Shown here: piece after piece, positions 1 to 64,000 of the stretch | Layout: every line of letters begins with the position of its first letter | How positions within the stretch are numbered: position 1 is the first letter of the stretch | Virus record (IMG/VR): IMGVR_UViG_3300024520_000047 | Location: 124,001-188,000 of that record | Direction: 5' to 3' (one strand) | DNA: 64,000 nucleotides | Notes under the pieces: model-generated | What the model saw: only the letters and a program-made list of their open reading frames with translations | Told to the model about the DNA's origin: nothing | The model's database searches: none | Program-made: the position numbers and the translations under genes

Positions 1-1406
1 GCAATATTCTTCATTAGTGTGGTACTAACTTTTGAAGTTAAACTCCCATCACTCGCATATGATAACAAATTTACTAAAATTTTATTCTCTTCTTCTATTA
101 TTCCTGTTTTTGCTGGTGCACCAAAAATCCCCGGCATTCCGTTTATTAAAGACCGGTAATCACTTACGGTTACTGCTCTTTTTTGTGCTGAAAAATTAAA
201 TCCAATATAATTTCTTATTTCTTCTATGGTGGGTTGATTTGCACCACCAACAGCGGCGGTCACATTATTGACATTAAGTGAATCTAAAACAGATGTGTTT
301 ATATTTGAATTGGGCCCATTAATTACAAAATCTATAGTGCCAAAGCTATTTATAGTATTGGGTCCAATATTTGTAGCTTTTCCCCCACCAACTCTATATT
401 GAATAAAAAGAGTGGTATTTGCTCTGGGTGTAGTACCTAAAGAGATATTATTCATATACCTACTTAAATCCATATTAAACCCTTGTTGGGTAAAATCACT
501 TAAACTATCTTGTGCACTATTGGTACCACCACCCAATGTTAAAAAGAAAAATCCTTCTGGTGTATATTCAGTTATAAACCGTTGGTCTACAGTTTCCCAT
601 TTTCCCACTTTTACGCCAGGCATATCGGATTGTTTAGTACTATCTATGGTGAATACCTTATCTTGTGCTAAGGCATCTACCTCATACCATTTATTTTGTG
701 AGGTTAAAAATTCTGTGGATTTGGGAATTGCTTGGGTTGTTGTACCATCTTTTTGTATTATTGCACTCACACCAAGTATGTTTTTCTCAGGTAAAAATAT
801 TTTTAAAAATGGCATTACATCTGTCTCAGTAATTGGTTTTCTAAATACTTTTGTTACACCATTAACAACAACTTCTCGTTTGGTTATATTATAACTAACT
901 ATCGTACCATTAGAATTAAAGTTAGGTATCTTAGTTCGGTTAGGAAATCCAGTGGCGTCATATGGTGTGGAAAAATCTACATCATATATATTTTCAAAAA
1001 CTTGACCCGCTCCCATTGCTTGTGAACCACGCCTCAACGTTCCTAAATACCTGACATCTTCTTTATCCCCACCACCAGTAACTTGTGCGACTGGTACGGT
1101 AATAGTAAAATCACAAACCGAGACAGATGGTCTATTAGATGGTATTTTTAATCCATAAGTTCTAGCTATATTAAAAAGAGAAGACTTTTGATTTGCATAA
1201 TCTAATACTGTTTCTTGTAAACTTCTATCTATATGATAATGTAAATTATCTGCTACAGCAGCATTTAAATCAAGAAAAACAGAAAAAATGGATGCATCGT
1301 TTGCATTTTGTATTAAATCGGGATATTGTTGTTGGACATAATTTAAAAGTTCACTTCTAATACCAACAAAATCTCTTTCAGTGTAGGATATCTTATTATT
1401 TGCCAT
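1..1406 (-). CDS. Baseplate wedge subunit (T4 gp6 / baseplate J-like); runs off the left window edge
   Basis: Not in the ORF track because it is truncated. Manually translated from ATG at 1406: MANNKISYTERDFVGIRSELLNYVQQQYP...FNFSAQKRAVTVSDY, the typical gp6-like N-terminus and RAVT motif; directly downstream of gp25. Confidence 0.8.
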   Translation of the reverse strand, partial: MANNKISYTERDFVGIRSELLNYVQQQYPDLIQNANDASIFSVFLDLNAAVADNLHYHIDRSLQETVLDYANQKSSLFNIARTYGLKIPSNRPSVSVCDFTITVPVAQVTGGGDKEDVRYLGTLRRGSQAMGAGQVFENIYDVDFSTPYDATGFPNRTKIPNFNSNGTIVSYNITKREVVVNGVTKVFRKPITETDVMPFLKIFLPEKNILGVSAIIQKDGTTTQAIPKSTEFLTSQNKWYEVDALAQDKVFTIDSTKQSDMPGVKVGKWETVDQRFITEYTPEGFFFLTLGGGTNSAQDSLSDFTQQGFNMDLSRYMNNISLGTTPRANTTLFIQYRVGGGKATNIGPNTINSFGTIDFVINGPNSNINTSVLDSLNVNNVTAAVGGANQPTIEEIRNYIGFNFSAQKRAVTVSDYRSLINGMPGIFGAPAKTGIIEEENKILVNLLSYASDGSLTSKVSTTLMKNI

Positions 1407-1407
1407 A

Positions 1408-1866
1408 TTATATATTAATTATCACAAAATCCTTAGTTTCGAAGGCATTATTACTAATAGTATAACTAATTTTAACTTTAGCTGTATTTTCTTTAGTTCC
1501 TTGTCCAGCAATTCTATATACTCTAGGGTCATTATCACTCACAATAGTTCCTGGTGTCTCTTCAGCTTCTAAAGCGGGTTCAACAACAACAGAATTTATG
1601 GTGAGGTTTGGTATATATTTTGTTACTTGTTCTCTTATTTCACCTTCTATGGAATCAAATGTTGGAGAATCTAACGGTTCGAAAATATACTCATACAATC
1701 TAGTTCCAAAATCTGGTAAATAATATCTGCTTCCCTTTCTAGTTAATAAAAGATGAATTAAATCAGCTTTAATTTCTTCTTCTGCATTATCTGTTAATTT
1801 CAAATAATCACCGACATCACTGTCTTGAAATGGGAAATCTATTCCATATGTTCCAAATTCAGGCAT
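1408..1866 (-). CDS. Baseplate wedge protein gp25-like (GPW/gp25 family)
   Basis: IKADLIHLLLTRKGSRYYLPDFGTRLYEYIFEP motif; next to gp6. Confidence 0.9.
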   Translation of the reverse strand: MPEFGTYGIDFPFQDSDVGDYLKLTDNAEEEIKADLIHLLLTRKGSRYYLPDFGTRLYEYIFEPLDSPTFDSIEGEIREQVTKYIPNLTINSVVVEPALEAEETPGTIVSDNDPRVYRIAGQGTKENTAKVKISYTISNNAFETKDFVIINI

Positions 1867-1901
1867 AATTGTTTTTTATATAAATACTCGTAACTTAGAA
1901 T

Positions 1902-2120
1902 CTATATTGATATTATCAAAACTTGTTTATTATAAAAATGTTCTTTATAGTGAAGACCATAATTTTCAACAATCTCTGTTACTATCCTTTTAACATTGGG
2001 GTTAGTTCCTGTTACAATCTCTAACTTATTTTCACCAAATAAAATATGGTCATCTATAAAACTTTCTACCACCTCTTTGGTTTCATTTATAGCATAACCA
2101 TATAAACTTAGTTTAGACAT
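1902..2120 (-). CDS. Small stand-alone Smr-like domain protein
   Basis: LSLYG...E...FIDDH...G...LEIVTG resembles the Smr LDLHG...IITG pattern, with a degenerate first motif. Confidence 0.5.
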   Translation of the reverse strand: MSKLSLYGYAINETKEVVESFIDDHILFGENKLEIVTGTNPNVKRIVTEIVENYGLHYKEHFYNKQVLIISI

Positions 2121-2313
2121 TATCTCTTAGGTTGGTATTTTGCTGTTGGTGGGGAGGCCAGTATGGGCAATGTCTGCAACCACTACCACAACAATAACCC
2201 CTATTAATTAGATATTCTTCAGTCATTATTAACTTACCATTTTCTTTGTAGAACTGGCGTTCTCTCATTTCTTTATGGTATAAATCTGTAATCCAATCAT
2301 TTCTTATTCTCAT
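2113..2313 (-). CDS. DUF5522-like Cys-rich small protein
   Basis: EEYLINRGYCCGSGCRHCPY motif; ATG at 2313 preferred over the GTG at 2346 used by the track. Confidence 0.7.
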   Translation of the reverse strand: MRIRNDWITDLYHKEMRERQFYKENGKLIMTEEYLINRGYCCGSGCRHCPYWPPHQQQNTNLRDNV

Positions 2314-2476
2314 CAGTAAATTCTTTTGTTTTACTTCTTTGCCCACAATGTGGACAACTAATCCAATTATCTGTGTCCTCTAATAAGAAATGGTGGTCAC
2401 CAATTGTCCACCATTTAGAACATTTACCACATATAAAGTGGTATAATATTTCTTTACTTACTATATGTGAAATCAC
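2297..2476 (-). CDS. Zinc-ribbon protein, 59 aa (missed by the ORF track)
   Basis: GTG start; MISHIVSKEILYHFICGKCSKWWTIGDHHFLLEDTDNWISCPHCGQRSKTKEFTDENKK; CxxC...CPHCG; fills the gap between nrdJ and the DUF5522-like gene. Confidence 0.7.
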   Translation of the reverse strand: MISHIVSKEILYHFICGKCSKWWTIGDHHFLLEDTDNWISCPHCGQRSKTKEFTDENKK

Positions 2477-4367
2477 TTATTACTTTTTTTTTTATTTTAC
2501 TAACATCAACATCAATCTCACATTGTCCACCAGCACAAGCTAATTCACCAGTTAAATTTGTATTATCATCGAATTCTACTACGTTAGTAAGATTAACATC
2601 TTTTAAACTTTTTAACATTTTTTCATACACTTCTTTAGTGCAATCTTCAAACGGTGCTTGTTTATATGTTCCACCATTATAAGGTAATACTGAAAGTCCA
2701 TTATAATGTTCTCTGTTATCCCACATCCATTCTCCAGCTAATTCCCAGTCTTCGTCTTTTAAGGATATTGTCGCTGATACATTGTGGGTGTTACTACCTT
2801 TCCTGTGTCCAGCTTTTACCCATCCTTCTGATATGGTTTTAACCCTCTCTAGTAATTGAAATGGTGATTCAGTTCTCATTATTGCTCCTTCTGGTGCTTT
2901 TTGTGGTATAGATATTACAGCTGTATCATGTGGTCTAAAATATTCATCTTCTACTAATTCTGGATGATTATTGTACAAATAACTATAAATCGATTCATTT
3001 TTACCAACACGAAGTCTTCTAACATAATACTCATTATGCCAAGCATGAATTCCTGAAGATGTCCCTAACGTTAATGATGTTGTTCCTGCTGGTTTAACTG
3101 TTGTACATCTCGCGGCAGGATTTATATCTAATAATTTTGCAACTCTTGTATTTTCTCTTTTAACTAATCTACCAGCGTGTACCATATCATAGCCTAAAAC
3201 AGCACCACTCGCAATTCCAGTCATAGATACACCAATTAAGGCTTCTTTTTCAGTTGTTTCTTGCCATACTTCTCTAAGATAATGAAATTCGGTATATCCC
3301 GCTTGTAATGTGCCTATAAATGCTGCGGCCTTAACTCTTCTATTTAAATCTTCTTGTGATTCTACATTAGAGACATTAACTTCACATAAATTACAAAATT
3401 GATAAGGTCTTAAAGCTATCTCACAACAAGGATTGGTTCCCCAATCTTTGTCATTACTTAAATAAATTCCCGGTTCTCCAGCTCCTGATAATTCAACCCT
3501 TTTCCACAACTCCATAAAAAAGTCTTTTGTAATTTTATGTCTTATTAAAACAGCGGAGTTATTTGCTCTCCCTCTTTGTGGGTTTAATTCCCACCAATTA
3601 CCAGATTTACACGCAATCATCTCATCATCATCAGCAGAAAATAAACTTATTAATGCAGCCCTCCTAATTCCTCCCGCTAGTACTGCATCTGCAATATAAC
3701 ATACAATATCATGAACTTCTATCGGTGATAATTTATCACCATCTTCTTTTTCACTTAATAATCCCTCAATTTTCACCAAACATTCTTTTAATGGTTGGGG
3801 TCCTGGGGCTTTACCTCCAGAAGTAATTAATCTAGCTCCTTTGGGTCTGATATCCGAATAATCAAATTCAATTCTTGAACTCTTGCCATTTAAATAAGAC
3901 TTCATCAATACCTTTATAGAGTCAGCCCACCCCTCAATGGAGTCCCCTATAAGGAAACGTCTTTTTCTTTTCGGATAAGGTTTGTTCACCGGTGGGAGTT
4001 TTGCTACATGATGTTTCTGTACTGAATATCCAACACCAGTCCCACCTAAAAGTAAAAACATACATTCACTAAATGTATCTATATGGTCTATAGGCATATA
4101 AGCACAATTATAAATTCTATTAGGAGATATCTCAATAGGTTTACCACCAAATTGCATACTTCTCATCGACGGTAATACCTTTTTATCGTATACTAACTCA
4201 TAATTTTTTTCTATTTCTTCCTTTAAAAAAGGATATTTTTTAATATGCATATTTTTATTCCTTGTTACTAATTCAAACCAGGTTTCCCTTCGTTGAATTT
4301 CTGAAAGAAATTTTGCATATTTCATATAAACGGTAATATCTGATAAAATTCTATTCGAAATTTCCAT
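2454..4367 (-). CDS. nrdJ: Class II (adenosylcobalamin-dependent) ribonucleotide reductase, monomeric RTPR type
   Basis: GTNPCCEI finger loop, TTVKPAGTTS, C-terminal CAGGQC redox pair, KVLPSMRSMQFGG. Confidence 0.92.
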   Translation of the reverse strand: MEISNRILSDITVYMKYAKFLSEIQRRETWFELVTRNKNMHIKKYPFLKEEIEKNYELVYDKKVLPSMRSMQFGGKPIEISPNRIYNCAYMPIDHIDTFSECMFLLLGGTGVGYSVQKHHVAKLPPVNKPYPKRKRRFLIGDSIEGWADSIKVLMKSYLNGKSSRIEFDYSDIRPKGARLITSGGKAPGPQPLKECLVKIEGLLSEKEDGDKLSPIEVHDIVCYIADAVLAGGIRRAALISLFSADDDEMIACKSGNWWELNPQRGRANNSAVLIRHKITKDFFMELWKRVELSGAGEPGIYLSNDKDWGTNPCCEIALRPYQFCNLCEVNVSNVESQEDLNRRVKAAAFIGTLQAGYTEFHYLREVWQETTEKEALIGVSMTGIASGAVLGYDMVHAGRLVKRENTRVAKLLDINPAARCTTVKPAGTTSLTLGTSSGIHAWHNEYYVRRLRVGKNESIYSYLYNNHPELVEDEYFRPHDTAVISIPQKAPEGAIMRTESPFQLLERVKTISEGWVKAGHRKGSNTHNVSATISLKDEDWELAGEWMWDNREHYNGLSVLPYNGGTYKQAPFEDCTKEVYEKMLKSLKDVNLTNVVEFDDNTNLTGELACAGGQCEIDVDVSKIKKKVISDFTYSK

Positions 4368-4380
4368 ATAATTTAATTTT

Positions 4381-5757
4381 TTATTGATTATTTATTGTCT
4401 GTCTACGCCTTTCGAGTGCTTGTCTTACTCTTTCAGCGTTTCGTTGTTCTCTTTGGTGTTCTAGGTCTAGAAGGGTTTGTGCTTGTTCTGTATCTATATC
4501 TAAAGTTTCATTATTAAAGGTACAGTTCTCGAAAACCACACCATCTTTTCCTACTCTAGATTTTGTTATTGCAATGGTTGCAAGACCCATTTCTTTTTGT
4601 TGTAAGGTTTTTGCTACAGTAATAATTACATGTCCAACCTGCGCTTTTTTAATGGAACCACCCATCATGTCTGTGGTCACCACTTCAGCACCAATTGAGG
4701 TCCTATTACCCTGTGAAGCTGTCCATCCCACCACGTCTAATTCATTACACATGGTCTCGAATTGTCTCATTACAAGACCTTCACCTTGCCATGATTCATT
4801 AAAATGCTTATCTGGTAATACACAATCAATATAATCTATAACAATCATATCAAACTTATTACCTTCAGCTATTAATTTTCTAATTCTATTTTTTATTTTA
4901 GATATGGTCATACTATCGGATGGTAATTTTTCTAAAATTAATTTACCTCTACCTTCTCTAAACGGAGCTAATTTTTCCAAAACTTCAGTCTTACGACTAG
5001 CTTGTTCGATGGCTGGAATCTTGGTCCAACAAGTTAAATGTTTCCTTTGTATTACTTTTGGGTTATCCTCAAAAATTATCTGTAAAACTGTAAAACCTAA
5101 ATTATAAGCTGTGTTGGTTACTTTAGTTAGTATTGTAGTTTTCCCAACACCTGTAGGTGCAAGAAAAACCCCAATTTCACCTTTAGCTAACCCACCATCC
5201 AGTAAATTATCTATACCATTAATACCTAAAGGAATGGGGTGTCTAAAGTCGTCAATTAAAACCTCATCTAATTCATTAAAAACATCTATCGCTTCATCAT
5301 TGCCCTCACCAACTTGGATTGCATCTCTAATATATTCCTCACACTTATCGTAAGATTCAAAATCCCCTTTTTCCAAAATCTTATTAACCCTATTAATTGC
5401 CTTTTTAAGTTCTTGTTGTTTACAAAATTTTAAAGCTTTCTCTTGAATCCATAAATGGTCTTCAGCTGTACAGTCTCTTATGTCTGATAACATATCAAAA
5501 ATAGTTTTCTTTGCCATTTCTGAAGAAACTTCTAATCGTGTTAATTGGTCTAAAGCATCAAAGCTGGGTGGGATGTCATACTTCTCATGATATTCTTTAA
5601 CCATTTGAGAAATTAACTTGAAATACTGATTGTCAAAATATTTTGGGTCTATTACATCCACAATATTTTGAGCAAACTTTTTATCTGTTATTAATTGGTT
5701 TATTAACTTAAGCTGGAACGAATGTCCCAAATATCCAAAACTTTTACTTTCCTTCAT
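4381..5757 (-). CDS. Replicative DnaB-like helicase (T4 gp41-like)
   Basis: Walker A APTGVGKT, Walker B IVIDYID, WTASQGNR, ITKSRVG. Confidence 0.9.
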   Translation of the reverse strand: MKESKSFGYLGHSFQLKLINQLITDKKFAQNIVDVIDPKYFDNQYFKLISQMVKEYHEKYDIPPSFDALDQLTRLEVSSEMAKKTIFDMLSDIRDCTAEDHLWIQEKALKFCKQQELKKAINRVNKILEKGDFESYDKCEEYIRDAIQVGEGNDEAIDVFNELDEVLIDDFRHPIPLGINGIDNLLDGGLAKGEIGVFLAPTGVGKTTILTKVTNTAYNLGFTVLQIIFEDNPKVIQRKHLTCWTKIPAIEQASRKTEVLEKLAPFREGRGKLILEKLPSDSMTISKIKNRIRKLIAEGNKFDMIVIDYIDCVLPDKHFNESWQGEGLVMRQFETMCNELDVVGWTASQGNRTSIGAEVVTTDMMGGSIKKAQVGHVIITVAKTLQQKEMGLATIAITKSRVGKDGVVFENCTFNNETLDIDTEQAQTLLDLEHQREQRNAERVRQALERRRQTINNQ

Positions 5758-5791
5758 ATAGTTTACTGATTTAGGTATATTATAAATATCA

Positions 5792-6241
5792 TTAAAGAGT
5801 CGTTTCTAAGTATTTTCTTTGAACTTTTTCTGATGACAAAACGTCACTCAAGTCTTTTAGAAATTGTGAAACAAAGGGTCGGATATCTACTGTGTATCTT
5901 ATCCTTGATGGGTATATCCAAGCAGGGAATATTTTATGTGTTATTACTTCACTATTTAATTTTAAATAAACATGAAACATCTCATCTTGCTCAATATTTT
6001 TATCCTGTTCGGACAAATTGACATGATTTGTATAGCGATTATATTGGTCCATTAAGTAGTTCATTGATTTAATTTTTAAATCTTCTTCAATTACTACTTC
6101 AATCCATTTTAAATTCTCATATAAATCTAAGCATCTTCTATTTTCAGGTTTATAGCCTTTAACATTAAAATATCTTTGACAAATAATATTGTCTTCTAAC
6201 GACATTAAAAATTCAAACTTTGATAGTTTTTTTTCTTCCAT
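5792..6241 (-). CDS. Hypothetical protein in the replication operon
   Basis: 149-aa ORF packed tightly between the exonuclease and helicase; no recognised motif. Confidence 0.6.
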   Translation of the reverse strand: MEEKKLSKFEFLMSLEDNIICQRYFNVKGYKPENRRCLDLYENLKWIEVVIEEDLKIKSMNYLMDQYNRYTNHVNLSEQDKNIEQDEMFHVYLKLNSEVITHKIFPAWIYPSRIRYTVDIRPFVSQFLKDLSDVLSSEKVQRKYLETTL

Positions 6242-6243
6242 TT

Positions 6244-7254
6244 TTAAACTTTTTTATTATTAAAATAATTAATTTCTTTTTTCTTTAATTTTAGTAAGGG
6301 CTTTAAAAAAAGTGTCCACCCATCTTCCTTCTTTGGTAATACTTTAAACATTCCATCTTCCATCATCATTTTTAACATGTTCTCATCATCTCTACCTTCT
6401 GGGTCTAAAGATTCTTCTATTAACATATTAATCTCTTCTTTTACATTAGATGGTAAAAAAACATTGTCTAAATTAATTAATTTTTCACTTATGGTGAAAA
6501 ATTCGTCCCCAGACCTTCCATCCGATGAAATACCGTTATTAAGATTTTTCATACCTCTTTCTTTATTTCCCTCATCTATTATCTCTTTAGTTTTCTGTAA
6601 TATAGATTCTAAAGTCAGGTCTTTTTCTTCTATTTCTGGAAAATACTTTAATAATGATTTCTCACCAAAATAAGAAATTCCTTTTATATTGTCACTCTTA
6701 TCACCCAATAATGTTTTAACAATTATTACATTACCTATTGGTACGTTTAAACCACCAATTTTAATCTTATCAGAATTAGTCACTACCTTATCTTCTCTAG
6801 GAAAGTATAAAGTTACTTTGTGGGATATCAATTGAGCTAAATCTTTATCGGTAGTAATAATTGTTTTATGTTCGTCTGGTGATTGCTGGCAATAATATGC
6901 AATACAATCATCCGCTTCACAATTTTCAAAATCGCCTTGCCTTATAAATAATTCTTCTAAATATTGGGTAATCCGATATTTTTGACGAAACATGTCGTCA
7001 GTTTGAGATTTGGATAATCTCTTTTTCTTTTTGACTTTATATTCGGGGTATATTTCTCTTCTATAATTACGATTGTTTTTACCATCCCAAAAAACAACCA
7101 CCTTATCGTAATTAATCTTCTCTAGATGTTTTTTAATGGTATACAAAAAATGAAAAATAGCCCCAAAATGTTTACCTTTGTGGTAAAAATCTTTGACACC
7201 GTGAAATCCTGTTTGTAGTAGGCTATTCCCATCGACGACTAATGTCTTTAGCAT
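6244..7254 (-). CDS. 5'-3' exonuclease / flap endonuclease (T4 RNase H or Pol I N-terminal type)
   Basis: LVVDGNSL, VVVFWDG, EADDCIA, TTDKDLAQL, LLGDKSDNIKG. Confidence 0.92.
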   Translation of the reverse strand: MLKTLVVDGNSLLQTGFHGVKDFYHKGKHFGAIFHFLYTIKKHLEKINYDKVVVFWDGKNNRNYRREIYPEYKVKKKKRLSKSQTDDMFRQKYRITQYLEELFIRQGDFENCEADDCIAYYCQQSPDEHKTIITTDKDLAQLISHKVTLYFPREDKVVTNSDKIKIGGLNVPIGNVIIVKTLLGDKSDNIKGISYFGEKSLLKYFPEIEEKDLTLESILQKTKEIIDEGNKERGMKNLNNGISSDGRSGDEFFTISEKLINLDNVFLPSNVKEEINMLIEESLDPEGRDDENMLKMMMEDGMFKVLPKKEDGWTLFLKPLLKLKKKEINYFNNKKV

Positions 7255-7278
7255 GTTTTATTTTTAAAGGGTTAAACA

Positions 7279-7713
7279 CTATTTTTCTATTTCTACTAAT
7301 TCTATTTCAAAATTAAGTTCTTGTCCAGCTAAAGGATGGTTTAAATCTAAAACAATTGTAGATTCTTTTAATTCTTTAACCTTTGCTATTACTGGTTTTC
7401 CATCTATTGTACTTCCCTGTACCATTTCATCTACTTTTGGTTTAAAATCGGTGGGAAATGAATCTGTTGGTACCTCAGTTAAAGCTTTTGGGTTAACTTC
7501 ACCATATGCTTGGGCTGGTTTTAAGTTTACTTTTTTAGTATCTCCTGTTTCCATACCCATAACAGCGGAATCAAAACCTTCAATCATTTGGCCTGTACCA
7601 ACTTCAAAATTTAAGGGTGTTCCTCTATCGTGAGAACTGTCAAATTTATTACCGTCATTTAAAGTTCCAGTATAATGAACTTTTACTTTATCTCCTTTTT
7701 CTACTTTTTTCAT
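7279..7713 (-). CDS. FKBP-type peptidyl-prolyl isomerase, SlyD/FkpB-like, no His-rich tail
   Basis: VKVHYTGTL..G..FDSS, GQMIEGFD, AYG, insert-in-flap domain, DLNHPLAGQELNFEIEL. Confidence 0.92.
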   Translation of the reverse strand: MKKVEKGDKVKVHYTGTLNDGNKFDSSHDRGTPLNFEVGTGQMIEGFDSAVMGMETGDTKKVNLKPAQAYGEVNPKALTEVPTDSFPTDFKPKVDEMVQGSTIDGKPVIAKVKELKESTIVLDLNHPLAGQELNFEIELVEIEK

Positions 7714-7718
7714 AATTA

Positions 7719-7901
7719 TTATCCTTTAAAACCACATGTGGTATGTGTACCATCACACATTGGTGAATTATTAGTTTGTCCACATCTACATAATGCGAAT
7801 TGTTCTGATAACTCTAATTTTTTACCATCTTGAGTTACTTGAGTTTTGCCATTAATTAAAATTGGGCCATTTTTTAAAATATTAATATCTACTTTTTCCA
7901 T
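7719..7901 (-). CDS. CDGSH iron-sulfur ([2Fe-2S]) domain protein
   Basis: CRCGQTNNSPMCDGTH matches C-x-C-x2-(S/T)-x3-P-x-C-D-G-(S/T)-H; ATG at 7901 (MEKVDINILKNGP) preferred. Confidence 0.9.
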   Translation of the reverse strand: MEKVDINILKNGPILINGKTQVTQDGKKLELSEQFALCRCGQTNNSPMCDGTHTTCGFKG

Positions 7902-7917
7902 TTTTCTACTTTTTAAT

Positions 7918-8928
7918 TTAAAATAATTCACCAGTATCTTCTACCGCTAAATTGTAATCACCGTCGGAGCCAATAATTTCTCTCCAATAGTCAGCATTTT
8001 CATTTTTATAATTTTCAATCGACTTTTTTTCCTCTGTTGGGTCTTTACCTTTTAAAAAACCATGAGGTGTAACCATAATCTTCCCGTCTTCATATCCTAA
8101 ACCATTAACATGATTTTTAAGAATAGAAACTTTAGTTCTACTTGCAAATTTAACCTTTCGTTTATCTTTAGTAGCGGTTATTTTGGTAACTCCCGCATTT
8201 TTCTGATTTCCATATAAAAATACTAGAGTAGAATTCAACCATAAAGATTCCCCACCTTTGGCTTTAATTTTTGGTTGACCAAAAGGATTATCGGGTAATT
8301 CTACCCAAGGTTGGTTAACCACAACCAAAGTATTTGTAAACTTGGAACTCTCTTTTCTACTTCCCGAAATTCTTTGGTTGATTCCCATTCCTATTTTATC
8401 AGCTAAAACTGAAGCGTTATGTTGTTTACCACCTTTACCATCAAAAGTCATTTTACAAGGTACAGAACCTACGGAATCCCATAAAAATAGAAGTTCATAT
8501 TCTAATTCCCCCTTTTCTTGTGCGTTCAATAACTCATTAATATAATTAGTAATTTGTTCAATATAATGGAAATCATTATTAAATAAGAAAAACCCATCCC
8601 ATTCAATTTCTCCCGTATCTTTATCTACATTTTCTTCACATTCTAATCCCAATAATTTTGCATGACTAAAATCCCATTTTTGTTCAGTAATTATAAAAAC
8701 TGGAAGAATTCCTTTTCGTTGTGCATCTCTTGCGGCTTTAACTAATGCTGTGGTTTTTCCCGTATCTGTATGACCTAAAAACATATTTATATGTCCCATG
8801 GCCGGACCAGGAATGCCAGTAGCATCTAAAAAAGCTTCACCTAAGTCCAAAAATCGGTCTGGTTTAAATGAAGCTTTTTTAGAAAATTTTGCTTTGATGT
8901 CTTTAAAGTTTTTCTTCTTTATAGCCAT
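7918..8928 (-). CDS. recA: RecA/UvsX-like recombinase
   Basis: GHTDTGKT Walker A, LFLWDSVGSV Walker B, LVVVNQ, KAKGGESL. Confidence 0.85.
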   Translation of the reverse strand: MAIKKKNFKDIKAKFSKKASFKPDRFLDLGEAFLDATGIPGPAMGHINMFLGHTDTGKTTALVKAARDAQRKGILPVFIITEQKWDFSHAKLLGLECEENVDKDTGEIEWDGFFLFNNDFHYIEQITNYINELLNAQEKGELEYELLFLWDSVGSVPCKMTFDGKGGKQHNASVLADKIGMGINQRISGSRKESSKFTNTLVVVNQPWVELPDNPFGQPKIKAKGGESLWLNSTLVFLYGNQKNAGVTKITATKDKRKVKFASRTKVSILKNHVNGLGYEDGKIMVTPHGFLKGKDPTEEKKSIENYKNENADYWREIIGSDGDYNLAVEDTGELF

Positions 8929-8940
8929 AGTTTACTTTTA

Positions 8941-9795
8941 TTAAAATGGTAAATCCGTATCTGCTGGTGAATCTTTTTGTGGGTCGGTAGTTGTGGTGGT
9001 ACCGTCTACACTTACGGTTTCTGTTGTGTCTCCATAAACATACTTCTTTAACTGAGAATCCCAAACTGGTGTTTCTCCCCTAGAAATAGCTTCCAAATAC
9101 TCAACTGGTTTTTTTGCGTAAACATCCTGCCAAGTTTCAGTATTACCTAACCATTCTTTAATATTAGTTTCATCTGGAGATAAAGGACTTGGGTCTTCCG
9201 CCATTACCATTGAAACTACAGTATATTTACCCTTTCCACTTGGAAGTGGAACAGACTTAAGTGTTAGAGTCAAATCTCTACCCTCCTTAGGGTCACTAAT
9301 GTCTCCTCTCTTTTGAAAAATAGGTATAATTTTATCTATGATACCATCACCCTTATAATTCCATTTAAATCTCCAAAACTTAACGCCGTCCTCTTCATTT
9401 TCTCTATCTATAACTTTTACTATATAGAATTTTTTTGAACGATATTGTCTAGCAATTTCCCTATCTTTTTCATTGCCTGTCATTTTCAAAGCTTCTTCAA
9501 CTTCATTTAGTGGACTTCTCTCACCTGTTGGTGTACCGTCTCCATTCTTACCCGGGTCTAATAGTTTAGTCCATTTCCCATCAATCTGTACCTCATGATA
9601 GTAAACTTCTTTAAATGGTGAACTACCATCGGAAGTGGGTAATATTCTAATAAGTTTTTCACCGTCACTTTCACCTTTTGGTAAAAAGGCAGCGAAATAT
9701 TTTTTTAATCTTTCTTCACTACTAAGATTATTAGTCGAACTACTGTTGACTTGATTTTTTTCATATTGTTTTAAAACTGCATCTAAGCTACTCAT
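8941..9795 (-). CDS. Single-stranded DNA-binding protein (T4 gp32-like)
   Basis: IRILP...PFKEVYYH, GVKFWRF, DPKEGRDL, acidic tail ending DLPF; next to recA. Confidence 0.8.
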   Translation of the reverse strand: MSSLDAVLKQYEKNQVNSSSTNNLSSEERLKKYFAAFLPKGESDGEKLIRILPTSDGSSPFKEVYYHEVQIDGKWTKLLDPGKNGDGTPTGERSPLNEVEEALKMTGNEKDREIARQYRSKKFYIVKVIDRENEEDGVKFWRFKWNYKGDGIIDKIIPIFQKRGDISDPKEGRDLTLTLKSVPLPSGKGKYTVVSMVMAEDPSPLSPDETNIKEWLGNTETWQDVYAKKPVEYLEAISRGETPVWDSQLKKYVYGDTTETVSVDGTTTTTDPQKDSPADTDLPF

Positions 9796-9832
9796 AATAA
9801 TATTTTTTATTTAAAATTGTTTTTAATAGTTA

Positions 9833-9861
9833 AAAGTAACGCAAAAAAATAGGGAAGTCAA
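9833..9861 (-). promoter_or_regulatory. Promoter for the SSB/recA/replication operon
   Basis: TTGACT-N17-TACTTT(TA) on the minus strand. Confidence 0.6.
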
Positions 9862-9871
9862 CAAACTTCCC
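9843..9871 (-). terminator. Rho-independent terminator after the 9896 ORF
   Basis: gggaagt/acttccc stem with 6-nt loop, followed by a T7 run on the minus strand. Confidence 0.6.
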
Positions 9872-9895
9872 CACCTAAATTTACTATTTTACTTC

Positions 9896-10648
9896 TTAAA
9901 TATTTTCTTCCTCATCTTCATTATATGCCCAACTTTTCTTGATGTCAGAGTCATTATAATTATCAACCTCCTGTTGTGTTAACACGTATTCATGCTTATC
10001 TTTTTGTTTGGACATCTCGCCTTGTTTCTCATCCCAAAAATCACTTATTTTTTGGTTGAATGGTCCACTATCCAAATATCTAAGGTCTAATTTTTCCTGT
10101 GGTGTTGGTGCACGGTATTTTTCAATTTTACTTTCTAGGTTTTCTACCGATGATACGATATTGTCCATATCGTTTAGTTTAGTCTCTAAATCATCTATTT
10201 TAGACATTAAAGAATCTATACTACCTTTTTGTGTTTCTATATTTTGTTCGAGTGAGTCTGTTTTATCACCAGCTTCTTTAGTCATAGTAACTAATTCCGT
10301 TACATCTAATTCTTCAACATTTTCTGTTGGTTCTTCATCTTCAATGTCATCTCCCAACACTATCTCATCACCAGTATCTGTAGTTTCTTCTTCACCAGCT
10401 AATTCAAATTCATCTCCCGCGTCGTCAGTTTCTTCTTCACCAGCTAATTCAAATTCATCGGTAGTCTCTTCTTCAGTATCATCAGGTTCAGCTAAATTTA
10501 ATTCATCATCTTCTTGTTCTAATTGGAATGCTCTGGTACCGAGCCCTAAAAATTGTTCATTTAATGGGTCAACATAACCATTAATGTTATTAAATCTTTT
10601 AACTTCTTCAGAAATTAAATTCTCGACAATGTTTGTGTGTTTGCTCAT
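9896..10648 (-). CDS. Acidic coiled-coil protein, possible prohead core/scaffold or internal protein
   Basis: LISEEVKRF...LNEQ leader, D/E-rich repeats, heptad region; function inferred. Confidence 0.45.
   Translation of the reverse strand: MSKHTNIVENLISEEVKRFNNINGYVDPLNEQFLGLGTRAFQLEQEDDELNLAEPDDTEEETTDEFELAGEEETDDAGDEFELAGEEETTDTGDEIVLGDDIEDEEPTENVEELDVTELVTMTKEAGDKTDSLEQNIETQKGSIDSLMSKIDDLETKLNDMDNIVSSVENLESKIEKYRAPTPQEKLDLRYLDSGPFNQKISDFWDEKQGEMSKQKDKHEYVLTQQEVDNYNDSDIKKSWAYNEDEEENI
10382..10459. repeat. 33-bp perfect direct repeat (45-bp period) encoding DEFELAGEEET twice
   Basis: agtttcttcttcaccagctaattcaaattcatc at 10382-10414 and 10427-10459. Confidence 0.9.
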
Positions 10649-10649
10649 C

Positions 10650-10856
10650 TTAATCCATTAATAATGTTCTACCGTCTTGGGTTACCATTTTTTTATTAAC
10701 TCTTTCAATAAGTCCATCTTTGCTTTTTATTGTATAACACTCACCAGTATCTTTATCACAGACCTCTTCAAAACCTTCTTCTTCTACTTTAAGGTCTTCT
10801 TTGGTTTTTATTTTTTTACCAAGAAACTTATCTAATTCTTTTTCTAAATTTTTCAT
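10650..10856 (-). CDS. Hypothetical small protein
   Basis: 68-aa ORF preceded by the TATTTATA motif (10872-10879); contains CDKDTGEC. Confidence 0.65.
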   Translation of the reverse strand: MKNLEKELDKFLGKKIKTKEDLKVEEEGFEEVCDKDTGECYTIKSKDGLIERVNKKMVTQDGRTLLMD

Positions 10857-10923
10857 AATGTTTTCTTTTACTATAAATATATGGTTAGATGTGAAATTAT
10901 CTAATTATATAATTCTTTTATAG

Positions 10924-13900
10924 TTATGCCAAATTATTTGCCCAAGTGGTGTCATTGGGGTATGGGGTGGGTGTGTATCCATGTGTATTTTTAATTTTAG
11001 CGTTTAAACCGGTTTTTACACGACTCATCGATACGTTCCCGTTGTTATCTTTCTTATCAAATAGTATCTCTATATAAGATAAGGATGTGGGCTTTGATAT
11101 CAAAAATTCCTTTAACTTATCGTTAAGGTTTGTGGTTAATGTACCAGTTGTTAAAGCTTCTTTCATTCTAAAACACGGACATCGTTTATTTGCAAATTCA
11201 TTATGCCCTTTAATCACTTTTTCCCACATTGTAGCTGGAACCCCAGAGTCACCCGAAACCCACTTATTATTCTTTATTTCAAAAAGTGCAACATCATTAT
11301 TGGGGTAATCTCTAAATTTTAAAACTAACTTTGTTGACAAATCAATGAATTTGAGACTAACTACTTCTTTATTAAATAATAACCATAACAATAACCACTC
11401 TAATGAGGTTTTTTGTGCTGTTGTGGGGTAATCCCCCCCTTTAGTGTCGTATGTTCCCATTTTTGAACAGTTAGCTATCATGGAAACTCCCATAGACTCC
11501 GAATTCTTACCTGTTACATGTGCCCCACTTAAATTAGCTGGTCGTGCACCTAACACGTGTCCATCTGTTGAGGAGCCCCCAGTTCCCCGAGAAATTAAAT
11601 AATGGTATCCTATTCCAGTAAATCCTCTATCTTTATGTTGTTTATTTATATTTTCTACTGGGTCTGCACCATAATCAATACCTGCCGTCACATGAACAAT
11701 GACCATTTTAACATTCTCTTTGGATAAACTAGAAGCTTGCCCTGAACTTTTTTCGTTTTCTCCTTCAGGACCAAACCCTCCTCTAGCAACTTTAGTTTGT
11801 GTTTGTGTTTGTTTTTGTCTAATTTTACTTATAAACGACTTATTTACCGTCCCAACTAAATTATCTACTTCTGGTAATCTATGGAATGGCACTCTTACAC
11901 CAGTAAATGTTGTACTCATAGTGTTTGGTTGTATTTGATGTTCCACTTCCAATATTAAATAAGGCCCACTAAACATCGGTACATGTCTTAAATTAAAATA
12001 CATTGTTGGTTGTATGCACACATTTCCCATAGCTTCTATCTTACACATATAAGACCTACTTTTATAAACGTTAAATAAGCTAATTCCTTGTGTTTTAATA
12101 TTATTATCATTAGCTGATTGAGCCATCATTTCTGTCACAATAAATGATTCTGAAGTATTTTTAAATTCACTTTGATTTAAACTTATGGATTTAAATACAC
12201 CCTGATTTTGTATACCAAAATCAACCGCAAATGATACTACTTTATTGCACCGTGCTGGGTCATAACAATCAGAAAATAATGGGTTGTCTGCTGTTCTTCC
12301 AAGCATAAATGAATCATTATTATATTTTGTTTGTGGACCTAAATCTGATAGTTGTGTTGAGGGGTCTCCGACATACTGGACAAGAAACTTGGGTGATGAG
12401 TCTAGGTAGTCTACTTCTAAATGAGTCCCAAAAACAGCATTTGCTTCATCTTGTGTACTTAGTTTTGGGATTTTTCTATTACCATCAGAAGTTATACCAT
12501 AAAAATTAATATAACTAGGCAACGCTAAAAAGTTAAAAAAGTTTCCTTGTAAAATAGAGCCAACCATGGTATATACACTATTATTAGCGTTAGCGTCATT
12601 ACCAAAATTTTTAATTGCATCTGTAGATATAATAGCGACATCCCCAATATCACGATTCGCTCTATCTAAAAATAGAAAATCTTTAAATAATAATTTATTA
12701 TTAAAATTCTCACCAGAAATCCACTTATCATTTAAAGTTTTAAAAACCAGATATTGTTCTAATTTATTTTCATCTGTATTATATATTGCTTTTTCTTGAA
12801 ATTCCTCACCTTGAGTTAAGGCAACTGTCGGTAATTCTGATTTTAAATCAATAAAAAACTGATTTAAGAAATTAAATTGTGCTTCATCAGATTTGTCTAT
12901 AATATAAGTTTTAATATTACTTTTAAAAATATCTGGGGTAAATGGTATTCCCGTTTCTTGAGCTAATAATTTTTGGGTTACATACATTCTTATTACTTTA
13001 CGTAGCAATGTAATGTTGTTACTTGTAAATTCGATATCCATTTCTTTAAAGAAATCTGTAACCAAAGACCCACTATCACTATAAGATAGACCTTTAGTGC
13101 TTCCAGATGATGAATCATCATAAAAACCTACTTCTAATTGTAGTGTTTGCCATGTTTGTGGATTTCCTAGTTGGGAATTAGCTACTGTAAGTTCAGGCGG
13201 TAAATTATTGGAATATGAACCAAAATTAAAATAGTCTGCATCACCAACAATAGTTCTTAATACTCTAATATTGACATCTTTAGGGTTATAAAAATTAAAA
13301 GCTACTTGTTGTTTTAAAAATGTAGTTAATGTGGTGCTAATTTTATTTAATTGTATCTTACCTAAATTAAAACTAAATTCTGTAGTATCTGCTGCCGCAA
13401 CCACTAAATCCTTTTTAATTGTTAACATTTGTCGTAATACCGATTGAAAGGTCTGTACTGTTGGATTAGTAACGAGACCCCCACTAACATCCAATACACT
13501 ATTGTTGTCCGATTCTTTTTTACAGAAATCTAAAAAATAATTTTCAAATACATCTAGTATGTCTGGGGTAAAAATATCAAAAAGTTCTTCTATGCTGCTA
13601 TATTCAGTAGTATTTGTAATATTAAATGAATTTTGACTATCATTTTCATTATCAATAACTTTTAAGTACTGCTTGGGTGTGGGATAAGTGTTACTATTAT
13701 GTTCAAAAAATCCATAACTTGACATTCCCCACGCTAATCGTATAGCTCCGTTATGTGTTATCGGGTTATTAACCAGTTTTTGTGGGTCATTAACTTCAAA
13801 TTGTAGTTGTTGTGTTTTCATTCCACCAGCTGACGGAAATAAAAAATAACTAGGTGTTGTATATCCAGTTAAAAATGAATCTCTGGTTGTATCATAATAA

Positions 13901-16900
13901 TTATACCAAAAAGTACAATTCATATCCGATGTATTATTTGGATTTGCACTACTATTAATAATTAAAGCGTTTGCTTGAGTAACAACCATTGTGTCATCAT
14001 TAATAAATGCATTAATTTCATTACTTGTTATTCCGCTACCGGTAATGTTACTACCATTATATAATAACCTTCCCGTTAAAAAATAACTCATATAGTTATT
14101 TAGTTCTGGGTAAAACCCTACATTAATTTTTGTAAAATTACCACCAATATTCCATTCCCCACCAAAAATTATTGGGGTTTTATTGGGTCCTAAATTTAAA
14201 TTATATTGTGTATTTAAACCTGTGTTATAATTAAAATATTGGTTCGCGTCAAAATTATCCCATACTCCAGCCAACACATCATTTCCTGTTTCTATGTAAG
14301 TTTTATAACGATGCCAAATACTTCCATATTTTAAAATCCACGCATAAGGTAACGGATGAACCGCAGATACCTGATTAAGAACTTTAGCAATATAATCACC
14401 ATATGCATCAACAGATGATGTACTACCAAGTAGTAAAGTTTTCTCCCTTAGGGTTGACAGTGGTAATGAATTTAAAAATAAATAAGCCGAACTGATATAT
14501 GGGTTTGTAACATCATTAATTTCATTCTTAATTCCATCAATTAAAGAATTTAAAAAATATGGTGTATTTAGAATTGATGTGATTTGTTTTTGTCCAACAC
14601 TTCCACTGTATGTTATGCCATAATCTATAGTTCCTTCTGTTAGAAATAACGGATGGTTTTTAGCTGTAGTTAAATTGACGAGTTTAGAATAAAAATTGGT
14701 GTAGGATTCTACAGTATTTTGTAAATCCACATTTCTAGTGGTAATTTGTGCATCAATAAGTGGGGTATAATCCGAATACAACCATTCAGCATCATTATAA
14801 AATTTAGGATTAGTGATTAAACCTTCTATGGTTCCATAGGAACTATACATTTTTTGAGATTTAACAAACGATAGACTTTGACCTATAGAATTCAGTTCTT
14901 GGTAGGTCCCGATATTTACCCCGCCAGCTAAATTACTTTTAGTCCATGACTCCTGAGTATATTGTACAGTAAGAGTACATGCACTATTAACACTATCCCA
15001 CGTGCCTCCTGACAGTAAACACTCAGTTTCTGTAGATAGATACGTAGTCGATAGTGATGTCCCTTCAAAATCGGAAAATGGATATGTTTCTAAGGGAGCT
15101 TCAAACCCTTCTTGTCCCGGTGGGTTAAAAAGAGAATTTTCGAATACTTCTATATCTGGACCTATATCCCCGTCATTACTATAATAATTTACACTACCAA
15201 ATCCTATATTACTCAATAAAGAAAATCTAGAATCATTAATTTTTTCTCTAATGTATGGTGTGTTATACTCATCTCTAATTAATAATTGATAGGCTGTTTG
15301 TGGTGCTAATTTTTGTAATTCCTCTAAAAAAGTATTATAATTAAAATTTTGATTTTTAAAAAATTCTTGTAGGTCAAAATACCCTTTAGTTTTGGTTACT
15401 AAATTTAAAGATTCAAAATGGGCTAAAGAATTTAAAAGTAGTTTTAATTTATCTGTCCCCAACCTATTTATCATTCCAGAAAAAAACATGTGAACTGTGC
15501 TCCTATCCCATATTTCATAATTCATAGAGGTATAAGTTGCTGTCTGATATAGATTATTTTCCAATAAATCAAATGAAGTAATTGGTAACCAATTTTCACC
15601 AACAGTAGCAACGTCAAACTCTACATTAGTGTTTGTGTCTTTTATTTTTTGTGCTTTAAAAAATTCTTCCACAAAATCAACTTCAGGCCATAACACTGGG
15701 TCATATGCTTTTGTAGCACTTATTACTTTTACACTTCCGGGATATGTACTTATAAATGAAGGCACACCATTAGACTCTTCTCTAATATAGTAATGAGGCC
15801 ACGGATAAATAAATTCATCTTCTGGTAATTCAGAACTAAGTGTCTCTTTACCACCACCTTTTACCGCTTCTCTTCTATATGGTGAATTTCTAACAGCAAA
15901 AGCTTTTGTGTGGGTGTCATCCATTAATCTTAAAAAAGTATCGGCCTGAGCTATAATAATAGCGAATATGTTTCTCACCGTAGGTTTAAACCCTAAAGCT
16001 TGAATTACTAATTTATTAACATTTTGTGTTAAATCTTGTTCAATTTTATTCCTTTTTGTATTAAAGATAGAAAAAACATTCCCTATTTTTTCACCAAAAG
16101 TCTCAGCTCTAATGTCAAATACAAACCACTCAGCTGTATACTGGTCAAACCCTTCAGGTCTAGGAGCGATAAAATCTTCATATGTTATAGTAACAGGAAT
16201 TGAGCTGTCCCCATTTTTACCAAAGGTTGGGTTTTTTTCTAATAATTTATTGAATTTATCTATTGTTTGTTTCAATGATTCAATAGCTGATTGTCTATTG
16301 GTTTCATCGTCTAAATATGCTTTTTTCCATCTATAATAAACTTCCTGAGTACCAACATCCTCATAGGGATGATTTGCTGAATCAATAGATGTATCCATAT
16401 ATGTATATTTCCAACCACCTGGGTCTAAAATTTTTTTTCTATAGATGTCCACATTTTTATCATAATCTTCAATATCATCTAAAACTTTTAAATCTTCCTT
16501 CTCTAAGCTTTTTTCTATATCACCTTCTAAACTATTAACTCTTTTGATTAGTTCATCTAAAGTTAAATGTGGTAAATTATCGGGAACTAAATTTAATGAT
16601 TTATAACTGGTATAGATATCCTCCAATACTTGTCTACCCCTGCTAGTCATTACAGTTTTAGGTTCCTCACTGTCGTCGTTTGGGTTATTTACCGTATAGG
16701 TCTTAGAAAACATATATGGAGCTGCTCTTAATTCTTGTAATGTAATATCATTGAGTAACGCAGCTATTCTACCAATAAAAACACAACTTACAATATAGTT
16801 TCCTGTCGCTCCATCAAAAGAAGCGTTAAATGTTTGTAACATTAATTGGTATTTCACGGCTTTACCATAATATCCTTTTAAAATTAAATTAAATAACGGA

Positions 16901-17454
16901 TAAGGTAACTGAAAAAATGCAGCATATGGAGAATTTGGTCCTTGTTCAAATAAAGTTTGACCTCTAACATCAATAAAGGTTATATTTACTTGTGGTATAA
17001 ACCCCTTTTTAATTGTGACGGTAATATTCTCAATTCCAAAAGATTCACTATCTGGTTTTTCTCTAGAAAAATCTTGTCCAGTAAGGGGGTCTTTATACGT
17101 ATTAGAATAATTTTGATTAAGCCCACCTCCGCGAGTACTTCCAACTCCCGTTTGCATGTCAGTCCAATTTGTTGTTAAAAAATCTTTGTTACCGGGTTTA
17201 AGAAAATTTATATCACCTTCAAATATATCAACAAAAGATTCTGGATTTTGACTATCTAAAGCTGCTCCAGAAATTAACTTACTCCTAGGCACAACTCTAG
17301 CTGTTAAATTAGCATATATTGTTAAATTTTCTGGTTCGACTAATCTGGGAACTGCACTACCATTTTCATAAACCTTATTGGGGTCAACTAAAAGTATATT
17401 GTTCTCTGAAAATTCAACTAAAACATTATTACCATTTGAAATCTCATTTGCCAT
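10924..17454 (-). CDS. Giant baseplate hub-like protein with a C-terminal N-acetylmuramoyl-L-alanine amidase (Amidase_2/T7 lysozyme-like) domain
   Basis: Hub-like N-terminus (FGIENITVTI...VNITFIDVRGQTLF); C-terminal IVHVTA...IGYHY...GAHVTGKNSESMGV...GHNEFANKRCPCF; located in the baseplate cluster. Confidence 0.75.
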   Translation of the reverse strand: MANEISNGNNVLVEFSENNILLVDPNKVYENGSAVPRLVEPENLTIYANLTARVVPRSKLISGAALDSQNPESFVDIFEGDINFLKPGNKDFLTTNWTDMQTGVGSTRGGGLNQNYSNTYKDPLTGQDFSREKPDSESFGIENITVTIKKGFIPQVNITFIDVRGQTLFEQGPNSPYAAFFQLPYPLFNLILKGYYGKAVKYQLMLQTFNASFDGATGNYIVSCVFIGRIAALLNDITLQELRAAPYMFSKTYTVNNPNDDSEEPKTVMTSRGRQVLEDIYTSYKSLNLVPDNLPHLTLDELIKRVNSLEGDIEKSLEKEDLKVLDDIEDYDKNVDIYRKKILDPGGWKYTYMDTSIDSANHPYEDVGTQEVYYRWKKAYLDDETNRQSAIESLKQTIDKFNKLLEKNPTFGKNGDSSIPVTITYEDFIAPRPEGFDQYTAEWFVFDIRAETFGEKIGNVFSIFNTKRNKIEQDLTQNVNKLVIQALGFKPTVRNIFAIIIAQADTFLRLMDDTHTKAFAVRNSPYRREAVKGGGKETLSSELPEDEFIYPWPHYYIREESNGVPSFISTYPGSVKVISATKAYDPVLWPEVDFVEEFFKAQKIKDTNTNVEFDVATVGENWLPITSFDLLENNLYQTATYTSMNYEIWDRSTVHMFFSGMINRLGTDKLKLLLNSLAHFESLNLVTKTKGYFDLQEFFKNQNFNYNTFLEELQKLAPQTAYQLLIRDEYNTPYIREKINDSRFSLLSNIGFGSVNYYSNDGDIGPDIEVFENSLFNPPGQEGFEAPLETYPFSDFEGTSLSTTYLSTETECLLSGGTWDSVNSACTLTVQYTQESWTKSNLAGGVNIGTYQELNSIGQSLSFVKSQKMYSSYGTIEGLITNPKFYNDAEWLYSDYTPLIDAQITTRNVDLQNTVESYTNFYSKLVNLTTAKNHPLFLTEGTIDYGITYSGSVGQKQITSILNTPYFLNSLIDGIKNEINDVTNPYISSAYLFLNSLPLSTLREKTLLLGSTSSVDAYGDYIAKVLNQVSAVHPLPYAWILKYGSIWHRYKTYIETGNDVLAGVWDNFDANQYFNYNTGLNTQYNLNLGPNKTPIIFGGEWNIGGNFTKINVGFYPELNNYMSYFLTGRLLYNGSNITGSGITSNEINAFINDDTMVVTQANALIINSSANPNNTSDMNCTFWYNYYDTTRDSFLTGYTTPSYFLFPSAGGMKTQQLQFEVNDPQKLVNNPITHNGAIRLAWGMSSYGFFEHNSNTYPTPKQYLKVIDNENDSQNSFNITNTTEYSSIEELFDIFTPDILDVFENYFLDFCKKESDNNSVLDVSGGLVTNPTVQTFQSVLRQMLTIKKDLVVAAADTTEFSFNLGKIQLNKISTTLTTFLKQQVAFNFYNPKDVNIRVLRTIVGDADYFNFGSYSNNLPPELTVANSQLGNPQTWQTLQLEVGFYDDSSSGSTKGLSYSDSGSLVTDFFKEMDIEFTSNNITLLRKVIRMYVTQKLLAQETGIPFTPDIFKSNIKTYIIDKSDEAQFNFLNQFFIDLKSELPTVALTQGEEFQEKAIYNTDENKLEQYLVFKTLNDKWISGENFNNKLLFKDFLFLDRANRDIGDVAIISTDAIKNFGNDANANNSVYTMVGSILQGNFFNFLALPSYINFYGITSDGNRKIPKLSTQDEANAVFGTHLEVDYLDSSPKFLVQYVGDPSTQLSDLGPQTKYNNDSFMLGRTADNPLFSDCYDPARCNKVVSFAVDFGIQNQGVFKSISLNQSEFKNTSESFIVTEMMAQSANDNNIKTQGISLFNVYKSRSYMCKIEAMGNVCIQPTMYFNLRHVPMFSGPYLILEVEHQIQPNTMSTTFTGVRVPFHRLPEVDNLVGTVNKSFISKIRQKQTQTQTKVARGGFGPEGENEKSSGQASSLSKENVKMVIVHVTAGIDYGADPVENINKQHKDRGFTGIGYHYLISRGTGGSSTDGHVLGARPANLSGAHVTGKNSESMGVSMIANCSKMGTYDTKGGDYPTTAQKTSLEWLLLWLLFNKEVVSLKFIDLSTKLVLKFRDYPNNDVALFEIKNNKWVSGDSGVPATMWEKVIKGHNEFANKRCPCFRMKEALTTGTLTTNLNDKLKEFLISKPTSLSYIEILFDKKDNNGNVSMSRVKTGLNAKIKNTHGYTPTPYPNDTTWANNLA

Positions 17455-17465
17455 TTACTTAAACT

Positions 17466-17873
17466 TTAAAATGGGGTTCCCTTATATGTTATGCCCACCT
17501 GTGTTATGGGTTTACTTCCAATATCTGGTACACTGTAATTATTTGTAGGTAAATTTTTACCATAATAAAAGAAATAATCGTCCGTGGCTTTTTTATAAGC
17601 CTGTAACGAAGCTACTAAAGGATACGGAACAATCAATACTTGACCGTCCCTAATATTCCATTCTAAGCCACCAACCGATGGATTAGCTTGTAATATTAAC
17701 CAACCAAAATACGGACTCTCATAATATTGTTGGCTTATCTTATCCAAACGAGACCTACCTGCCTTATAAACTACTTTTTTATCACTTCCTTTTGAAGGTA
17801 ATTTTAAAAATGGTACAGTAATATTTTCACCATTAATTATAAAATCTGTATATCGGTTATAATAATTTGCCAT
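17466..17873 (-). CDS. Baseplate protein, gp53/tail-X/LysM-like
   Basis: SRLDKISQQYYESPYFGWLILQANP motif. Confidence 0.75.
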   Translation of the reverse strand: MANYYNRYTDFIINGENITVPFLKLPSKGSDKKVVYKAGRSRLDKISQQYYESPYFGWLILQANPSVGGLEWNIRDGQVLIVPYPLVASLQAYKKATDDYFFYYGKNLPTNNYSVPDIGSKPITQVGITYKGTPF

Positions 17874-17875
17874 AG

Positions 17876-20800
17876 TTAAGTAAATTTTAAATTAAAGTCT
17901 GGGGTAGAAGGTTCAGCATTTTTATTAGAATTATATTCTCTTATATTTTTTTCTATGTCTGTGTTGGTGACTTTAGTGTATCCTAGTTTTCTAGTTTTTT
18001 CATTTTTAATAACAACACCCGGTGTGTTAAATTCTGTGGCCGTCGCTAATCCTTGTGTCAGGTAAGATGTACTCTCACTTATAACTTTTTCTATAAAATT
18101 ATCTTTAACAGATACAAGTTGTTCCAAATAATAATTCTCATTTAGTGGTATCCCTTTATTTAAATTAACTTTCATATAAACAATCCAAGGTGGGTTTGTT
18201 GCGGGGTCGATATCTAAGGCATCCTTTAGGTCTTCAAAAAATTCCCCGTCACCAGAATACCCCAACGAATTTTCTTTAAAATAAGAAATATCTTGGCTTA
18301 CTTTACTATCTATAACTGATTTATCTAATATTCCATTAGAAAATAAAAGGTACTCTGTTTTAAAATCTTTTAATCTAAGTGCTTGTTTATTTTCAAAGTC
18401 TACTTCACCATTTGTCAAGCTATAATTTCCAGTAGCGGTTAAATCTGTGGTAGATACATCAGATGTTCCGTCTAGAAAAACTTTTGGGCTGCTACCATTC
18501 ATTAATTTAGAATAACAACTTAATAGGTTAGTAAGATAAAAATAATCGTTACCCAACTCAACTAATGTATTTGATGGAGTGCTTGGTTGGCCTGGTTGTT
18601 GAGATGTTGCGTCCACTGGTGTGCCTCCACTTAGTTGGAATGTTGTGGTTTTTCCTTCTTCTATATAACCATCACCCCCTCTATTAACAACATTTAAGGG
18701 TGTAACATGTTTTAAATATTCTAAGTGTGCACTTCTTATGTTAATTTCAGCTTCTTCTAACTCTCCAGCCACACTGACTCCACCCGCGGTTGCTATATCT
18801 AATTGTTCTTCTAAAAAATCTTTTACTTTTCTTTTTTGAGCGTTAGTGGGGTTCGTGGTATTGAATGCTTTTTGTACACCAGTAGTTTCATTTTCTATTA
18901 GGATTCTATAATTCGCAACTAAATCATTAAGTCTTTTTTGATAATCTAGTGGGATACCCACCAATTCACCCTCTATTGTATCATACGTTAATGGTCCTGT
19001 AGCTCTATAATATTCTCCTGTTTCCCATTGTTTTTCCGCGTACAATAATTCTAATAAACCATAATTATAATTTGTGACTAATTTAAATATTGCCCCATTA
19101 ACTTCTTTTAAATATTTGTAGGCTTTTTCATTTATATCTGTAAACGTTCTTTCGTATTTTACAATACCCGTTTCACCTGTTGATGTGAGTTGTTGTTCTT
19201 CCCTATTTCCAATCATTATACCATCATTTGGCGCTGTATTATCTTCTTCAGTTTGTGCTGCTTCATCTTCTGGATTGGGTGCACCAGTCGCTTGTGTTGT
19301 TTTTATTAAGTCTTGGTTTTGTTTTATCCAAGCTGCCTCATCTGGGTCTTCATCTGTTACCGTAAACACTGCTCGGTCATCGTACATTTCAGTATTCGCA
19401 TAATAATTAAACGATAAAGCGTTTTGTAACCTTGAAACGGGCTCTTTTAATCCTTGTCCACCCAAATATTTAAATGTTATTGCAACACTAGCAATCATTG
19501 GTTGTACCCCAATACCTTCGGGATTTAAATCCAATAAATTATCATCATAAGTAAAACTAACATTATCAATAGCAATTTTAGTGTGGTAGAAATCACCAAC
19601 TCTAAGTACACAAATTGGTGGTGCACCAAAAGCTGTGTTCTTTGCGTCTACAGCTGTAGTAGTCCCACCACCTTCTAATTTGGTGGGTATGGTAGCTCCC
19701 GGTCTAACACATTGATTTAAAAAAGTTAACCGGCTATTTAATCCTTCTGGTGTAATTGAATGGAAGGCTGGTTGAAAGAATTTAAATTTTTGTTTTAGGG
19801 TATCATAAATAAATTCATTTTCTTCTTTTATTAAATCGAAATAATCACATTCTGTAACCATTTTTTGTAAAATTTTATTAGCTATTTCTCTTCTAGTGTT
19901 TTTGTCTTGTAATTTAGCTTCTTTTTTCTTTTTAGCTAAGGGCCTATCTTTTCTTATTGCTGATTTGGGTGGCACTGGGTCTAGTGGTGGGGAGGTAATT
20001 TCAATATCAGACATAGCGACCTTTCTACACTCAGCTGCTGCTTGAGAAAATACAGAACTACTTATTTCAGCATCGTCTTCTGAACTACACTGGGATTCTC
20101 CTAAAGCTTGTGGGGTTGGAAATATTAATCTGCTATCCTCCATTGCTGTTTTAAAAACATTTTTACCTCCTAAAGTATAGTTTTGGAACATTTGTCTGAC
20201 GGAGTCTAACCGTCTTTCCGACAATTTTTTATTATACCCTGAAGAAGCAAGGGAGCTCGCTGTACCCACAAAAGATAACTTAACGGTGTAATTATCCTCT
20301 AAAGCTTTATGTAATTTTTCAGTAAATTCTTTCCACCTAACATTATAGTCATTTCTTGCATCAGTAAACCAAGTAGTTAATGGGGTCTTTTCACTTTCAG
20401 AAACTTGTCCTAAATATCTATTTTCAGTAACTTTATCCTCCCCTAAATAACTTTCACCATTTTTTGACCCACCACCAACAGCTAATACATTAAAAGGCAC
20501 TGTGCTGGTAACCCTGTTGGTATCTGGGTCAGGATAATCATTTTCAAAATAAAACGGTAATCCCTTATAAGCTTCAAAATCTGGTTTCTCTGTAGTTGTT
20601 TCTTTTAAGTCTGGTGTGGTCGTGTCTGCTTCCGCTATTGTGGACGCTTGTGAATTTTGGTTTACATCTCGACTATTCAAAACTTGTGTTATCTCAGCTA
20701 ATTCATTTACTGAAAATTGTTTCCATTTTCGTGCTAAATCATATATGTCATAATGTTTACATCCAGCAAAAAAGGAATCAACTATCGCGTCTGTCTCTGC

Positions 20801-22966
20801 TGGTCCTAATTTTTCTAATTCTTTTCTTACGATAAAATTTAAAATGCTTGGGTGGTCAACTACAATTTTAAAATTTAATGTTCCTGTTCTATTTGTATTA
20901 TTATACGTATAAACCGGTTCCGGTCTTCCCACAAAATTATTTTCTGTCCAATTCGCATTACTGCTTTCATCAACTTTTAAATCATATGGGGGGAACCACA
21001 TTATTCTACCACCATTTGGCCCTTTTTCACAAGTGGATAAGTCATCATAAGTAAATCCTTTTTCTGAACTTGTTCTCCAAGCTAAATTTTCTAGAGAAAA
21101 CATGTATTTTTTAACTTTTCCATTTACTATGTTAGTGGACCCTTTACCACTTTCATCGGTTCTCCATGGTGCAATATTTAAATTATATGGACTATCCAAA
21201 ACAGAATACGTTTCTTTTCTATGGTTCATTTCAGACCTAACTAATCGTCCGTAGGTATAATACGGTATGTCTTTGGTCCATACTCGACAATATTCTGTAG
21301 GTACTTCAGCTCCTCTCCCCACACCATCTGGCTTGTCTGCATTAATTGGGTCTGTGTTAATATATCTTTTAACTCTAGAACCTTTAGTTAATTCCTTATA
21401 TCCGTCATTAAAAACTTTACTAACTTGATTTATAGAGTGGGATACCGATTTTAAAGCTGCACCACCTTTTGGTACCGAATCAATAATTTGTTGGGTAACA
21501 TCCATAATACTATCTTCCCTAAAATCATAATTTGTAGATTTAGTGTTGTCATAATTTGGTGGTGTTTTATATTCTGTGGTGTTGTCGGTAGAACCCTCCA
21601 TTCCTTGTGATGTACCCGGAACTTGGGGCCCCACTCTTTTAACATCATTATTAAATAAACTTGCAACACTATTTAAAAACCCACTTCCTGGTGTTTTATC
21701 AGTATACCATGTAAATCCTCCCGGTACTGTCCCTTGATTAGCGTAAGCGATTCCTTTCATTCCAAAGTCATACTCGTTACTATCAAATTCTTTAGCTACT
21801 GCATCAGGGCCAAATTGTTGTACATAATTTTTTCCAGCATAAGTGTTATCGGGTGGACTAGTCATGTCTGCAACTCTATTTCTAGGTCCTCCAATATATT
21901 GTGGTGGATTTGGTGGAAAATTTCCAACACCCAGTATGCCACCCTTAATAAAATCTATAGCTTCTCCAAATCCAGCACCAATCGCTGTTTGAGCTTGGGC
22001 TCCTTCACCGTATTGTGGACCATAGGTGTTATATCTAATATGTTTAAATAGCTGGGATTTTGTACCCCCTCCAGTGTATTCCAAAAATCTTTGTGACGGG
22101 GATTGCCGTCTACGTGGGATGCCTATTAAACTACCCAAAATTCCTGTAACATCAGAAATTATTTTTTCTGCGGTACCGAGTCCTCTTGGTGGCTCCAAGT
22201 CAAAATAGTCTCCTGGAATATATGAATAAGGTACATATACGCCCGTAAGTCTAGAAACAAAATCTAATCCTTTACCCACCAAAGACTTCGGTGTCGTTAT
22301 ATTGTTGTCTCGTTCAATAAGAGACTCTCTTCCAGTTATAATATCTAAAGCGTTAAATGGGTCTTTTAATGCGTCAATAAAATTAAGTCTACCCATCGTT
22401 TCTTGGTAAAGTTCCTGTGCAATTCTTTCTTGAAACTCTTTCCGTAGTTGGATTGCTCCTTGTTGTTGTAATTCACTATCTTCTAATAGCGTGGTAGATA
22501 ACACCCCTTGTACCGTAACACCCAATAGTATATCCATCGGGGAATAATATTGGGCCACTTGTCTAAATGGGTTTTCACCAAAAAGTCCAGTACCTGTTTC
22601 TGGTGCGGTAAAATTAGGATAAAATCCTTCATTTACCTTCGCCGCGTTTCCAACTCTTATATCGTATATCTGAATCCAATCACCATACCCACCTGGAGGA
22701 CCATAAGCGTTAGCTAAATATGCTTTATCTATATAAAATTCTGCCTGTTCATCAACTGATGGTTGGTCGGTAACGGCCATATCCCTTAAATCTTGTACCC
22801 TAGCAAAATTATTACTAAAATCTGCTGGACCAGTATTTCTTTTATCAAAATATGGAGAAGTTGTGGGATTAGGCAAATTTTTGACTAGCATAATATCCCT
22901 AATAGCTTTTGTTCCACCAAAGCTTAAATTAGGTTTTCTGTTATCGTTTTGTGGTAATCCCGGCAT
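17876..22966 (-). CDS. Large baseplate/tail-tube initiator-like protein with an internal OmpA-like domain
   Basis: WFPPYDLKVDESSNANW..NNFVGRPEPVYTYNNTNRTGTLNF and PPICVLRVGDFYHTKI tube-initiator-like segments; OmpA-like FYFENDYP...GTAS...YNKKLSERR...LGES. Confidence 0.6.
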   Translation of the reverse strand: MPGLPQNDNRKPNLSFGGTKAIRDIMLVKNLPNPTTSPYFDKRNTGPADFSNNFARVQDLRDMAVTDQPSVDEQAEFYIDKAYLANAYGPPGGYGDWIQIYDIRVGNAAKVNEGFYPNFTAPETGTGLFGENPFRQVAQYYSPMDILLGVTVQGVLSTTLLEDSELQQQGAIQLRKEFQERIAQELYQETMGRLNFIDALKDPFNALDIITGRESLIERDNNITTPKSLVGKGLDFVSRLTGVYVPYSYIPGDYFDLEPPRGLGTAEKIISDVTGILGSLIGIPRRRQSPSQRFLEYTGGGTKSQLFKHIRYNTYGPQYGEGAQAQTAIGAGFGEAIDFIKGGILGVGNFPPNPPQYIGGPRNRVADMTSPPDNTYAGKNYVQQFGPDAVAKEFDSNEYDFGMKGIAYANQGTVPGGFTWYTDKTPGSGFLNSVASLFNNDVKRVGPQVPGTSQGMEGSTDNTTEYKTPPNYDNTKSTNYDFREDSIMDVTQQIIDSVPKGGAALKSVSHSINQVSKVFNDGYKELTKGSRVKRYINTDPINADKPDGVGRGAEVPTEYCRVWTKDIPYYTYGRLVRSEMNHRKETYSVLDSPYNLNIAPWRTDESGKGSTNIVNGKVKKYMFSLENLAWRTSSEKGFTYDDLSTCEKGPNGGRIMWFPPYDLKVDESSNANWTENNFVGRPEPVYTYNNTNRTGTLNFKIVVDHPSILNFIVRKELEKLGPAETDAIVDSFFAGCKHYDIYDLARKWKQFSVNELAEITQVLNSRDVNQNSQASTIAEADTTTPDLKETTTEKPDFEAYKGLPFYFENDYPDPDTNRVTSTVPFNVLAVGGGSKNGESYLGEDKVTENRYLGQVSESEKTPLTTWFTDARNDYNVRWKEFTEKLHKALEDNYTVKLSFVGTASSLASSGYNKKLSERRLDSVRQMFQNYTLGGKNVFKTAMEDSRLIFPTPQALGESQCSSEDDAEISSSVFSQAAAECRKVAMSDIEITSPPLDPVPPKSAIRKDRPLAKKKKEAKLQDKNTRREIANKILQKMVTECDYFDLIKEENEFIYDTLKQKFKFFQPAFHSITPEGLNSRLTFLNQCVRPGATIPTKLEGGGTTTAVDAKNTAFGAPPICVLRVGDFYHTKIAIDNVSFTYDDNLLDLNPEGIGVQPMIASVAITFKYLGGQGLKEPVSRLQNALSFNYYANTEMYDDRAVFTVTDEDPDEAAWIKQNQDLIKTTQATGAPNPEDEAAQTEEDNTAPNDGIMIGNREEQQLTSTGETGIVKYERTFTDINEKAYKYLKEVNGAIFKLVTNYNYGLLELLYAEKQWETGEYYRATGPLTYDTIEGELVGIPLDYQKRLNDLVANYRILIENETTGVQKAFNTTNPTNAQKRKVKDFLEEQLDIATAGGVSVAGELEEAEINIRSAHLEYLKHVTPLNVVNRGGDGYIEEGKTTTFQLSGGTPVDATSQQPGQPSTPSNTLVELGNDYFYLTNLLSCYSKLMNGSSPKVFLDGTSDVSTTDLTATGNYSLTNGEVDFENKQALRLKDFKTEYLLFSNGILDKSVIDSKVSQDISYFKENSLGYSGDGEFFEDLKDALDIDPATNPPWIVYMKVNLNKGIPLNENYYLEQLVSVKDNFIEKVISESTSYLTQGLATATEFNTPGVVIKNEKTRKLGYTKVTNTDIEKNIREYNSNKNAEPSTPDFNLKFT

Positions 22967-22998
22967 TTTTTATAAATATCTATTAAAAAGTTATATTA

Positions 22999-25095
22999 TT
23001 ATGTAAGTCCTCTTGAGGATAATACACCACCACCATCATTTATGTTTTGGTAGTCTGGTGTTCCAGTTAAGTTAGTTTCATGTAATTTTTGTTTTAAGTT
23101 AGCCATAAATAACGGTCCGTTTGGTCCTGAAATTAATTGTTGCCAATTAAAGTTAGCTAATTCACCCACACCTTTTAATGTTATTGGTATATTGGTGGGC
23201 ATTCCTTCAAACTTTACAACTATTGGTGTGCTCGTCGCACCACCGCCAATAGCACTATCCATTGTAGACGCTAAATTTTTTCCTCTATATCCACTAATTA
23301 TATCGTCAGGAGCACTTAAAACTGGTCCTTCTGGTCCACCAAATATTAATTTAGATTTTCCATCTGCGGGCATCATAAAATCTTCCTTTTTCTCAACTTT
23401 ACCACCATAAACCACAGTTCCATCAGTTACATTAATTGTAGCTTCATTAGCTGTACTAATTAAATCCCCAACAAGTTCTAATCCAGTCATACCACCGGCT
23501 TCAAGAAAATTCCCACCTTTAGATGCACCACCTAATATATCATCATAACTTGCACCAAATATTGTTTCAATGCCAGCTTTAACACCTTTACCTACTTCAT
23601 CCCCAATTCTACTAAAACTTTCATCTGGTAAAGTATTTTGAATTGTTTCAATGCCAGCTACTTGAATTTTTCCTAACTCTAAATTTTCTATAAGTCCAGC
23701 TTTCATAGCCGCTTGGGGAGTAGTTATTAATGAGTTTTTAATCGCGTCTAAAGCACTTAATTGTTCTAGAGCAATCTCATCACTAGTCATTTCTTGTTGT
23801 TCCCGTACCTTTTTAAGTTCGTCCACCTGTTGTTTGGTGAGGTCGGAAAGATTTACCATTTCTTTATGGCCAGCTTTATCTTCAAGTTCTATCTGATATC
23901 TACCACCTTCACCCATTTTAGCCATACTGGTAACAAACTCTTTCATTCCTTCCGCGTCTGGGCCAGTAAAAGCCGACAAATTCATTTGATTAGAAGCCGC
24001 TTCAAATTTAGCTTGCATTTTAACCATACCAGCAAATTCTTCTTTATTCATTCCTAAAGCATCTGCCATTGCTCTTAGTTGTCGTTGAGCTGTTGGTGGG
24101 AAACTGATTTCACCAGTTTCATCATTAAATACAGCTAAGGACTGTCCAGCGTCAACAATTGCATCTTGAAGACCACCTAAATCATTGGTGGCCATATACA
24201 TTAATTTAAATGGGTCTGCTAAATCACCCACAGCACCACCTATCACTTGTAAGTTTGCCGCTAAATCAATTGCCCCTTCTGGGTCCATAACTTTTTCAGC
24301 TAATGCAGCGGTTGTAGACATACTAATACCCAACCGTTCTGATTGTGCGGCCATTTTTGCAAATCCTTTTACCCCATCTGCAAAATTGTAGGTATTTAAC
24401 ATGTCCATATTTTGAACCATGTTAGACATAAACCCTTCCATGTTAACACCCATAAGTCTAGCTACATCAGCCATCTCCTCAGCACTTTGAATTGATTTTT
24501 CTATGGTGTACCCCATTTGGTCAAATTGTTTGACCATGTCACCCACTTGGTTAACACTAAGATTAAAAGCCTTTTGAAAAACAGCTAATCGTTCTATCTC
24601 TTCGTCAGTAAAAGAGATGTTTCTACCCACCACCTCACCAACACTTGTAAGGGTTTCTTGTAATGATTGTGCATTTATATCATATTTTGCTGTAGCAACA
24701 GATGCGTTAAATATAGCTTTAGTGGTACGTTCTTGTAATATACCGGTTTGGCCTAAGTCTTTTACAATTTCACGTCTAATTCCAGCTTCTTCCTCTAAAA
24801 GATTTAATGTAATACCGGCTACAGTTCCCATGGTATTACTCCCCAGATTCTCTACGGTTTGTTGTACCTCTTTCCACGCGGCTAAAACATCATTTAACTT
24901 TTGAACTCCCGGACCTACACCGGTTACGTCACTCTCTAATTTATCTGCCATACTAGAAGCAGATGTATTTATAATACCAAGTAAGTAGCTCGACCTTTCC
25001 CCTTCGGTTTTGTAACCATTATACTTATCCTTCTGGTCATTGGATAATTTACTCCAATATCCACTTTTTACGTTATGTGTATTTTTTGTGTTCAC
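22999..25095 (-). CDS. Tape-measure-like protein
   Basis: Helical A/G/M/Q-rich 698-aa ORF directly downstream of the tail chaperone pair. Confidence 0.65.
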   Translation of the reverse strand: MNTKNTHNVKSGYWSKLSNDQKDKYNGYKTEGERSSYLLGIINTSASSMADKLESDVTGVGPGVQKLNDVLAAWKEVQQTVENLGSNTMGTVAGITLNLLEEEAGIRREIVKDLGQTGILQERTTKAIFNASVATAKYDINAQSLQETLTSVGEVVGRNISFTDEEIERLAVFQKAFNLSVNQVGDMVKQFDQMGYTIEKSIQSAEEMADVARLMGVNMEGFMSNMVQNMDMLNTYNFADGVKGFAKMAAQSERLGISMSTTAALAEKVMDPEGAIDLAANLQVIGGAVGDLADPFKLMYMATNDLGGLQDAIVDAGQSLAVFNDETGEISFPPTAQRQLRAMADALGMNKEEFAGMVKMQAKFEAASNQMNLSAFTGPDAEGMKEFVTSMAKMGEGGRYQIELEDKAGHKEMVNLSDLTKQQVDELKKVREQQEMTSDEIALEQLSALDAIKNSLITTPQAAMKAGLIENLELGKIQVAGIETIQNTLPDESFSRIGDEVGKGVKAGIETIFGASYDDILGGASKGGNFLEAGGMTGLELVGDLISTANEATINVTDGTVVYGGKVEKKEDFMMPADGKSKLIFGGPEGPVLSAPDDIISGYRGKNLASTMDSAIGGGATSTPIVVKFEGMPTNIPITLKGVGELANFNWQQLISGPNGPLFMANLKQKLHETNLTGTPDYQNINDGGGVLSSRGLT

Positions 25096-25136
25096 TTTTT
25101 ACTCTATTTTACTATAAATAGATGGGGATGAATTTT

Positions 25137-25301
25137 TTAAGCTCTGGATTTGTTTTTTGATTGTTCTATAGATTCCTTTTTTTTCTCAAATTCTTCTACA
25201 AGTTTGCCAACATAATATCGTCGTTCATATATCGGCATTTGTAAAATATCGTTGTGTGAGAAATGTGCAAATTTGATGAGATAGTAGAATTCATCAAGCA
25301 T
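25137..25301 (-). CDS. Small tail/baseplate assembly chaperone (gp51 / GT-like C-part)
   Basis: MLDEFYYLIKFAHFSHNDILQMPIYERRYYVGKL motif; frame open back to 25346, overlapping the upstream chaperone in the +1 frame. Confidence 0.65.
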   Translation of the reverse strand: MLDEFYYLIKFAHFSHNDILQMPIYERRYYVGKLVEEFEKKKESIEQSKNKSRA

Positions 25302-25308
25302 AGATTGC

Positions 25309-26073
25309 CTATACTGCGAAGAAAGGACGAAAAAAGTGGGCGCCAAACACCACTGATGTTGTGATGTCTTCTCCTGATGGCGCTTTGGTGGTGACTGATA
25401 AATCTAGTCCGGGTTGATTGTTTCTAACAAATTTTTTAAATTCTTGGGAATCTTTAATAGGCATTGTTTGGATGATTTGGGCTAATTTTGATTTATCCCT
25501 TTCACCGTCTATTTCTTGAATTAATAACTCTAATTTACGAGTAGCTACTGGAGCTATCTGTCCGTTGGTAGAATATGATTCTTTTAGTTTCTCTAATTCT
25601 AGTTCCTCCCTTGATGTTAAAAACTTAAATTTAATTGGTTTTCCAGTTTGGGGTAAGGTATATAAGAACTCACCTTTTTCATCTGGTACTAAAACAAAAT
25701 CTCTCATAGTCACATTACTCAAATCATGTGTGTACTTAAAAGATTCTCCAGTCTTTGGGTCTTTAAGTGTAAACTCATATGTGGGTCCATAAGCGGTATT
25801 TCTTAAAAATATTAAAACAGCTTGTTTATCACATTCCAACATTTCCTCAATCGTTATATCACTTCCTAAAATTTTTCTACGTAATAACTCTTCTATTAGA
25901 TTACCAGATTGGATTATATTTTGGGAACTTAAAAGATTTTCGTCAGAAGCATTTAAATAAGTTACTTTTAACTCTTTAACTTTGTTATTATAAAACATTC
26001 CCTGTGATGGTAACGGTACTACATCATAAGGAATATTTGCTTGTGCAATATCAGAATATTGTCTTGGGTCCAT
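25309..26073 (-). CDS. Baseplate hub / tail assembly chaperone (T4 gp26-like)
   Basis: VVPLPSQGMFY...LKVTYLNASDENLLSS; ends HFFRPF; lies between tube and tape measure genes. Confidence 0.75.
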   Translation of the reverse strand: MDPRQYSDIAQANIPYDVVPLPSQGMFYNNKVKELKVTYLNASDENLLSSQNIIQSGNLIEELLRRKILGSDITIEEMLECDKQAVLIFLRNTAYGPTYEFTLKDPKTGESFKYTHDLSNVTMRDFVLVPDEKGEFLYTLPQTGKPIKFKFLTSREELELEKLKESYSTNGQIAPVATRKLELLIQEIDGERDKSKLAQIIQTMPIKDSQEFKKFVRNNQPGLDLSVTTKAPSGEDITTSVVFGAHFFRPFFAV

Positions 26074-26092
26074 TTAATCTTGTTTTTATTTA

Positions 26093-26120
26093 ATTTTAAT
26101 TTTATATTTCAATAAGTCAA
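26093..26120 (-). promoter_or_regulatory. Possible promoter for the chaperone gene
   Basis: TTGACT-N16-TAAAAT on the minus strand; AT-rich context weakens it. Confidence 0.35.
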
Positions 26121-26139
26121 TGTTTTATATAAGTACTTA

Positions 26140-26769
26140 ATGATTAAAAATTTTAGCATAACAAAAATAACCAAAGAAGAATGTAAGTCTATACTTAAAG
26201 AATACCATTATTTATCAAAAATAAATAAGGGTTTTAGAAGTGGTATTAATTTTGGTCTAACATATAATTCTAAATTAGTGGGGGTTTGTATTTTTCATTC
26301 ACCATCGGTACCTGAAATAGTTAAAGGGTGTTTTGGTTTGGAGAGAAATAATCAAGAAGGCATATATGAATTAGGTAGGTTGTGTTTATTACCTTCTATA
26401 ACTGAAAAAAATATATTATCTTGGTTTGTTTCAAAATGTATTAAATTTTTACGTAAAGAGACTAATGTATATGCATTACTATCGTACGCGGATTCTTCCC
26501 TACATAACGGGTATATATACCAAGCCACAAATTTTGGATATTATGGGTTAACAGATAAGAAAAAAGATTTTTGGTTTGACAATGGTGACGGTACATTTAC
26601 TAAACACCAACGAGGTCCTGTAAGGGGATTTGTGGGAGAATGGAGACCCAGAGAAAGAAAACATCGTTATTTATTAATATATTCCGATAAGTTAAAATGT
26701 AAGTGGGAAAAAGTACCCTACCCAAAATCACCAAATAAAGCCCCATTAAATAAAAAACCCACCGCGTAG
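26140..26769 (+). CDS. mom: Mom-like DNA adenine modification enzyme (GNAT fold)
   Basis: CKSILKEYHYL, LVGVCIF, IYELGRLCL, SWFVSKCIKFL, LLSYADS...HNGYIYQATNF.YYG. Confidence 0.8.
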   Translation: MIKNFSITKITKEECKSILKEYHYLSKINKGFRSGINFGLTYNSKLVGVCIFHSPSVPEIVKGCFGLERNNQEGIYELGRLCLLPSITEKNILSWFVSKCIKFLRKETNVYALLSYADSSLHNGYIYQATNFGYYGLTDKKKDFWFDNGDGTFTKHQRGPVRGFVGEWRPRERKHRYLLIYSDKLKCKWEKVPYPKSPNKAPLNKKPTA

Positions 26770-26777
26770 GTAGGTTT
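26752..26777 (-). terminator. Terminator of the tail tube gene, overlapping the 3' end of the mom-like ORF
   Basis: AAACCTACC-tacgc-GGTGGGTTT followed by further Ts on the minus strand. Confidence 0.65.
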
Positions 26778-26802
26778 AATATAAAATTATGTAAGTTACT
26801 TT

Positions 26803-27291
26803 TTAGTAAACTAGGATACACCTATCAGGTCTAAGGGTTGCAGTAATAGTAGCAATTGCATCATCACTATATCCTAAACTATCAAAGTTAACATCTGTTA
26901 AAAATGTTCCTTGTAAAATCCATTTTTCAACAACTACACCAGTCGGGTCTAACATTTCTAAGTCAATGTCTTTTTTGTATCCCGCAGCATATCCCATTCT
27001 TCCTGTTACAGATTCTGCGTGTAATCTAACCCATTCCATAAGAGCTTGTGCTGCTGATGGTCCGATTGGGTCTCTAAATGAGACACTTATAGTATTCCAT
27101 ACAAATCTACCCGCAACATATGTGGAGGTATTTAAGAAAGGAATTTCTACAGAATTAACTGTGACCTGAGGTCTAGAAGTGCTTTCCACATACCACTCAT
27201 TAATACCCAAAGAAGAAGGAAATCTAAGAATAAACCTATTTTTCTTTTTGGGTTCATACGGTATGGGCATTTTCATTAATAAATCAGCCAT
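26803..27291 (-). CDS. Tail tube protein (T4 gp19-like)
   Basis: EPKKKNRFILRF, RPQVTVNSVEIPFLN, GRFVWNTISVSFRDPI, YKKDIDLEMLDPTG..EKWILQG. Confidence 0.9.
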   Translation of the reverse strand: MADLLMKMPIPYEPKKKNRFILRFPSSLGINEWYVESTSRPQVTVNSVEIPFLNTSTYVAGRFVWNTISVSFRDPIGPSAAQALMEWVRLHAESVTGRMGYAAGYKKDIDLEMLDPTGVVVEKWILQGTFLTDVNFDSLGYSDDAIATITATLRPDRCILVY

Positions 27292-27432
27292 GGTAATATT
27301 TTTGTTTTTCTATTGTTATTTCTTAATAAATATATGGTTTTTGAAAAACCGAGAATAAAACTCTTTACTTTAATATTATAAAATTATAATATGCAAAGCA
27401 TAAAGCTATTCTAATATATAAATATCATAAGC

Positions 27433-28080
27433 TTATTCTTTAGCATGCATTACAAATAACTTTTCACTTAATTCTTTAGGCAAATCTCTTTTAAGTAACA
27501 TCATTTGTTTTATATTCTTCATATCATCATCAATGAATACTATTTCATCATAACTATGTAATAGTTTTTCTACCACTTCAGCCTTTTTTTCATAATCTGT
27601 TTTAGATTCCAAAGTGGTGGCTCTATTCACATCATTAATAGCAAAAACGTTTTCTCGATTTATACGGTCACCCAAAGGAATTAACTCACCATACTTATCT
27701 TTATACATCAACCAGTCCTTCAAACCCTGATAAACTATATCTTCATTGGACCTTGCGGTTAATATCCCAATTTGATGTCCTTGTTTTATAAAACTATCCA
27801 TTATAGCAAGATTAGCTATTATGGGTTCTGCTTGAGAAATGGACCGTCTAGTTTTTTCTGGGTCAAGAAAATCCCTGTAATCATAATATTTTTTATTTTC
27901 AGGTGTTACATGTTCCAAACCATACTCATAAGGGGTCAATGCTACCTCCTGTTCCTCGTTTGGGAGTTTTCTATAGATATATACCCCAGTGGGTTTTAAG
28001 AGTGTGTCGTCAACATCTAATAAGATTAACCTATTAGTTTTTGCATATTCTATTAAAATTTGTTTTATTAAACTTTTCAT
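27433..28080 (-). CDS. HAD-superfamily phosphatase
   Basis: LLDVDDTL motif I, ILTARS motif II, VFIDDDMKNI motif IV. Confidence 0.8.
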   Translation of the reverse strand: MKSLIKQILIEYAKTNRLILLDVDDTLLKPTGVYIYRKLPNEEQEVALTPYEYGLEHVTPENKKYYDYRDFLDPEKTRRSISQAEPIIANLAIMDSFIKQGHQIGILTARSNEDIVYQGLKDWLMYKDKYGELIPLGDRINRENVFAINDVNRATTLESKTDYEKKAEVVEKLLHSYDEIVFIDDDMKNIKQMMLLKRDLPKELSEKLFVMHAKE

Positions 28081-28100
28081 AAATAATTATAGTTCTACAT

Positions 28101-28116
28101 AATAAATATATTTATT
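28101..28116. promoter_or_regulatory. Perfect 16-bp palindrome made of two back-to-back TATTTATT motifs between divergent genes
   Basis: AATAAATATATTTATT. Confidence 0.6.
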
Positions 28117-28123
28117 GTTAGGT

Positions 28124-28777
28124 ATGTTAACAGAACAAATAAATAGAATGAAAAAATTAATGTTGGTTGAAGCCAAAATGGTAACCTTTAGCCAACCAAA
28201 TGGTAATTTTGTTATTTTAGCCGGTGGACCCGGTGCAGGAAAAAGTTACGTTAATCAAAACTTTATAGACTTAAAAGATGTTAAACCATTTAATGTGGAC
28301 AACTATCGTGTAGCGATAGCAAAAAAAATGTGGGGCAGTGATTGGGAAGAAATGATTTCCACCGATGAGGGATATAAAACTATTTTAGATTTAACACACA
28401 CCACTTCTGACCCAAGAAATGTTACAGTTAAATTTTTAAAAAACTTTTTAGAAACTGAAAGAGACCAACCGATTAATGTGGTGTATGACGCTGGTGGGGG
28501 TCAAGAAGAGGTAATGAGAGAAATAATTGGATTGGCAGAAGAAAATGGTTTTATAGTGACTATTGTACATGTAGTTACAGATATAGAAAAAGCTTTGGAG
28601 CGTAACCAACAAAGAGATAGAAGTTTACCCACTGAAATGGTTGTTGATTACCACGATAAAGTTAAATTAGCTGTGGGAAATTTGGTTCCGTTTGTAGATA
28701 ACTATTGGGTTATAGATAACACACAAGATTTAAAAGTAGGTGAGAGAGCAGCCGGAAGAATACACCAGCTTAAGTAG
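28124..28777 (+). CDS. P-loop kinase (zeta-toxin / polynucleotide-kinase-like)
   Basis: VILAGGPGAGKS, NVDNYR, VVYDAGG, ALERNQQRDR lid; ATG at 28124 preferred over TTG at 28115. Confidence 0.75.
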   Translation: MLTEQINRMKKLMLVEAKMVTFSQPNGNFVILAGGPGAGKSYVNQNFIDLKDVKPFNVDNYRVAIAKKMWGSDWEEMISTDEGYKTILDLTHTTSDPRNVTVKFLKNFLETERDQPINVVYDAGGGQEEVMREIIGLAEENGFIVTIVHVVTDIEKALERNQQRDRSLPTEMVVDYHDKVKLAVGNLVPFVDNYWVIDNTQDLKVGERAAGRIHQLK

Positions 28778-29222
28778 GTATCTTATTAATTTTAATTTTA
28801 ATATCTGGAAAATCATTTAAAACACCTAAAACATCTATAATGTGTTTTTCTTTATCTTCCCAGTACTCTATTTCATTAACTTGTGGATATTTTTTCAATA
28901 ACTCTAAAACTCTTTGACCTTTTGACCTATTACCGTTTTTTCCTTTTATCGGTAAATATTCATCAAAAAAAACTAATCGTGAGTCCAATAAAGTTCTTAA
29001 CTCATCTTCTACATCACTAATCCTATTGGTTAATAGGACCACTTTCGTTTTTCCTACTTGGCTACTTAAATATTCGTTTATATAATCCTCCAACACATCT
29101 TCTTTAGGTTCAAATCTCCATTTTCTTAAACTAAGACTTTCAGGTGTATCCATATATGACCAATCTTCGTCATAAGGTGTTTCAAATAATGTGTCATCAA
29201 AATCAAATAATGATAATTTCAT
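28770..29222 (-). CDS. HAD phosphatase resembling the Swiss-Army-knife RNA-repair HAD family
   Basis: LFDFDDTLFETP, VVLLTNR, IEYWEDK..HI. Confidence 0.7.
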   Translation of the reverse strand: MKLSLFDFDDTLFETPYDEDWSYMDTPESLSLRKWRFEPKEDVLEDYINEYLSSQVGKTKVVLLTNRISDVEDELRTLLDSRLVFFDEYLPIKGKNGNRSKGQRVLELLKKYPQVNEIEYWEDKEKHIIDVLGVLNDFPDIKIKINKIPT

Positions 29223-29270
29223 AAAATATATTTAAAAGTTTTAAACAAATATAAGAAAAAAAAGCCAATA

Positions 29271-29294
29271 AAAAAACCCACAAAGTGGGTTTTT
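29271..29294. terminator. Intrinsic terminator, possibly bidirectional
   Basis: aaaaacccac-aaa-gtgggttttt inverted repeat. Confidence 0.7.
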
Positions 29295-29316
29295 AAAATA
29301 AAATAATAACTAATAA

Positions 29317-29931
29317 CTACCATTCATGACTTTGGTCGTAACCCATGTCACTCTTTAGGGAATGTAAATGAGCTTCTAAATCATCTTCTTTTCTTTTATC
29401 TGCACTCTCATCTTTACCATAATTCTTAGTCTCCCTATCCATAGAATCTTCTTCTAATTCTCTTTGTTTATCTATATTTGAATCTACACCGATAACCTTA
29501 CTTTTTCTACCATCAAACTCATCTCTATCACTATGGTCTATATCTGTATAATCTTCATAAATTTCATCTTCTCTAGATAATCCAGTTAAATCATCATCAT
29601 ATGCACCGACTACCCTAGATGGTCTACCATCATAAGTACTCCTATCTGAATGGTCAATTTTCTCATATCCACCTTCACCACACTCTTCTAATTGTTGATT
29701 AAAATCTTGGGTTGTAAAATTATCTTCCGGTGAAAGATTATCACCCATCTCATCACCAAAATTCATCTCTTCTAATTCTTTATCTTCACCCTCCATATAT
29801 CCCTCAACTAATCTTTTGAACTGAGATTCCGTTAATTTAATGTTCTGTGGTTTTTTGCCATAAAAGGTGGGGAGTACTTGGTTATACCCCATACCCTCTA
29901 CTAAATTTGATTTTTTATATTTTAAATTCAT
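29317..29931 (-). CDS. Acidic hypothetical protein, probable internal head protein
   Basis: IKLTESQFKRLVE leader; duplicated IDHSDR..(Y/F)DGR.S(R/K)V(V/I)G. Confidence 0.55.
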   Translation of the reverse strand: MNLKYKKSNLVEGMGYNQVLPTFYGKKPQNIKLTESQFKRLVEGYMEGEDKELEEMNFGDEMGDNLSPEDNFTTQDFNQQLEECGEGGYEKIDHSDRSTYDGRPSRVVGAYDDDLTGLSREDEIYEDYTDIDHSDRDEFDGRKSKVIGVDSNIDKQRELEEDSMDRETKNYGKDESADKRKEDDLEAHLHSLKSDMGYDQSHEW

Positions 29932-29953
29932 TATTTTCCTTTTTTAATAAATA

Positions 29954-32900
29954 TTATACATTCTCGAAAGATGCTCCCGTTGGTGTTATTAGGAATTCAA
30001 TATCAATGAATTCAAGGGACCTTGTAGGTTTAATATAAATCTTACCCTCTAATGTGTTCTGGTCAATTAATTGTGGGTCATCAGAAACAACAACTCTAAA
30101 GTCAGTTAATCCTCGTTCTCTTCTAATCGAATCTAATATTGGGTTTACCAAGTCTAAGAATTCGTTTCTAACTTGTTCATCGTTTTGTTCAAACAATAAT
30201 TTAACTGCCACAGCCGAAATAAGTTTTCTAGCTTGTAATAACAATCTTCTAACATTAATTCGGTCAAGTGCGGATTGTCTACTTTGTAGTGTTTTATTAC
30301 CCCAGATAATAGTACCTACGTCTGAATATGTAGCAATTGGATTAATTCTACCTTGATAAAGAGTGTCCCTTTCATCTAAAGTTAATTTCTTTCTAGCTTT
30401 AACCGCGTTTACAATACCTCTAGTATATCCAGCAGATGCAAACCAAGGGAATGAAATATTATCAGTTAATGCGATATTTCTCATAACGTCATATGTTGCT
30501 GGTAACCACACCCTTGTATTATTTTCTTGGTCATTATACTGAACCCAAGGATAATAAGTGGCGGTATAGTTAGAGTCTATTCCAGTAATATCTAAATTAT
30601 CTACCGCTTCAGTAGCTTGGATAATATTAGTAGGGTCTGTCGGGGTTGATACAAATAAATTGTAATCTGGTGTTGTTGTAATATACAACGAATCCGCTCT
30701 TTCACTTTCAATCATATCTATAGTTTCCTCTACTAGGTTACTATTAGTAGTATAATCAATACCGGGAGTCGCGAATACATTTATGTTAACCGCTTCAGGG
30801 TTTCTAAATGTTCTTATACCAAAGTAATAAGAATAATAATCTGTAGTTGCAAAATAACCAGACTCACCCCAAGGTGTTTCACTTAATAATTTAAACGAAC
30901 CATCTCCAGAGGCGTTAGGGAATTGTGTGGAAACACAAGCTCCATTTAAAAATCCTGATTTACCTCTAATATATTGGTCACTATTACTTCTGTATTTTCT
31001 GTAAATATCCCAACCATCGAAACCACCATATGGTGCTAATGTAAATTTCCTAGCTTGAATTTTGTAGTATGGGTCATTCATTGCTGTTGGTTCACTACGG
31101 AAAGCTGCGGCTCCAACCTCGAACTGATTTTCAGTTGCCGTTGTTCCAGTTGGTCCACAATTTTTACATAATGTTGTAATACATAATTCACCCAGTGTGT
31201 TTGAACACGTAGCCCCACTATCTAAGTGGAATCCTGGTGTTATACAACTCCAGTCATCACCATCTAAATCAGAACAAGTGTTAGTGGCGGGTTGTTTTCC
31301 TTTGTATTGGAAGAAGTCATCATCATAAGCTGAAGGTTCACTGTCTGAAAGACCTAAATAAACTCTTCTTATTTTATCACCAGAACTAGTTGTTGTATTA
31401 TCAGCAGATGAACTTAAAGCGAATGGTGGGTTCCATATTGTCTCACCTGGTGTGTTATATGCTGTTTTATAATAAACTGTTGGACTTTGTTGTGCCCCAT
31501 ATTGTCTAGTTGTGTAACCCTCAAAACCACAAGGTACAGCATCATATCTGTTAACATCGAGTTCTTGTTCTGGGTCCACATCTACCATGATGTATTTACT
31601 TCTTAATTCATATTCACCATTAGCTGTCCCAACCTTTACACCAACGTAAGAATTATTGTTAAGGTCCATACTACATCTAGTGAATTTCTCTAACACTGTA
31701 GGTGAAGCGTCTGTGTCGTAATAATCTCTAACTAAAATATCAAATTCTTTTCTTTCAAAACTAATGTTGATGATTGAAATTTTAACTGCCGTATTAGCTG
31801 CATTTCCATCAGCTATGGATATACACCTAAATAATTTATAAACTTTATTACCACGTAACTCAGATACTAAGTATGGGGTAGCTGGTGTTTGCCATTGTTC
31901 CTGATAAAAAGCAATGGTGTTTGTATTTGGTGTTGCTCTATATGCTGGTAAATCAATTAAATTACAATTAAGTCCTTTAATGTACCCTTTATTATAAGCA
32001 TATGTTAACATATTTGGGTACGATTCCTCTACGAATACGGGAACCTTCTCCATATCTTTATCAAATGGTTGTATTCCAAATACTCGTTTTAAATAATTTC
32101 TATTAGTTGGTGACATTGAGGTTTCAAACCTAAACATGTCCCCATCTATATCTGTTACATCAATTCCAAAAGTTGCAAATGGATTTGTAGCTATATCACC
32201 AAAAGTACTTCCCGTACACACCATTGAAACATCAGTAGCTCCAGTGACTTGATACACTGGACCACCAGAAGATAGTGTACTTTCACCCCTAGACCTTAAT
32301 GTTGCAACTACTAAATCATCATAATTACAATAGGTTTGTCCTGTAAATAAAGTATACGAAAAATCTGTAAGACCAGAATACAATGTGGTGTCCGCACTTG
32401 TACTTAAATCTGTGACGTTGGTCGGATTAACACCGATACTTAAAGCAAATCCAGTATAGGAATCAGTTCCTGGTATATTATCGAAGAAAGTGTACAACCA
32501 AGGGTCGTTAAGGTCATCACAATAATCACTACATAGTGAACCTAAGCGAGCTGTTGTGGTTGCACTATATGTTGGATAATATGTTGATGTTATGACTGTT
32601 CCATTATCTTCAGCAAATGCTCCACCCGTTCCTACATAATTACATCCCCAAGAATATGCTATAGATGCTCCAGTTAATGTTTGAAAACATGGTGTTCCTC
32701 CAGTTGCACATGTAAATGGATGTGTAAATGTATTATATGCAGCTTTAAGTAAAACATCTAATTCTGCACTTAAAGTCGTAGTACTACCATCTGTTTTTTT
32801 AATGTTAGTATTTAATTTTGATAAGATTGGGCCTGGTAATGAAGAACCAGCATCTACAAATGAGGTATCACCAAAAACACTCCCACCAGAATAAACAGTA

Positions 32901-33382
32901 TCGATAGTTCCAATATTAACATTAGCTGAACTTCCCGTTGTACTTTCCCAAGTCGTTCCGGGATTACAAGTATCACCACTAAAATCAGCACTAGTTAAAG
33001 TACTCATACACTGAGTTCTTATACTATCACAATCTACATTTCCAATAGTCGTAATGGACCAAGATGGTCCCGCGTCATATCCTGAGTAACCTAATACCCT
33101 AGTTATAAATAATTGATTTGATTGTTGTAAATATGCTTTTGCAATGTATGATAATTCATATTTGGGTATTTGTGTACCTACAAATTTTTCCGGACTAAGT
33201 CCACCAAAGTAGGTTTGGTACTCACCGTATGAACTAATAAAAATAGGTTCAAAAGCAGGACCTTGTAAGGTTTCACCCGCAATACCTAATGTCGTCACAC
33301 CCACACTTTGGGCGACGAAACTTAAATCTTTCTCCGAAGTGTAAACTCCAGGTGAAACAAATACTTTAGACTCTGATGCCAT
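29954..33382 (-). CDS. Tail sheath protein (T4 gp18-like) with large Cys-rich insertions
   Basis: VSPGVYTSEKDLS, GETLQGPAFEP, YTATYYPWV, RINPIATY..VGTIIWGNKTL, LDRINVRRLLL. Confidence 0.95.
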   Translation of the reverse strand: MASESKVFVSPGVYTSEKDLSFVAQSVGVTTLGIAGETLQGPAFEPIFISSYGEYQTYFGGLSPEKFVGTQIPKYELSYIAKAYLQQSNQLFITRVLGYSGYDAGPSWSITTIGNVDCDSIRTQCMSTLTSADFSGDTCNPGTTWESTTGSSANVNIGTIDTVYSGGSVFGDTSFVDAGSSLPGPILSKLNTNIKKTDGSTTTLSAELDVLLKAAYNTFTHPFTCATGGTPCFQTLTGASIAYSWGCNYVGTGGAFAEDNGTVITSTYYPTYSATTTARLGSLCSDYCDDLNDPWLYTFFDNIPGTDSYTGFALSIGVNPTNVTDLSTSADTTLYSGLTDFSYTLFTGQTYCNYDDLVVATLRSRGESTLSSGGPVYQVTGATDVSMVCTGSTFGDIATNPFATFGIDVTDIDGDMFRFETSMSPTNRNYLKRVFGIQPFDKDMEKVPVFVEESYPNMLTYAYNKGYIKGLNCNLIDLPAYRATPNTNTIAFYQEQWQTPATPYLVSELRGNKVYKLFRCISIADGNAANTAVKISIINISFERKEFDILVRDYYDTDASPTVLEKFTRCSMDLNNNSYVGVKVGTANGEYELRSKYIMVDVDPEQELDVNRYDAVPCGFEGYTTRQYGAQQSPTVYYKTAYNTPGETIWNPPFALSSSADNTTTSSGDKIRRVYLGLSDSEPSAYDDDFFQYKGKQPATNTCSDLDGDDWSCITPGFHLDSGATCSNTLGELCITTLCKNCGPTGTTATENQFEVGAAAFRSEPTAMNDPYYKIQARKFTLAPYGGFDGWDIYRKYRSNSDQYIRGKSGFLNGACVSTQFPNASGDGSFKLLSETPWGESGYFATTDYYSYYFGIRTFRNPEAVNINVFATPGIDYTTNSNLVEETIDMIESERADSLYITTTPDYNLFVSTPTDPTNIIQATEAVDNLDITGIDSNYTATYYPWVQYNDQENNTRVWLPATYDVMRNIALTDNISFPWFASAGYTRGIVNAVKARKKLTLDERDTLYQGRINPIATYSDVGTIIWGNKTLQSRQSALDRINVRRLLLQARKLISAVAVKLLFEQNDEQVRNEFLDLVNPILDSIRRERGLTDFRVVVSDDPQLIDQNTLEGKIYIKPTRSLEFIDIEFLITPTGASFENV

Positions 33383-33521
33383 TGTTTTTAAATTTTTCTA
33401 TTGTTGTGTTATTTTATTTTTTATATAAATATAATCTCTAAACCCAAAAGATTATAGGTATTAGACCTATTATTAGGTTGTGTAGGAAAAAAAACATACT
33501 TTTTTCATACTTATATATAGT

Positions 33522-33680
33522 ATGAGTGTCCATAGAACAAAAAATATCAAAATTACACCTAGTTCTCACAAAATCTTAAAAAACTATTGTGAAAAGAATG
33601 GTTTAAAGATGTTTGCTTTTGTGGAAAAAATAATAAGGGAAAAGTGTATCCCTAAAAAAGACATATACGGAGATACCTAA
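33522..33680 (+). CDS. Ribbon-helix-helix-like DNA-binding protein, 52 aa (missed by the track)
   Basis: MSVHRTKNIKITPSSHKILKNYCEKNGLKMFAFVEKIIREKCIPKKDIYGDT; strand-helix-helix pattern; divergent from the sheath gene. Confidence 0.7.
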   Translation: MSVHRTKNIKITPSSHKILKNYCEKNGLKMFAFVEKIIREKCIPKKDIYGDT

Positions 33681-34765
33681 CTAATATGTATCCCTAACAC
33701 CAGCGTTTTAGGATAACCAGAAGGTAAACAACATACAGCAAATTCTACAGAATCTCCCCGTGAAACATCAAACTGACCTATGTTACTTGTTAGTATAGTA
33801 CCATTTACTGTAACCACATAACTATCAACATTGTCTGCTTCTAAAATTTCTATTCTACCATTATAGTCAAAAGTCTTTGTAAGACTTAATCCTGTACCTA
33901 CAGTAAAATTTAATGTTTCAGTAAAACTTTCAGGGCTATCACCTACTGGTTGTAACCTCCTTTTTTTGTTTTTGGTACCCACTTCAAAAAGACCAACCTT
34001 TCTAGTGATTGCTGGTGTTACTACAAATTCTTCTTCATCTATTAAAAATCCCTGTAGTTGTAAGGTGTAATTTTGACTATAAAATTTTCTTTTCTCTAAA
34101 TCAGACATTTGACTTTCGTCACTAATACTGTCTAGTACTATTGGTATGTAGTGTCCCTTCACGAAAGTGTAGGCTTGTCTAGAGGTAAAGGTTTGCATTA
34201 TCACTTTATTAAACCTATTTAATTCACGCATTCTATTACACACAATTTTCAAATCATAAACTATATCAACAGGTACTGGTTGTGGAATTTTATACAGGTC
34301 CATCCCTTTTCTTTGACCGTCCCACGTCGGAACTTTTGCATAATGAAATGCTCTTCTATCTGGTATAGTGTAATTTAAAGCTGGGTTAGTCCCATACTGT
34401 ACATCAGGTCTTCTTATTACCACAAGAAAAGGTATCTCAGGATTTAAATCTTTATCTGAAAAAGACCAAGTATCTGTAAACTCCGCCCATCGTTGTAATG
34501 TTAAAATTTGGTCTACAAACGAAATTGCTTTTCCATTAATAGTAATCCTTAATCTATCTTTTACGAAATCTATCATACCCAAATCTAAATCTTCGTGTAA
34601 AACACTTTTTGGTAAAAAAGTACCGTCCTCACTAATAAACTCAGCGAGTTGTCTTCTTCGTACAGGTGTAGACGCCCCATCATACCCAGAAGGATAGTGT
34701 GGTTGATTCCTCACTACAGGGTATATATTTAAAGATTTTTTTATTTTTTTATTAATTTTACCCAT
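33677..34765 (-). CDS. Tail completion / terminator protein (T4 gp15-like)
   Basis: PVPVDIVYDLKIVCNRMRELNRF pattern; follows the gp14-like gene and precedes the sheath. Confidence 0.6.
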   Translation of the reverse strand: MGKINKKIKKSLNIYPVVRNQPHYPSGYDGASTPVRRRQLAEFISEDGTFLPKSVLHEDLDLGMIDFVKDRLRITINGKAISFVDQILTLQRWAEFTDTWSFSDKDLNPEIPFLVVIRRPDVQYGTNPALNYTIPDRRAFHYAKVPTWDGQRKGMDLYKIPQPVPVDIVYDLKIVCNRMRELNRFNKVIMQTFTSRQAYTFVKGHYIPIVLDSISDESQMSDLEKRKFYSQNYTLQLQGFLIDEEEFVVTPAITRKVGLFEVGTKNKKRRLQPVGDSPESFTETLNFTVGTGLSLTKTFDYNGRIEILEADNVDSYVVTVNGTILTSNIGQFDVSRGDSVEFAVCCLPSGYPKTLVLGIHIS

Positions 34766-34767
34766 AA

Positions 34768-35283
34768 TTAAATTCCGTTAAATTCATCTTCACTAGTAGG
34801 CACACAAACTATTGTTCTATAAAATCCTTTGTATCCAGCTATTGTATGTGCATTATCACTAGTTATCTTTCCATCATTAGCTACTGTAAAATATCTGGTA
34901 ACATCTTCAGTTTCAGGATAACCTATATAATCCCCATACTTAATGTCAATATTTAATTCTTCTAAATGTTTAATATATACCCCCAAAGTTAAATTACCAT
35001 TTTCAACATATCTCATTATACCATTACCGTAGGATTCATTAGTGGGTCCCGCAATTGTTACCATCCCATTAAATTCTACTGGGGGGTAAAACCTAATTTC
35101 TTCAGGTTTAGCTTCACCATACACATTATCAGTTTTAGTTTTAGATACATCAACACTAAATAAAACCAAAGTAAAATTTAAATTACCGTGCACATATTCC
35201 ATACCTAAAGATTCATGTAATTTAAAATCTTCAGAACCAAAAAACTTATTTATTCGAGTTATAGGTACACGTTTATTGCTCAT
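34768..35283 (-). CDS. Neck / head-closure protein (T4 gp14-like)
   Basis: DNVYGEA...FYPPVEF, LNIDIKYGDYI; synteny. Confidence 0.6.
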   Translation of the reverse strand: MSNKRVPITRINKFFGSEDFKLHESLGMEYVHGNLNFTLVLFSVDVSKTKTDNVYGEAKPEEIRFYPPVEFNGMVTIAGPTNESYGNGIMRYVENGNLTLGVYIKHLEELNIDIKYGDYIGYPETEDVTRYFTVANDGKITSDNAHTIAGYKGFYRTIVCVPTSEDEFNGI

Positions 35284-35347
35284 ATGTTTTGTTTCTTATT
35301 TATAAATATCATAATTTTACTTATATTTTTATATAAAACTATATGGT

Positions 35348-37084
35348 TTGGAAATAAAGATACCAGAAAAAGAAGCTAATAAACTTATTGGTGAATATGG
35401 CGGTGCCAATAATTTTATATTAGAATTAAAAGAAAAAATAAAAAGCAAATACTACCGATTGGGGAAATCCCAAGTAGATTATGTTTTATCACATTATACT
35501 GAAATCCCAAAAATAGCCAGAAAATATGTGGATATAGACCCTTATTTTTCAGAACAGTTACAAGAAAAACGGTTATTACCATTACAACCTAAGAAAATAT
35601 GGGTGGAAAAAATTTTAATAGAAACCCCTAAAGCTTACCACATTTGGGGTAAGATAATAGAATCAGATGACTTATATGCTTTTTGGGTACCTAAATCTCA
35701 AATAGTCCCTTCAAATACCAAAGAAATAAAAGTAGACTATTCTCCATTCAACCACCGTCCCCCTATGGAACACCAAAAACCCGCAATTGAAAATCTTTTA
35801 AAAAATGATTTATATATCCTTGCAGATGATATGGGATTGGGTAAAACAACCACCACCATTATTGCTAATATCATAGAAAAAACGGAAAAAACCCTAATAA
35901 TTTGTCCAGCCACACTAAAAATAAACTGGAAAAGAGAAATAGAAAACTACACTACAGATTCTATTAGTATAATAGAAGGAAAAATATGGGAGGATGCACA
36001 CTATGTTATAATTAATTACGATATCTTAAAAAATTTCCACAGTCTGGAAGATGAAAAAATAAGAACGATAGTAAATTCAAAATTTAAAAGGATAGTAATT
36101 GATGAAGCCCATTATATCTCTAATCCTAAAGCTCAAAGAACCAAAATAGTAAATCAAATATCAACATACGTAGGTAAGGTTTGGTTGTTAACGGGCACCC
36201 CCATGACCTCTAGACCCATCAATTATTATAACCTATTAAAATTAGTAGAAAGTAGAGTCAGTAATAATTGGGTTAGTTATGTCCGACGGTATTGTGACGC
36301 ACACCAGTTTAGAGGGCCAAATGGTAGAAAAATATGGAATGTCAACGGAGCTTCAAATTTAGAAGAATTAAGGGAAAGAACTAAGGATAAAATAACCCGT
36401 AGACTAAAAGAAGATGTTTTAGATTTACCAGATAAAATAATAACCCCAATCTATCTAGAATTAAAATCCAATGAATATGAAAAAGAAATGGGGGAATACT
36501 TGTTATGGTCAGATGAAAACCAAAATCAAAGTATCTCTATTCATTTAGCTAAACTTATGAAAGTAAGACAAATAATAGCAAATGAAAAATTAAAACATAC
36601 AAAAGAATTAATTAATGATATATTAGAACAAGATAAAAAAATTATTATTTTCACTAATTTTACAGCTCCATTAATGGAATTGGGGTCCGAATATGCCGAT
36701 ATTTCAGTTTTACTTCATGGCCAAATGTCACAAGACCAAAGGCAAAAAAGTGTAGACTCCTTCCAATCCGACCCTAAAATAAAAATTTTTATATCTAATT
36801 TAAAAGCTGGTGGTGTGGGCATCACATTAACGGAGTCGGAGGTGGTTATTATGAATGATTTAAGTTTCGTTCCTTCAGACCATTCACAAGCTGAAGATAG
36901 AGCTTTTAGGATAGGACAAAAAAATAATGTTTCGTGTATTTATCCTATTTATGAAAATACCATAGAACAAATAATTTATACTATCTTACAAAAAAAGAAA
37001 AATGTTATAGATACAGTTTTAGGAGATAATATTAATGAAGAAGATGTATTTAGTGAAATTATGAATGAATTACGTTCCAAATAA
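35348..37084 (+). CDS. SNF2-family helicase/translocase (SMARCAL1/HARP-like)
   Basis: LADDMGLGKT, IICPATLKINW, IDEAH, LTGTP, AGGVGITLT, QAEDRAFRIGQ. Confidence 0.9.
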   Translation: MEIKIPEKEANKLIGEYGGANNFILELKEKIKSKYYRLGKSQVDYVLSHYTEIPKIARKYVDIDPYFSEQLQEKRLLPLQPKKIWVEKILIETPKAYHIWGKIIESDDLYAFWVPKSQIVPSNTKEIKVDYSPFNHRPPMEHQKPAIENLLKNDLYILADDMGLGKTTTTIIANIIEKTEKTLIICPATLKINWKREIENYTTDSISIIEGKIWEDAHYVIINYDILKNFHSLEDEKIRTIVNSKFKRIVIDEAHYISNPKAQRTKIVNQISTYVGKVWLLTGTPMTSRPINYYNLLKLVESRVSNNWVSYVRRYCDAHQFRGPNGRKIWNVNGASNLEELRERTKDKITRRLKEDVLDLPDKIITPIYLELKSNEYEKEMGEYLLWSDENQNQSISIHLAKLMKVRQIIANEKLKHTKELINDILEQDKKIIIFTNFTAPLMELGSEYADISVLLHGQMSQDQRQKSVDSFQSDPKIKIFISNLKAGGVGITLTESEVVIMNDLSFVPSDHSQAEDRAFRIGQKNNVSCIYPIYENTIEQIIYTILQKKKNVIDTVLGDNINEEDVFSEIMNELRSK

Positions 37085-37129
37085 AACTCGACACTAACAT
37101 AATTTGTAATATTTATAAATAAAAGAATT

Positions 37130-38239
37130 ATGGCACAAATAACCATTTTAGATAAGGAAAAACTTTTTACTCGATTAAGGCACCAGTTAGGTGCACCAAT
37201 AGTGGGTGTTGAATTAGAAAATGAAATGTTAGATTCTCTATTAGATATAGCAATTCAAGATTATGGTATGTATGTCCAAGATTGGCTAATTGAAAATCAG
37301 TGGTCTTCCATTTATGGAATTAATGTAGACGAGGCCGATTTAGCATTAGCATACACCACCAAAACATTAGACTGGGAAACCTCATTTACTTATGCTTATT
37401 CCAAAATTGTAGGATTACAAACTGCAGGTCCTTGGATATTAAAAAAGGATTACGTTGAATTAATTCACAACCAACAAATATATCAAATCCCAGCTGGGAG
37501 AGAAATAAATGAAATATTATGGTTTACAAGACCAGAGCTAAATGAAATGTTCATTATGGGAGGCTTAGGTGGTTTTGGTGGTATGGGTTTGGGTGGAGCG
37601 GCTGGAATGGCACAAATGGGAATTGTGGGTTCTTATTTTATGATGCCTGCTTATGATATTCTATTACGAATGCAAGATAGAAATCTTAAAAATCGTCTTA
37701 TCGGTTCGGAGTTAACCTATAGAGTTACTGCAGGTCCCGAAGGAACACGTTATTTACATTTATATAATGTCCCAGGGGGGAACTTCGATTTTGGTAATGC
37801 AGAAATGCAGGGGTCCCGTGTATGGTATTGGTATTACGATGTTAATCCAGATAATGTAGATGACTGTTTAGCACAAAATAAAGATATTATTAGAGTACCT
37901 TCAGATGCCCCCCTTAATGAAATGACTTGGATTGATTTAAATCCACCAGCTAGAGCGTGGGTGAGGAGATACTTTACAGCTTTAGCAAAAGAAACATTAG
38001 GAAGAGTTAGAGGAAAATTTAGTGGAGCGTTAAAAATTCCAGACAGTGAATTAACTATGGACTACTCTAGTCTATTTAGTGAATCCCAAGACGAAAAAAC
38101 TAAATTAGCTGAAGAACTTATGACTAGATTAGAAAGATTAAGAGAAGATAAAATGATGGAACGAAAAGCATTAGTTGCTGAAAATCTCAATAAGTCTCTA
38201 GGGTATCGTCCCTTTCAAGACCCTTATAACGTAATTTAA
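37130..38239 (+). CDS. Neck protein (T4 gp13-like)
   Basis: RLRHQLGAPIVGVELENEMLD...; WVRRYFTALAKETLGRVRGKF...LTMDY. Confidence 0.75.
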   Translation: MAQITILDKEKLFTRLRHQLGAPIVGVELENEMLDSLLDIAIQDYGMYVQDWLIENQWSSIYGINVDEADLALAYTTKTLDWETSFTYAYSKIVGLQTAGPWILKKDYVELIHNQQIYQIPAGREINEILWFTRPELNEMFIMGGLGGFGGMGLGGAAGMAQMGIVGSYFMMPAYDILLRMQDRNLKNRLIGSELTYRVTAGPEGTRYLHLYNVPGGNFDFGNAEMQGSRVWYWYYDVNPDNVDDCLAQNKDIIRVPSDAPLNEMTWIDLNPPARAWVRRYFTALAKETLGRVRGKFSGALKIPDSELTMDYSSLFSESQDEKTKLAEELMTRLERLREDKMMERKALVAENLNKSLGYRPFQDPYNVI

Positions 38240-38240
38240 A

Positions 38241-39134
38241 ATGGGATATCCGTACAATGGAAGTGGGTTAAGAACACGAATAGATTTACCACGACAAGTC
38301 TATCAAAAATGTGGTACCGAAAGTCATCTTTCTGGTGGTACAAAAATAGACCAAGGATTACAAGTAATGTTATCTGGAGCATGTGCAAGTATGAGTGCTG
38401 CAACTTACGGTTTTACTATTACAGCCACTACCGGAGATACTATGGTAATTTCTATGGGTCAGGAGGCTGATACTACAATTGGTAAATCTGGATTACAAAT
38501 AAACCCAAGTATGTTAGTGTCCTCTACTGGTACAGATTTAGAATTAAATATGTCCACTGGGGAAGTCTACACCTTTTCGTCCTCGATAAGATATAAAAAA
38601 GACGTACAAAATCTGGATTATAATGATTATAAAAACGTATTAAATCTAACCCCAGTTAAATTTAAATGGAAAAGTACTAACGAAGAATCTGTAGGGTTTA
38701 TAGCTGAAGAAGCACATCAGTTAGGTCTAGATAAATTTGTAGCTTACAATACTAATGGAGATATTGAAGGTCTTAACTATAAATTATTAACTGTAGCACT
38801 AATAGGTATTCTTAAAAATGGTGTTAGCCCTAAACTTATAACTGAAAAAGTTAGCGAATCTATAGAAGATATCCCTATACTTATAACTGAGAATTATACA
38901 ACCAACACCACTAGATATATTATAGCTAAAAAAGATTTATCCATAACATTAAATGATTCTAAACTTAAAAGATTTTATATTAAATCAATGGCAAATATTT
39001 CTGTAATACCGTCAAAAGGATTAATAGATGAAGACTGGGAAGAAATAAGTATGGGGCCACAAAGTAGCATTGAATTAATTTCTCATGAAGGTAACTGGTA
39101 TGTCTTATCTTCAGACGGTCTCAAGAACTCCTAA
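38241..39134 (+). CDS. Fibre-like protein with a peptidase S74 intramolecular chaperone domain
   Basis: SSIRYKKDV...LNLTPVKFKWK...GFIAEE...GLNYKLLTVALI. Confidence 0.75.
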   Translation: MGYPYNGSGLRTRIDLPRQVYQKCGTESHLSGGTKIDQGLQVMLSGACASMSAATYGFTITATTGDTMVISMGQEADTTIGKSGLQINPSMLVSSTGTDLELNMSTGEVYTFSSSIRYKKDVQNLDYNDYKNVLNLTPVKFKWKSTNEESVGFIAEEAHQLGLDKFVAYNTNGDIEGLNYKLLTVALIGILKNGVSPKLITEKVSESIEDIPILITENYTTNTTRYIIAKKDLSITLNDSKLKRFYIKSMANISVIPSKGLIDEDWEEISMGPQSSIELISHEGNWYVLSSDGLKNS

Positions 39135-41831
39135 ATCCTCTAAAAAACTGTTAGGGTGTAAACCAACCTTATCCCAAAATATTTTTTCTTCATCAGATAT
39201 TGTTAACACATCTTCTAACTCGTCTTGGTCCCCTTCTTTTCTGGGAAATCCATTAATTAATTCACATTGTTTTGCAGTAAAGAATTGTCTATCTTTTGGG
39301 TCTTTTACTATTAAAGTATCTCTAACCTCTGATTTAAAAACCACCAATAAAGGCTCCACTCGTTTATTAAAAATATTAATATATCTAGGAACATTATATT
39401 CTCCTGTTAAATTAGGATTGGTTTCGATATCGTCTTCTTTAATCCTATAACATCTTAATATAGTTTCAGATGACCCATCTTTTAATTTTTTATTTTGGAC
39501 ATCACCATGTGATAAAGCACTACCATTGTTTACATAATATATGGTATCACCCAAACTAACCTTTAAATTTTCATTAATTATTAATTCCATATGAGCCATT
39601 TTCGACATTAAATAACCAGCTTTAGTCCTTTTCTTAGCTCTTTCTTTGTACTCTCCCACCGTAAGTTTAACCCGAGACTTATTTGCTATTTTAGCTAGAG
39701 GTATTTCTTGGTTATATATTTTTTCTAAATAATCATAATAACTTTCTATAAATTTCTTTCCATCACCCTGTAATAATAATTCTAGCCCAACATCTATAAA
39801 GTCAACTAAAAATTCTTGTAAAGTTTTAGACTTTATAGAATTTCCAGTTAATTTAATGTCCCCATCATTAGTTACTAAAGCATAATTTTTTCTTGCAATA
39901 TTAATACATGCAGGCCACATACCATCCGTGTCTAACCCCATCTCATTTCTCATAAATAAATCATTATATTCAGCTACATCAGCTTCACTACCATAATATA
40001 TTTTATCCTTTTCCACTAATTCATTATTACCCTTACCCGTGTATTCTCGAGAATCAACATCTTTAGGTGAAGAAAAATTTACACCGTCCGTATCTAACAC
40101 CAACGGTTCGTAATCTTTTTCTATAAACCATTTTATCATATGCCTTAAATATTGTCTCCCAATACATGTAATTTTTTCACCACCGTCCATTTCACCCCAA
40201 GGAAATACTTGTGGTGCCGATAGGGAACCGAACATAGAATTAATAAAAATCTTTAATGGTAATTGTTTTCTACCAAACGAAGCTGACTTTTTATTATCTA
40301 CCCCATAATATTTTGAGGACAATTTCTTATATTTTATTCTAGTATCTCTAAAATACTTTAACATTGCTTCCATAGCTCCGGTTATATCACAATTAGGAAA
40401 TACTTTATGAACTAATTGTATCGCTGGATATAGAGAACTAAAATCTAATTTTAAAACATTTCTAGAATAACCAGTTTTAATAAGTCGTGATAGTCCACCC
40501 ACAAATGGTCGTTTTATATCTTTTTTTGGTATCGCTAGTCCCTTTTTATATGACCATGTTAGCATTAGCATTTTCCATAAAGTAGCAGTTCCCATAGTTG
40601 AAGCTCTTTCATAGGTGGTGGGTACCATAGAGGATAATAAAAATGAAGCTTGGTTAAATTCTCCATCTACAGTTAAAGTCTCTTCGATATCACACTCTAA
40701 ATATTTTTTAATTATAAATTGCCCATCTACTTCTTCATATACTTCGGGATATTTTCTTAATAAATCTTCTAAACCTTCAGTTTCAGCTAATTTATATTTT
40801 CCGGTTCTAGGATTAAAGTAATATGTTTTATTATCTTCATAAATCTTGGCAATTTTATCACCTGGAACGTATACCCTATTTTCTTTATTGGCATTAATAT
40901 ATTTCGTAATATATTTTAAACCCCAAGATTTTATATCTGAATTTATTGTTTGGGTGCGTCTAACAGCATGAGCGATATCAATTATATTATAACCCCACAT
41001 TAATGTTGAAGTGTAATCTTCCATTTCTGCTCCTAATTTAAGGATAGAGTCCTTTCTTCTTATATTAACATTCGGATTTAAAGTCTGAGCAATGTCAGTA
41101 ATATTTAAACCTAAAATTTCTGCTCTTTTAAAAATCCAATCCCAATCAAAGAAAGCTGAGTTATAACCACCAATTATTGTTGGCCTGATAACGTCCAAAG
41201 TTTCGAAAAATTTTCTAATGAGTTCTCTTTCAGATTCGTCATCATGTGCGTAAAATATGTGACTATTTCCTCTATTGTCTAACATACCCAATAAAAACAT
41301 CATCCCATCTTGTGGTCTTAATGCCGTAGTTTCAATATCAAAAACTAATCTATGAATTTGGTTGTAATCATCAAAACCCTTAAATAATCTTTTTTCTTTT
41401 TGTACTAAATATTGTTCTACCGGAGTTAAAATTGTTATGTGGTCTCTACAATTTTCTGCCCATGGATTTACACCACCTTCTCTAAAAAATGAAACTAGAT
41501 TTTGGTAAGTTTTAGTTGTTTTTATTAAAAAATTAAACCCCTCAACCAACCTAGTGTTGTCATGATTTTCTAATTTTTCAATTACAATTCCATGTTTAGA
41601 TATAGCTTCTTTTTGCCTTATTTTATTATTGCCATAAAAATTTAAAGGTCTTAGGTCCCCAACCCAAGCAAAGGGTATAAACTTATCCTTATGGATTTGT
41701 TTTCCATTGATTGGGTGTTCTTTAATTTTATAAATTGAATTGCTTCTATAATCGTATTCGACTGCTACGATATATTTTTCTGGGTCGTTTCCCTCTAGAA
41801 ATTGTTTAATTTCCTCTTGTGTAATCTTCAT
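39111..41831 (-). CDS. polB: Family B DNA polymerase
   Basis: FDIETT (ExoI), GYNSAFFDW (ExoII), LDFSSLYP, KIFINSMFG, LDTDG. Confidence 0.95.
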   Translation of the reverse strand: MKITQEEIKQFLEGNDPEKYIVAVEYDYRSNSIYKIKEHPINGKQIHKDKFIPFAWVGDLRPLNFYGNNKIRQKEAISKHGIVIEKLENHDNTRLVEGFNFLIKTTKTYQNLVSFFREGGVNPWAENCRDHITILTPVEQYLVQKEKRLFKGFDDYNQIHRLVFDIETTALRPQDGMMFLLGMLDNRGNSHIFYAHDDESERELIRKFFETLDVIRPTIIGGYNSAFFDWDWIFKRAEILGLNITDIAQTLNPNVNIRRKDSILKLGAEMEDYTSTLMWGYNIIDIAHAVRRTQTINSDIKSWGLKYITKYINANKENRVYVPGDKIAKIYEDNKTYYFNPRTGKYKLAETEGLEDLLRKYPEVYEEVDGQFIIKKYLECDIEETLTVDGEFNQASFLLSSMVPTTYERASTMGTATLWKMLMLTWSYKKGLAIPKKDIKRPFVGGLSRLIKTGYSRNVLKLDFSSLYPAIQLVHKVFPNCDITGAMEAMLKYFRDTRIKYKKLSSKYYGVDNKKSASFGRKQLPLKIFINSMFGSLSAPQVFPWGEMDGGEKITCIGRQYLRHMIKWFIEKDYEPLVLDTDGVNFSSPKDVDSREYTGKGNNELVEKDKIYYGSEADVAEYNDLFMRNEMGLDTDGMWPACINIARKNYALVTNDGDIKLTGNSIKSKTLQEFLVDFIDVGLELLLQGDGKKFIESYYDYLEKIYNQEIPLAKIANKSRVKLTVGEYKERAKKRTKAGYLMSKMAHMELIINENLKVSLGDTIYYVNNGSALSHGDVQNKKLKDGSSETILRCYRIKEDDIETNPNLTGEYNVPRYINIFNKRVEPLLVVFKSEVRDTLIVKDPKDRQFFTAKQCELINGFPRKEGDQDELEDVLTISDEEKIFWDKVGLHPNSFLEDLGVLETV

Positions 41832-41897
41832 ATTTTAAATTTTCCGTTTGTAACATTTGCTTCGTGTATTCCACGAATTTTACTTAACATTAATTTA

Positions 41898-41926
41898 AAT
41901 ATATGAACTAAATCCTTAGGTGTCAA
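41898..41926 (-). promoter_or_regulatory. Promoter of polB
   Basis: TTGACA-N17-TATATT(TA) on the minus strand. Confidence 0.7.
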
Positions 41927-42301
41927 TTAATGGACACCAAAACTCTCTTGGATATTAATAAATAAATCCTCTCGTATCGGAACTACCAAATCGGTAAATT
42001 GGTCTAATAATTCTATTGTAAACTGGCCTTGGTATCTTCCGGTTTCTATAACATCACTTGTTTGCCACCTATAATAGATATAATACTCTGGAGTGTCCGT
42101 AACATCTAAGTCTGTTTTTTGAACGATACCTCCAGCATTATTAAGTATGACAAATTCACCAGTGCCTACCTTTTTCATTGAAAAGCTTATAGAAGAATTT
42201 CCTAACTTATCATAAAAATCCATATAATCATTACGCCCATCTTGAATGAGTTGCATTTTTAATATTGGTTCTAATGAGTTTTTTCTTATAAAAAATTCCA
42301 T
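41927..42301 (-). CDS. Small beta-rich virion protein (BppU N-terminal-like)
   Basis: FFIRKNSLEPILKMQL...YYRWQTSD...GRYQGQFTI...VPIREDLFINI. Confidence 0.5.
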   Translation of the reverse strand: MEFFIRKNSLEPILKMQLIQDGRNDYMDFYDKLGNSSISFSMKKVGTGEFVILNNAGGIVQKTDLDVTDTPEYYIYYRWQTSDVIETGRYQGQFTIELLDQFTDLVVPIREDLFINIQESFGVH

Positions 42302-42311
42302 AATATATTAA

Positions 42312-44096
42312 TTAAAACTGATATGCGTTAACTACAAAATTTATAACTATTACAGGCTCATCATCATCCAACACATATGTTTTATCATCTCTAACTGACA
42401 TCTCAAAATCATAGAGGTCCCCCTGTACTGTTGAGGTGAGTATACTGTAAGATAATGGAAATTCTACATTTTCCTTTAACTGAGCTTCAGTATAACCACC
42501 CGCTACGTCCACACCGTTTTTTCTTAATTGTAGTGTAAATAATACATCTTTATTAACATTCTTAATATGTAATAGATTTGTATTTACTGAGAGGAAAAAA
42601 TTACCATCTATTGCACTATCATAAGTCATTGAGCAGCCAGTTGTATTTCCACTCATTCTTTGTGATATGGGAAATGTAAGGGGGGTAGTAAAGACATTAC
42701 CAATAACATTTGTACTTTTAAAAATTATTGGATTAGCAAAATTAGGGTCACTGGTAAACGTCTGTAACCTATTTGCATTATCAAATAATTGCATACTTGA
42801 TTTTGCGTTTCCACTTTGAAGTCCCTGATTTGCTTGTATTATGTAGGTATTTTGAATATCATAATTAATGCTTGCTAAAGTTCCACCGGTTGGATTCAAT
42901 CCATGATTTATAAATGTATTGGAAGCTATTGTCCCAAAAATTGTGGTTGAGTTAGAATTTATAGTTAACCCAGTTTGGTATTGTTCTGGATGAATAATAT
43001 TACCATTCATGTTTACAACTGCAAAACCAACCTCATTTCCAGCTTCTGTACCAATACCTTGTGCATTTTCTTTTAAATCTATCATTGAACTAATGGAATA
43101 CCCACTAGTGGCCGGATTTTCTTCATGAGACCAATTAAATACCTCACAAGAAGACATCTCTAAATGTCTAGTTGCTTGAAATTCACAACCTGTTGACCCG
43201 GTAACAAACCACATTAAAACATTATTTAAGTCAACAAGTTCAAAACCAGTTATTGACATTACATCATTTGTATTTCTAATTTGTGCATTTGTTATATTAA
43301 GTATGTTTATTCTACCCCACTTATTACTACTATCATCTAATGTGAGATTAGTTGCGTCTAATATTTTTCCATAAGGTGCACTAAGTGTTATATTTGCTAT
43401 GGTAAAATCTACATCCCTTACTGTTAAAAATGTATCAATGCCGTTATAAGTTAAAATATCTTTGTGCTGGTCTCTCCCTATAAGAGAACTTCCTGTTGTT
43501 GCTGTAATTGAGTTACTTGTTGTTACTGCCCCGTTAACAATATAATTTGTATTTGTCGCAAGAATTGAAGGCAAATCAGAAGATTGTGTTACCTCAACAA
43601 CATTTGGTGTAAGATTTGTTAAATTACTACCGTCACCATAATAGGTTGTTGCTGATACAGTATTAGCTGTTAAACCTCCATTTATATTTACAGATTGGTT
43701 AAATATAGCTGGTGTACCTATCGTTACTGGGGAACATCCAGATATGGAAGATACCCATAATTCACTTAAACAAGTAGCACTAGATGCCCCACCTACGGCT
43801 TGCCATGTAGCTGTGCCACCACTATTTGAGGTCCAGACATACCCATCAGATGCCCCATATGGTACTGTAATAGTATTGTCAAAATTAATATCTATAATTG
43901 GTGACCCACCAACATTATTAACTGTAAACACGCTTCCAGATAAAGAATCACTGATGGTTAGTTGTTCAGCTCCTGTGGATATACCTATAAAAGAAACTCT
44001 CCCGTCATCTTGTACCTCTAGGTTAATATTTCCTGCAGATGCACCACTAAAATTAATTAATGCGTCTCCTGGTGTTATTAAAATGTCTTTTCCCAT
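42312..44096 (-). CDS. Tail fibre / virion adhesin-like protein
   Basis: S/T/G/N-rich; shares the CxxELWVSxISGCSPVTIG module with the 53509 ORF; beta-helix-like middle. Confidence 0.55.
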   Translation of the reverse strand: MGKDILITPGDALINFSGASAGNINLEVQDDGRVSFIGISTGAEQLTISDSLSGSVFTVNNVGGSPIIDINFDNTITVPYGASDGYVWTSNSGGTATWQAVGGASSATCLSELWVSSISGCSPVTIGTPAIFNQSVNINGGLTANTVSATTYYGDGSNLTNLTPNVVEVTQSSDLPSILATNTNYIVNGAVTTSNSITATTGSSLIGRDQHKDILTYNGIDTFLTVRDVDFTIANITLSAPYGKILDATNLTLDDSSNKWGRINILNITNAQIRNTNDVMSITGFELVDLNNVLMWFVTGSTGCEFQATRHLEMSSCEVFNWSHEENPATSGYSISSMIDLKENAQGIGTEAGNEVGFAVVNMNGNIIHPEQYQTGLTINSNSTTIFGTIASNTFINHGLNPTGGTLASINYDIQNTYIIQANQGLQSGNAKSSMQLFDNANRLQTFTSDPNFANPIIFKSTNVIGNVFTTPLTFPISQRMSGNTTGCSMTYDSAIDGNFFLSVNTNLLHIKNVNKDVLFTLQLRKNGVDVAGGYTEAQLKENVEFPLSYSILTSTVQGDLYDFEMSVRDDKTYVLDDDEPVIVINFVVNAYQF

Positions 44097-44135
44097 TATC
44101 TGTGTTTTTTAATAAATATCATCATATTCTTAATA

Positions 44136-46403
44136 TTATGTTGGCACATCTGTTGTTCTTCCACTTAATGCTACATTATAACTTAATGCGTTATTTTCAC
44201 TATTAGGTGCACTACCCACTCTATTGTAAATATCCATACCGGAACTATCACCATTTAATGTGGAGACATTATTGTAAACTAAATTTTGTTCTGTCATACC
44301 GATACTTGTGCCGTCATTTCCGTTTCCTGAAGCGTCTGGAACTGTCCAATCAGTGGAGAATGTAGCTGTACTATCTAACTTCCACCAACCCTTTAAATTA
44401 GCACTTTGTATTATTGTAGTGATTGGAACACCATTATTGTAAAGTTCAGCTACTTGACCACCAGCGGTATCACCAATAGATGAAACCATACCATAAGTTA
44501 AATCAATATCCCAAACTGATATATTGGATAATTTTCCATCGTCACCAATAGTTCCACTTGTAAACCCCCCAAAATATTTACCCACACCGTAGACACCTGT
44601 AGTGTCTGAAGCTGTCGCCCCAATGTATGGTCTTGAATTTACAGATTGTTGTATGGGCCCTGCGAAGGTTGATGTGCCTTGTCCAGCTAATAAACCGTCT
44701 ACAAATATTTTTACACCGTTGGTATTTGTGGTGCCGTCCCATAATGCTAGAATGTGGTGCCACTTATTATCTGGTAAAATTTGGGATGATGTTTGGTCTA
44801 ATGAAAAATTTAAAGAGCCGTCACTATTAAAAAAATAAAAAGTAGCTTTTCTATAACCACTAGCCCAGTCTGCTCCTATATTAAGATTCCAACTTCTATT
44901 ATATGTATAGGTTGAATTATCATTTGAAATTATGGTTTGTTGTACCCCACCACTCCCCGTTATTTGAGTTTTAATCCAAGCTGAAATAGTTATGGCGTTT
45001 TCTACATTTACACCTTGTAATGGTAGTTCAATTATTTTCTTTTCACTTCTATTACCATAATTAAAACATTGTGGATATTCTGAAACGTCATTTGGTATTT
45101 GCCAATTCCCAGAACTATCTACTTCCCAGTTTGCACTCTCAGCCATTCTGTACCAAGCTAAGGGATTTAATAAAGATAAATCAGAAGGTTTTCCGTTATT
45201 GTAAATAGCGGTTACCTCTCCGACTGATAGGGCAGTATCAAAAATACTCACATCATCAATTTGCCCTTCTAAATGCCAATTAACACTATTTGTTAATGCT
45301 CCTATGGTTGGTTCAATGTCAGGATTTGAATAGAGAATTGGACTTACTGCTGCCCCGGTAAACTCTGTTTCATCCACATATAGTTTTACTGCTTCTGAAC
45401 CTGTTGTGCCATCAAAAGTGCCCATCACGTGATGCCACTCCCCATCGTTGGGGGTTATCCCTGTTGATACCGCATTTGAGGATGATGTACCATCATTTGT
45501 ATGAAATACTGTAAACGAAAAACGATTATATCCCGTACCTCTCCATGCAAGTATCCAATTTCTTTGTGATGGAATAGTTGTAGATGTTGTATCCTCACAA
45601 ACTATAACCTGAACATAAGGAGCTGGACCTCCTGTATTTGTTGTAGGTATCTTAACCCACGCAGAAACAGATATTGTAGATGTAATTCCTAATGATGCTG
45701 CGCCACATTGTACACTATTACCAGTACCATTAAATTCTAAAGAATAATTACTGAATTTATCTTTATTTTCATTATTTGGAATTAACCATTGTGGGTCCCT
45801 ATATATTGCATTATCTCCCATTCTATACCAGACAACTGGATTAAAGGTTGCTATTCCTGACGGGATACCGTTACTATAAATTCTTAAAACTTCAGAAGAT
45901 GATAATGCCGTGGTGAATATCGCTACCTCATCAATGTTACCAACAACACCACCATAATTTCCATTTCCTATTCTGTTATTAGCTTCTGTTACGGCACTCG
46001 TTCCGCCACCTGACCCACTACTTGAACCATCTACATAAGCAATCATAGTTGGACCAGGTTCTACCGTTATACATATATGGTGCCACAGCCCATCATCTAT
46101 TCTTCCAGCAGTTGGTAGCCAAGAGTAAACCAAACCTTTAGATGCACTTATGTTTCCATATCCAAATGATATTGTACCACCAAGACCATTTAACAAAGTA
46201 AATCCATAAGGACGAAGACTAAGATTTATTATAGTATCAAAATTCCCCATTGAGGTACTATTATACCACAGACTAACAGTATAAGAATCTCCCGCAGAAT
46301 AATTAAATATGTCTCCTAAGTCTCCAATATCGACATAACCAGTCGTACCGTCAAATTCCATTGAATAGTTATTATAAAAAATTGGTCCGTGTGTTACTCC
46401 CAT
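44136..46403 (-). CDS. LamG/concanavalin-A-like protein, about 3 modules
   Basis: Repeated YS(M/L)EF(D/N)GT...WHH...YVDG...IDEVAIF..ALS; ends RTTDVPT. Confidence 0.85.
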   Translation of the reverse strand: MGVTHGPIFYNNYSMEFDGTTGYVDIGDLGDIFNYSAGDSYTVSLWYNSTSMGNFDTIINLSLRPYGFTLLNGLGGTISFGYGNISASKGLVYSWLPTAGRIDDGLWHHICITVEPGPTMIAYVDGSSSGSGGGTSAVTEANNRIGNGNYGGVVGNIDEVAIFTTALSSSEVLRIYSNGIPSGIATFNPVVWYRMGDNAIYRDPQWLIPNNENKDKFSNYSLEFNGTGNSVQCGAASLGITSTISVSAWVKIPTTNTGGPAPYVQVIVCEDTTSTTIPSQRNWILAWRGTGYNRFSFTVFHTNDGTSSSNAVSTGITPNDGEWHHVMGTFDGTTGSEAVKLYVDETEFTGAAVSPILYSNPDIEPTIGALTNSVNWHLEGQIDDVSIFDTALSVGEVTAIYNNGKPSDLSLLNPLAWYRMAESANWEVDSSGNWQIPNDVSEYPQCFNYGNRSEKKIIELPLQGVNVENAITISAWIKTQITGSGGVQQTIISNDNSTYTYNRSWNLNIGADWASGYRKATFYFFNSDGSLNFSLDQTSSQILPDNKWHHILALWDGTTNTNGVKIFVDGLLAGQGTSTFAGPIQQSVNSRPYIGATASDTTGVYGVGKYFGGFTSGTIGDDGKLSNISVWDIDLTYGMVSSIGDTAGGQVAELYNNGVPITTIIQSANLKGWWKLDSTATFSTDWTVPDASGNGNDGTSIGMTEQNLVYNNVSTLNGDSSGMDIYNRVGSAPNSENNALSYNVALSGRTTDVPT

Positions 46404-46418
46404 ACCTTTCTTTTTTTA

Positions 46419-47945
46419 TTATGTAGGAACATCTGTTGTCCTGCTATTTATGTCCATTTCCATGCTAAGGGCGTTATTGGTACTACCAGGGGCGTTTCCT
46501 GTTCTTCCACTTAGTGGAATATTTACGCTACTTCCATCATTCCCATTTCCAGAACTATCGGGTATTATCCAGATATCTCCTGTCCCACCACTATATGCCA
46601 TATCTCCCAGTCTCCAGTAACCAACAAGGTGGCTCTCCCCTGATAGGTCACTCGGAACACCGTTGTTCCAGATGGCAGTAACTTCTCCGGCTGAAAGGGC
46701 ACTATTAAAGATGGATACATCATTAATCAGCCCCTCAAAAGGTGACCCCCCATTAGTTCCTGACCCTATCCAAACTTCTTCTCCATTAGCCATAGCATCT
46801 GTACCTCCATCCTCATCACCATCTTCTAAACCATCTACATAAATTTTTAAACTTCCAGCCCCTCCACTTGAATCACGCACTCCTACAATATGATGCCAAT
46901 TTCCATCTGTAACAGATGTACTTGATGTTGCGTAAGGATACCCACTATTGCTTAACATTATGGCAACTTGATTGTTAGTTCTTACAAATAATGCAAACCC
47001 ATTCATAACCCAATCTAGACCTCTGGTTACTATCTGTTGTTGTGTTGAGGTGGTGCTTGTTTTTATCCAAGCCGAAATAGTAACATCAGCAGTCATTTGT
47101 AAACTTGCATCATTACCACAATTAACATAATCGTCTGTACCATCGAAACTCATGGAATAATTGCTCACATTATCCTTATTGCTATTTTCTGGCAATAACC
47201 ATTGGGGGTATTTAAATACACCATTATCTCCCATGCGGTACCAAGCAATGGGAGGTATTGGTAAATTTCCTACATTATTTGGTTTTCCAGTTCCATCATT
47301 CCAAGTTGGATATGATACCCAGTTTGGTACAGGATTCCCAAGACTGCTTGGTCTTATTCCGCCATAAATTGTCAATACCTGTGCGGGTGTTAATTCATAG
47401 CTAAATATAGCAGCCTCATCCACTTTGCCACCAAAGGAACTTGCGGGTGTGCCACTATAGTTCATTCCCCCAATATATAAAGAGCCAGAGTTGTTGAAGT
47501 CGGAGCTTGGAGTTCCGTTGTTAGACCTATAGTAAGACACGTCATATCCATCAACATACAATGTCATCCCTGTTTCCGAGCCAGTACCATCGTATGTTCC
47601 TACTATGTGATGCCACCCATTTGTTAAACCTTGGGAAGGACCCCAATAATTGTTGTCCCTTACATACATTGAATGAGAAAAATGGCTATCCAAATTAAAT
47701 ACAAAAAACAATTGATTATTAAAATTAAACTTATACCCCACCTCCCATATAGCGCCTCCCCTGTCCTCTATTTTGCTTATTGGTATATTGTTGACTGTTG
47801 TTGCTGGAATATTTGTCCATAAAGATATTGAAAATGGTGTTGATTTGTTTTTGTCCAATACATTTCCGCAGTCAACAAAATCATCAGTTCCATCGAAACT
47901 CATCGAATATTCATCATTAAAAAGTGGTCCGTATACTAAAGGCAT
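46419..47945 (-). CDS. LamG/concanavalin-A-like protein, 2 modules
   Basis: Same module pattern; ends RTTDVPT. Confidence 0.85.
   Translation of the reverse strand: MPLVYGPLFNDEYSMSFDGTDDFVDCGNVLDKNKSTPFSISLWTNIPATTVNNIPISKIEDRGGAIWEVGYKFNFNNQLFFVFNLDSHFSHSMYVRDNNYWGPSQGLTNGWHHIVGTYDGTGSETGMTLYVDGYDVSYYRSNNGTPSSDFNNSGSLYIGGMNYSGTPASSFGGKVDEAAIFSYELTPAQVLTIYGGIRPSSLGNPVPNWVSYPTWNDGTGKPNNVGNLPIPPIAWYRMGDNGVFKYPQWLLPENSNKDNVSNYSMSFDGTDDYVNCGNDASLQMTADVTISAWIKTSTTSTQQQIVTRGLDWVMNGFALFVRTNNQVAIMLSNSGYPYATSSTSVTDGNWHHIVGVRDSSGGAGSLKIYVDGLEDGDEDGGTDAMANGEEVWIGSGTNGGSPFEGLINDVSIFNSALSAGEVTAIWNNGVPSDLSGESHLVGYWRLGDMAYSGGTGDIWIIPDSSGNGNDGSSVNIPLSGRTGNAPGSTNNALSMEMDINSRTTDVPT
47176..47234. repeat. 59-bp near-identical repeat (3 mismatches), copy 1; copy 2 at 48724-48782
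   Basis: ttattgctattttctggcaataaccattg + 7 nt + ttaaatacaccattatctcccat. Confidence 0.9.
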
Positions 47946-47960
47946 GTCTCTATTTTATTT

Positions 47961-49433
47961 TTATGTTGGAACATCGCTTGTTCTATCATTTATGGTCATT
48001 CCTGTACTAAGACCGTTATTGGTACTATTTGGTGCATCTCCAATCCGACTATCTACTGCCATCCCGACCGCACTACCATCATTACTATTTGTGGAACTAT
48101 CTGGGACTACCCAAATATCTGCCGTTGCTGCACTATATGCAGTATCACCTATTTTCCAATAACCTACTGGATTTAGTGAAGATAACTCTGGTGTTACTCC
48201 ATTATTGTAGAGGACCATAGCTTGGGCATCCGTTCCGTGGTCGGTATTAAATATAGCTACATGATTTAGACATCCTTCCATTTGATGGGTACCCCAAAGA
48301 TATCTTGAACCTAAGTATAAATCCGTTGTATTATCATACACTATGGGACTTGATACTGTTGTTGTATTTCCTGCCGATACTCCATTTACCCAAGTTTCCA
48401 TTTCTGTACCATTATAGTTACAGAGTAAATGAGTCCATACTCCTAGTGGAACATTACCACTAATTAATGGATTTGAACCTCCGTTACCTAATCTAAAATA
48501 AACTTGTCCAAATGTTGTAATGTGAATAGCATAACCTTTATTGTATCCAGTTCCCCCATCCATTCCTCCTGCTATTGGATAAGGACCACTTGCACCATAG
48601 GTATCTAATTTAACCCATATACTAATTGCTAATGCCGTTGTTGGATAGATACTTGGATTTGTGGGTACTTTAATATAATCATTTGAACTAGTAAAACTGA
48701 GGGAATAATTTGAAGCCTTATCTTTATTGCTATTTTCTGGCAATAACCATTGTGGGTCCTTAAATACACCATTATCTCCCATTCTGTGCCACGAAATTGG
48801 ATTAAAAGGTGGGTTGTGTAATTTTATTGGTCTTCCATTAGAATAAAGTGCGGTTATTTCTGTTACTGAAAGAGCCCTATCCCAAGCGGAAACCTCATCA
48901 ATTAATCCTGGATAATACGAAGTTGCAACAACTGTTGTATCAACATAATTTCCTAATGCTCCAATTTTATGTAATCCTTGTGTAGCATAACCACCAGTAG
49001 TTCTCATAGTTGCTGTCACCTCTGGTATAGGATTACCATCAACATAAATGTTCACAGTGTAGTATGTAGTTACACCATCGTATGTGTAAGTGTAAGCTAT
49101 ATGATGCCAACTCCCATCGTTAAGAACCGTAGTTCCAACACCTCCTGTGCCTCCAACACTGCCTACAATTCTAACTACAAAATCTGTAAATGGAGAATTG
49201 TAGGTAGCTATATGTACTGTTTGGTCTAACATTGTCACAGATGTAGAAACAGATACTGGATGCTTTCTTATATATCCCGAATACGCATCTGCTTTTATCC
49301 AAAATGACATAGAGAAATTGCCTAACATAACTGATGGTATTGTCAGGTCTATATCAAGGTACGAATCCGTACCATTGAAATACATAGAATATTCATCTTC
49401 TAATGTCCATAGTGGTCCAACTACTGAGCCCAT
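47961..49433 (-). CDS. LamG/concanavalin-A-like protein, 2 modules
   Basis: Same module pattern; ends RTSDVPT. Confidence 0.85.
   Translation of the reverse strand: MGSVVGPLWTLEDEYSMYFNGTDSYLDIDLTIPSVMLGNFSMSFWIKADAYSGYIRKHPVSVSTSVTMLDQTVHIATYNSPFTDFVVRIVGSVGGTGGVGTTVLNDGSWHHIAYTYTYDGVTTYYTVNIYVDGNPIPEVTATMRTTGGYATQGLHKIGALGNYVDTTVVATSYYPGLIDEVSAWDRALSVTEITALYSNGRPIKLHNPPFNPISWHRMGDNGVFKDPQWLLPENSNKDKASNYSLSFTSSNDYIKVPTNPSIYPTTALAISIWVKLDTYGASGPYPIAGGMDGGTGYNKGYAIHITTFGQVYFRLGNGGSNPLISGNVPLGVWTHLLCNYNGTEMETWVNGVSAGNTTTVSSPIVYDNTTDLYLGSRYLWGTHQMEGCLNHVAIFNTDHGTDAQAMVLYNNGVTPELSSLNPVGYWKIGDTAYSAATADIWVVPDSSTNSNDGSAVGMAVDSRIGDAPNSTNNGLSTGMTINDRTSDVPT
48724..48782. repeat. 59-bp repeat, copy 2 (LamG inter-module linker)
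   Basis: See 47176-47234. Confidence 0.9.
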
Positions 49434-49442
49434 AATTTTTCA

Positions 49443-50516
49443 TTATTTTTCTGTTTGTAGTTTATCGACATCTTTTCGTTCTCCTTGTATTAAGTAATAA
49501 CAATGGGGGAGACCATCGTCACAATCCACATATACTTCATTATCTGTAATCTCATCTACATAATGAATACATGCTCTTCCTATGGATGTTAATTGTACAG
49601 TTATGGTAACCTCATCCACTAATTCTTTCCAGTACTCTGGTAAAGTAATAACATTATCATCTTTTAATTCTCCCCTTACATAAATACCGTGTTCTGGACC
49701 TTCTAAAACTCCGTGAATTAGTTTCTTCCCTTTTTTGGTTGGGTGGTCAATTTCAAAAGACTTAGTGGTGGCCGCTAAGTGACCGTCTATGGTGATATCA
49801 CCATCTATACGGGTTACCCCAGAGACGTGTAAGGTGACTGCAGTAGATGGGTTAGCAGTCCCAATTCCTACAATACTATTTATCATATGAATGGCACCGT
49901 ACCTATATGGGGTACCACCACCAGTAGGTGCATTACAAATAGCGAATCTTTCTACGGTCGCACCACTTAATGGGTGGGCGTCGTCGGGGTCTCCTACCCC
50001 ATCCCAAGTAAAAAATCTCCAAACTTTAAGGTCATTGTTTGTAGTGGGAAGTGCCCCCATTAAAGCAAAATCCACACCTCTGGACATATTACCGGAATTT
50101 CCTACCTGTACTTTTAATCCACTTCTGTTGTCCAGTCCCGCAAAATCCTCCATATAAGGAAAAAGATGGACACCTTCTTTAACTGTAGCCCCGTCGGTAA
50201 GTCTAAAATTTATGGCAGTCAGGTTATAACTACTACTGTATTGGGGTACAGAGATGATGCCCGCTGGAACTGAGGAAGATTGGATTTGGATATAGCCGTC
50301 ATTATTTAGTGTTCCAAACTCTATTTTACCCCTTAGTCCATTTGGTGCACTACAAAAAACTGATGTACCATCATTCTTTACTGTCAATAAATCTATTGCT
50401 GGAGAATCGTTATTGGTTATCTTTAAAGCGTTGGTCGCGGAGGTGTTATCGTTGGTTTGTATGGTGGAATCACCAAAACAATTAAACCCGTGTTTAATTA
50501 CAAATTCGTTTGCCAT
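49443..50516 (-). CDS. Tail fibre-like protein with a chaperone-like C-terminal domain
   Basis: MANEFVIKHG N-terminus; VGIGTANP; TKSFEIDHP...LIHGVLEGPEHGIYVRG...LPEYW...TVQLT...ERKDV. Confidence 0.6.
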   Translation of the reverse strand: MANEFVIKHGFNCFGDSTIQTNDNTSATNALKITNNDSPAIDLLTVKNDGTSVFCSAPNGLRGKIEFGTLNNDGYIQIQSSSVPAGIISVPQYSSSYNLTAINFRLTDGATVKEGVHLFPYMEDFAGLDNRSGLKVQVGNSGNMSRGVDFALMGALPTTNNDLKVWRFFTWDGVGDPDDAHPLSGATVERFAICNAPTGGGTPYRYGAIHMINSIVGIGTANPSTAVTLHVSGVTRIDGDITIDGHLAATTKSFEIDHPTKKGKKLIHGVLEGPEHGIYVRGELKDDNVITLPEYWKELVDEVTITVQLTSIGRACIHYVDEITDNEVYVDCDDGLPHCYYLIQGERKDVDKLQTEK

Positions 50517-50582
50517 AATTTTTTCTTTTTTTCACTGTCCAAAAAGAAGTCTCTTGTTGGTTATATCTAAATAAATATTTTG

Positions 50583-51353
50583 TTATAAGTTAAATCTAGA
50601 TTTTAAAGCATTATAATTTTGTTGTACTTCATTATATGATAATGCACGGTCATAAATAAAAGTGGGGCCCATGTAACCACGCCAATAAGAATCGGCACGA
50701 GTTCCCATCCAAAATTTAATAAATTCGTTTCTACGAGCCATATTTCCAGTCGAAATAGCGTCATACATTGTTTCTTCATTAAAGTATTGGGTAAAATGGG
50801 TGGGGGTGATAACTGTACAATAATAATTCCATTCCTCTAAAACGGTTTCTAACCTACTCCACGCAATCGTTCCCCATGCCACGGTCCCACAACCAACTAT
50901 ACCAAGTGGACACTGACCACCAACAAAAGTTCTTACTGAATTTGTGGATGTCCCAGCAGAATACCAAAATTGTTGGTTTAAAACCCCGTAGGCAGCTCCC
51001 CCGTTTGAAAATCCAAATATGGTAGCAGCACCATCCGCTTCCGTAGATTTAGCAAATGTACAGATAGTGTAGGAATGAATATCGTAAGTGGCACCCGTTA
51101 CTTTTCCCATATTCCCACTAAAATCTAGAAATTCAATGTAATCATCAGTCCCATCAAATAACCAACTTCCTCCTCCTTCAGGACTATATCGTGGATATGG
51201 TTGGGAACCTGAAGGTCCTTTTAATGTGCCCATAAATCCACCCACTAAACTATGACAAGTGGAATCACCACTAATATAGGATTTAGGGTTGGCTGCGTCT
51301 ACGGCTAATATTAATCCGTCGGTTATTATTGTGGGAGAATAATGAAAACTCAT
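50583..51353 (-). CDS. Single-domain LamG-like protein, paralog 4 of the array
   Basis: IITDGLILAVDAANPKSY...FDGTDDY...QNYNALKSRF. Confidence 0.85.
   Translation of the reverse strand: MSFHYSPTIITDGLILAVDAANPKSYISGDSTCHSLVGGFMGTLKGPSGSQPYPRYSPEGGGSWLFDGTDDYIEFLDFSGNMGKVTGATYDIHSYTICTFAKSTEADGAATIFGFSNGGAAYGVLNQQFWYSAGTSTNSVRTFVGGQCPLGIVGCGTVAWGTIAWSRLETVLEEWNYYCTVITPTHFTQYFNEETMYDAISTGNMARRNEFIKFWMGTRADSYWRGYMGPTFIYDRALSYNEVQQNYNALKSRFNL
50599..50631. repeat. 33-bp perfect repeat; second copy at 51366-51398
   Basis: gattttaaagcattataattttgttgtacttca, encoding EVQQNYNALKS. Confidence 0.9.
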
Positions 51354-52027
51354 AATCCAAATCTTGATTTTAAAGCATTATAATTTTGTTGTACTTCAGA
51401 AGCGGAAAGTGATACATTATATATTTTAACATTCGATATATTACCTTTTGAGTAATTACTATTGTTTACATACCCAATAGTTAAGCTGTCTCCAATGTTT
51501 GAACTAAGGGTAGCGGGGACACCAACTTGGGTGTCAACTAACCCACCATCAATATATAATTTTAATGTACTACCCCCTTCATAGACACCAACAAAATAAT
51601 GCCAATTAGTGTCATAGGTTAATGAATAACTAGCACTGGTATTAGCAGCTCCATTTCTTGCACCAAAATAAACAGAACCATTTAACCACCAATATAATAC
51701 TACTTTGTCAATAGCAGCATCCTGAATTGTATTCCCACCCAACACTTCTCCTGAACCATTTTTTTTACCCCAAAATGAAAATGTGAGAGATGTAACATTA
51801 TTTATTTCTGTTATTGGAGTACAAGATATATTACTATTACTTCCATTAAATACCCATGAACCATAAAATTGTGGCTCAAAGGATACTGATGTGGTGTTAC
51901 CTGTAATATAACCGGTTAAGCTTGTTATGTGTGTATCACCAGACGTGTAAGAAACTAAATTACTAGCATCCATATAAAACACTAAACCATTATTCACTAT
52001 ATTTGGACCTCCAGTTACATTACTCAT
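51350..52027 (-). CDS. Single-domain LamG-like protein, paralog 3
   Basis: IVNNGLVFYMDASN...WHYFVGVY...ISNVKIYN.SLS..EVQQNYNALKSRF; ATGA overlap. Confidence 0.85.
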   Translation of the reverse strand: MSNVTGGPNIVNNGLVFYMDASNLVSYTSGDTHITSLTGYITGNTTSVSFEPQFYGSWVFNGSNSNISCTPITEINNVTSLTFSFWGKKNGSGEVLGGNTIQDAAIDKVVLYWWLNGSVYFGARNGAANTSASYSLTYDTNWHYFVGVYEGGSTLKLYIDGGLVDTQVGVPATLSSNIGDSLTIGYVNNSNYSKGNISNVKIYNVSLSASEVQQNYNALKSRFGL

Positions 52028-52806
52028 AATCCATATGTGTATTTAATTGCATTAAAATTCTGCGTTACTTCGTCTTGGTTTAACACTCTACTATAAAATC
52101 TTAAAATCGGTATTCTTCCCTCGAAACCATATCTTTCACCCCCCAAATACGGACTTGGGTCATCACCGTCATAAGTACCAATATATAATGGATTATAAAA
52201 CACATTTCTAATAGTTGCGATTAAAGGTTGTGTATTGGTTAATGCTCCATTTAAATATATATTAAATTCTAAATTCTCATAATCTATTGTCATAATTACG
52301 TGAGTATAAGCATCACGTGTTATGCCTGTAGCGGTACCTATCGAGTCAATACCCGTAGTATATGACTGTTGCCAAAAAATGTTATCTGGTCCCCCCCCAT
52401 CTGTTAAGTAAACCCACCAGTACCCAAATGAAGAACTTTGAGGCCCTCTATTATATACTCCAGGCCACGAAACAACCCCAAACTGGTTTGAGTTGTATAT
52501 CACAAAATCAGAACTATGACTTCCAGATAAACTAAGTGAAGACATATCAGTAAATTTTACCCAATTATTATTTACTGTAGGGTAATTTGGTATCGGATTA
52601 GGTAATACAATACTACCATCGTCGATATAAGACGTAAGTCCTGTTGTAGAACATATGCCAGCTGCAAAAGCTGGGTCTATAATGTTGTAAACGTTTAATG
52701 GGTCGTCAAATGGTTTTAATACACTTGCTCGTTTTGTGGCATCCACATTAAAAACCAAACCATCACTTACTATGTCTGTCGTCGGCGACCCTATTGTTCC
52801 ACTCAT
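52024..52806 (-). CDS. Single-domain LamG-like protein, paralog 2
   Basis: IVSDGLVFNVDA...IYLNG...RFYSRVLNQDEVTQNFNA; ATGA overlap. Confidence 0.8.
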   Translation of the reverse strand: MSGTIGSPTTDIVSDGLVFNVDATKRASVLKPFDDPLNVYNIIDPAFAAGICSTTGLTSYIDDGSIVLPNPIPNYPTVNNNWVKFTDMSSLSLSGSHSSDFVIYNSNQFGVVSWPGVYNRGPQSSSFGYWWVYLTDGGGPDNIFWQQSYTTGIDSIGTATGITRDAYTHVIMTIDYENLEFNIYLNGALTNTQPLIATIRNVFYNPLYIGTYDGDDPSPYLGGERYGFEGRIPILRFYSRVLNQDEVTQNFNAIKYTYGL

Positions 52807-53507
52807 AATCCGAATCTAGGTTTTAATGCGTTATAATTTTGTTGAACTTCTTCTTGGGTTAATGCTATGTTGTAAATTTTAACGTTGGATATATCTCCAA
52901 CAAATCTGTATGTAGCATTATTTCTTTGCCCAAAATACAAATTATTTCCAGGATAGTTTATAGTATAGGGTAGGGTGGTGCTTGTATAGGTATTTCTTAA
53001 TACCCCATTAAGATAAATTTTTTGTGTTGCTCCGGTCCCTGTTTGTTCGTGAGTAAGTGCTATTTGCCCCCAAGTATCTAATGGGATATAAGTAGCAAGA
53101 CTTGCTACTTGACTTCCATTATAACTATCATTAGTAAAATTTGCTGCTTGACATACTAATAAATCCGCAGATGTAATCCAAATAGCAAGTCCTTTGTTAC
53201 TTGACGCACCTTTCATAAAAACGCATTGATTCCTATTATCGGGTCTTTTAATCCACACAGAGTAAGAAAGTGTCTGTACTTCTATATCTGTAACCCTTCC
53301 ACAATTAATATTATCATCACTACCATCAAAAGACCAAGCCCCATTATTCTCAATTGAGAATCCTACACCATTTTCCAATGTACCAACACTACTAGATACT
53401 AAATCATTACAAGTGGTATTACCACTCACATAAGATTTGGGGTTTGCTGCATCCACATAGAATACTAATCCGTCGGTTACTATTTTTGGAGAATAATGAA
53501 AGCTCAT
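52803..53507 (-). CDS. Single-domain LamG-like protein, paralog 1
   Basis: IVTDGLVFYVDAANPKSY...FDGSDD...ISNVKIYNIALTQEEVQQNYNA; ATGA overlap. Confidence 0.85.
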   Translation of the reverse strand: MSFHYSPKIVTDGLVFYVDAANPKSYVSGNTTCNDLVSSSVGTLENGVGFSIENNGAWSFDGSDDNINCGRVTDIEVQTLSYSVWIKRPDNRNQCVFMKGASSNKGLAIWITSADLLVCQAANFTNDSYNGSQVASLATYIPLDTWGQIALTHEQTGTGATQKIYLNGVLRNTYTSTTLPYTINYPGNNLYFGQRNNATYRFVGDISNVKIYNIALTQEEVQQNYNALKPRFGL

Positions 53508-53508
53508 A

Positions 53509-56028
53509 TTAAATACTTCTTACAATGGTCTTCATAACCCAGTTATTAGTGGTAGCAGAGGCAGTGAATGATGCCATTCCACCACTTAACCCAACTGAGA
53601 GTGTGACCGGAGAAGTGTTTCCGATATCTGTTGTGGAGGTTTCACTATAATTAACTGTACTACCACTCCATATTGCCATTACATTTCCTGCACGTGCACT
53701 ACCATTACCAACAATATTATAATCAAAATATGCACTTGTGTATGCACTAGTAGGTACACTATAAATCGTTGTGCTTCCAATATTTACTGTAGATTTAACA
53801 CTACTATTTAAAGCTGGAGCGTCAAAGTTACCCATTAAGACGGTATCATCTGAATTTACAGATAAAATCGGTATTCCTGAAATATCATTTACTGAAAATA
53901 ATTCACCAACTAAACTGTCATTTATAGAGAATAATTGACCTGAACTACCTAAAACATTAAAAACTGGTTGGGTATTTCCTGAGGCAGTAATCGTTAAGGG
54001 CCCATCTACATTAACATCAGGACCTATTGTAACTGGAGAACAACCAGAAATAGTAGACACCCAGAGTTCATTTATACAAGTAGCGGACGTATTTCCAGTA
54101 AAACCACCACTACCCCCACCAGCAGCTACCCAAGTTGTTCCATTATAAAATTGTAATTCATTTAGTGTGGAATCATATACAACCAACCCATCTGCAAATG
54201 TCCCAGAATTGATAGCGTCTCGTTCAACGGTTGTCATAACAGGAGGTAGAAATCCTTTTGTGGTGCTTACCATATCAATTAAAGCACTTGCATCGGGGGT
54301 TATGGTTCCAAAACCAAATGAACCTGTACTATTCCACCACGAATCCTCATCTAAACGAAATTTAAGTTCAGGGCTGTTCGCAGTAGCGATAGTCGCTAAA
54401 TATACACCAAAAGTGTCAGCTTCATCAGGAATTATATTTCCCCCAGATGAATTACGGGCGGCCAGATTAATAGAATTTGCCCCTATTGGGCGTAATTTAT
54501 TACCTATTGTAACAATACCCGCATTAAAAGTATTGTATTCTCCCGCATAATTACCTATTGAGATATTTGTTGCATAGCAATATGCAGTAGCACCTATGGC
54601 TATCCCACTTGTTCTTCCTTGCGTATTGTTTCCTATTGCAATTCCATCTGCTCCACCTCCTGCATCTGTATCAACAAGTGTATTGTTACCCAAAGCAATA
54701 GTGCCCGTTGCTTTTGCTTCGGCATTTGTTCCAATAGCAACAGAAGTGGTACTATGTGTTATTGCATCTTTTCCCAATGTAAATGCGCCATCATCTAACA
54801 TTGAAAACAAAGGGTCACTGCTACTATTTTCTAATAACAAATTTATTGTACCACTTGTATTACCTTGTCCTCTTATAGTTACAGTTCCACCAGTAAATGT
54901 TAGAGTATTTCCATCTAATTTAACTGTTCGTGCAGATGTAACTGTGCCGTCAGAATCATATAATGTGTTAACATCACCATCTAATAATATTTGTCTTGTG
55001 GAAGCACTTAATCCTGCTGCCCAATAACCGTTTGTTTCTTCCCACAATATACAAGCTGTTGTCCCCGAACCTCTTAATATTTCTAAACCACTATCGATAG
55101 GAAATGGTACAGTGTTTCCTGTAGCGTTAGCGTTTAATGTTATAATATTATCGTCTATTGTAAGTGTTTGGGTATTAATAGTTGTAGCTGTACCTAATAT
55201 ATTAACATTTCCCACAACTAACACATCTCCATTTACAGTTGCACTTGAATTGAATGTTGTGGTGGGGATAATGGTTAAATCAGTACCCAAAATTCGTGTG
55301 CTATCACCACCATTACCTAACGCTATTGCACTGTTCCCAGAATCCCAATCCAAACCTAAACTACCCTCAACATAGTATTGATTACTGAAAATGTTACCAG
55401 TTCCTGCCACTGCAGTTAAATCCCCATAAACATCAACTGATTGGTTGAATACTGCGGGGGTACCTATGGTAACTGGAGAACATCCAGAAATGTTTGACAC
55501 CCACAATTCATTTATGCAACTTGCTGAAGTATTTCCTGTAAAAGGTGGGGCACCGGTGGTCCCGCTTACAACATTACCACTAGAATCTAAGCCCAAACTA
55601 AATATAGGTGTGCCACTAACTAGTGACCCAATAGTTAGTGTCTGAGCAGTTAAACCACTTAATAACACGAAGTCGTCATGGACAGTGATTGGGGAATACC
55701 CATAAAAATCACTAGCCCATATACCAGTAAAAGCACTGAGTGTTTGAGCACTTAATGAACCATTTATAGTCACATCTGAGTGAATTGTGGTTGTTCCAGA
55801 ACACCCATAAATGTTATCTACCCAAAATATATTTTGGCAATCTCCTGAAGACGCTCCCCCACCACAAGGTGGTGTACAAAAAATATCTAATAAATTAGTA
55901 CCACCACTGAATATAGACCCACTATTATAGGTATTTGCACTGAAATATACAGGACTTAAAAAAGATGTGGTTAATGGAATATCCCCACCTTCGAAATTTT
56001 GAATAATATTTTTACACTTACACGACAT
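53509..56028 (-). CDS. Tail fibre-like protein with YadA-head-like repeats
   Basis: SVAIGTNA, TIALGNNT, GIAIGNNT, GIAIGATA, NISIGNYA repeats; two copies of GNTSA.CINELWVS.ISGCSPVTIG. Confidence 0.6.
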   Translation of the reverse strand: MSCKCKNIIQNFEGGDIPLTTSFLSPVYFSANTYNSGSIFSGGTNLLDIFCTPPCGGGASSGDCQNIFWVDNIYGCSGTTTIHSDVTINGSLSAQTLSAFTGIWASDFYGYSPITVHDDFVLLSGLTAQTLTIGSLVSGTPIFSLGLDSSGNVVSGTTGAPPFTGNTSASCINELWVSNISGCSPVTIGTPAVFNQSVDVYGDLTAVAGTGNIFSNQYYVEGSLGLDWDSGNSAIALGNGGDSTRILGTDLTIIPTTTFNSSATVNGDVLVVGNVNILGTATTINTQTLTIDDNIITLNANATGNTVPFPIDSGLEILRGSGTTACILWEETNGYWAAGLSASTRQILLDGDVNTLYDSDGTVTSARTVKLDGNTLTFTGGTVTIRGQGNTSGTINLLLENSSSDPLFSMLDDGAFTLGKDAITHSTTSVAIGTNAEAKATGTIALGNNTLVDTDAGGGADGIAIGNNTQGRTSGIAIGATAYCYATNISIGNYAGEYNTFNAGIVTIGNKLRPIGANSINLAARNSSGGNIIPDEADTFGVYLATIATANSPELKFRLDEDSWWNSTGSFGFGTITPDASALIDMVSTTKGFLPPVMTTVERDAINSGTFADGLVVYDSTLNELQFYNGTTWVAAGGGSGGFTGNTSATCINELWVSTISGCSPVTIGPDVNVDGPLTITASGNTQPVFNVLGSSGQLFSINDSLVGELFSVNDISGIPILSVNSDDTVLMGNFDAPALNSSVKSTVNIGSTTIYSVPTSAYTSAYFDYNIVGNGSARAGNVMAIWSGSTVNYSETSTTDIGNTSPVTLSVGLSGGMASFTASATTNNWVMKTIVRSI

Positions 56029-56054
56029 AAATCACTTTATAAGTAAATATCTTT

Positions 56055-59000
56055 TTACCTATATAAATTTCCAATTAAAGTTACCTTGCTATTTTTATTT
56101 GTGTTTATCTTTATAATTTTAACATATATCACATCATCAGGTAACGCATTAAACGGGGTGGTCACAATTTCTGGTACACCTAAACCATTGTCTGGATATT
56201 TTGTTATAACATAACTACTTACATTTTCACTTACTGTGGATATAAATTTAACACCAACATAAGGTGGTGTAGTCACATATTGATTTAATTCATTAACAGC
56301 GACCTCATCCATATTTGGTGTGGTATAGTTAAGTATTAAATCTAAAGACTCACATTCTAATACATATAATACCGGACATGGGTCACACACAGTACAATCT
56401 TTAATACAGTCAATTAAATCATATCTAAATTTATTAACTAAAAAATTATGAAAAATTTCATCATTACCTAACGGCTTAATGTATTGTCTTATTTGAGATA
56501 TTCCACCATCGTAAGTTCCAGCAAAATATCGTTCAATTAATAAACCTAAATCTGTGGGGTCTTGCTGATAGGGGGGACATATTTCAATTGTTGTTCCGCT
56601 ACTAGTAAATGTTAAGTTTTCATAAAGTCCTTGTGAACCACCACCCCAAGATATGTTATATGGTACTGCTACTTGTTTTTGTGGTTCAGTATTTAATCGT
56701 CTTGGAATTATTTCTTCAAAATCATCATCAACCAAGACTGGTCTACCATTTACAAAAATTGTCAGTGTTCCTTTTCTATACCCTATTTCATCAGACCATA
56801 ATTTACTAAATCTAATTTTCTCTGTTAACTTGGTGTAATCAGAAGTGCAACCACTTGGTGGTGGACATCCAGCAGACACACAAAGACCTGTAGGTATCCC
56901 CTCACCAGTATATTGACCCGTGACGCCAACTTTATTGCCTTGGTCATTAAACCCAGGCATTAATGGGGCTTCTCTTACTAAAGACGATGTAGCGTTTCCT
57001 ATTCCAGAATCTATGTATCCTACAGTATCTGTAACAGGAATATAAACCAAATCGTTAAAACCACCCCTATTTAATATATCACAACCCTCATAACAAAAAT
57101 TTCTTCTAAATCTTGCACTTATCAAAACCCAAGGTTCTTCGGCTCTATAAGTTGCTCCACTTAAACCACATATTGTTGGGCTATATTTTTCCACCACAGT
57201 AAATCCTGAACTATAAGTTAAACCTGTAACACACTCATCTTTAGTGTAGGTAACATTGTTATCACAATCTATAATTTTTTTATGTGAATATGTGGTTATA
57301 CAATCACCAGTATAATAGATGGCACGGTACCCAACAGTATACCCAGTTTGAGCTTCATTATTCCATGGAGTTAAACGTAGCCCAAACGAATTACTAAGAA
57401 CATCTAATTTTGAATCATAAGTACTTTTTATAGTTTTAGGTTGGGGGGGACACCCCACATATGTGGTTGCGGATGTTATTAATGGTACAGAAGGGCCTTC
57501 ACAACTATAATCTTTTTGGTCACATGTTTGTAAATAGGTTTCAGCAGAATAGTAATTATGGAATTTATTTTCTGCTCGTGTACCTAAATAATAGAAAAAT
57601 CCAGCATTATTTGGGTAGATATCATTTAATGTGTTATGTAATACTGGATAATATAATGTAATATCTGTGGTTCCTGTAGCCCCCAATATAAATTCAGTGG
57701 TAGAATACGTAAACCCACTAGGTACTATAGTAGTAATATCATCATAATCTAAATTCCATGGGTTGCCGTGGTCATCGAGATTTGATGTTAAATTAAACCC
57801 AAAATCAACTGGTTGTTGTAAACTAAAACTAGATGCTCCGTAAGGTACTGAAAGTGAAGCTGTTACAGTACCTAAGGGATTTTGTTCTAACAATATATCT
57901 GTAAAAGTTTTCTTTTCATAAAATAACACACATCCTGTGGTGGTCCCGCTAGGGATAACCACACGTCCACTATTATATCTAAATTGATTATCATTAACTA
58001 TTTCAGTAATAACCGCAAAATCTTCTGGATATAAATCTGTATTAAAATCAGAATTTAAAGAATTAGTTACAGTTACAATATTACCCACTTCTTGACCGTG
58101 ATTAGGATAATTAACTAACACAACACCTGATGGTGAAGCGATAGACATTGAGACACCACAAGTAATAAAATGAGTATCACATGCGGTATCACCAGTTCGT
58201 ATTTTTAATAATGTTTCTACAGTCCATCCACATTCTGGCCTATTGGGTAAAACTTTATAGGGGTAACCATCTAATTGGTAAAATCCTTGATAAAAACCAC
58301 CATAAAGTTGTTGGTAATACCCTTCAGTTCCTCCAGTTACACTCACAATACTATAGTTGGTACGGTGTTGAGTATAACCAGTAATTTGTTTCATTTTAAA
58401 TCTTCTATCATAATGGAGATGGTCATATTTATATTGGTCAGGCATCTCAACCCATAACTTTAAACTCTCTACTTGACAAGGAACCTTCAAATACCCTACA
58501 TTAGTTGTAGTATGTGCTGTAAAGATACCCAAATTAACACTACTTCCTGATTGAATTATTTTTGCTTTACTAAGAGTTACTGTGTAAGCGCTACTACCTG
58601 TAAAAACACAACATCCAGAATATTGTAAATTATTCTTTATAATTTCAAAATTATTAGTAATTGAAGTCCCTGTTGATGTTAATCCTGATACATTACATGG
58701 ATATAAGAATTGAAAAGCTGTTTCGGTTGAGACCTCTGTTGGTGTTGTGGGGCTCCATGTAGCACCACTAAAATAACAAATTCCTGAGGTAGGTGTGGTA
58801 GTTCCTGTGACTGTTCCAGTAATGGCAGTTAAGGAAATGAATTCTCTCAGACACCAATCATACTCGGTGGTATTACCACTCATATATTTAACAAGGGAGT
58901 TATCTATGCCTGTCAGTCCTACATCACAAATAGATTCTACAAAATTAGTATTTGCGGTGTAAACACTATTTTCACATTTAGGGCATGAACATTTAGCGTT

Positions 59001-59324
59001 GCTAATTGTGGGTGTGTGGTTTTCCCAATATGATAAACTTAATAACGTATTATTATCATAATATTGATTACATGATAGATTAGGTTGCCAAGTACTATTA
59101 GTATCATTTAAGTCAATCCAAAAACCTAAACAGTTAGACGAAAATGTTATTCCACTCAAATAATCATCTAAGTGGTCCCACACACATATAATGTATGGGG
59201 AATAAATTACTTCCTTATTATAGTCTTTTTCATCCGCCGCTAAAAAGAAATCGTAGTAGCTACTATAATCCAATCTTGCGTCTAATTTATTGAAATAATA
59301 GTTATTTAAATTTTGTGGTCCCAT
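56055..59324 (-). CDS. Large Cys/Thr-rich virion protein with a LamG-like C-terminal part
   Basis: GTLTIFVNG...ISWGGGSQGL...FAGTYDGGISQIRQY; about 35 Cys. Confidence 0.55.
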   Translation of the reverse strand: MGPQNLNNYYFNKLDARLDYSSYYDFFLAADEKDYNKEVIYSPYIICVWDHLDDYLSGITFSSNCLGFWIDLNDTNSTWQPNLSCNQYYDNNTLLSLSYWENHTPTISNAKCSCPKCENSVYTANTNFVESICDVGLTGIDNSLVKYMSGNTTEYDWCLREFISLTAITGTVTGTTTPTSGICYFSGATWSPTTPTEVSTETAFQFLYPCNVSGLTSTGTSITNNFEIIKNNLQYSGCCVFTGSSAYTVTLSKAKIIQSGSSVNLGIFTAHTTTNVGYLKVPCQVESLKLWVEMPDQYKYDHLHYDRRFKMKQITGYTQHRTNYSIVSVTGGTEGYYQQLYGGFYQGFYQLDGYPYKVLPNRPECGWTVETLLKIRTGDTACDTHFITCGVSMSIASPSGVVLVNYPNHGQEVGNIVTVTNSLNSDFNTDLYPEDFAVITEIVNDNQFRYNSGRVVIPSGTTTGCVLFYEKKTFTDILLEQNPLGTVTASLSVPYGASSFSLQQPVDFGFNLTSNLDDHGNPWNLDYDDITTIVPSGFTYSTTEFILGATGTTDITLYYPVLHNTLNDIYPNNAGFFYYLGTRAENKFHNYYSAETYLQTCDQKDYSCEGPSVPLITSATTYVGCPPQPKTIKSTYDSKLDVLSNSFGLRLTPWNNEAQTGYTVGYRAIYYTGDCITTYSHKKIIDCDNNVTYTKDECVTGLTYSSGFTVVEKYSPTICGLSGATYRAEEPWVLISARFRRNFCYEGCDILNRGGFNDLVYIPVTDTVGYIDSGIGNATSSLVREAPLMPGFNDQGNKVGVTGQYTGEGIPTGLCVSAGCPPPSGCTSDYTKLTEKIRFSKLWSDEIGYRKGTLTIFVNGRPVLVDDDFEEIIPRRLNTEPQKQVAVPYNISWGGGSQGLYENLTFTSSGTTIEICPPYQQDPTDLGLLIERYFAGTYDGGISQIRQYIKPLGNDEIFHNFLVNKFRYDLIDCIKDCTVCDPCPVLYVLECESLDLILNYTTPNMDEVAVNELNQYVTTPPYVGVKFISTVSENVSSYVITKYPDNGLGVPEIVTTPFNALPDDVIYVKIIKINTNKNSKVTLIGNLYR

Positions 59325-59374
59325 TTAAGATAAATATTTACTATCTATTTAATATTTATAGTAAAAACAAATAG

Positions 59375-60049
59375 ATGAAAGAATTAACACATGATGGTAC
59401 TTGTAATAGGGTTCATCCCGATATTTCTCACGAAAAATGGGAAGAAAAAGAACAAAAAAAAGAAGAAACTAATGAAGAACAAGAATTAGATGAACTTGTT
59501 GATTATGATGGTTCACTATTAAGTTCTAAAATTCCTCTAGGGATTAATAAGACGAATAAAATAAGTAGAAGTACTTCAGATGATGTTGTTAAAACCGCAC
59601 ACCAAAAAGGTAATGGTTTGGGGTATTACTATAAGCGTTACTGGGGGGAATCATATCTGGGTGGTGGATTAAGTGATGTTGAGGATATAGACACCATGTC
59701 AGCAGATGAAACAATTGACCATTTTGAAGATGAGTACGGATTAAGTCCATTAAGGGCACACGAAAAAGCGTCAGAATATGGTAAAATTGTAAATGGTAGT
59801 GAAGAAGATTTGCATGATGAGAAACAACGGATTGTAGAATTAGGTAATAATAAAATGAAAGATATGTTAGAAATATTATTAAGTAAGGACGCTAAAAATA
59901 CAGAACGTGGGTTGGTAGACACGGATAAGCCTATAGAATTACACGATGAGAATAACGATAATCCCATACTAACTAAAATGGGTACTAAATTTAAACAAGC
60001 TTGTGATGCTCACGGAATTAATCCACAAGACATATTAAAAAATATATAA
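59375..60049 (+). CDS. Hypothetical acidic protein, probably head-associated
   Basis: Preceded by TATTTATA (59353-59360); no recognised domain. Confidence 0.55.
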   Translation: MKELTHDGTCNRVHPDISHEKWEEKEQKKEETNEEQELDELVDYDGSLLSSKIPLGINKTNKISRSTSDDVVKTAHQKGNGLGYYYKRYWGESYLGGGLSDVEDIDTMSADETIDHFEDEYGLSPLRAHEKASEYGKIVNGSEEDLHDEKQRIVELGNNKMKDMLEILLSKDAKNTERGLVDTDKPIELHDENNDNPILTKMGTKFKQACDAHGINPQDILKNI

Positions 60050-60502
60050 ATGCCAGATAAAAATTTATATGATAGAACATTTGAGGTTCCTGATAAATGC
60101 ATTGAACATATAAAAAATGCATTTACAAATTTTAATGGTCCAAAAACAACAGAAGGGTATGAACGTGCAAAAAATATTTTAAAAAATCCAAATATTAGTT
60201 TACCCCTATTAAAAAAAATAAATAACTTTTTTAGAAATGAAGAAGAAGGGACTGCACCATATAATTTAACTGGTGGTGATTACGGTAAAAAAATATTTCA
60301 AAAAATGGAGGACCAAGTACGTAGAGGTGAGTCTTCTTCACGTAAAAATAAAATGAGAGGTGGTATGATGAATACCCACTATAAAGAACATGAAAAGGAC
60401 CAAAATGCTAACCCTACGGGTGTAAATGTCCCAAAAGTAGATAGCGTCCCCGCATTAATCGAACAAATAAAGAAAATTAAAAAACTTATAAACTATTTAT
60501 AA
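60050..60502 (+). CDS. Hypothetical protein, probably head-associated
   Basis: RAKNILKNPNISLPLLKKINNFF...GG segment; C-terminal LIEQIKKIKKLI motif. Confidence 0.5.
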   Translation: MPDKNLYDRTFEVPDKCIEHIKNAFTNFNGPKTTEGYERAKNILKNPNISLPLLKKINNFFRNEEEGTAPYNLTGGDYGKKIFQKMEDQVRRGESSSRKNKMRGGMMNTHYKEHEKDQNANPTGVNVPKVDSVPALIEQIKKIKKLINYL

Positions 60503-60512
60503 AAAAAAAGTT

Positions 60513-60836
60513 ATGGCACAAGAACAACAAACAAATCCAGGTGAAAAAATGACAGAAGTTGCAAAAGCAGAAAGAGATAAGCTATTTCCAAAAAACGAGT
60601 ATAGCCCAAAATCAGAATTTTATAGTCCCCAACACCCCAACGCTTTAGCGGATGGTGACGATAAAGGAAGAGGTACTAGCGTATATTTAGGGGTACACGA
60701 CACTAAAACCGGTACAAAACTAGATATTCTTACGAGAGATGATTTAGTAAAAACTAACGCTTACAACTCTAAAAATAACTATTCTGTTCCTGACGATGAG
60801 GCTACAACAGGTACTGTTGGATTAACACCTTCTTAA
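60513..60836 (+). CDS. Hypothetical protein
   Basis: Preceded by TATTTATA (60494-60501). Confidence 0.6.
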   Translation: MAQEQQTNPGEKMTEVAKAERDKLFPKNEYSPKSEFYSPQHPNALADGDDKGRGTSVYLGVHDTKTGTKLDILTRDDLVKTNAYNSKNNYSVPDDEATTGTVGLTPS

Positions 60837-60851
60837 TAAAGTTTTAAGAAA

Positions 60852-61214
60852 ATGAAACTTTACAACACCCTACATTCACTTATATTAGAAGTAGCTTCTA
60901 GGGAAGACACCAAACAAGCTATTGAAAATAAATTAAGGACACTTATTTATTATGAAGGTGATACCGTTAATAACCCAGGGTGGAGAACAATCGAACCAGT
61001 TTGTGCTGGGACAACAAAAAGAAATAATCCAGTTCTTAGAGCATGGCAAACAGAGGGGGCTACAGATACCGAAGTTCCTGGTTGGAAATTTTTTAGATTG
61101 GATAGGATTAGAAATTGGCAACCGACACTGGATGAGTTTACTGAAGCCCGTCCTGGTTACAACCCAAACGGCGATAAAAGTATGAATCAAGTGTGGTTCA
61201 ACGCAAAATTTTAA
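60852..61214 (+). CDS. Stand-alone WYL-like domain protein
   Basis: IYYEG...WRTIEPVCAG...VLRAWQ...WKFFRLDRI. Confidence 0.75.
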   Translation: MKLYNTLHSLILEVASREDTKQAIENKLRTLIYYEGDTVNNPGWRTIEPVCAGTTKRNNPVLRAWQTEGATDTEVPGWKFFRLDRIRNWQPTLDEFTEARPGYNPNGDKSMNQVWFNAKF

Positions 61215-61223
61215 TAAAAAGAA

Positions 61224-61844
61224 ATGGATAAACTACAACAATCTTTATTAAACGCTAAAAGATTTATGGAGCACGATGCATTAAAAAGTGCCTCCCGAAC
61301 AGCATCAACACCACGGACACAAGAACCTGAAATGGGTGAACCAATTATGGCTCACCAAGTACCAAATATGAATATAAATGAAAGTAGTATTCCGTCAGCG
61401 GCACCAGAAATGACAATGGCACCGAAATCAAAAATGACTAAAGAATCTATTTTAAATTCCAAATTGCCCGACGCGATAAAACAAGCAATGTTAAGTAATC
61501 CAATACCTGACCCTATCCCAGATAACGCCTTATCACCCCAATTCATAAATGAAGTTAGTAAAAAAATGAATTCACAAGACTACAGTATAAGTAATATGAG
61601 AGCAACGGCTAATTCAAACGTTAAAAAAGAAATCGTTGACCCCATACCGTCATTAATTCCAGACCCACCACCTACCCCAGATTCAAGTTCTTTAAAAGAA
61701 ACAATTAAAGAATGTTTAAAGGAAATTTTAGAAGAAGAAAATTTAATCGTTGAATCTAAAAATCTAAAAGAAAATTTACAATTACGAGTAGGAAACAAAG
61801 TATTTACAGGAACTATTAAAAATGTAAAAACAATAAAAAAATAA
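61224..61844 (+). CDS. Hypothetical Pro/Ser-rich protein
   Basis: 206-aa ORF; C-terminal LKEILEEENLIVES...LRVGNKVFTG. Confidence 0.55.
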   Translation: MDKLQQSLLNAKRFMEHDALKSASRTASTPRTQEPEMGEPIMAHQVPNMNINESSIPSAAPEMTMAPKSKMTKESILNSKLPDAIKQAMLSNPIPDPIPDNALSPQFINEVSKKMNSQDYSISNMRATANSNVKKEIVDPIPSLIPDPPPTPDSSSLKETIKECLKEILEEENLIVESKNLKENLQLRVGNKVFTGTIKNVKTIKK

Positions 61845-61868
61845 AATACGTTTAAATTTTGTGTTTTT

Positions 61869-61893
61869 ATGGGGACTATTGGTCCCCATTTTT
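61869..61893 (+). terminator. Intrinsic terminator
   Basis: atggggac-tattg-gtccccat followed by tttt. Confidence 0.75.
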
Positions 61894-61895
61894 GT

Positions 61896-61924
61896 TTGAC
61901 AATTTCTTTAATTATGGTTATGTT
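61896..61924 (+). promoter_or_regulatory. Promoter of the glycosyltransferase operon
   Basis: TTGACA-N17-TATGTT(TC). Confidence 0.7.
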
Positions 61925-61951
61925 TCAATGTAACAAAATTAATTTAATAGA

Positions 61952-63175
61952 ATGTCAAAATACAAAATTTTAGTTCTTCCCAGTGACAGAACAGGTGTAT
62001 CCAAATTTAGGTCTGTAGACCCACACGTATGTTTACAAAAATTATATCCAGACGAATTTTGGGTCGATATAGATTATGAACCTAAACTTAATGACGAAAA
62101 TTATTTAAAAAAATATGATTTAATACATTACCATAGGTCATTACACGCCGATTATAAATTATCACAAAAAACTATACCACTATTAAATAAATTAGGGATA
62201 CCACATATTATGGATGTGGATGATTACTGGTTACCCAATATTGAACATCCCGCGTATATGTTAGTAAAAGGTAATGGTATGGACCAACTTATAATGGATA
62301 ACCTCAAATTAGCACAATATGTTACTACTACAACCCCTCTTTTTGCTAAGGAAATAAAAAGATTATGCTCTAATGTACATGTATTGCCCAACGCTATTGA
62401 CCCAAAAGAAAAACAATTTACAGCTAACCCTACAAAAAGTGACCGAATTAGGATTGGGTGGTTGGGGGGTTCTTCACATTTAGCAGACCTTCGTATATTA
62501 GAAGGTGTCGTAGATAAATTACTTCATTTTAAAGATAAAATACAGTTTGTTTTATGTGGTTTTGACACTAGGGGGACTATTACCGAATTTAACCAACAAA
62601 CCAAACAACAAAAACAAAGACCCATTAAACCCAAAGAGTCGGTATGGTTTGAATATGAAAAAATATTTACAGGAAATTATAAATTGGTTGGTGATGAACA
62701 GAAAAAACAATTAATGCAATTTAAATTTGGTGAAGAGTATAAAAATTCTGACACACCTTACCGTAGAGTGTGGACTAAACCCATCACCACATATGCCGAA
62801 AACTATAATAAATTTGATATAAGTTTAGCACCATTAAAACACCATAAATTTAATGAGGTCAAATCTCAATTAAAGGTCATTGAATCTGGATTCCATAAAA
62901 AAGCACTTATCGCACAGAATTTTGGCCCATATCAAATAGACTGTATAAACGCTTATGAACGAGGAGGCACATTTAATAAATCAGGGAACGCTATACTAAT
63001 TGATGAAACTAAAAATCATAAACATTGGTTCCAACAACTTAAAAGACTTATTGAAAATCCAACATTAATTAAGGATTTAGGCGAAAATTTATATGAGACA
63101 GTCCAAAAATATCATATAGAAAATGTAACTAAAGAAAGAGCTCAAATTTATAGAGACATAATAAATAAACACTAA
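61952..63175 (+). CDS. GT-B fold glycosyltransferase (GT4-like)
   Basis: MDVDDYW, VTTTT..FA, VHVLPNAID, RIGWLGGSSH..DL, DISLAPL...FNEVKSQLKVIE. Confidence 0.85.
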   Translation: MSKYKILVLPSDRTGVSKFRSVDPHVCLQKLYPDEFWVDIDYEPKLNDENYLKKYDLIHYHRSLHADYKLSQKTIPLLNKLGIPHIMDVDDYWLPNIEHPAYMLVKGNGMDQLIMDNLKLAQYVTTTTPLFAKEIKRLCSNVHVLPNAIDPKEKQFTANPTKSDRIRIGWLGGSSHLADLRILEGVVDKLLHFKDKIQFVLCGFDTRGTITEFNQQTKQQKQRPIKPKESVWFEYEKIFTGNYKLVGDEQKKQLMQFKFGEEYKNSDTPYRRVWTKPITTYAENYNKFDISLAPLKHHKFNEVKSQLKVIESGFHKKALIAQNFGPYQIDCINAYERGGTFNKSGNAILIDETKNHKHWFQQLKRLIENPTLIKDLGENLYETVQKYHIENVTKERAQIYRDIINKH

Positions 63176-63189
63176 AACTAAAATAAAAG

Positions 63190-63426
63190 ATGTATTACAT
63201 AGCAATTGTCGCATTTGAAACTGGGGTAATAGATAATCAAGGAAACCCAAAAATTAAAAAATTTAAATATATTGTAGAATCAGAATCAGTATATGAAGCT
63301 ACTGAAAGATTAAGTCACTACTTAAGTGAAGATACTAGAGATTCCGAAATTGTTTCTTTAGTTAAAGCTCCCTATGAAGATATTTTACACCCAACTTTAA
63401 CACCAAAATATTATAGTAATGTTTAA
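63190..63426 (+). CDS. DUF4494-like small protein
   Basis: YIAIV.FE.......G.PKIKKFKYIVESES.YEATER...Y...SEIVSL.K pattern recalled from the Bacteroidota family. Confidence 0.55.
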   Translation: MYYIAIVAFETGVIDNQGNPKIKKFKYIVESESVYEATERLSHYLSEDTRDSEIVSLVKAPYEDILHPTLTPKYYSNV

Positions 63427-64000
63427 AAACATCAATAAACTACTTTTTTTAAATATGGAAACTGTTCCATTATCTAAATGTTATGAAGACTTTAGGGATG
63501 ATTACCCTCACCATTATAAATTATGGGTAGAAAGTATTGGAAAAATGTCACACACTAAGGACCAATCGAATCAAAAAAATTTTGACGAGGATACTTCGTG
63601 GATACCCGAGTTTAGTAAAATAATCAGTATTAGTATCGGATTCGTAACTCCAGATGGTGAAAGACATATAAAATCATTTATTTATCACGACGAAAAAAAA
63701 TTATTATTAGAATTAAAAGAAACTTTAGAAAAAGTAGAAAAATTAGGTTTTGACATTTGTGGTCATAATATAAAAAAATTCCATTTACCTTTTATTAATA
63801 AACGAATGATTATTAATGGTATAACACCCCCTAAAATATTGCCTAAATATGACGATAAACCTTGGGAAACAAGAGTAATAGACCTTAAAGAAATGTGGAA
63901 TGTTGGGTACTATAAATCTTATACAACTTTAGATTTGATAATGTTTTCATTAGATTTAGAGCCTAAAAACATAGTAAAAGCTAAAGAGACTATCTTTTCC
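63419..64000 (+). CDS. PolB-exo-related (DnaQ-like) 3'-5' exonuclease homolog, probably inactive; runs off the right edge
   Basis: Manual translation: LFLNMETVP...PEFSKIISISIGF...GHNIKKFHLPFINKRMIINGI...KPWE...DLKEMW. Confidence 0.75.
   Translation, partial: MFKNINKLLFLNMETVPLSKCYEDFRDDYPHHYKLWVESIGKMSHTKDQSNQKNFDEDTSWIPEFSKIISISIGFVTPDGERHIKSFIYHDEKKLLLELKETLEKVEKLGFDICGHNIKKFHLPFINKRMIINGITPPKILPKYDDKPWETRVIDLKEMWNVGYYKSYTTLDLIMFSLDLEPKNIVKAKETIFS

Follow-up and report, generated by a model that had tools for sequence, protein, structure and literature searches.

The closest described system is the capsid-targeting sequence (CTS) of phage T4, a short N-terminal tag that abuts the protein fold, ends in (L/I)-x-E and is common to otherwise unrelated internal proteins, in a phage that encodes a gp21-family protease. 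The authentic N-terminus of T4 IPII and IPIII is MKTYQEFIAE/A (slashes in sequences follow the terminal Glu), and residues 4, 7, 8 and 10 of the T4 leader have been reported to be critical (PMC9026906). T4 Alt, a packaged ADP-ribosyltransferase, has the N-terminal propeptide MELITELFDE/D and is processed C-terminally as well (PMC9026906), and the linkage of its gene to late structural genes has been used as an argument for packaging (PMC5512222). In phiKZ, 201phi2-1 and SPN3US, many head-internal proteins, enzymes included, are cleaved after Glu by a gp21-related protease (PMC9026906, PMC7411985, PMC10052503), and polyvalent or injected phage effectors are capsid-packaged enzymes injected with the DNA (Iyer et al. 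2017, PMC5512222).

We analyzed a window of 64,000 nucleotides that falls inside the 246-kb genome of an uncultured marine T4-like myovirus. Here, a HAD-family phosphatase and a P-loop kinase (Table 1) each begin with a short leader that, like the CTS, abuts the fold, ends in (L/I)-x-E and is common to otherwise unrelated proteins, and the phage likewise encodes a gp21-family protease. T4 internal proteins are small and basic, whereas the candidate cargo of the window consists of enzymes of about 200 residues, and the predicted leaders (11 and 16 residues) are not similar in sequence to the CTS. Alt offers the parallel of a head-borne enzyme with an N-terminal propeptide, but the enzymatic activities differ, and neither cargo nor leader is homologous to Alt or to the propeptides of gp24, gp22 and gp21; leaders of types A, B and C showed no sequence similarity to any T4 propeptide. 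The inner-body and ejection proteins of phiKZ, 201phi2-1 and SPN3US belong to another lineage and have another motif, with long propeptides in place of a portable tag of 10–16 residues. Polyvalent proteins provide the concept of packaging and injection, and in one relative (L033) the kinase forms the end of a 1787-aa fusion ORF; the candidate cargo of the window, in contrast, is mostly single-domain with a dedicated short tag and does not consist of MuF- or portal-linked multidomain proteins.

Table 1. Features of the window (listed peptides are those of the preliminary description)
Feature	Position	Strand	Remarks
Very acidic 250-aa protein, no assigned function	9896..10648	-	Listed peptide from residue 10
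HAD-family phosphatase, 215 aa	27433..28080	-	Resembles T4 Pnkp 3′-phosphatase domain
Type-A leader MKSLIKQILIE/Y	Residues 1-11, nt 28048-28080	-	HAD N-terminus
Perfect 16-bp palindrome AATAAATATATTTATT	28101..28116		Between divergent HAD and kinase start codons
P-loop kinase, 217 aa	28124..28777	+	Polynucleotide-kinase / Zeta type
Type-B leader MLTEQINRMKKLMLVE/A	Residues 1-16, nt 28124-28171	+	Kinase N-terminus
Second HAD-like protein, 150 aa	28770..29222	-	DxDxT at residues 7-11; leaderless
Acidic 204-aa protein, no assigned function	29317..29931	-	Listed peptide residues 31-43; late-type promoter, TATTTAT at -22
150-aa protein, no assigned function	60050..60502	+	C-terminal helix residues 136-150, nt 60455-60499, after L-I-E
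WYL-like protein, 120 aa	60852..61214	+	Conserved N-terminus MKLYNTLHSLILE/V, residues 1-13, nt 60852-60890
206-aa protein, no assigned function	61224..61844	+	Listed peptide residues 165-177

Position of the candidate leaders

The preliminary description had listed recurrent (I/L)-x-E leaders on seven proteins. All seven peptides are present in their ORFs, but only those of the HAD, the kinase and the WYL-like protein begin at residue 1; the remaining four start at residues 10 of 250, 31 of 204, 136 of 150 and 165 of 206. The bare motif also failed as a recurrent N-terminal signal, its frequency there being no higher than in protein interiors: [IL]xE occurred within the first 16 residues in 23.7% of 249 ORFs versus 19.3% of internal windows. 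The stricter [IL][ILVM]E was mildly enriched within the first 20 residues (10.0% vs 6.4 ± 1.4%), and within-genome pairwise and leave-one-out leader tests were borderline. These results, together with the four peptides that are not N-terminal, the occurrence of the motif on a 572-aa protein read as terminase (MTRQELIQE) and the finding of no further carrier with a profile of the WYL N-terminus, favor the explanation that (I/L)-x-E will often arise by chance where I, L, K and E are abundant, as in this genome, and that the seven peptides are functionally unrelated.

The placement of a leader directly before a recognizable domain holds for the HAD, the kinase and the WYL-like protein, as judged from predicted helices and strands, motifs and Pfam limits. 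In the HAD (Pfam DUF2608; phrog_415 'polynucleotide kinase'), the predicted leader helix spans residues 2–12, followed by the first strand at 17 and DxDxT at 22–26, and the fold matched the T4 Pnkp phosphatase 5uj0 (TM-score 0.67, normalised to target). In the kinase (AAA_33, Zeta_toxin, phrog_5268 and phrog_505), the predicted leader helix spans residues 2–15, the first strand lies at 28 and the Walker A / P-loop at 34–41, followed by a T4 Pnk-like D59-x-Y-R62 motif; the best fold match was the Clostridium thermocellum Pnkp kinase 4jt2 (E 3.6e-8). Both leaders were modelled as separate helices with pLDDT of 56–64 versus 86–97 in the cores (HAD, 56 vs at least 90; kinase, 60–64 vs 86–92).

Conservation, promoter context and portability of the HAD and kinase leaders

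Comparison with relatives distinguished these two leaders from the motif at large. Among 42 non-redundant HAD leaders, 40 had [IL]xE at a fixed offset (20.2 expected), mostly 4–6 residues ahead of the first strand, with P2 (Pro and Gly included) and P1′ freely variable; nine of ten kinase leaders carried it against 4.4 expected. Residues E16, D59 and R62 of the kinase showed no variation across 44 homologues. An invariant Glu that ends an N-terminal helix could also be a structural contact. A profile built solely from kinase-family leaders, so that its match to the HAD is non-circular, hit the HAD N-terminus at 14.8 bits, with the next real match at 4.3 and decoys at no more than 6.0.

The palindrome between the two start codons places a promoter-like TATTTAT upstream of both the HAD and the kinase. 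TATTTAT was found upstream of 57 genes against 5.7 expected (10-fold enriched) and marks structural genes; its gene content suggests that it is probably a late promoter. An N-terminal [IL]xE with Glu at residues 9–17 was present in 21 of the 57 TATTTAT genes and in 25 of 192 others (odds ratio 3.9, p = 1.5e-4). Taken together, the profile matches well over decoys, the finding of [IL]xE twice as often as expected at its fixed position despite divergence of the leaders, the invariant E16 and this promoter association exclude chance for the HAD and the kinase, making chance a very improbable explanation. By these comparative tests, the two leaders are far beyond chance, and their L/I-x-E is under selection.

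When relatives were searched, the HAD-type leader was found to begin at least 10 further ORFs at 14–20 bits (decoy maximum 8.1). Stripped of their leaders, the carriers fall into about 15 families with no relationship to one another. Fe/Mn SOD, adenylate kinase, an M23+SLT peptidoglycan hydrolase and a nucleotidyltransferase are among them, as is a DeoC aldolase family, which has the type-B leader. The Pfam domains of the carriers begin directly after the leader, position 1 of the ADK model corresponding to residue 18. Kinase orthologues carry type-A or T4-type leaders, showing that leader type is swapped within one family, and kinase and HAD have their leader type in common across relatives. 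In the source genome, types A and B occur on one protein each, and a type-C leader (MKLxxxLxxLxE) is found on two proteins encoded outside the window, a phage lysozyme and an acidic protein of 380 aa.

The kinase and the HAD resemble T4 Pnkp (pseT) split into two genes for 5′-kinase and 3′-phosphatase: the P-loop kinase with its D-x-Y-R acceptor motif and the DxDxT HAD have counterparts there, and the folds match. T4 Pnkp, however, unites both activities in a single cytoplasmic, leaderless enzyme (MKKIILTIGCPGSGKS), whereas the activities of the window lie in separate, divergently transcribed genes with a leader on each, and a search covering about 77% of the phage genome found no RNA ligase partner that would complete an RNA-repair pathway. 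The kinase-HAD gene pairing is kept as far as Miro and RB43, where leaderless HADs adjoin the kinase too. The second HAD-like protein (HAD_SAK_1 at 18.7 bits, under the cut-off of 25.6; weak phrog_415 match) belongs to this conserved cluster; its orthologues had no leader in any relative, and it is probably untagged.

T4 Pnkp is not known as a virion protein, and its resemblance to both enzymes, together with the conservation of the gene pair in distant phages, would fit cytoplasmic enzymes of intracellular end-healing or nucleotide metabolism, with a helix that is structural or oligomerising, uncleaved and unpackaged. The helix might, for example, pair the kinase with the phosphatase, in the manner of the fused, tetrameric T4 Pnkp. 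The leader type common to both enzymes and a conserved Glu acting as helix cap would agree with this explanation, but the presence of leaders on about 15 unrelated families (SOD, adenylate kinase, aldolase and peptidoglycan hydrolase among them) makes a role in kinase-HAD pairing unlikely. The swapping of types A, B and T4-type within one kinase family, the tolerance of Pro or Gly at P2, the low-confidence modelling of the leaders apart from the cores and the leaderless second HAD in every relative also speak against it, as do the structural-gene promoter motif on both genes and their location between ORFs interpreted as encoding the tail sheath and the tail tube. We therefore consider a purely cytoplasmic role unlikely.

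The T4 capsid-targeting sequence and other candidate proteins

Kinase orthologues in other T4-like phages have N-termini of the form MK.F..[FY][IL].E/[AG], near that of T4 IPII and IPIII. Among cultured phages, the leaders are MKSFKDFVSLDE/A in RB43 (CCL97701.1), MKKFSEFIKLEE/K in Aeromonas phage 65 (ADQ53150.1) and MKSFKQFTESTLTE/A in Miro (AKU44817.1), and distant orthologues start MLRFKTFINE/G, MRKFQQYITE/G or MIDFNEFITE/G. These T4-type leaders agree with IPII/IPIII at residues 4, 7, 8 and 10, and their profile ranked IPII and IPIII first and second among 133 T4 ORFs. The same 10-mer was found at residues 1–10 of many neighboring ORFs; the small, putatively T4-like contigs bearing such 10-mers are 10–19% fragments. 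The link between the window leaders and the T4 CTS rests on kinase orthology and the common L/I-x-E.

A gp21-like protease elsewhere in the genome, which the preliminary description had named as a check, was found as a Peptidase_S77 / gp21-type prohead protease gene at genome positions 213471–214181. Its product has ILIE/Y close to the N-terminus, comparable to the LIE of T4 gp21 (PMC9026906). The phage's own scaffold begins with MEKKSVLEQALLE/AQ, alignable with LIAE/AQ of T4 gp22, and contains 18 [IL]xE sites versus 8.7 expected. The N-termini of scaffold and protease end in the same L/I-x-E motif as the leaders.

A portable tag might instead direct proteins to the membrane, to the tail or baseplate, or to a host protease for regulated degradation. 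The helices that the leaders form are amphipathic, the two genes are surrounded by tail rather than head genes, and the carriers include peptidoglycan hydrolases, which are tail-associated in many phages; the dissimilarity of types A to C to T4 head propeptides points the same way. Nevertheless, such a destination is quite improbable, given that the leaders are too polar for a signal peptide or membrane anchor, that near-canonical T4 CTS sequences occur on orthologous kinases, that the phage's scaffold and protease share the motif, and that CTS plus gp21 is the only known short, N-terminal, portable L/I-x-E tag of T4-like phages (PMC9026906, PMC3012670).

We also examined the other five listed proteins, whose tags are unsupported or weakly supported. 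The WYL-like protein matched Pfam WYL at residues 21–90 (21.0 bits, just below the cut-off of 21.8), its operon is headed by TATTTAT motifs, and its N-terminus, MKLYNT.KSLILEVAS, which includes I-L-E, is retained in more than 900 homologues. It was matched at 9.0 bits (decoy maximum 6.6) by the type-C profile of the lysozyme and the acidic 380-aa protein, with which it may be grouped as a type-C leader; conserved but not portable, its support is borderline. In the 150-aa protein, the type-B profile matched residues 136–146 at 7.8 bits (decoy maximum 4.9), and L-x-E followed by a C-terminal I..(I/M)..LIN helix is kept in this protein and in all 10 distinct orthologues. A C-terminal tag is speculative here, with a possible precedent in the C-terminal processing of Alt.

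The 204-aa protein, which had no match in Pfam and PHROG searches, has a first site (NLVE, residues 9–12) that is not kept in orthologues and an RL[VML]E near residue 43 that is kept in 13 of 13; judging from sequence, the latter could end a longer propeptide. For the 250-aa protein, there was no Pfam match above cut-off, no PHROG match and no orthologue among the loci of relatives compared. The peptide of the 206-aa protein was ruled out as a leader because residues 165–177 are internal; the region is conserved but lies inside a generally conserved C-terminal part.

Proposed route of the HAD and the kinase into the head

The proposal of capsid targeting with gp21 cleavage finds good, though indirect, support for the HAD and the kinase in portability, fixed L/I-x-E, T4-type orthologue leaders, protease, promoter and the position of the leaders outside the predicted folds. 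Among the remaining peptides, that of the WYL-like protein is a borderline cargo leader, conserved but without another carrier, and the other four are not leaders at an N-terminus. A search of literature and data found no virion proteome or N-terminal sequence for any homologue; packaging and injection of the two enzymes are inferred from the comparisons above.

On balance, we think it fairly probable that the type-A leader of the HAD and the type-B leader of the kinase are lineage-specific versions of the T4 CTS, with packaging, cleavage and injection to follow. Both genes would be transcribed late from the common palindromic promoter element, and the leader would dock each enzyme to the scaffold core while the prohead assembles, where the gp21-type protease would cleave behind the conserved (L/I)-x-E. 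The mature enzymes would then remain in the head and be ejected along with the DNA. Their delivery at infection had been suggested to serve counter-defense, which it may; the most likely role of the cargo, whose substrate we would place among nucleic acids, would be end-healing on arrival in the host.

Leaders on the phosphatase, the kinase and other proteins

The preliminary description had read seven (I/L)-x-E peptides as one recurrent leader of the kind found on T4 internal proteins (IPs), where a capsid-targeting sequence (CTS) is removed by the prohead protease gp21. All seven peptides are present in the ORFs concerned, and those of the HAD-family phosphatase (HAD), the P-loop kinase and the WYL protein start at residue 1, whereas the other four start at residue 10 of 250, 31 of 204, 136 of 150 and 165 of 206. 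The recurrent leader on seven proteins was thus borne out in part. In this proteome, rich in I, L, K and E, the bare motif says little: of 249 ORFs, 23.7% had [IL]xE among their first 16 residues, compared with 19.3% of internal windows, and a 572-aa protein read as terminase has it as well. The stricter form [IL][ILVM]E was mildly enriched (10.0% vs 6.4 ± 1.4%). Within the genome, all-against-all N-terminal similarity together with a four-sequence leave-one-out profile gave a borderline result that did not recover the WYL leader. A tight regular expression for an 'EQINRxKKL'-type motif gave 2–3 hits over the genome and was set aside.

Homologue searches returned more than 100 marine relatives for each of the HAD, kinase and WYL proteins. 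The leaders of the HAD (type A, residues 1–11, MKSLIKQILIE/Y, the slash marking the predicted cut) and of the kinase (type B, residues 1–16) both begin at Met1; HAD relatives begin MKNLIKQILKEY... and distant kinase relatives MKNLIKKILREELL... A profile of leaders from the kinase family alone had the HAD N-terminus as its top match in the genome, at 14.8 bits, with the next real match at 4.3 bits and the best decoy, from a database five-fold larger, at 6.0 bits. Across 60 related viral loci, at least 10 further ORFs were headed by the same leader (14–20 bits vs 8.1 for decoys), and the type-B variant of the window kinase also heads a family of 268–270-aa DeoC-type aldolases. Once stripped of their leaders, the carriers fall into 15 unrelated families, including Fe/Mn superoxide dismutase, adenylate kinase, M23 and SLT peptidoglycan hydrolase, and nucleotidyltransferase. 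In these enzymes of the relatives the Pfam domain starts directly after the leader (position 1 of the ADK model, for example, is residue 18), which bears out the expectation that cellular-type homologues would have no such extension.

A third leader (type C, 12 residues, MKLxxxLxxLxE) is common to a phage lysozyme and an acidic 380-aa protein elsewhere in the genome, both genes having TATTTAT 11–12 nt upstream. The profile of the relatives' lysozyme leaders alone matched the 380-aa protein at 10.4 bits (decoy maximum 4.4), and both proteins are candidates for further head cargo. Portability was thus present for types A, B and C and absent for the WYL protein's own leader profile, which found WYL proteins and no other carrier.

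The predicted cut site was conserved at a fixed offset in all three families. Among HAD leaders less than 60% identical to one another, 40 of 42 contained [IL]xE, against 20.2 expected from shuffling each leader, mostly 4–6 residues before the first strand; position P2 was free, Pro and Gly included, as was P1'. The corresponding counts were 9 of 10 for the kinase (4.4 expected), in which E16 is invariant among homologues, and 4 of 4 for the WYL protein (1.2 expected). AlphaFold modelled the HAD and kinase leaders as separate helices, with pLDDT of 56–64 vs 86–97 in the cores.

The WYL protein scored 21.0 bits against Pfam PF13280, for which the gathering cut-off is 21.8; a few of its homologues carry a precomputed PF13280 match, and several are named 'YafY' by JGI. 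Its N-terminus is strongly conserved, and the type-C profile matched it at a borderline 9.0 bits vs 6.6 for decoys. The acidic 204-aa protein has TATTTAT upstream; its RL[VML]E near residue 43 is conserved, its first [IL]xE site is not. In the 150-aa protein, L-x-E precedes a C-terminal helix in 10 of 10 distinct orthologues as well as in the window protein, and this helix resembles the type-B leader (7.8 bits vs 4.9 for the decoy). A C-terminal tag is conceivable here by analogy with T4 Alt, whose C-terminus is likewise processed (PMC9026906), but this is speculation. The peptides of the 250-aa and 206-aa proteins found no support as leaders.

Separately, a second recurrent helix, '(L/F)TESEL..(I/V)I', stands at the N-terminus, or close to it, in three neighbouring ORFs outside the window and recurs inside the 204-aa protein at residue 32; its profile scores (16–22 bits, decoy maximum 7.2) are circular, as the profile consists of the same four sequences.

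Features of the window, of the rest of the contig and of related records
Feature	Record	Position (strand)	Remark
250-aa protein	window	9896-10648(-)	
HAD-family phosphatase	window	27433-28080(-)	type-A leader
14-nt inverted repeat	window	28148-28161 vs 28067-28080	86% complementary
TATTTAT palindrome	window	28101-28116	AATAAATATATTTATT
TATTTAT copies	window	28109-28115(+), 28102-28108(-)	
Further TATTTAT examples	window	upstream of 29931, 33382, 22966, 59324, 59375, 60513	
P-loop kinase	window	28124-28777(+)	type-B leader
204-aa protein	window	29317-29931(-)	
Eight fibre-like genes	window	44136-53507(-)	
150-aa protein	window	60050-60502(+)	
WYL protein	window	60852-61214(+)	
206-aa protein	window	61224-61844(+)	
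Phage lysozyme	whole contig	48736-49317	PF00959, domain from residue 68; type-C leader
Acidic 380-aa protein	whole contig	54399-55541	type-C leader MKL...L..L.E
Prohead protease gene	whole contig	213471-214181	PF03420 at 213609-214082
Hsp70/DnaK-like ORF	whole contig	225736-227601	621 aa, full length
Three ORFs with second helix	whole contig	234010-238435	
1787-aa ORF	relative L033 (232 kb)	5255-10618	kinase at C-terminus
Kinase homologue	Klebsiella phage Roth23 (L094), PQ657796.1	143149-143988	'anti-RM protein dam3'

Prohead protease, scaffold and the TATTTAT motif

The 64-kb window spans positions 124001-188000 of a single contig of 245,874 bp, which is linear according to IMG/VR and about 77% complete by CheckV; the G+C content of the window is about 33%, and megablast against the phage collection gave no match for it. 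From its ORF translations, the virus is read as a T4-like myovirus with replication genes, giant baseplate and fibre genes, and tail sheath and tube. The eight consecutive fibre-like genes of the window fall into two sets, each with N-termini closely similar to one another (MSFHYSP..DGLVFYVDA and MG/MP..GP.F..EYSM.FDGT) and look, by sequence, like a diversified receptor-binding gene family. An ORF with Hsp70/DnaK-like sequence lies near head and neck genes outside the window.

The gp21-like protease invoked for leader cleavage is encoded in the genome: a Pfam search found PF03420 (Peptidase_S77) at 82.4 bits in a gene that adjoins the scaffold gene and a gp23-family capsid gene, and the same family was found in both relatives that are more than 70% complete. 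The gp23 searches in five small relatives' contigs covered fragments of 10–19%. The scaffold N-terminus of the window phage aligns with the T4 gp22 cleavage site, and the scaffold contains 18 [IL]xE sites where 8.7 were expected.

Genome-wide, TATTTAT occurred within 60 nt upstream of 57 genes vs 5.7 expected, a ten-fold enrichment, with the extended form A-TATTTAT-A/T. It marks the scaffold and protease genes, together with genes read as sheath, tube, baseplate, fibre and terminase, and is, to judge from this placement, probably the late promoter of this clade. Its spacing falls into two classes, 11–12 nt and 19–29 nt before the ATG, the first of which implies near-leaderless mRNAs. The T4 late-promoter consensus TATAAATA was found upstream of 10 genes only and was therefore exchanged for TATTTAT.

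The start codons of the divergent HAD and kinase genes are separated by 43 bp, and a perfect 16-bp palindrome in this gap supplies one TATTTAT copy to each gene and looks like one bidirectional promoter element. N-terminal [IL]xE with its Glu at residues 9–17 was found in 21 of the 57 TATTTAT genes and 25 of the 192 others (p = 1.5e-4), giving an odds ratio of 3.9 that may be inflated because start-codon calls are more reliable beside a promoter. In the inverted repeat, the start of the HAD (MKSLI) is paired with codons 9–13 of the kinase (MKKLM). Relatives do not keep this internal Met, which makes an alternative start unlikely.

A probable split Pnkp and the T4-type leaders of its kinase orthologues

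The kinase matched AAA_33, Zeta_toxin and PHROGs annotated as polynucleotide kinase, and the HAD matched DUF2608 and phrog_415, the latter annotated 'polynucleotide kinase'; a second HAD, without leader, adjoins the two. In AlphaFold models resting on 44 and 51 homologues, respectively, the best fold match of the kinase was the C. thermocellum polynucleotide kinase-phosphatase (Pnkp) kinase 4jt2 (E 3.6e-8), followed by Zeta/PezT and AvrRxo1, while the second-best match of the HAD was the T4 Pnkp 3'-phosphatase 5uj0 (TM-score 0.67, normalised to target). The kinase motif D59-x-Y-R62 aligns with D35 and R38 of T4 Pnk; K40/S41, D59 and R62 are invariant across the 44 homologues, as are D22 and D24 (DxDxT) among those of the HAD. 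The Pnkp hallmark of a P-loop kinase with an Asp/Arg 5'-OH acceptor motif plus a DxDxT acyl-phosphatase is therefore present, although on two separate divergent genes and not on one polypeptide as in T4, and the pair looks like a T4 Pnkp divided between two genes. A search of the contig sequence (~77% of the genome) found no Rnl2-type RNA ligase. Klebsiella phage Miro and RB43 have the kinase and HAD cluster as well, and in Miro, as in Aeromonas phage 65, hoc is next to the kinase.

In one relative's record the kinase forms the C-terminal domain of a 1787-aa ORF that keeps the 'LLRE/EKVVGF' junction and is blank in Pfam over its first 1590 residues; either a polyprotein-like fusion or an artefact of assembly may account for this ORF. 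The homologue of Klebsiella phage Roth23 was deposited as 'anti-RM protein dam3', a name for which we found no paper in the literature; the other listed records are called hypothetical, 'Phage protein' or 'protein of unknown function'.

We compared these leaders with fetched T4 sequences, in which IPII and IPIII begin MKTYQEFIAE/A, gp24 MAKINELLRE/S, Alt MELITELFDE/D and gp22 MLKEQLIAE/AQ, and gp21 has ...LLIE/T. Kinase orthologues of 23–31% identity begin MLRFKTFINE/G, MRKFQQYITE/G, MIDFNEFITE/G or MKNFVQIINE/G, and a near-canonical T4 leader is found on the same kinase in cultured RB43 (MKSFKDFVSLDE/A; CCL97701.1), Aeromonas phage 65 (MKKFSEFIKLEE/K; ADQ53150.1), Miro (MKSFKQFTESTLTE/A; AKU44817.1), RB16 and KP27. 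The orthologous leaders agree with T4 at residues 4, 7, 8 and 10, to which PMC9026906 assigns a critical part in targeting and processing; according to the same paper, Asp in place of the cleavage-site Glu prevents processing in T4 and leaves targeting intact. A profile built from five of these leaders ranked T4 IPII and IPIII first and second of 133 T4 ORFs, with modest scores, and found the 10-mer at residues 1–10 of many neighbouring ORFs (e.g. MKTFLEFITE/A on adenylate kinase).

The type-A, B and C leaders, in contrast, are unlike the T4 IP CTS (aromatic or hydrophobic at 4 and 7, I/L at 8, E at 10), a pattern followed only by the distant kinase orthologues and their neighbours, and their profiles had no match among T4 ORFs, cleavage substrates included. 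The link to T4 thus rests on orthology and the shared cleavage motif. Since T4's own propeptides (IPs, Alt and gp24) differ among themselves, we take likeness to the IP CTS as supportive and not as strictly defining.

Possible head cargo of marine T4-like phages

With portable leaders, conserved [IL]xE and an encoded protease, capsid targeting followed by gp21-type cleavage, as put forward in the preliminary description, explains the HAD and kinase leaders best, and we judge it more likely than not. For the WYL protein, where the evidence is borderline, the same mechanism is possible; for the peptides of the 204-, 150-, 250- and 206-aa proteins it is unsupported. A literature search found no virion proteome listing the kinase for Slopekvirus, RB43 or KP15/KP27, nor for any carrier phage. 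A counter-defence role of the leader-bearing enzymes may be supposed by analogy with T4 IPI, Alt and Pnkp.

The T4 internal proteins are the classic example of proteins injected with phage DNA against host defences, and the cargo known so far amounts to a few small proteins plus the enzyme Alt. We tentatively suggest, as a reading with rather less than even chances, that an uncultured, widespread marine clade of large T4-like phages packs ordinary-looking enzymes through at least three interchangeable leader classes, possibly with C-terminal tags, and injects them with its DNA. The toolkit would comprise a split polynucleotide kinase and phosphatase, superoxide dismutase, adenylate kinase, aldolase, lysozymes and nucleotidyltransferases. 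If this reading is true, repair and counter-defence chemistry would be in place before the first phage gene is expressed, and what applies here would apply equally to the conserved kinase in cultured phages of the RB43, Slopek and Aeromonas types. If the leaders work as in T4, a proposal open to direct test in the cultured phages whose copy of this kinase has a near-canonical T4 leader, the cargo of T4-like phages, especially the abundant marine ones, would include nucleic-acid end-healing and other familiar enzymes, and the leader would provide a sequence signature for injected proteins in metagenomes.

What the first reader, a model, noticed from the sequence alone, without database searches (positions are those of the whole stretch)
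20020..20560. OmpA-like peptidoglycan-binding domain inserted in a 1696-aa baseplate/tube-initiator protein
Seen: FYFENDYP...LSFVGTASSLASSGYNKKLSERRLDSVRQMF...ALGES...AECRKV follows the OmpA C-terminal pattern (F.FD...GhtD..G...N..LS.RRA..V...G.GE...NRRV). The Arg is kept, but GHTD is replaced by GTAS. Inference: a virion component that anchors on host peptidoglycan. It is encoded beside a LysM-like subunit and an amidase-tipped hub, which would form a bind-and-cut baseplate.
Basis: partly seen in the sequence, partly recalled or inferred. Interest (0 to 1): 0.6.

Follow-up and report, generated by a model that had tools for sequence, protein, structure and literature searches.

The report
OmpA-like domain inside phage baseplate protein
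A 1696-residue central tail-baseplate protein of an uncultured marine jumbo phage carries a genuine but altered copy of the cell-wall-anchoring domain of bacterial OmpA/Pal/MotB, looped out of its tail-tube-like core; the phage tail tip may use it to hold on to the host cell wall, though binding is untested.

Summary
Residues 798-992 of the 1696-aa ORF (window 17876..22966, minus strand) form an OmpA-like domain. The window's own sequence stays under Pfam's cut-off (21 bits against 27.2). A profile of 106 homologs matches only OmpA/Pal/YfiB/OprF/MotB-type chains in the PDB (best E 8.7e-9). The AlphaFold model (pLDDT 93.8) superposes on AbOmpA, Pal and TagL at Z 9.5-9.8, rmsd 2.7-2.8 Å.

Three of the four DAP-contact residues are nearly invariant (Asn912, Leu915, Arg919). 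The fourth, Asp, is Ser904 in 103 of 106 family members.

The domain is a true insertion. The flanks (about 614-722 and about 1110-1170) together form one tail-tube/tube-initiator fold. Compact homologs in Flavobacterium phage immuto, Microcystis phage Mel-JY01 and an uncultured 484-kb phage join the two halves within about 20 residues; here about 390 residues separate them.

Gene order is sheath, tube, gp26-like hub, a 698-aa protein, this protein, a gp53-like LysM protein, then a 2176-aa protein with a T7-lysozyme-type amidase. This order recurs in relatives.

Peptidoglycan binding is inferred, not shown. The main rival is a purely structural "glue" role, like the LysM-like domains of other tube initiators. 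The family has over 2400 metagenomic members, and none turned up among sequenced phage records.

The parts
17876..22966 (-). ORF of 1696 aa (P0001), a central baseplate / tube-junction protein that carries the OmpA-like insertion
   Evidence: One open frame. More than 2400 full-length metagenomic homologs of 1530-1720 aa. Same gene neighbourhood in a 36%-identical relative.
20852..21127 (-). N-terminal half of the tail-tube-fold domain (about residues 614-705; long beta-hairpins at 661-676 and 685-703)
   Evidence: Model 2 secondary structure. VIA matches to tube initiators span model residues 55..611. hhalign against compact homologs gives probability 92.6%, E 4.4e-7. Many invariant columns.
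20675..20848 (-). Tube-fold helix (about 708-722) followed by the first helical stretch of the insertion (to about 764)
   Evidence: Model 2 helices H148-205. hhalign aligns 'DHPSILN..' with the helix of the compact homologs.
20582..20671 (-). N-side linker (about 766-795), Thr/acid-rich
   Evidence: pLDDT below 50 at model 207-229. Lowest conservation of the region, 0.32.
19991..20575 (-). OmpA-like domain (residues 798-992) with the order beta1-alpha1-beta2-alpha2-beta3-alpha3-beta4 and an extra helical elaboration of about 50 residues between beta1 and alpha1
20210..20257 (-). Pocket segment Ser904...Asn912..Leu915...Arg919, equivalent to TagL Asp486, Asn494, Leu497 and Arg501
   Evidence: HMM alignments. 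Residue roles from PMC8253398. Family counts are S 103/106, N 104/106, L 103/106, R 106/106.
19901..19963 (-). C-side linker (about 1002-1022), Pro/Lys-rich
   Evidence: pLDDT below 50 at model 443-463. Low conservation.
19712..19897 (-). Conserved helical stretch that closes the insertion (about 1024-1085)
   Evidence: Model 2 helices H465-526. Conservation 0.74-0.78 and many invariant columns.
19457..19684 (-). C-terminal half of the tail-tube-fold domain (about 1095-1170; strands at 1118-1123, 1127-1140 and 1157-1170)
   Evidence: Colinear weak hhalign matches to the compact homologs with a shared NPEG.GV..PM motif (E 0.023 and 0.077).
17466..17873 (-). 135-aa gp53-like small baseplate protein with a LysM-like motif
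   Evidence: phrog_7145 'baseplate wedge subunit' at E 5.7e-4. The same PHROG hits the positional equivalent in phage immuto at E 1.1e-10. BLASTP against T4 gp53 gives E 0.003.
10924..17454 (-). 2176-aa protein, by gene order the likely hub/spike-side partner
   Evidence: The position after the gp53-like gene mirrors T4 genes 53-5 and the immuto 101-aa gene followed by a 938-aa 'carboxypeptidase'. A 2210-aa equivalent stands in relative L002.
11359..11721 (-). N-acetylmuramoyl-L-alanine amidase domain (T7 lysozyme / PGRP type), residues 1912-2032 of the 2176-aa protein
   Evidence: phrog_822 amidase at E 6.8e-24. PDB 1lba/1aro T7 lysozyme at E 7e-7 and 6srt amidase at 1e-6.
22999..25095 (-). 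698-aa protein in the position of the tape measure protein
   Evidence: Position only. It corresponds to the immuto 1006-aa 'tail tape measure protein' and to a 709-aa gene in L002. No family or PDB hit.
25309..26073 (-). gp26-like baseplate hub subunit
   Evidence: PF12322 T4_baseplate at 26.0 bits, above the 24.5 cut-off. phrog_150 baseplate hub at E 7e-8.
26803..27291 (-). gp19-like tail tube protein (sub-threshold match)
   Evidence: PF06841 at 20.8 bits against a 28.2 cut-off, E 3.7e-4. A 162-aa gene holds the same position in L002 and in immuto.
29954..33382 (-). Tail sheath (1142 aa), T4 gp18-like C-terminal part
   Evidence: phrog_23 at E 2e-54. tblastn against sheaths of T4-like phages.

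Best explanation
The 1696-aa protein is a central baseplate component of a T4-related jumbo myovirus. Its conserved core (about 614-722 plus about 1110-1170) has the tail-tube fold of tube initiators. That places it at the junction between hub and tube.

Right after the helix on the outer face of that fold, a module of about 390 residues has been inserted. The module consists of a helical stalk, then two flexible and poorly conserved linkers that hold an OmpA-like domain between them.

The domain keeps the ligand crevice of OmpA/Pal/MotB/TagL. Asn912, Leu915 and Arg919 are nearly or fully invariant, while the rest of the domain drifts. The Asp that contacts the DAP amine has become Ser904.

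The most likely function is as follows. When the sheath contracts and the tube tip enters the periplasm, the tethered domains bind peptidoglycan stem peptides and hold the tip at the wall. If the ring is hexameric like other tube initiators, there are six copies. Meanwhile the amidase domain of the neighbouring 2176-aa protein cuts the same peptides.

Shown here: homology, fold, insertion, residue conservation and gene order. Inferred: the position in the virion, the copy number, ligand binding and the cooperation with the amidase.
For: OmpA-like homology and fold:
- The profile of 106 homologs hits only OmpA-like PDB chains (35 hits, best E 8.7e-9).
- 71 of 106 homologs hit PF00691.
- The model has pLDDT 93.8. 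Foldseek probabilities are about 1.0 to OmpA, Pal, YfiB and TagL. VIA gives Z 9.8, rmsd 2.7 Å over 114 residues against AbOmpA with bound peptidoglycan peptide (3td5), and 107 of 108 residues of Pal 1oap align.

Pocket:
- The DAP contacts in TagL are Asp486, Asn494, Leu497 and Arg501 (PMC8253398). The equivalents here are Ser904, Asn912, Leu915 and Arg919.
- In the family, Arg919 is 106/106, Asn912 104/106 and Leu915 103/106. Arg919 and Pro812 are the only invariant columns of a domain whose mean column identity is 23%.
- Conservation concentrated on the crevice suggests a ligand site rather than a protein interface.

Flexible tethering: pLDDT below 50 and low conservation on both sides of the domain.

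Tube fold split by the insertion:
- VIA wide search gives Z 9.0 to Pvc7 (9qgl_7A), 8.9 to phage P1, 8.8 to diffocin and 7.6 to the A-1(L) initiators. Each aligns 120-146 residues spread over model 55..611.
- Compact homologs align to the N-half with probability 92.6%, E 4.4e-7. They align colinearly but weakly to the C-half. Their halves lie about 20 residues apart, against about 390 here.

Context:
- Sheath, tube, gp26-like hub, the 698-aa gene, this gene, the gp53-like gene and the amidase giant follow one another. The order is conserved in a 36%-identical relative and paralleled in phage immuto.
Against: - The Asp that pairs with the DAP amine in canonical domains is Ser in 103 of 106 members. 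By the canonical model, binding should be weakened or changed.
- The window's sequence does not reach Pfam's gathering score.
- The beta1-alpha1 loop, which forms one wall of the DAP pocket, carries an insertion of about 50 residues, so the pocket geometry may differ. I could not inspect the model's coordinates.
- LysM-like domains, another wall-binding fold, serve as protein glue in tube initiators (PMC12546770).
- A 1696-aa subunit is bulky. It is not known whether it travels with the tube tip through the outer membrane or stays in the baseplate outside the cell, where peptidoglycan is out of reach in a diderm host.
- The flanks of model 2 have only moderate confidence (pLDDT about 60-88). 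Z values of 7.6-9 are in the range the tool calls middling.
- The host is unknown.
Confidence: 0.5

Rival explanations
1. Structural glue. The OmpA-like fold has been co-opted as a protein-protein adaptor inside the baseplate. It would link the tube-junction ring to wedge, sheath-initiator or hub proteins and would not bind peptidoglycan, as the LysM-like domains of Pvc7, Afp7, AlgoCIS tube initiators and T4 gp53 do.
For: LysM-like domains of tube initiators make extensive contacts with wedge and sheath-initiator proteins and stabilise the baseplate-trunk interface (PMC12546770). In phage A-1(L) the LysM protein gp16 bridges hub and wedge (PMC10966104). The canonical Asp is lost across the family. 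The domain sits in a protein whose core is a tube-initiator fold.
Against: The domain is the least conserved part of the central region (mean column identity 23% against 43% for residues 560-1180). A multi-partner interface would not be expected to drift like that. What is conserved is the canonical ligand crevice (Asn, Leu, Arg). The linkers on both sides are predicted disordered and are variable, which suits a mobile binding module better than a rigid brace.
Confidence: 0.3
2. Binder of a different envelope ligand. The Ser-for-Asp pocket, with the remodelled beta1-alpha1 loop (near-invariant Asn809, Asp810, Pro812 and Tyr840), recognises something other than free meso-DAP. Candidates are a modified or non-DAP stem peptide, or another carboxylate-bearing envelope polymer of the unknown host.
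For: Ser904 is itself nearly invariant (103/106), which points to selection for a changed specificity rather than decay. New near-invariant residues lie in the loop that forms one wall of the pocket. No cellular stand-alone domain shares this variant at word level.
Against: There is no direct evidence for any ligand. One member (P0039) carries the canonical G-x-T-D, so the two pocket types may be interchangeable. The host and its wall chemistry are unknown.
Confidence: 0.15
3. Chance resemblance or mis-annotation: the motif string looks like OmpA but the region is not an OmpA-like domain.
For: The window's own sequence stays below Pfam's gathering score.
Against: Profile E 8.7e-9 with hits only to OmpA-like chains. 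71 of 106 homologs hit PF00691. A high-confidence model matches whole OmpA-like domains at Z 9.5-9.9.
Confidence: 0.02

Closest known systems
OmpA/Pal/MotB/TagL peptidoglycan-binding domains (Pfam PF00691; e.g. A. baumannii OmpA 3td3/3td5, E. coli Pal 1oap, EAEC TagL 7bba)
   Same: Same fold and strand order (Z 9.5-9.8, rmsd 2.7-2.8 Å). Same core motifs: YN..LS.RR, GE, and (C/N)RRV before the last strand. Asn, Leu and Arg of the DAP site are kept with identical spacing. Two near-invariant Cys residues flank the last helix; E. coli OmpA has a Cys pair in a similar place (the OmpA comparison is from memory).
   Different: Asp of G-H-T-D is Ser (G-S/T-A-S). There is a helical elaboration of about 50 residues between beta1 and alpha1. 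The domain is encoded by a phage and embedded in a virion tail protein, so it would approach the wall from outside the cell rather than from a membrane anchor of the cell itself. It is below Pfam's cut-off for this sequence.
Tube initiators of contractile systems with an accessory LysM-like or alpha/beta domain (Pvc7, Afp7, AlgoCIS Alg7, A-1(L) gp18; T4 gp48/gp54 share the tube fold)
   Same: Tube-fold beta-barrel core (Z 9.0 to Pvc7 9qgl_7A, 7.6 to A-1(L) 8kea_P and AlgoCIS 7aeb_M) combined with a domain of a wall-binding fold type. The gene lies between the presumed tape measure and the LysM/hub genes.
   Different: The accessory domain is OmpA-like rather than LysM-like. It is inserted inside the tube fold on flexible linkers rather than appended at the C-terminus. 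The protein is 5-7 times larger, with about 600 residues before the core and about 500 after it that match no known fold by sequence. No significant sequence-profile match to T4 gp48 or gp54.
Compact homologs: Flavobacterium phage vB_FspM_immuto_3-5A gene 235 (716 aa), Microcystis phage Mel-JY01 WWT39329.1 (2255 aa), and the ORF at L009:1963-6702 of uncultured phage LR756508.1 (1579 aa)
   Same: Homologous tube-fold domain (hhalign probability 92.6%, E 4.4e-7). Same gene order: hub, tape measure, this gene, a small gene of about 100 aa (phrog_7145 confirmed for immuto only), then a large protein that in immuto carries a wall hydrolase.
   Different: Their tube-fold domain is compact (about 200-230 aa), lies at the extreme C-terminus and has no OmpA-like insertion. 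The P0001 family also has an extra C-terminal extension of about 500 aa.
T4 gene 53 - gene 5 pair (LysM-like wedge protein next to the hub lysozyme)
   Same: A small LysM-type gene is directly followed by a large protein with a peptidoglycan hydrolase domain.
   Different: The hydrolase here is an amidase of T7-lysozyme/PGRP type, not a muramidase. The carrier has 2176 aa and shows no detectable similarity to gp5. T4 has no OmpA-like domain.
[quoted passage not shown] Cellulophaga phage phi17:2 R9ZWT8)
   Same: Phage-encoded OmpA-family sequence.
   Different: Those are host-like envelope proteins with a beta-barrel or stand-alone domain proteins, read as auxiliary envelope functions. They are not domains built into a baseplate protein. 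Their structural match to this domain is weak (E 0.04-0.9).

Membership tests
OmpA-like domain superfamily (PF00691, OmpA/Pal/MotB) | Significant sequence match to the family | tested here: met
   The family profile matches 35 PDB OmpA-like chains at E<=0.01 (best 8.7e-9) and nothing else. 71 of 106 homologs match PF00691 at E<0.01 (best 1.4e-8). Several homologs carry precomputed PF00691.
OmpA-like domain superfamily (PF00691, OmpA/Pal/MotB) | Pfam gathering score reached by the window's own protein | tested here: not met
   17.5-22.4 bits against a cut-off of 27.2. This is a divergent member, recognisable only with a profile or by its fold.
OmpA-like domain superfamily (PF00691, OmpA/Pal/MotB) | beta1-alpha1-beta2-alpha2-beta3-alpha3-beta4 fold | tested here: met
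   Model pLDDT 93.8. Z 9.5-9.9, rmsd 2.7-3.0 Å, 107-115 residues aligned, whole targets covered.
Canonical DAP-binding peptidoglycan-binding domain (functional subgroup) | Arg, Asn and Leu of the DAP site (TagL Arg501, Asn494, Leu497) | tested here: met
   Arg919 106/106, Asn912 104/106, Leu915 103/106, with canonical spacing.
Canonical DAP-binding peptidoglycan-binding domain (functional subgroup) | Asp of G-H-T-D that contacts DAP (TagL Asp486) | tested here: not met
   Ser904. It is Ser in 103 of 106 members and Asp in one, P0039. The domain is therefore not filed as a canonical DAP binder.
Canonical DAP-binding peptidoglycan-binding domain (functional subgroup) | Binds peptidoglycan | not testable with these tools
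   Needs a sacculus pull-down or muropeptide binding with the purified domain.
Tail-tube-fold tube initiator (T4 gp48/gp54, Pvc7/Afp7 class) | Tube-type beta-barrel domain | tested here: met
   At least 15 of the 50 best VIA rows are tube initiators, tube proteins, Dit or Hcp, with Z 6.2-9.0 and 105-154 residues aligned across model 55..611. Caveats: flank pLDDT is about 60-88, and Z is in the range the tool calls middling.
Tail-tube-fold tube initiator (T4 gp48/gp54, Pvc7/Afp7 class) | Sequence homology to T4 gp48 or gp54 | tested here: not met
   hhalign E 0.89 and 0.21 with A2; E 0.1 with the compact-homolog profile. No PHROG or Pfam hit for the flanks.
Tail-tube-fold tube initiator (T4 gp48/gp54, Pvc7/Afp7 class) | Gene placed after the tape measure and beside the LysM/hub genes | tested here: inconclusive
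   The order matches T4 (29-48-54; 53-5) and phage immuto. However, the 698-aa 'tape measure' is assigned by position only.
Tail-tube-fold tube initiator (T4 gp48/gp54, Pvc7/Afp7 class) | Forms the ring between hub and first tube disc in the virion | not testable with these tools
   Needs cryo-EM of a virion of this clade.

The most novel reading that the evidence does not exclude
A virion-borne OmpA-like domain with a re-engineered pocket (Ser in place of Asp, and a new loop wall with Asn809, Asp810, Pro812 and Tyr840) acts as a periplasmic anchor or sensor on the tail-tube tip. Its engagement with a host-specific form of the peptidoglycan stem peptide fixes the tube at the wall. It may also license the next step, such as amidase action or DNA release. 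On this reading, wall chemistry would be a second, internal host-range determinant for an abundant clade of marine jumbo phages.
Probability: 0.15. Interest if true: 0.75.

Novelty: new variant of a known kind. Interest (0 to 1): 0.55.

Why it matters
OmpA/Pal/MotB-type domains are known as the way cells fasten their own machines to the wall: the outer membrane, flagellar stators, and type IV, VI and IX secretion systems. Here the same module is built into the centre of a phage baseplate. It is tethered on flexible linkers, it keeps the core of the ligand crevice, and it sits next to a wall-cutting amidase.

If it binds peptidoglycan, it would be a virion device that grips the wall from outside during penetration. 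That step is poorly understood for contractile phages of diderm bacteria.

The family is large, with more than 2400 clusters at 90% identity, on contigs up to about 310 kb, many from marine surveys. It was not found in 50,697 sequenced phage records. It may therefore mark an abundant uncultured jumbo-phage clade, and it offers a small, well-defined domain that can be expressed and tested.

The case also adds a second wall-binding fold, besides LysM, to the accessory domains of tube initiators. That sharpens the question of whether such domains bind the wall or only other tail proteins.

Tried and rejected
- PHROGs gave no family for the whole protein, for the domain or for either flank.
- tblastn of the whole protein (E<=1e-5) and of the two conserved flanks (E<=1) found nothing in the 50,697 phage records. 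The tool notes that records near the window's own genome may be left out.
- A profile word search with the OmpA-like domain alone returned only three fragments of the same family and no cellular stand-alone relative. The origin of the domain stays open.
- A profile word search with the C-half, aimed at finding short relatives without the insertion, was swamped by fragments of the same family.
- Profiles of the N-terminal 600 residues and the C-terminal 527 residues gave no credible PDB match. GET3 at E 0.009 is taken as noise.
- T4 gp48 and gp54 show no significant profile match. T4 gp5 and the immuto 'carboxypeptidase' show no match to the 2176-aa protein. The Mel-JY01 1348-aa protein is tape-measure-like and not a homolog of this protein.
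- The 135-aa and 698-aa neighbours have no PDB match by sequence.
- The ESM Atlas feature search returned only unnamed viral clusters.
- Literature searches found no description of an OmpA-like domain in a phage baseplate or tube initiator.
- Not used: the big representative search, because the family was not left open and the listing would probably be saturated by family fragments; the reads tools; complex prediction; and any genetic code other than table 11.
- I could not inspect model coordinates. The pocket geometry, the Cys-Cys distance and the direction in which the insertion points are therefore untested.
Full report
**Setting.** The window is bases 124001-188000 of a 245,874-bp linear IMG/VR virus record that CheckV estimates as 77% complete. 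G+C is 30-39%. The window encodes a T4-type replication set: ribonucleotide reductase, a DnaB-like helicase, a UvsX-like recombinase, a gp32-like SSB and a DNA polymerase. It also encodes a contractile tail: a 1142-aa sheath with a gp18-like C-terminal part, a gp19-like tube, a gp26-like hub subunit and wedge subunits. It is therefore a jumbo myovirus distantly related to T4-like phages. The closest sheaths in sequenced phages belong to an uncultured 484-kb phage, Microcystis phage Mel-JY01, cyanophages and Flavobacterium phage immuto. Table 11 was used throughout.

**The observation.** ORF 17876..22966 (minus strand) is one open frame of 1696 aa.

The match to OmpA was tested in four ways.
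- Pfam PF00691 on this sequence alone gives 17.5-22.4 bits (E 3e-4 to 5e-3), under the 27.2-bit cut-off.
- In a single-sequence PDB search, 11 of the 12 hits, including the top 11, are OmpA-like domains.
- A word-based search found more than 2400 full-length relatives of 1530-1720 aa. They are 35-73% identical, come from Tara, JGI, ENA and Logan assemblies, and sit on contigs up to about 310 kb. Several are already labelled by JGI's pipeline as 'OmpA-like peptidoglycan-associated protein' or carry a PF00691 hit.
- I aligned the domain from 106 of them (alignment A1). The profile hits 35 PDB sequences at E<=0.01, and every one is an OmpA, Pal, YfiB, OprF, PorE, PomB or MotY-type domain (best 8.7e-9). 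Scanned singly, 71 of the 106 members hit PF00691 at E<0.01 (best 1.4e-8).

**Fold.** AlphaFold2 with A1 gives pLDDT 93.8 and pTM 0.91. The strand and helix order is beta1 (804-806), alpha1 (857-890), beta2 (894-901), alpha2 (909-929), beta3, alpha3 and beta4 (982-991).
- Foldseek's best PDB matches are all OmpA-like, with probability about 1.
- VIA-align gives Z 9.8, rmsd 2.7 Å over 114 residues to A. baumannii OmpA with bound peptidoglycan peptide. It gives Z 9.5 with 107 of 108 residues of E. coli Pal, and Z 9.5 to TagL of the type VI secretion system.
- TM-scores normalised by the query are low (0.3-0.36). The reason is an extra helical elaboration of about 50 residues between beta1 and alpha1.

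**The ligand crevice.** The TagL structure paper lists Asp486, Asn494, Leu497 and Arg501 as the residues that contact DAP. It places DAP between the beta1-alpha1 and beta2-alpha2 loops (PMC8253398). The HMM alignments put Ser904, Asn912, Leu915 and Arg919 at these positions, with the same spacing.

Counts in the 106-member alignment:

| Position | Residue kept | Count |
|---|---|---|
| 919 | Arg | 106/106 |
| 912 | Asn | 104/106 |
| 915 | Leu | 103/106 |
| 904 | Ser | 103/106 (one member, P0039, has the canonical G-Q-T-D) |

Arg919 and Pro812 are the only invariant columns of a domain whose mean column identity is 23%. Asn809, Asp810, Pro812 and Tyr840 are also nearly invariant; the first three lie in the beta1-alpha1 loop just after beta1 and Tyr840 in the ~50-residue elaboration that follows. 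So are Cys960 and Cys980, each present in 102 of 106 members.

The crevice is therefore what selection preserves, with one consistent change, Asp to Ser. I could not inspect coordinates. Whether Asp810 can replace the missing carboxylate is only a hypothesis.

**Is it an insertion?** The flanks are far more conserved than the domain: 0.66-0.83 per-column consensus against 0.32-0.56, with many invariant columns.

A second model of residues 560-1180 has mean pLDDT 72. The OmpA part scores above 90, the flanks about 60-88, and two stretches on either side of the domain (766-788 and 1002-1022) fall under 50.

This model was searched against 48,161 PDB representatives without Foldseek. It gave two families of hits.
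- OmpA-like domains on model residues 230-433.
- Tail-tube-fold proteins aligned over 120-146 residues spread across model 55..611: Pvc7 (Z 9.0), phage P1 (8.9), diffocin (8.8), a Streptomyces CIS (8.6), phiCD508 (8.6), pyocin R2, the A-1(L) 'baseplate initiators' and AlgoCIS (7.6), Dit of phage p2 (7.5), and tube proteins and Hcp (6-7.4).

The tube fold is thus assembled from two segments, about 614-722 and about 1110-1170.

Independent support comes from sequenced phages with the same gene order.
- In Flavobacterium phage immuto the order is sheath, tube, hub (phrog_150), 'tape measure', a 716-aa protein, a 101-aa protein (phrog_7145, the same PHROG as the window's 135-aa protein) and a 938-aa 'carboxypeptidase'.
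- The end of the 716-aa protein has homologs at the ends of a 2255-aa protein of Mel-JY01 and a 1579-aa ORF of LR756508.1. Each is again followed by a gene of about 100 aa.
- A profile of these three compact domains (A6) aligns to residues 581-722 of the window's protein with probability 92.6% and E 4.4e-7.
- The C-half aligns colinearly but weakly (E 0.023 and 0.077), sharing the IGD.Y...NPEG.GV..PM...F pattern.

In the compact proteins the two halves are about 20 residues apart. Here they are about 390 apart, and the break follows the helix of the tube fold.

The inserted module has five parts in order: helices (723-764), a Thr/acid-rich linker, the OmpA-like domain, a Pro/Lys-rich linker and conserved helices (1024-1085). 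The family also has about 600 N-terminal and about 500 C-terminal residues with no recognisable fold by sequence.

**Neighbours.**
- The 135-aa protein (17466..17873) carries a LysM-like motif and matches T4 gp53 weakly.
- The 2176-aa protein (10924..17454) has an amidase domain of T7-lysozyme/PGRP type at residues 1912-2032. Its reading as the hub or spike carrier rests on gene order: T4 53-5, the immuto parallel, and the same order in a 36%-identical relative.
- The 245.9-kb record has no other PF00691-like place.

**Mechanism.** Tube initiators form the ring between hub and tube. Some carry a LysM-like domain that glues the ring to wedge and sheath-initiator proteins (PMC12546770; PMC10966104). 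Two readings follow.

(a) Anchor. After contraction the tethered OmpA-like domains reach the wall and bind stem peptides, next to the amidase. The points in favour are:
- conservation is focused on the crevice;
- the rest of the domain evolves fast;
- the linkers are flexible.

(b) Glue. The fold is a structural adaptor. The points in favour are:
- the LysM precedent;
- the loss of the Asp;
- doubt that so large a subunit passes the outer membrane.

I rate (a) at about 0.5, (b) at about 0.3 and a different envelope ligand at about 0.15. Chance resemblance is excluded.

**Comparison with what is known.**
- By homology and fold, the domain belongs to the OmpA-like superfamily.
- It fails one defining feature of the canonical DAP-binding subgroup (the Asp), and it fails Pfam's cut-off on its own sequence. 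I therefore call it a divergent, phage-specific subfamily and not a canonical peptidoglycan-binding domain.
- The carrier works like a tube initiator by fold and by gene position. No sequence relation to T4 gp48 or gp54 could be shown.
- Phage-encoded OmpA proteins have been reported as host-like envelope genes of huge phages, and stand-alone OmpA-domain proteins exist in some phages. Those are different things.
- BFVD holds one close structural match, a piece of a long uncharacterised protein of an uncultured Caudovirales phage (TM 0.60 by query, E 2.6e-5). It is probably a relative.
- In the held literature I found no description of an OmpA-like domain inside a baseplate or tube-initiator protein.

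**Verdict.** Peptidoglycan anchoring is plausible but unproven, and it has a documented structural alternative. I classify the finding as a new variant of a known kind: a tube-initiator-type protein with an accessory domain of a wall-binding fold. Interest is 0.55.

Noticed in passing
window 10924..17454 (-), amidase at 11359..11721: A 2176-aa protein whose only recognisable part is a T7-lysozyme/PGRP-type N-acetylmuramoyl-L-alanine amidase domain at residues 1912-2032. Pfam found nothing in it at E<0.01. A 2210-aa equivalent stands at the same place in a distant relative (L002).
   Followed up: partly
window 17466..17873 (-): A 135-aa protein with a LysM-like motif (KVVYKAGRSRLDKISQQYYESPYFGWLILQANP...GQVLIVP). 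It matches phrog_7145 and, weakly, T4 gp53. Genes of about 100 aa follow the homologous gene in phages immuto, Mel-JY01 and LR756508.1.
   Followed up: partly
window 22999..25095 (-): A 698-aa protein in the tape-measure position with no Pfam, PHROG or PDB match at all. Its positional equivalents are 709 aa (L002) and 1006 aa (immuto, annotated as tape measure).
   Followed up: partly
window 20087..20089 and 20027..20029 (-): Cys960 and Cys980 of P0001: Two cysteines flanking the last helix of the OmpA-like domain are kept in 102 of 106 family members. This recalls the Cys pair of E. coli OmpA's C-terminal domain (from memory). Their distance in the model could not be measured.
   Followed up: no
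homologs P0039, P0026, P0027, P0087, P0091 (alignment A1): Exceptions within the family. P0039 has the canonical G-Q-T-D with Asp. P0026 and P0027 have an insertion of about 20 residues in the beta2-alpha2 loop and lack the GE and Cys motifs. P0087 and P0091 lack the cysteines.
   Followed up: no
protein P0289: A 125-aa fragment of this family sits on a 427-bp contig that NCBI lists as 'MAG: hypothetical protein, partial [Candidatus Fonsibacter sp.]' (freshwater SAR11). This is either mis-binning by composition or a faint hint at the host range of the clade.
   Followed up: no
window 44136..49433 (-): Three adjacent genes (755, 508 and 490 aa) all hit phrog_347 ('tail terminator'), and two of them also hit phrog_4390. 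They look like tandem paralogs of a virion structural protein.
   Followed up: no
P0001 residues 1-600 and 1200-1696 (window 21167..22966 and 17876..19369): The regions outside the tube-fold and OmpA module have no detectable relative of known structure. The N-part is moderately conserved with many invariant Gly/Pro/aromatic columns. The C-part is the fastest-evolving region (consensus 0.23-0.43).
   Followed up: partly
BFVD entry A0A6J5L6C4_2: A piece of a long uncharacterised protein from an 'uncultured Caudovirales phage' matches the whole extended domain, including the extra helices (TM 0.60, 166 columns). UniProt may therefore already hold a member or near relative of this architecture, unannotated.
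   Followed up: no
window 1..64000: ARAGORN found no tRNA genes in the 64-kb window.
   Followed up: yes

Follow-up and report, generated by a model that had tools for sequence, protein, structure and literature searches.

The window analysed here, a 64,000-nucleotide stretch of DNA from an uncultured marine jumbo phage of a T4-like lineage, carries a group of tail, baseplate and fibre genes that lies next to a phage-encoded gene cluster for building sugars. The features that bear on this work are as follows.

10924-25095: three giant ORFs.
26140-26769: a Mom-like ORF.
29954-33382 (-): tail sheath of 1142 aa with large insertions, identified by Pfam and PHROG hits.
35348-37084: helicase.
38241-39134 (+): 297-aa protein with a Peptidase_S74 intramolecular-chaperone domain, typical of fibres and spikes.
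39111-41831: PolB.
42312-44096 (-): 594-aa fibre-like protein sharing the 'ELWVSxISGCSPVTIG' module with the 839-aa fibre (43% identity over 100 aa).
49443-53507 (-): five small ORFs of the baseplate/fibre region, three of them with Laminin_G_3 domains.
53509-56028 (-): 839-aa mosaic fibre with a YadA-head/PTL_trimer-like module at aa 383-640.
56055-59324 (-): 1089-aa fibre or distal-baseplate protein without Pfam, PHROG or PDB hits; from its sequence we infer a split ConA/LamG-like core carrying large insertions.
59375-61844 (+): five small ORFs of unknown function, always found between the fibre gene and the glycosyltransferase (GT) gene in relatives.
61952-63175 (+): 407-aa predicted GT-B, GT4-like (group 1) glycosyltransferase, the conserved first gene of the glycan cluster and the candidate initiating transferase.
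63419-64000 (+): start of a 3'-5' exonuclease-like ORF that runs off the window.

The initial annotation proposed that a (S/T)-(G/A)-x-T motif saturates the virion proteins of this phage, is absent from PolB and the helicase, and marks sites for a phage-encoded glycosylation system that includes the GT-B enzyme. The underlying observation is confirmed, with counts that reproduce exactly or nearly. The 1089-aa ORF holds 23 matches against 2.4 expected, the 839-aa ORF 20 (about 19 had been counted) against 5.1, the sheath 10 against 3.6 and the ORF at 38241-39134 4, all within aa 31-67, while PolB and the helicase have 0 each. Shuffling within 20- or 40-aa blocks preserves the excess in the two large fibre ORFs (z 10.7-11.8 for the 1089-aa ORF and 6.6-7.3 for the 839-aa ORF), so local composition does not explain it. 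The signal is directional and specific for Thr at position 4, since the reversed motif, [ST][GA]xS, shifted spacings and [^ST][GA]xT are not enriched. Ser, Gly and Thr codons vary between copies, indicating that it resides at the protein level.

The description of virion proteins as saturated is nevertheless too broad. The sheath signal is weak (z about 3) and over the whole protein the reversed motif is equally enriched; all 10 copies lie in insertions (aa 135-393 and 722-748), with 0 in the conserved sheath core. The gp23-like major capsid protein has 4 copies against 1.6 expected (z 1.9), the three giant ORFs 8 against 7.3, and three LamG-domain ORFs 8 against 5.2. Two further enriched sets had been missed: the 594-aa ORF, with 8 copies against about 2 expected (z 3.8-4.6), and the five small ORFs at 49443-53507, which pooled hold 11 against 3.5 (z 4.2; 0 of 500 shuffles reached the observed count). 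Within the 839-aa fibre, 15 copies fall in aa 1-382, 5 in aa 641-839 and none in aa 383-640. This motif-free middle module, recently shared, is 71% identical to P0402, a protein from a contig whose ORFs are not motif-enriched. Enrichment is a property of fibres and their neighbours rather than of virion proteins in general.

The motif is a family trait. Of 120 homologues 96% have z>4 (median z 9.2), as do 84% of 132 distant representatives (median z 8.25), while the reversed-motif control is flat; by contrast, T4 and Phapecoctavirus fibres are not enriched. Non-homologous neighbouring fibre ORFs also carry it, and it appears in lineage-specific insertions and in different repeat types, including 12-aa repeats, roughly 27-aa repeats and irregular spacing. 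Across 73 homologues of the 1089-aa protein 11 motif columns are conserved, with S/T and G/A swaps and a free x; in conserved columns S and T interchange, G greatly exceeds A, and position 4 is T 569 times against S 39. Flanking positions carry at most 0.31 bit, and at x Pro occurs once in 1244 contexts against 65 expected and Arg 3 times against 38. The Bacteroidota sequon is a different one, since D[ST][AILVMT] is not enriched in these fibres and D is not favoured at position -1.

The motif does not look essential to the fold. One homologue, P0270, keeps every core block but has replaced or deleted all motif copies (for example, TGLTysSGYT becomes STETfyDENY); motif-free relatives form the P0270 and P0372/L044/P0371 clades. 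In an AF2 model of the 1089-aa protein, read for secondary structure only, the copies are placed in long strands, in loops and at strand ends.

The GT-B assignment at 61952-63175 is confirmed by structure prediction and not by Pfam, which returned no hit at E 0.01. The protein matches PHROG 7162 (E 2e-39), its AF2 model has a mean pLDDT of 88.9, and Foldseek finds GlgM, MshA, PglA, BshA and SdgB at 1e-14 to 1e-10 as well as viral group-1 GTs. It has at least 7998 homologues, most from marine metagenomes. The gene opens a cluster of which about 17 kb follows on the source contig just beyond the window, as read from the contig stretches L006, L021 and L024 (L006 coordinate = window coordinate - 51951). 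These encode a dUTPase-like protein, dTDP-glucose 4,6-dehydratase, tandem GT2, a Glyco_transf_7C-like GT, a GT10-like GT, two more GT2, DUF268, two methyltransferases, two sulfotransferase-like proteins and two GDP_Man_Dehyd/Epimerase-family enzymes, with about six GTs in the cluster. No membrane segment is predicted in any of the cluster ORFs, and no flippase, polymerase or polyprenyl-phosphate transferase family was detected among them, which fits direct glycosylation of a soluble acceptor. The GT-B enzyme and glycan genes lie 2.5-9 kb from the fibre gene in about 35 distinct related loci, and the cluster's content varies between relatives.

Whether motif and GT occur together was also examined in relatives, although only one GT-less neighbourhood, that of the sister locus L043, could be fully assessed. 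At L043, where PolB is 42% and the sheath 39% identical to those of the window, there is no homologue of the 407-aa GT within 10 kb on either side, and the five small ORFs found elsewhere between fibre gene and GT are absent. Its fibre homologue has 2 copies of the motif and its sheath 1, the latter aligning only from residue 355 of the window sheath onward (791 aa). That genome may, however, carry GTs elsewhere, and because GT and motif co-occur almost everywhere their linkage may simply reflect conserved gene order. Conversely, P0247 sits next to a GT cluster yet shows no enrichment (8 copies against 5.6 expected).

We suggest, tentatively, that the motif is a recognition sequence, hydroxyl-small-x-Thr with x almost never Pro or Arg, kept by selection on the presumably exposed fibre and distal-tail proteins of this lineage. 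In this model its most likely reader is the phage's own glycosylation pathway, whose enzymes, having no predicted membrane segments, are probably cytoplasmic. The conserved GT-B/GT4-like enzyme would place the first sugar on a Ser/Thr of the motif in newly made fibre proteins. The variable downstream enzymes (GT2, GT10/GT11-type, GT8/GT25-type, sugar-nucleotide dehydratases/epimerases, methyltransferases and sulfotransferases) would then build a lineage-specific glycan containing deoxyhexose or fucose, possibly methylated and sulfated. The motif statistics, the conservation of the motif, the GT fold, the content of the cluster and its synteny are shown by the analysis, whereas it is inferred that the acceptor is protein, that any residue is modified and which, and what each enzyme does. 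There is no chemical evidence of modification, and the GT4-like fold does not reveal the acceptor: its best structural neighbours act on small molecules, lipid-linked sugars and glucans, the protein O-GT SdgB being one hit among many. The cluster also sits among nucleotide-metabolism genes (exonuclease, dUTPase) and on the strand opposite to the fibre genes. The interpretation offered in the initial annotation is thus partly supported: the motif is a real, ordered signal of fibre and distal-tail proteins absent from replication proteins, and the genetic case is stronger than had been recognised, but a sequon for fibre O-glycosylation, although the best single reading, is unproven.

A serious rival, only somewhat less likely, is that hydrophobic-(S/T)-(G/A)-x-T is a lineage-specific packing, strand-register or assembly element of beta-rich, probably trimeric, fibres, with no modification and with the adjacent glycan cluster serving something else. 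Position -1 is hydrophobic and +4 is often I/Y/L, and we infer that hydrophobic -1, G/A at +1 and Thr at +3 would lie on one face of a beta-strand, as in a packing motif. G and Thr are near-invariant at conserved columns, Thr rather than Ser at position 4 fits beta-strand propensity, and 7 of the confidently modelled copies lie inside long beta-strands, where access for an enzyme is uncertain. In some relatives the motif is the conserved core of regular repeats (12-aa 'lnv-TGxT-nlqn' and roughly 27-aa 'vTGGTy...FTNNsGGTFxvtG'), and its absence from the YadA-like beta-roll module would be expected if it belongs to particular folds. However, spacing in the 1089-aa ORF is irregular, predicted structural contexts are mixed, flanking positions carry almost no information, and acceptance of Ala at position 2 argues, by inference, against a positive-phi turn requirement. 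The recurrence of the motif in unrelated sequence families and fresh insertions, its loss from P0270 with the core blocks retained, and its lack in T4 and Phapecoctavirus fibres also count against a purely structural role.

It is less likely, though possible, that the cluster modifies phage DNA, giving glycosylated hydroxymethyl-pyrimidines, or remodels host envelope glycans, and that the fibre motif is unrelated, for example a ligand-binding or chaperone-recognition element or the target of another modification. Phage GT-A and GT-B enzymes hypermodify 5hmC DNA with mono- to trisaccharides, sometimes next to structural genes (Pyle et al., bioRxiv 10.1101/2023.12.21.572611). The 407-aa GT is followed directly by an exonuclease and a dUTPase/dCTP-deaminase-like gene in all relatives examined, a 'DNA alpha-glucosyltransferase' appears at rank 27 (5.5e-9) among its viral structural neighbours, and the Mom-like ORF lies in the window. 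Against this, no thymidylate-synthase-type hydroxymethylase or 5mYOX/TET family was detected in the roughly 90 kb examined (the window plus L021/L024) of the 245.9-kb contig; intact DNA-hypermodification pathways are reported commonly to cluster with such enzymes, although about 65% of the GT contigs in that study had none nearby. Sugar O-methyltransferases, sulfotransferases and fucosyltransferase-like GTs point, by inference, to an elaborate glycan not known on DNA, and host-envelope remodelling would normally need membrane steps, for which the cluster ORFs have no predicted membrane segment. This reading also leaves the motif itself unexplained.

Among related systems, phage DNA glucosylation and glycan hypermodification (T4 alpha/beta-GT; Pyle et al.) likewise use phage-encoded GT-B or GT-A enzymes, sometimes with epimerases and secondary GTs, located among replication genes, but here sulfo- and methyltransferases are present, no ThyS or 5mYOX partner was detected in about 90 kb, and the fibre motif has no counterpart in that system. 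Bacteroidota general O-glycosylation likewise uses a short, three-residue sequon, D-(S/T)-(A/I/L/V/M/T), on many surface proteins, but is periplasmic and lipid-linked, whereas the phage cluster has no predicted membrane proteins. In mycobacteriophage virion glycosylation (Che8-type; Freeman et al. 2023, Cell Host Microbe 31:1216, as cited in PMC12619734 and PMC10877033), phage-encoded GTs located near structural genes are proposed or shown to decorate the phage's own virion proteins. There, glycans sit at the C-termini of the capsid and tail-tube subunits (PMC12619734), and no short internal sequon is mentioned in the text read. In the present phage the capsid is not enriched, the candidate targets are fibres with 20 or more internal sites, the gene set is far larger and includes sulfotransferase-like genes, and the host and phage lineage are unrelated.

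Giant viruses (chlorovirus, mimivirus) carry their own sugar-nucleotide synthesis, several soluble GTs and methyltransferases, and their glycans decorate surface fibres or capsid. Mimivirid group-1 GTs are among the structural neighbours of the 407-aa GT, and by language-model features the proteins most like the 839-aa fibre are giant-virus hypothetical proteins (score 0.93). Those viruses have eukaryotic hosts and a different virion architecture, chlorovirus glycans are N-linked at atypical sites, and no shared sequon is known. Finally, soluble GT-B enzymes hyperglycosylate beta-rich bacterial adhesins in the cytoplasm: HMW1C/NGT at N-x-S/T, TibC/AAH heptosyltransferases on AIDA-I/TibA repeats, and SdgA/SdgB on SD repeats. 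In those systems the substrate is an elongated, repeat-rich surface adhesin with tens of short acceptor motifs, the GT and substrate genes are linked, and further GTs extend the first sugar. The phage system resembles them in outline, although transfer to protein has been not demonstrated but inferred here, and differs in having an O-linked (S/T)-(G/A)-x-T candidate motif rather than N-x-S/T or SD dipeptides, in being viral rather than bacterial, and in a predicted glycan that is much more elaborate.

The 245,874-bp contig from which the window (bases 124001-188000) is taken, IMGVR_UViG_3300024520_000047 (JGI Ga0255047_10000002), has about 33% G+C and a T4-like gene content. This includes gp25, gp32, a UvsX/RecA-like protein, a DnaB-like helicase, RNase H, ribonucleotide reductase, PolB, gp13 and a tail sheath, with a gp23-type capsid protein and a prohead protease just downstream of the window. 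There is no cultured relative, since megablast and tblastn of the fibre against GenBank phages returned no match and PolB is at best 25% identical to that of Salinibacter phages. No accession in the main text of the paper describing 'moraphages' (PMC12619734) matched, and identity with that group was not confirmed. Among the replication genes lies a phage-encoded FKBP-type peptidyl-prolyl isomerase (7279-7713, minus strand; PF00254, 2e-25).

A regular-expression count of (S/T)-(G/A)-x-T over 46 ORFs reproduced the numbers of the initial annotation, and its observation therefore holds. The features concerned are as follows.

56055-59324, minus strand: 1089-aa fibre ORF, 23 copies against 2.4 expected
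53509-56028, minus strand: 839-aa fibre ORF, 20 copies against 5.1 expected
Tail sheath: 10 copies
38241-39134: ORF with 4 copies within its first 67 residues
PolB and helicase: 0 copies each
49443-53507: five small baseplate-region ORFs, pooled, 11 copies against 3.5 expected (z 4.2)
Three LamG-domain ORFs, pooled: 8 copies against 5.2 expected
10924-25095: three giant ORFs, pooled, 8 copies against 7.3 expected
gp23-like capsid protein: 4 copies against 1.6 expected (z 1.9)
29 remaining ORFs, non-structural, pooled: 3 copies against 6.4 expected

The counts in the two large fibre ORFs are far above chance (z 7-14), and shuffling within 20- or 40-residue blocks, which removes any effect of local composition, still gives z of about 11 and about 7, respectively. 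Low complexity and local composition are thus rejected as explanations. The signal is directional and specific, because T-x-[GA]-[ST], [ST][GA]xS, [ST]x[GA]T, [ST][GA]xxT and [ST][ST]xT are all flat and [^ST][GA]xT tends to fall below expectation. A DNA-level cause is likewise rejected, because the Ser, Gly/Ala and Thr codons differ from copy to copy. The ten sheath copies all lie in its insertions, the conserved sheath core has none, and over the whole sheath the reversed motif is as frequent as the forward one. The giant ORFs include a 2176-aa ORF (10924-17454, minus strand) with an amidase/endolysin-like domain at about aa 1910-2025, which may be a virion-associated lysin or tape-measure-like protein and is not motif-enriched. 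The initial annotation had described the motif as saturating virion proteins, but it marks fibres and their immediate neighbours, not virion proteins in general. The depletion in the 29 non-structural ORFs is weak and not significant, although it is in the direction that would be expected if off-target sequons were avoided. Counts of the T4-type late promoter TATAAATA are at chance, although one correctly oriented site (59353-59360, minus strand) lies 29 bp upstream of the start of the 1089-aa ORF.

The motif is a property of a large protein family and of its neighbours. Among 120 homologues of the 1089-aa ORF, reaching down to about 30% identity, the median z is 9.2 and 96% exceed 4, while among 132 representatives of at least 300 aa found by a full HMMER profile search the median z is 8.25 and 84% exceed 4; in neither set does the reversed-motif control ever exceed 4. 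An alignment of 73 sequences has eleven conserved motif columns, in which, when pooled, position 1 is T 361 / S 239, position 2 is G 489 / A 98, position 3 is free and position 4 is T 569 / S 39. New copies appear in lineage-specific insertions, for example three TGCT within one insert. The ORFs next to the fibre gene in related contigs are mostly not homologous to one another, yet they are also enriched (z 5-14) and carry the motif in different frameworks, namely 12-residue repeats of the type 'lnv-TGxT-nlqn', roughly 27-residue repeats of the type 'vTGGTy...FTNNsGGTFxvtG', and irregular spacing. A general property of phage fibres was rejected for T4 gp34-37 and for the tail proteins of a Phapecoctavirus, neither of which is enriched. 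It should be noted that Phapecoctavirus also carries distant homologues (about 25% identity) of the glycosyltransferase considered below, so presence of that family at this distance does not predict the motif.

In 1244 distinct 20-residue contexts no flanking position carries more than 0.31 bit, with position -1 favouring M/V/F/L and the residue after the motif favouring I/Y. At x, Pro is strongly depleted (1 observed against 65 expected, p 1e-27), as are Arg (3 against 38) and Lys (20 against 50). Asp is not favoured at -1, and D[ST][AILVMT] is not enriched in the four main proteins (2 observed against 3.9 expected, 4 against 5.0, 2 against 2.7 and 6 against 6.4), such that the motif is not the Bacteroidota sequon, in agreement with the initial annotation. 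The proteins of the 1089-aa family are also unusually Cys-rich, with near-invariant cysteines (C112, C133, C601, C625, C675, C698, C719, C748), and Cys is about 3-fold enriched at positions -2/-3 and +8 relative to the motif; these cysteines may form disulfide or metal clusters. A conserved Cys-containing module, 'C(I/L)(N/S)ELWVSxISGCSPVTIG', occurs twice in the 839-aa fibre (aa ~170-190 and ~650-670) and once in the 594-aa protein encoded at 42312-44096 on the minus strand (aa ~108-128), each time shortly after a motif copy, and may be a shared adaptor or attachment domain.

The 407-aa ORF at 61952-63175 has no Pfam or NCBIfam hit but matches PHROG 7162 'glycosyltransferase' at 2e-39. With a 28-sequence alignment, AF2 gives a mean pLDDT of 88.9, and Foldseek against PDB returns GT-B, GT4-type retaining enzymes at 1e-14 to 1e-10, comprising GlgM, MshA, PglA, BshA, glycogen synthase and also the protein O-GlcNAc transferase SdgB; against viral models it returns 'glycosyl transferases group 1' from uncultured phages and mimivirids. 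Sequence searches of PDB with this protein and with the three fibre proteins gave nothing usable. The GT-B assignment of the initial annotation is therefore right, but the fold does not name the acceptor. The family is very large in marine metagenomes, with at least 7998 proteins passing E 0.001 among the 8000 candidates scored.

Beyond the window end, the same strand continues with a 3'-5' exonuclease-like gene, a dUTPase/dCTP-deaminase-like gene, dTDP-glucose 4,6-dehydratase (TIGR01181, 375 bits, above the curated cutoff), a 509-aa tandem GT2, a Glyco_transf_7C-like GT, a GT10-like (fucosyltransferase-type) GT, two more GT2-like genes, DUF268, two methyltransferases, one with a weak match to the rhamnosyl-O-methyltransferase/CmcI family, two sulfotransferase-like genes (PF03567, and a faint match to PF00685) and two further GDP_Man_Dehyd/Epimerase-family enzymes, which we read as possible GDP-fucose synthesis genes. 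At least five GT-family ORFs thus follow the 407-aa ORF. The sulfotransferase-like genes (11822-13058, plus strand, in L021, a stretch of the source contig beyond the window) appear to be unusual for a phage and suggest a sulfated glycan. None of the cluster ORFs has a membrane-like segment, the highest 19-residue hydropathy of the GT-B protein being 0.72, and no flippase (Wzx), polymerase (Wzy) or polyprenyl-phosphate transferase family was detected, which does not match the lipid-linked assembly and periplasmic transfer of Bacteroidota O-glycosylation. The glycan therefore appears to be built in the cytoplasm on a soluble acceptor.

Relatives keep the order fibre, five small ORFs, GT, exonuclease, dUTPase, tandem GT2, after which they vary, with a DegT aminotransferase, an RmlD-like reductase, GT8, GT11, GT25 and other methyltransferases. 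This variation resembles that of an O-antigen locus. In one relative (L020, 3941-6996) GIY-YIG/NUMOD3 homing-endonuclease genes occupy the place of the 407-aa GT, and the nearest ORF there with no Pfam hit is only 290 aa, although a blastp hit to the GT was detected in that locus. In another, L057 (IMGVR_UViG_3300040786_000030, 193 kb), homologues of the fibre, GT, PolB and gp13 all appear as short ORF fragments under genetic code 11, which may reflect stop-codon recoding or a poor assembly.

Of 43 distinct fibre homologues in the loci compiled, 35 have the GT within 2.5-9 kb (median z 7.7, minimum 2.9). Of the eight without a detected GT, seven have too little flank on the side where the GT normally lies, including the locus L044, with only 1.2 kb of upstream flank. 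The one fully assessable case is L043, a 23-kb contig whose PolB is 42% and sheath 39% identical to the window's. Within about 10 kb upstream and 9 kb downstream of its fibre homologue there is neither the GT nor any glycan-cluster gene, and its gene order differs (helicase, glutaredoxin, fibre, PolB). Its fibre homologue has 2 copies, and its sheath, which aligns only from residue 355 of the window's sheath and so lacks the N-terminal insertion, has 1. This is the pattern predicted for a sequon, but it is a single contrast, drawn from a fragment of that genome. Conversely P0247, a fibre homologue that sits beside a GT cluster, is not enriched (8 against 5.6).

Whether the motif is structural was addressed with an AF2 monomer model of the 1089-aa protein (73 sequences), whose mean pLDDT is only 67.7. 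Copies are placed inside long strands (residues 166, 173, 186, 245, 269, 700, 706), in loops (57, 149, 213, 315, 377, 660, 722, 909) and at a strand end (330), with the remaining copies in low-confidence regions (8 copies fall in such regions). There is no single turn type, nor the single fixed secondary-structure context expected of a structural fibre repeat (a beta-helix turn, or a Phage_fiber-type GGTMTG motif), and Foldseek found no significant match to the model among solved structures. Spacing is irregular and the flanks are nearly information-free in the 1089-aa family, whereas some neighbouring fibre ORFs of relatives have the regular 12-aa and roughly 27-aa repeats. More telling is the homologue P0270, which matches the family profile at E 2e-189 and keeps all conserved core blocks yet has zero copies: every motif column is substituted, for example TGLTysSGYT becomes STETfyDENY, and the motif-rich inserts are deleted. 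As to its GT status, the contig of P0270 is only 4.3 kb, its relatives among the viral contigs searched are all motif-rich with a GT, and two DNA-pattern scans of metagenomes found nothing. The clade of homologues P0372/L044/P0371 has 2, 0 and 1 copies, and the homologues P0374 and P0366 have 0 and 1.

The 839-aa fibre is a mosaic in which residues 1-382 have 15 copies (z 8.4) and residues 641-839 have 5 (z 3.7), while the middle YadA-head/PTL_trimer-like module (383-640) has none. That module is 71% identical over 255 aa to a fibre (3427-5916) on L058, an unrelated 7.5-kb contig with 38% G+C whose three large ORFs are not enriched, which looks like recent exchange of fibre modules between phage lineages. 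Together these results say that the core fold does not require the motif and that the motif tracks lineage rather than fold.

The motif is real, ordered, conserved by selection, fibre-specific and lineage-specific, and it sits beside a large, variable glycan pathway whose enzymes have no predicted membrane segments and whose first enzyme is a predicted GT-B. The most economical single reading is a sequon for phage-encoded O-glycosylation of the fibres, although we hold it only tentatively, as rather less likely than not. A purely structural motif is also doubtful but not far behind. The findings above do not exclude a packing role, since hydrophobic -1, G/A at +1 and Thr at +3 would, we infer, share one face of a beta-strand, and in some relatives the motif is the core of regular repeats. 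It is less likely, though possible, that the cluster serves DNA or something else and that the motif is unrelated to it. Phage GTs can hypermodify 5hmC with up to trisaccharides, and some such clusters sit near structural genes; intact pathways are reported commonly to cluster with a ThyS-type hydroxymethylase or a 5mYOX/TET enzyme, although about 65% of the GT contigs in that study had neither nearby (bioRxiv 10.1101/2023.12.21.572611). Neither enzyme was detected in the window or in L021 and L024, its continuation, which together cover about 90 kb of the 245.9-kb contig and leave about 156 kb outside the search. The exonuclease and dUTPase genes that always follow the GT keep this rival alive, as does a 209-aa ORF (26140-26769, plus strand) that matches PHROG 1384 'Mom-like DNA modification protein' (3e-38) and also HNH/homing-endonuclease PHROGs. 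By inference, the methyl-, sulfo- and fucosyl-transferase-like genes argue for a more elaborate glycan than any known on DNA.

The interpretation offered by the initial annotation, that the motif marks sites of phage-encoded virion glycosylation, is thus supported in part. What the analysis demonstrates is the motif, its family-wide conservation, the modelled fold of the GT, the content of the cluster and its linkage to the fibre gene; that the GT transfers sugar to the motif residue, and that glycans are covalently attached to virion proteins, is inferred, and nothing here shows a sugar on a protein. Literature searches found no prior report of this motif or of glycosylated fibres in such phages. 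Should the tentative reading prove correct, an abundant, uncultured marine lineage of T4-like large and jumbo phages would carry a self-contained, probably cytoplasmic O-glycosylation system that reads (S/T)-(G/A)-x-T, with x not Pro or Arg, and coats the tail fibres with lineage-variable glycans that may be fucosylated, methylated and sulfated. This would be the first defined glycosylation sequon in any phage. Receptor-binding fibres in a widespread ocean lineage would then be glycoproteins whose sugar coat is encoded by the virus and diversifies like an O-antigen locus, with a bearing on host recognition, on resistance to proteases and grazing, on stickiness to marine particles and mucus, and on how fibre sequences are read, and the system would supply a short portable tag and a soluble transferase for glyco-engineering. 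If the motif is instead purely structural, it is still an unreported, family-wide building rule for a new class of fibre folds.

In the sequon reading the system would work like the cytoplasmic, sequon-directed adhesin glycosylation of bacteria (NGT/HMW1C, TibC/AAH and SdgB type), with which it shares a predicted GT-B transferase without a predicted membrane segment, a candidate substrate carrying many copies of a short motif far above chance, and genetic linkage between the two. It would also work like the self-glycosylation of giant viruses. Phage-encoded glycosylation of virion proteins is itself already reported for mycobacteriophages (Che8-type; cited in PMC12619734 and PMC10877033), and the present phage likewise encodes predicted glycosyltransferases. 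In the Che8-type system, however, the targets are the C-termini of the capsid and tail-tube subunits, whereas here, judged by the motif alone, the gp23-like capsid protein is not enriched and the candidate sites are concentrated in the fibres.
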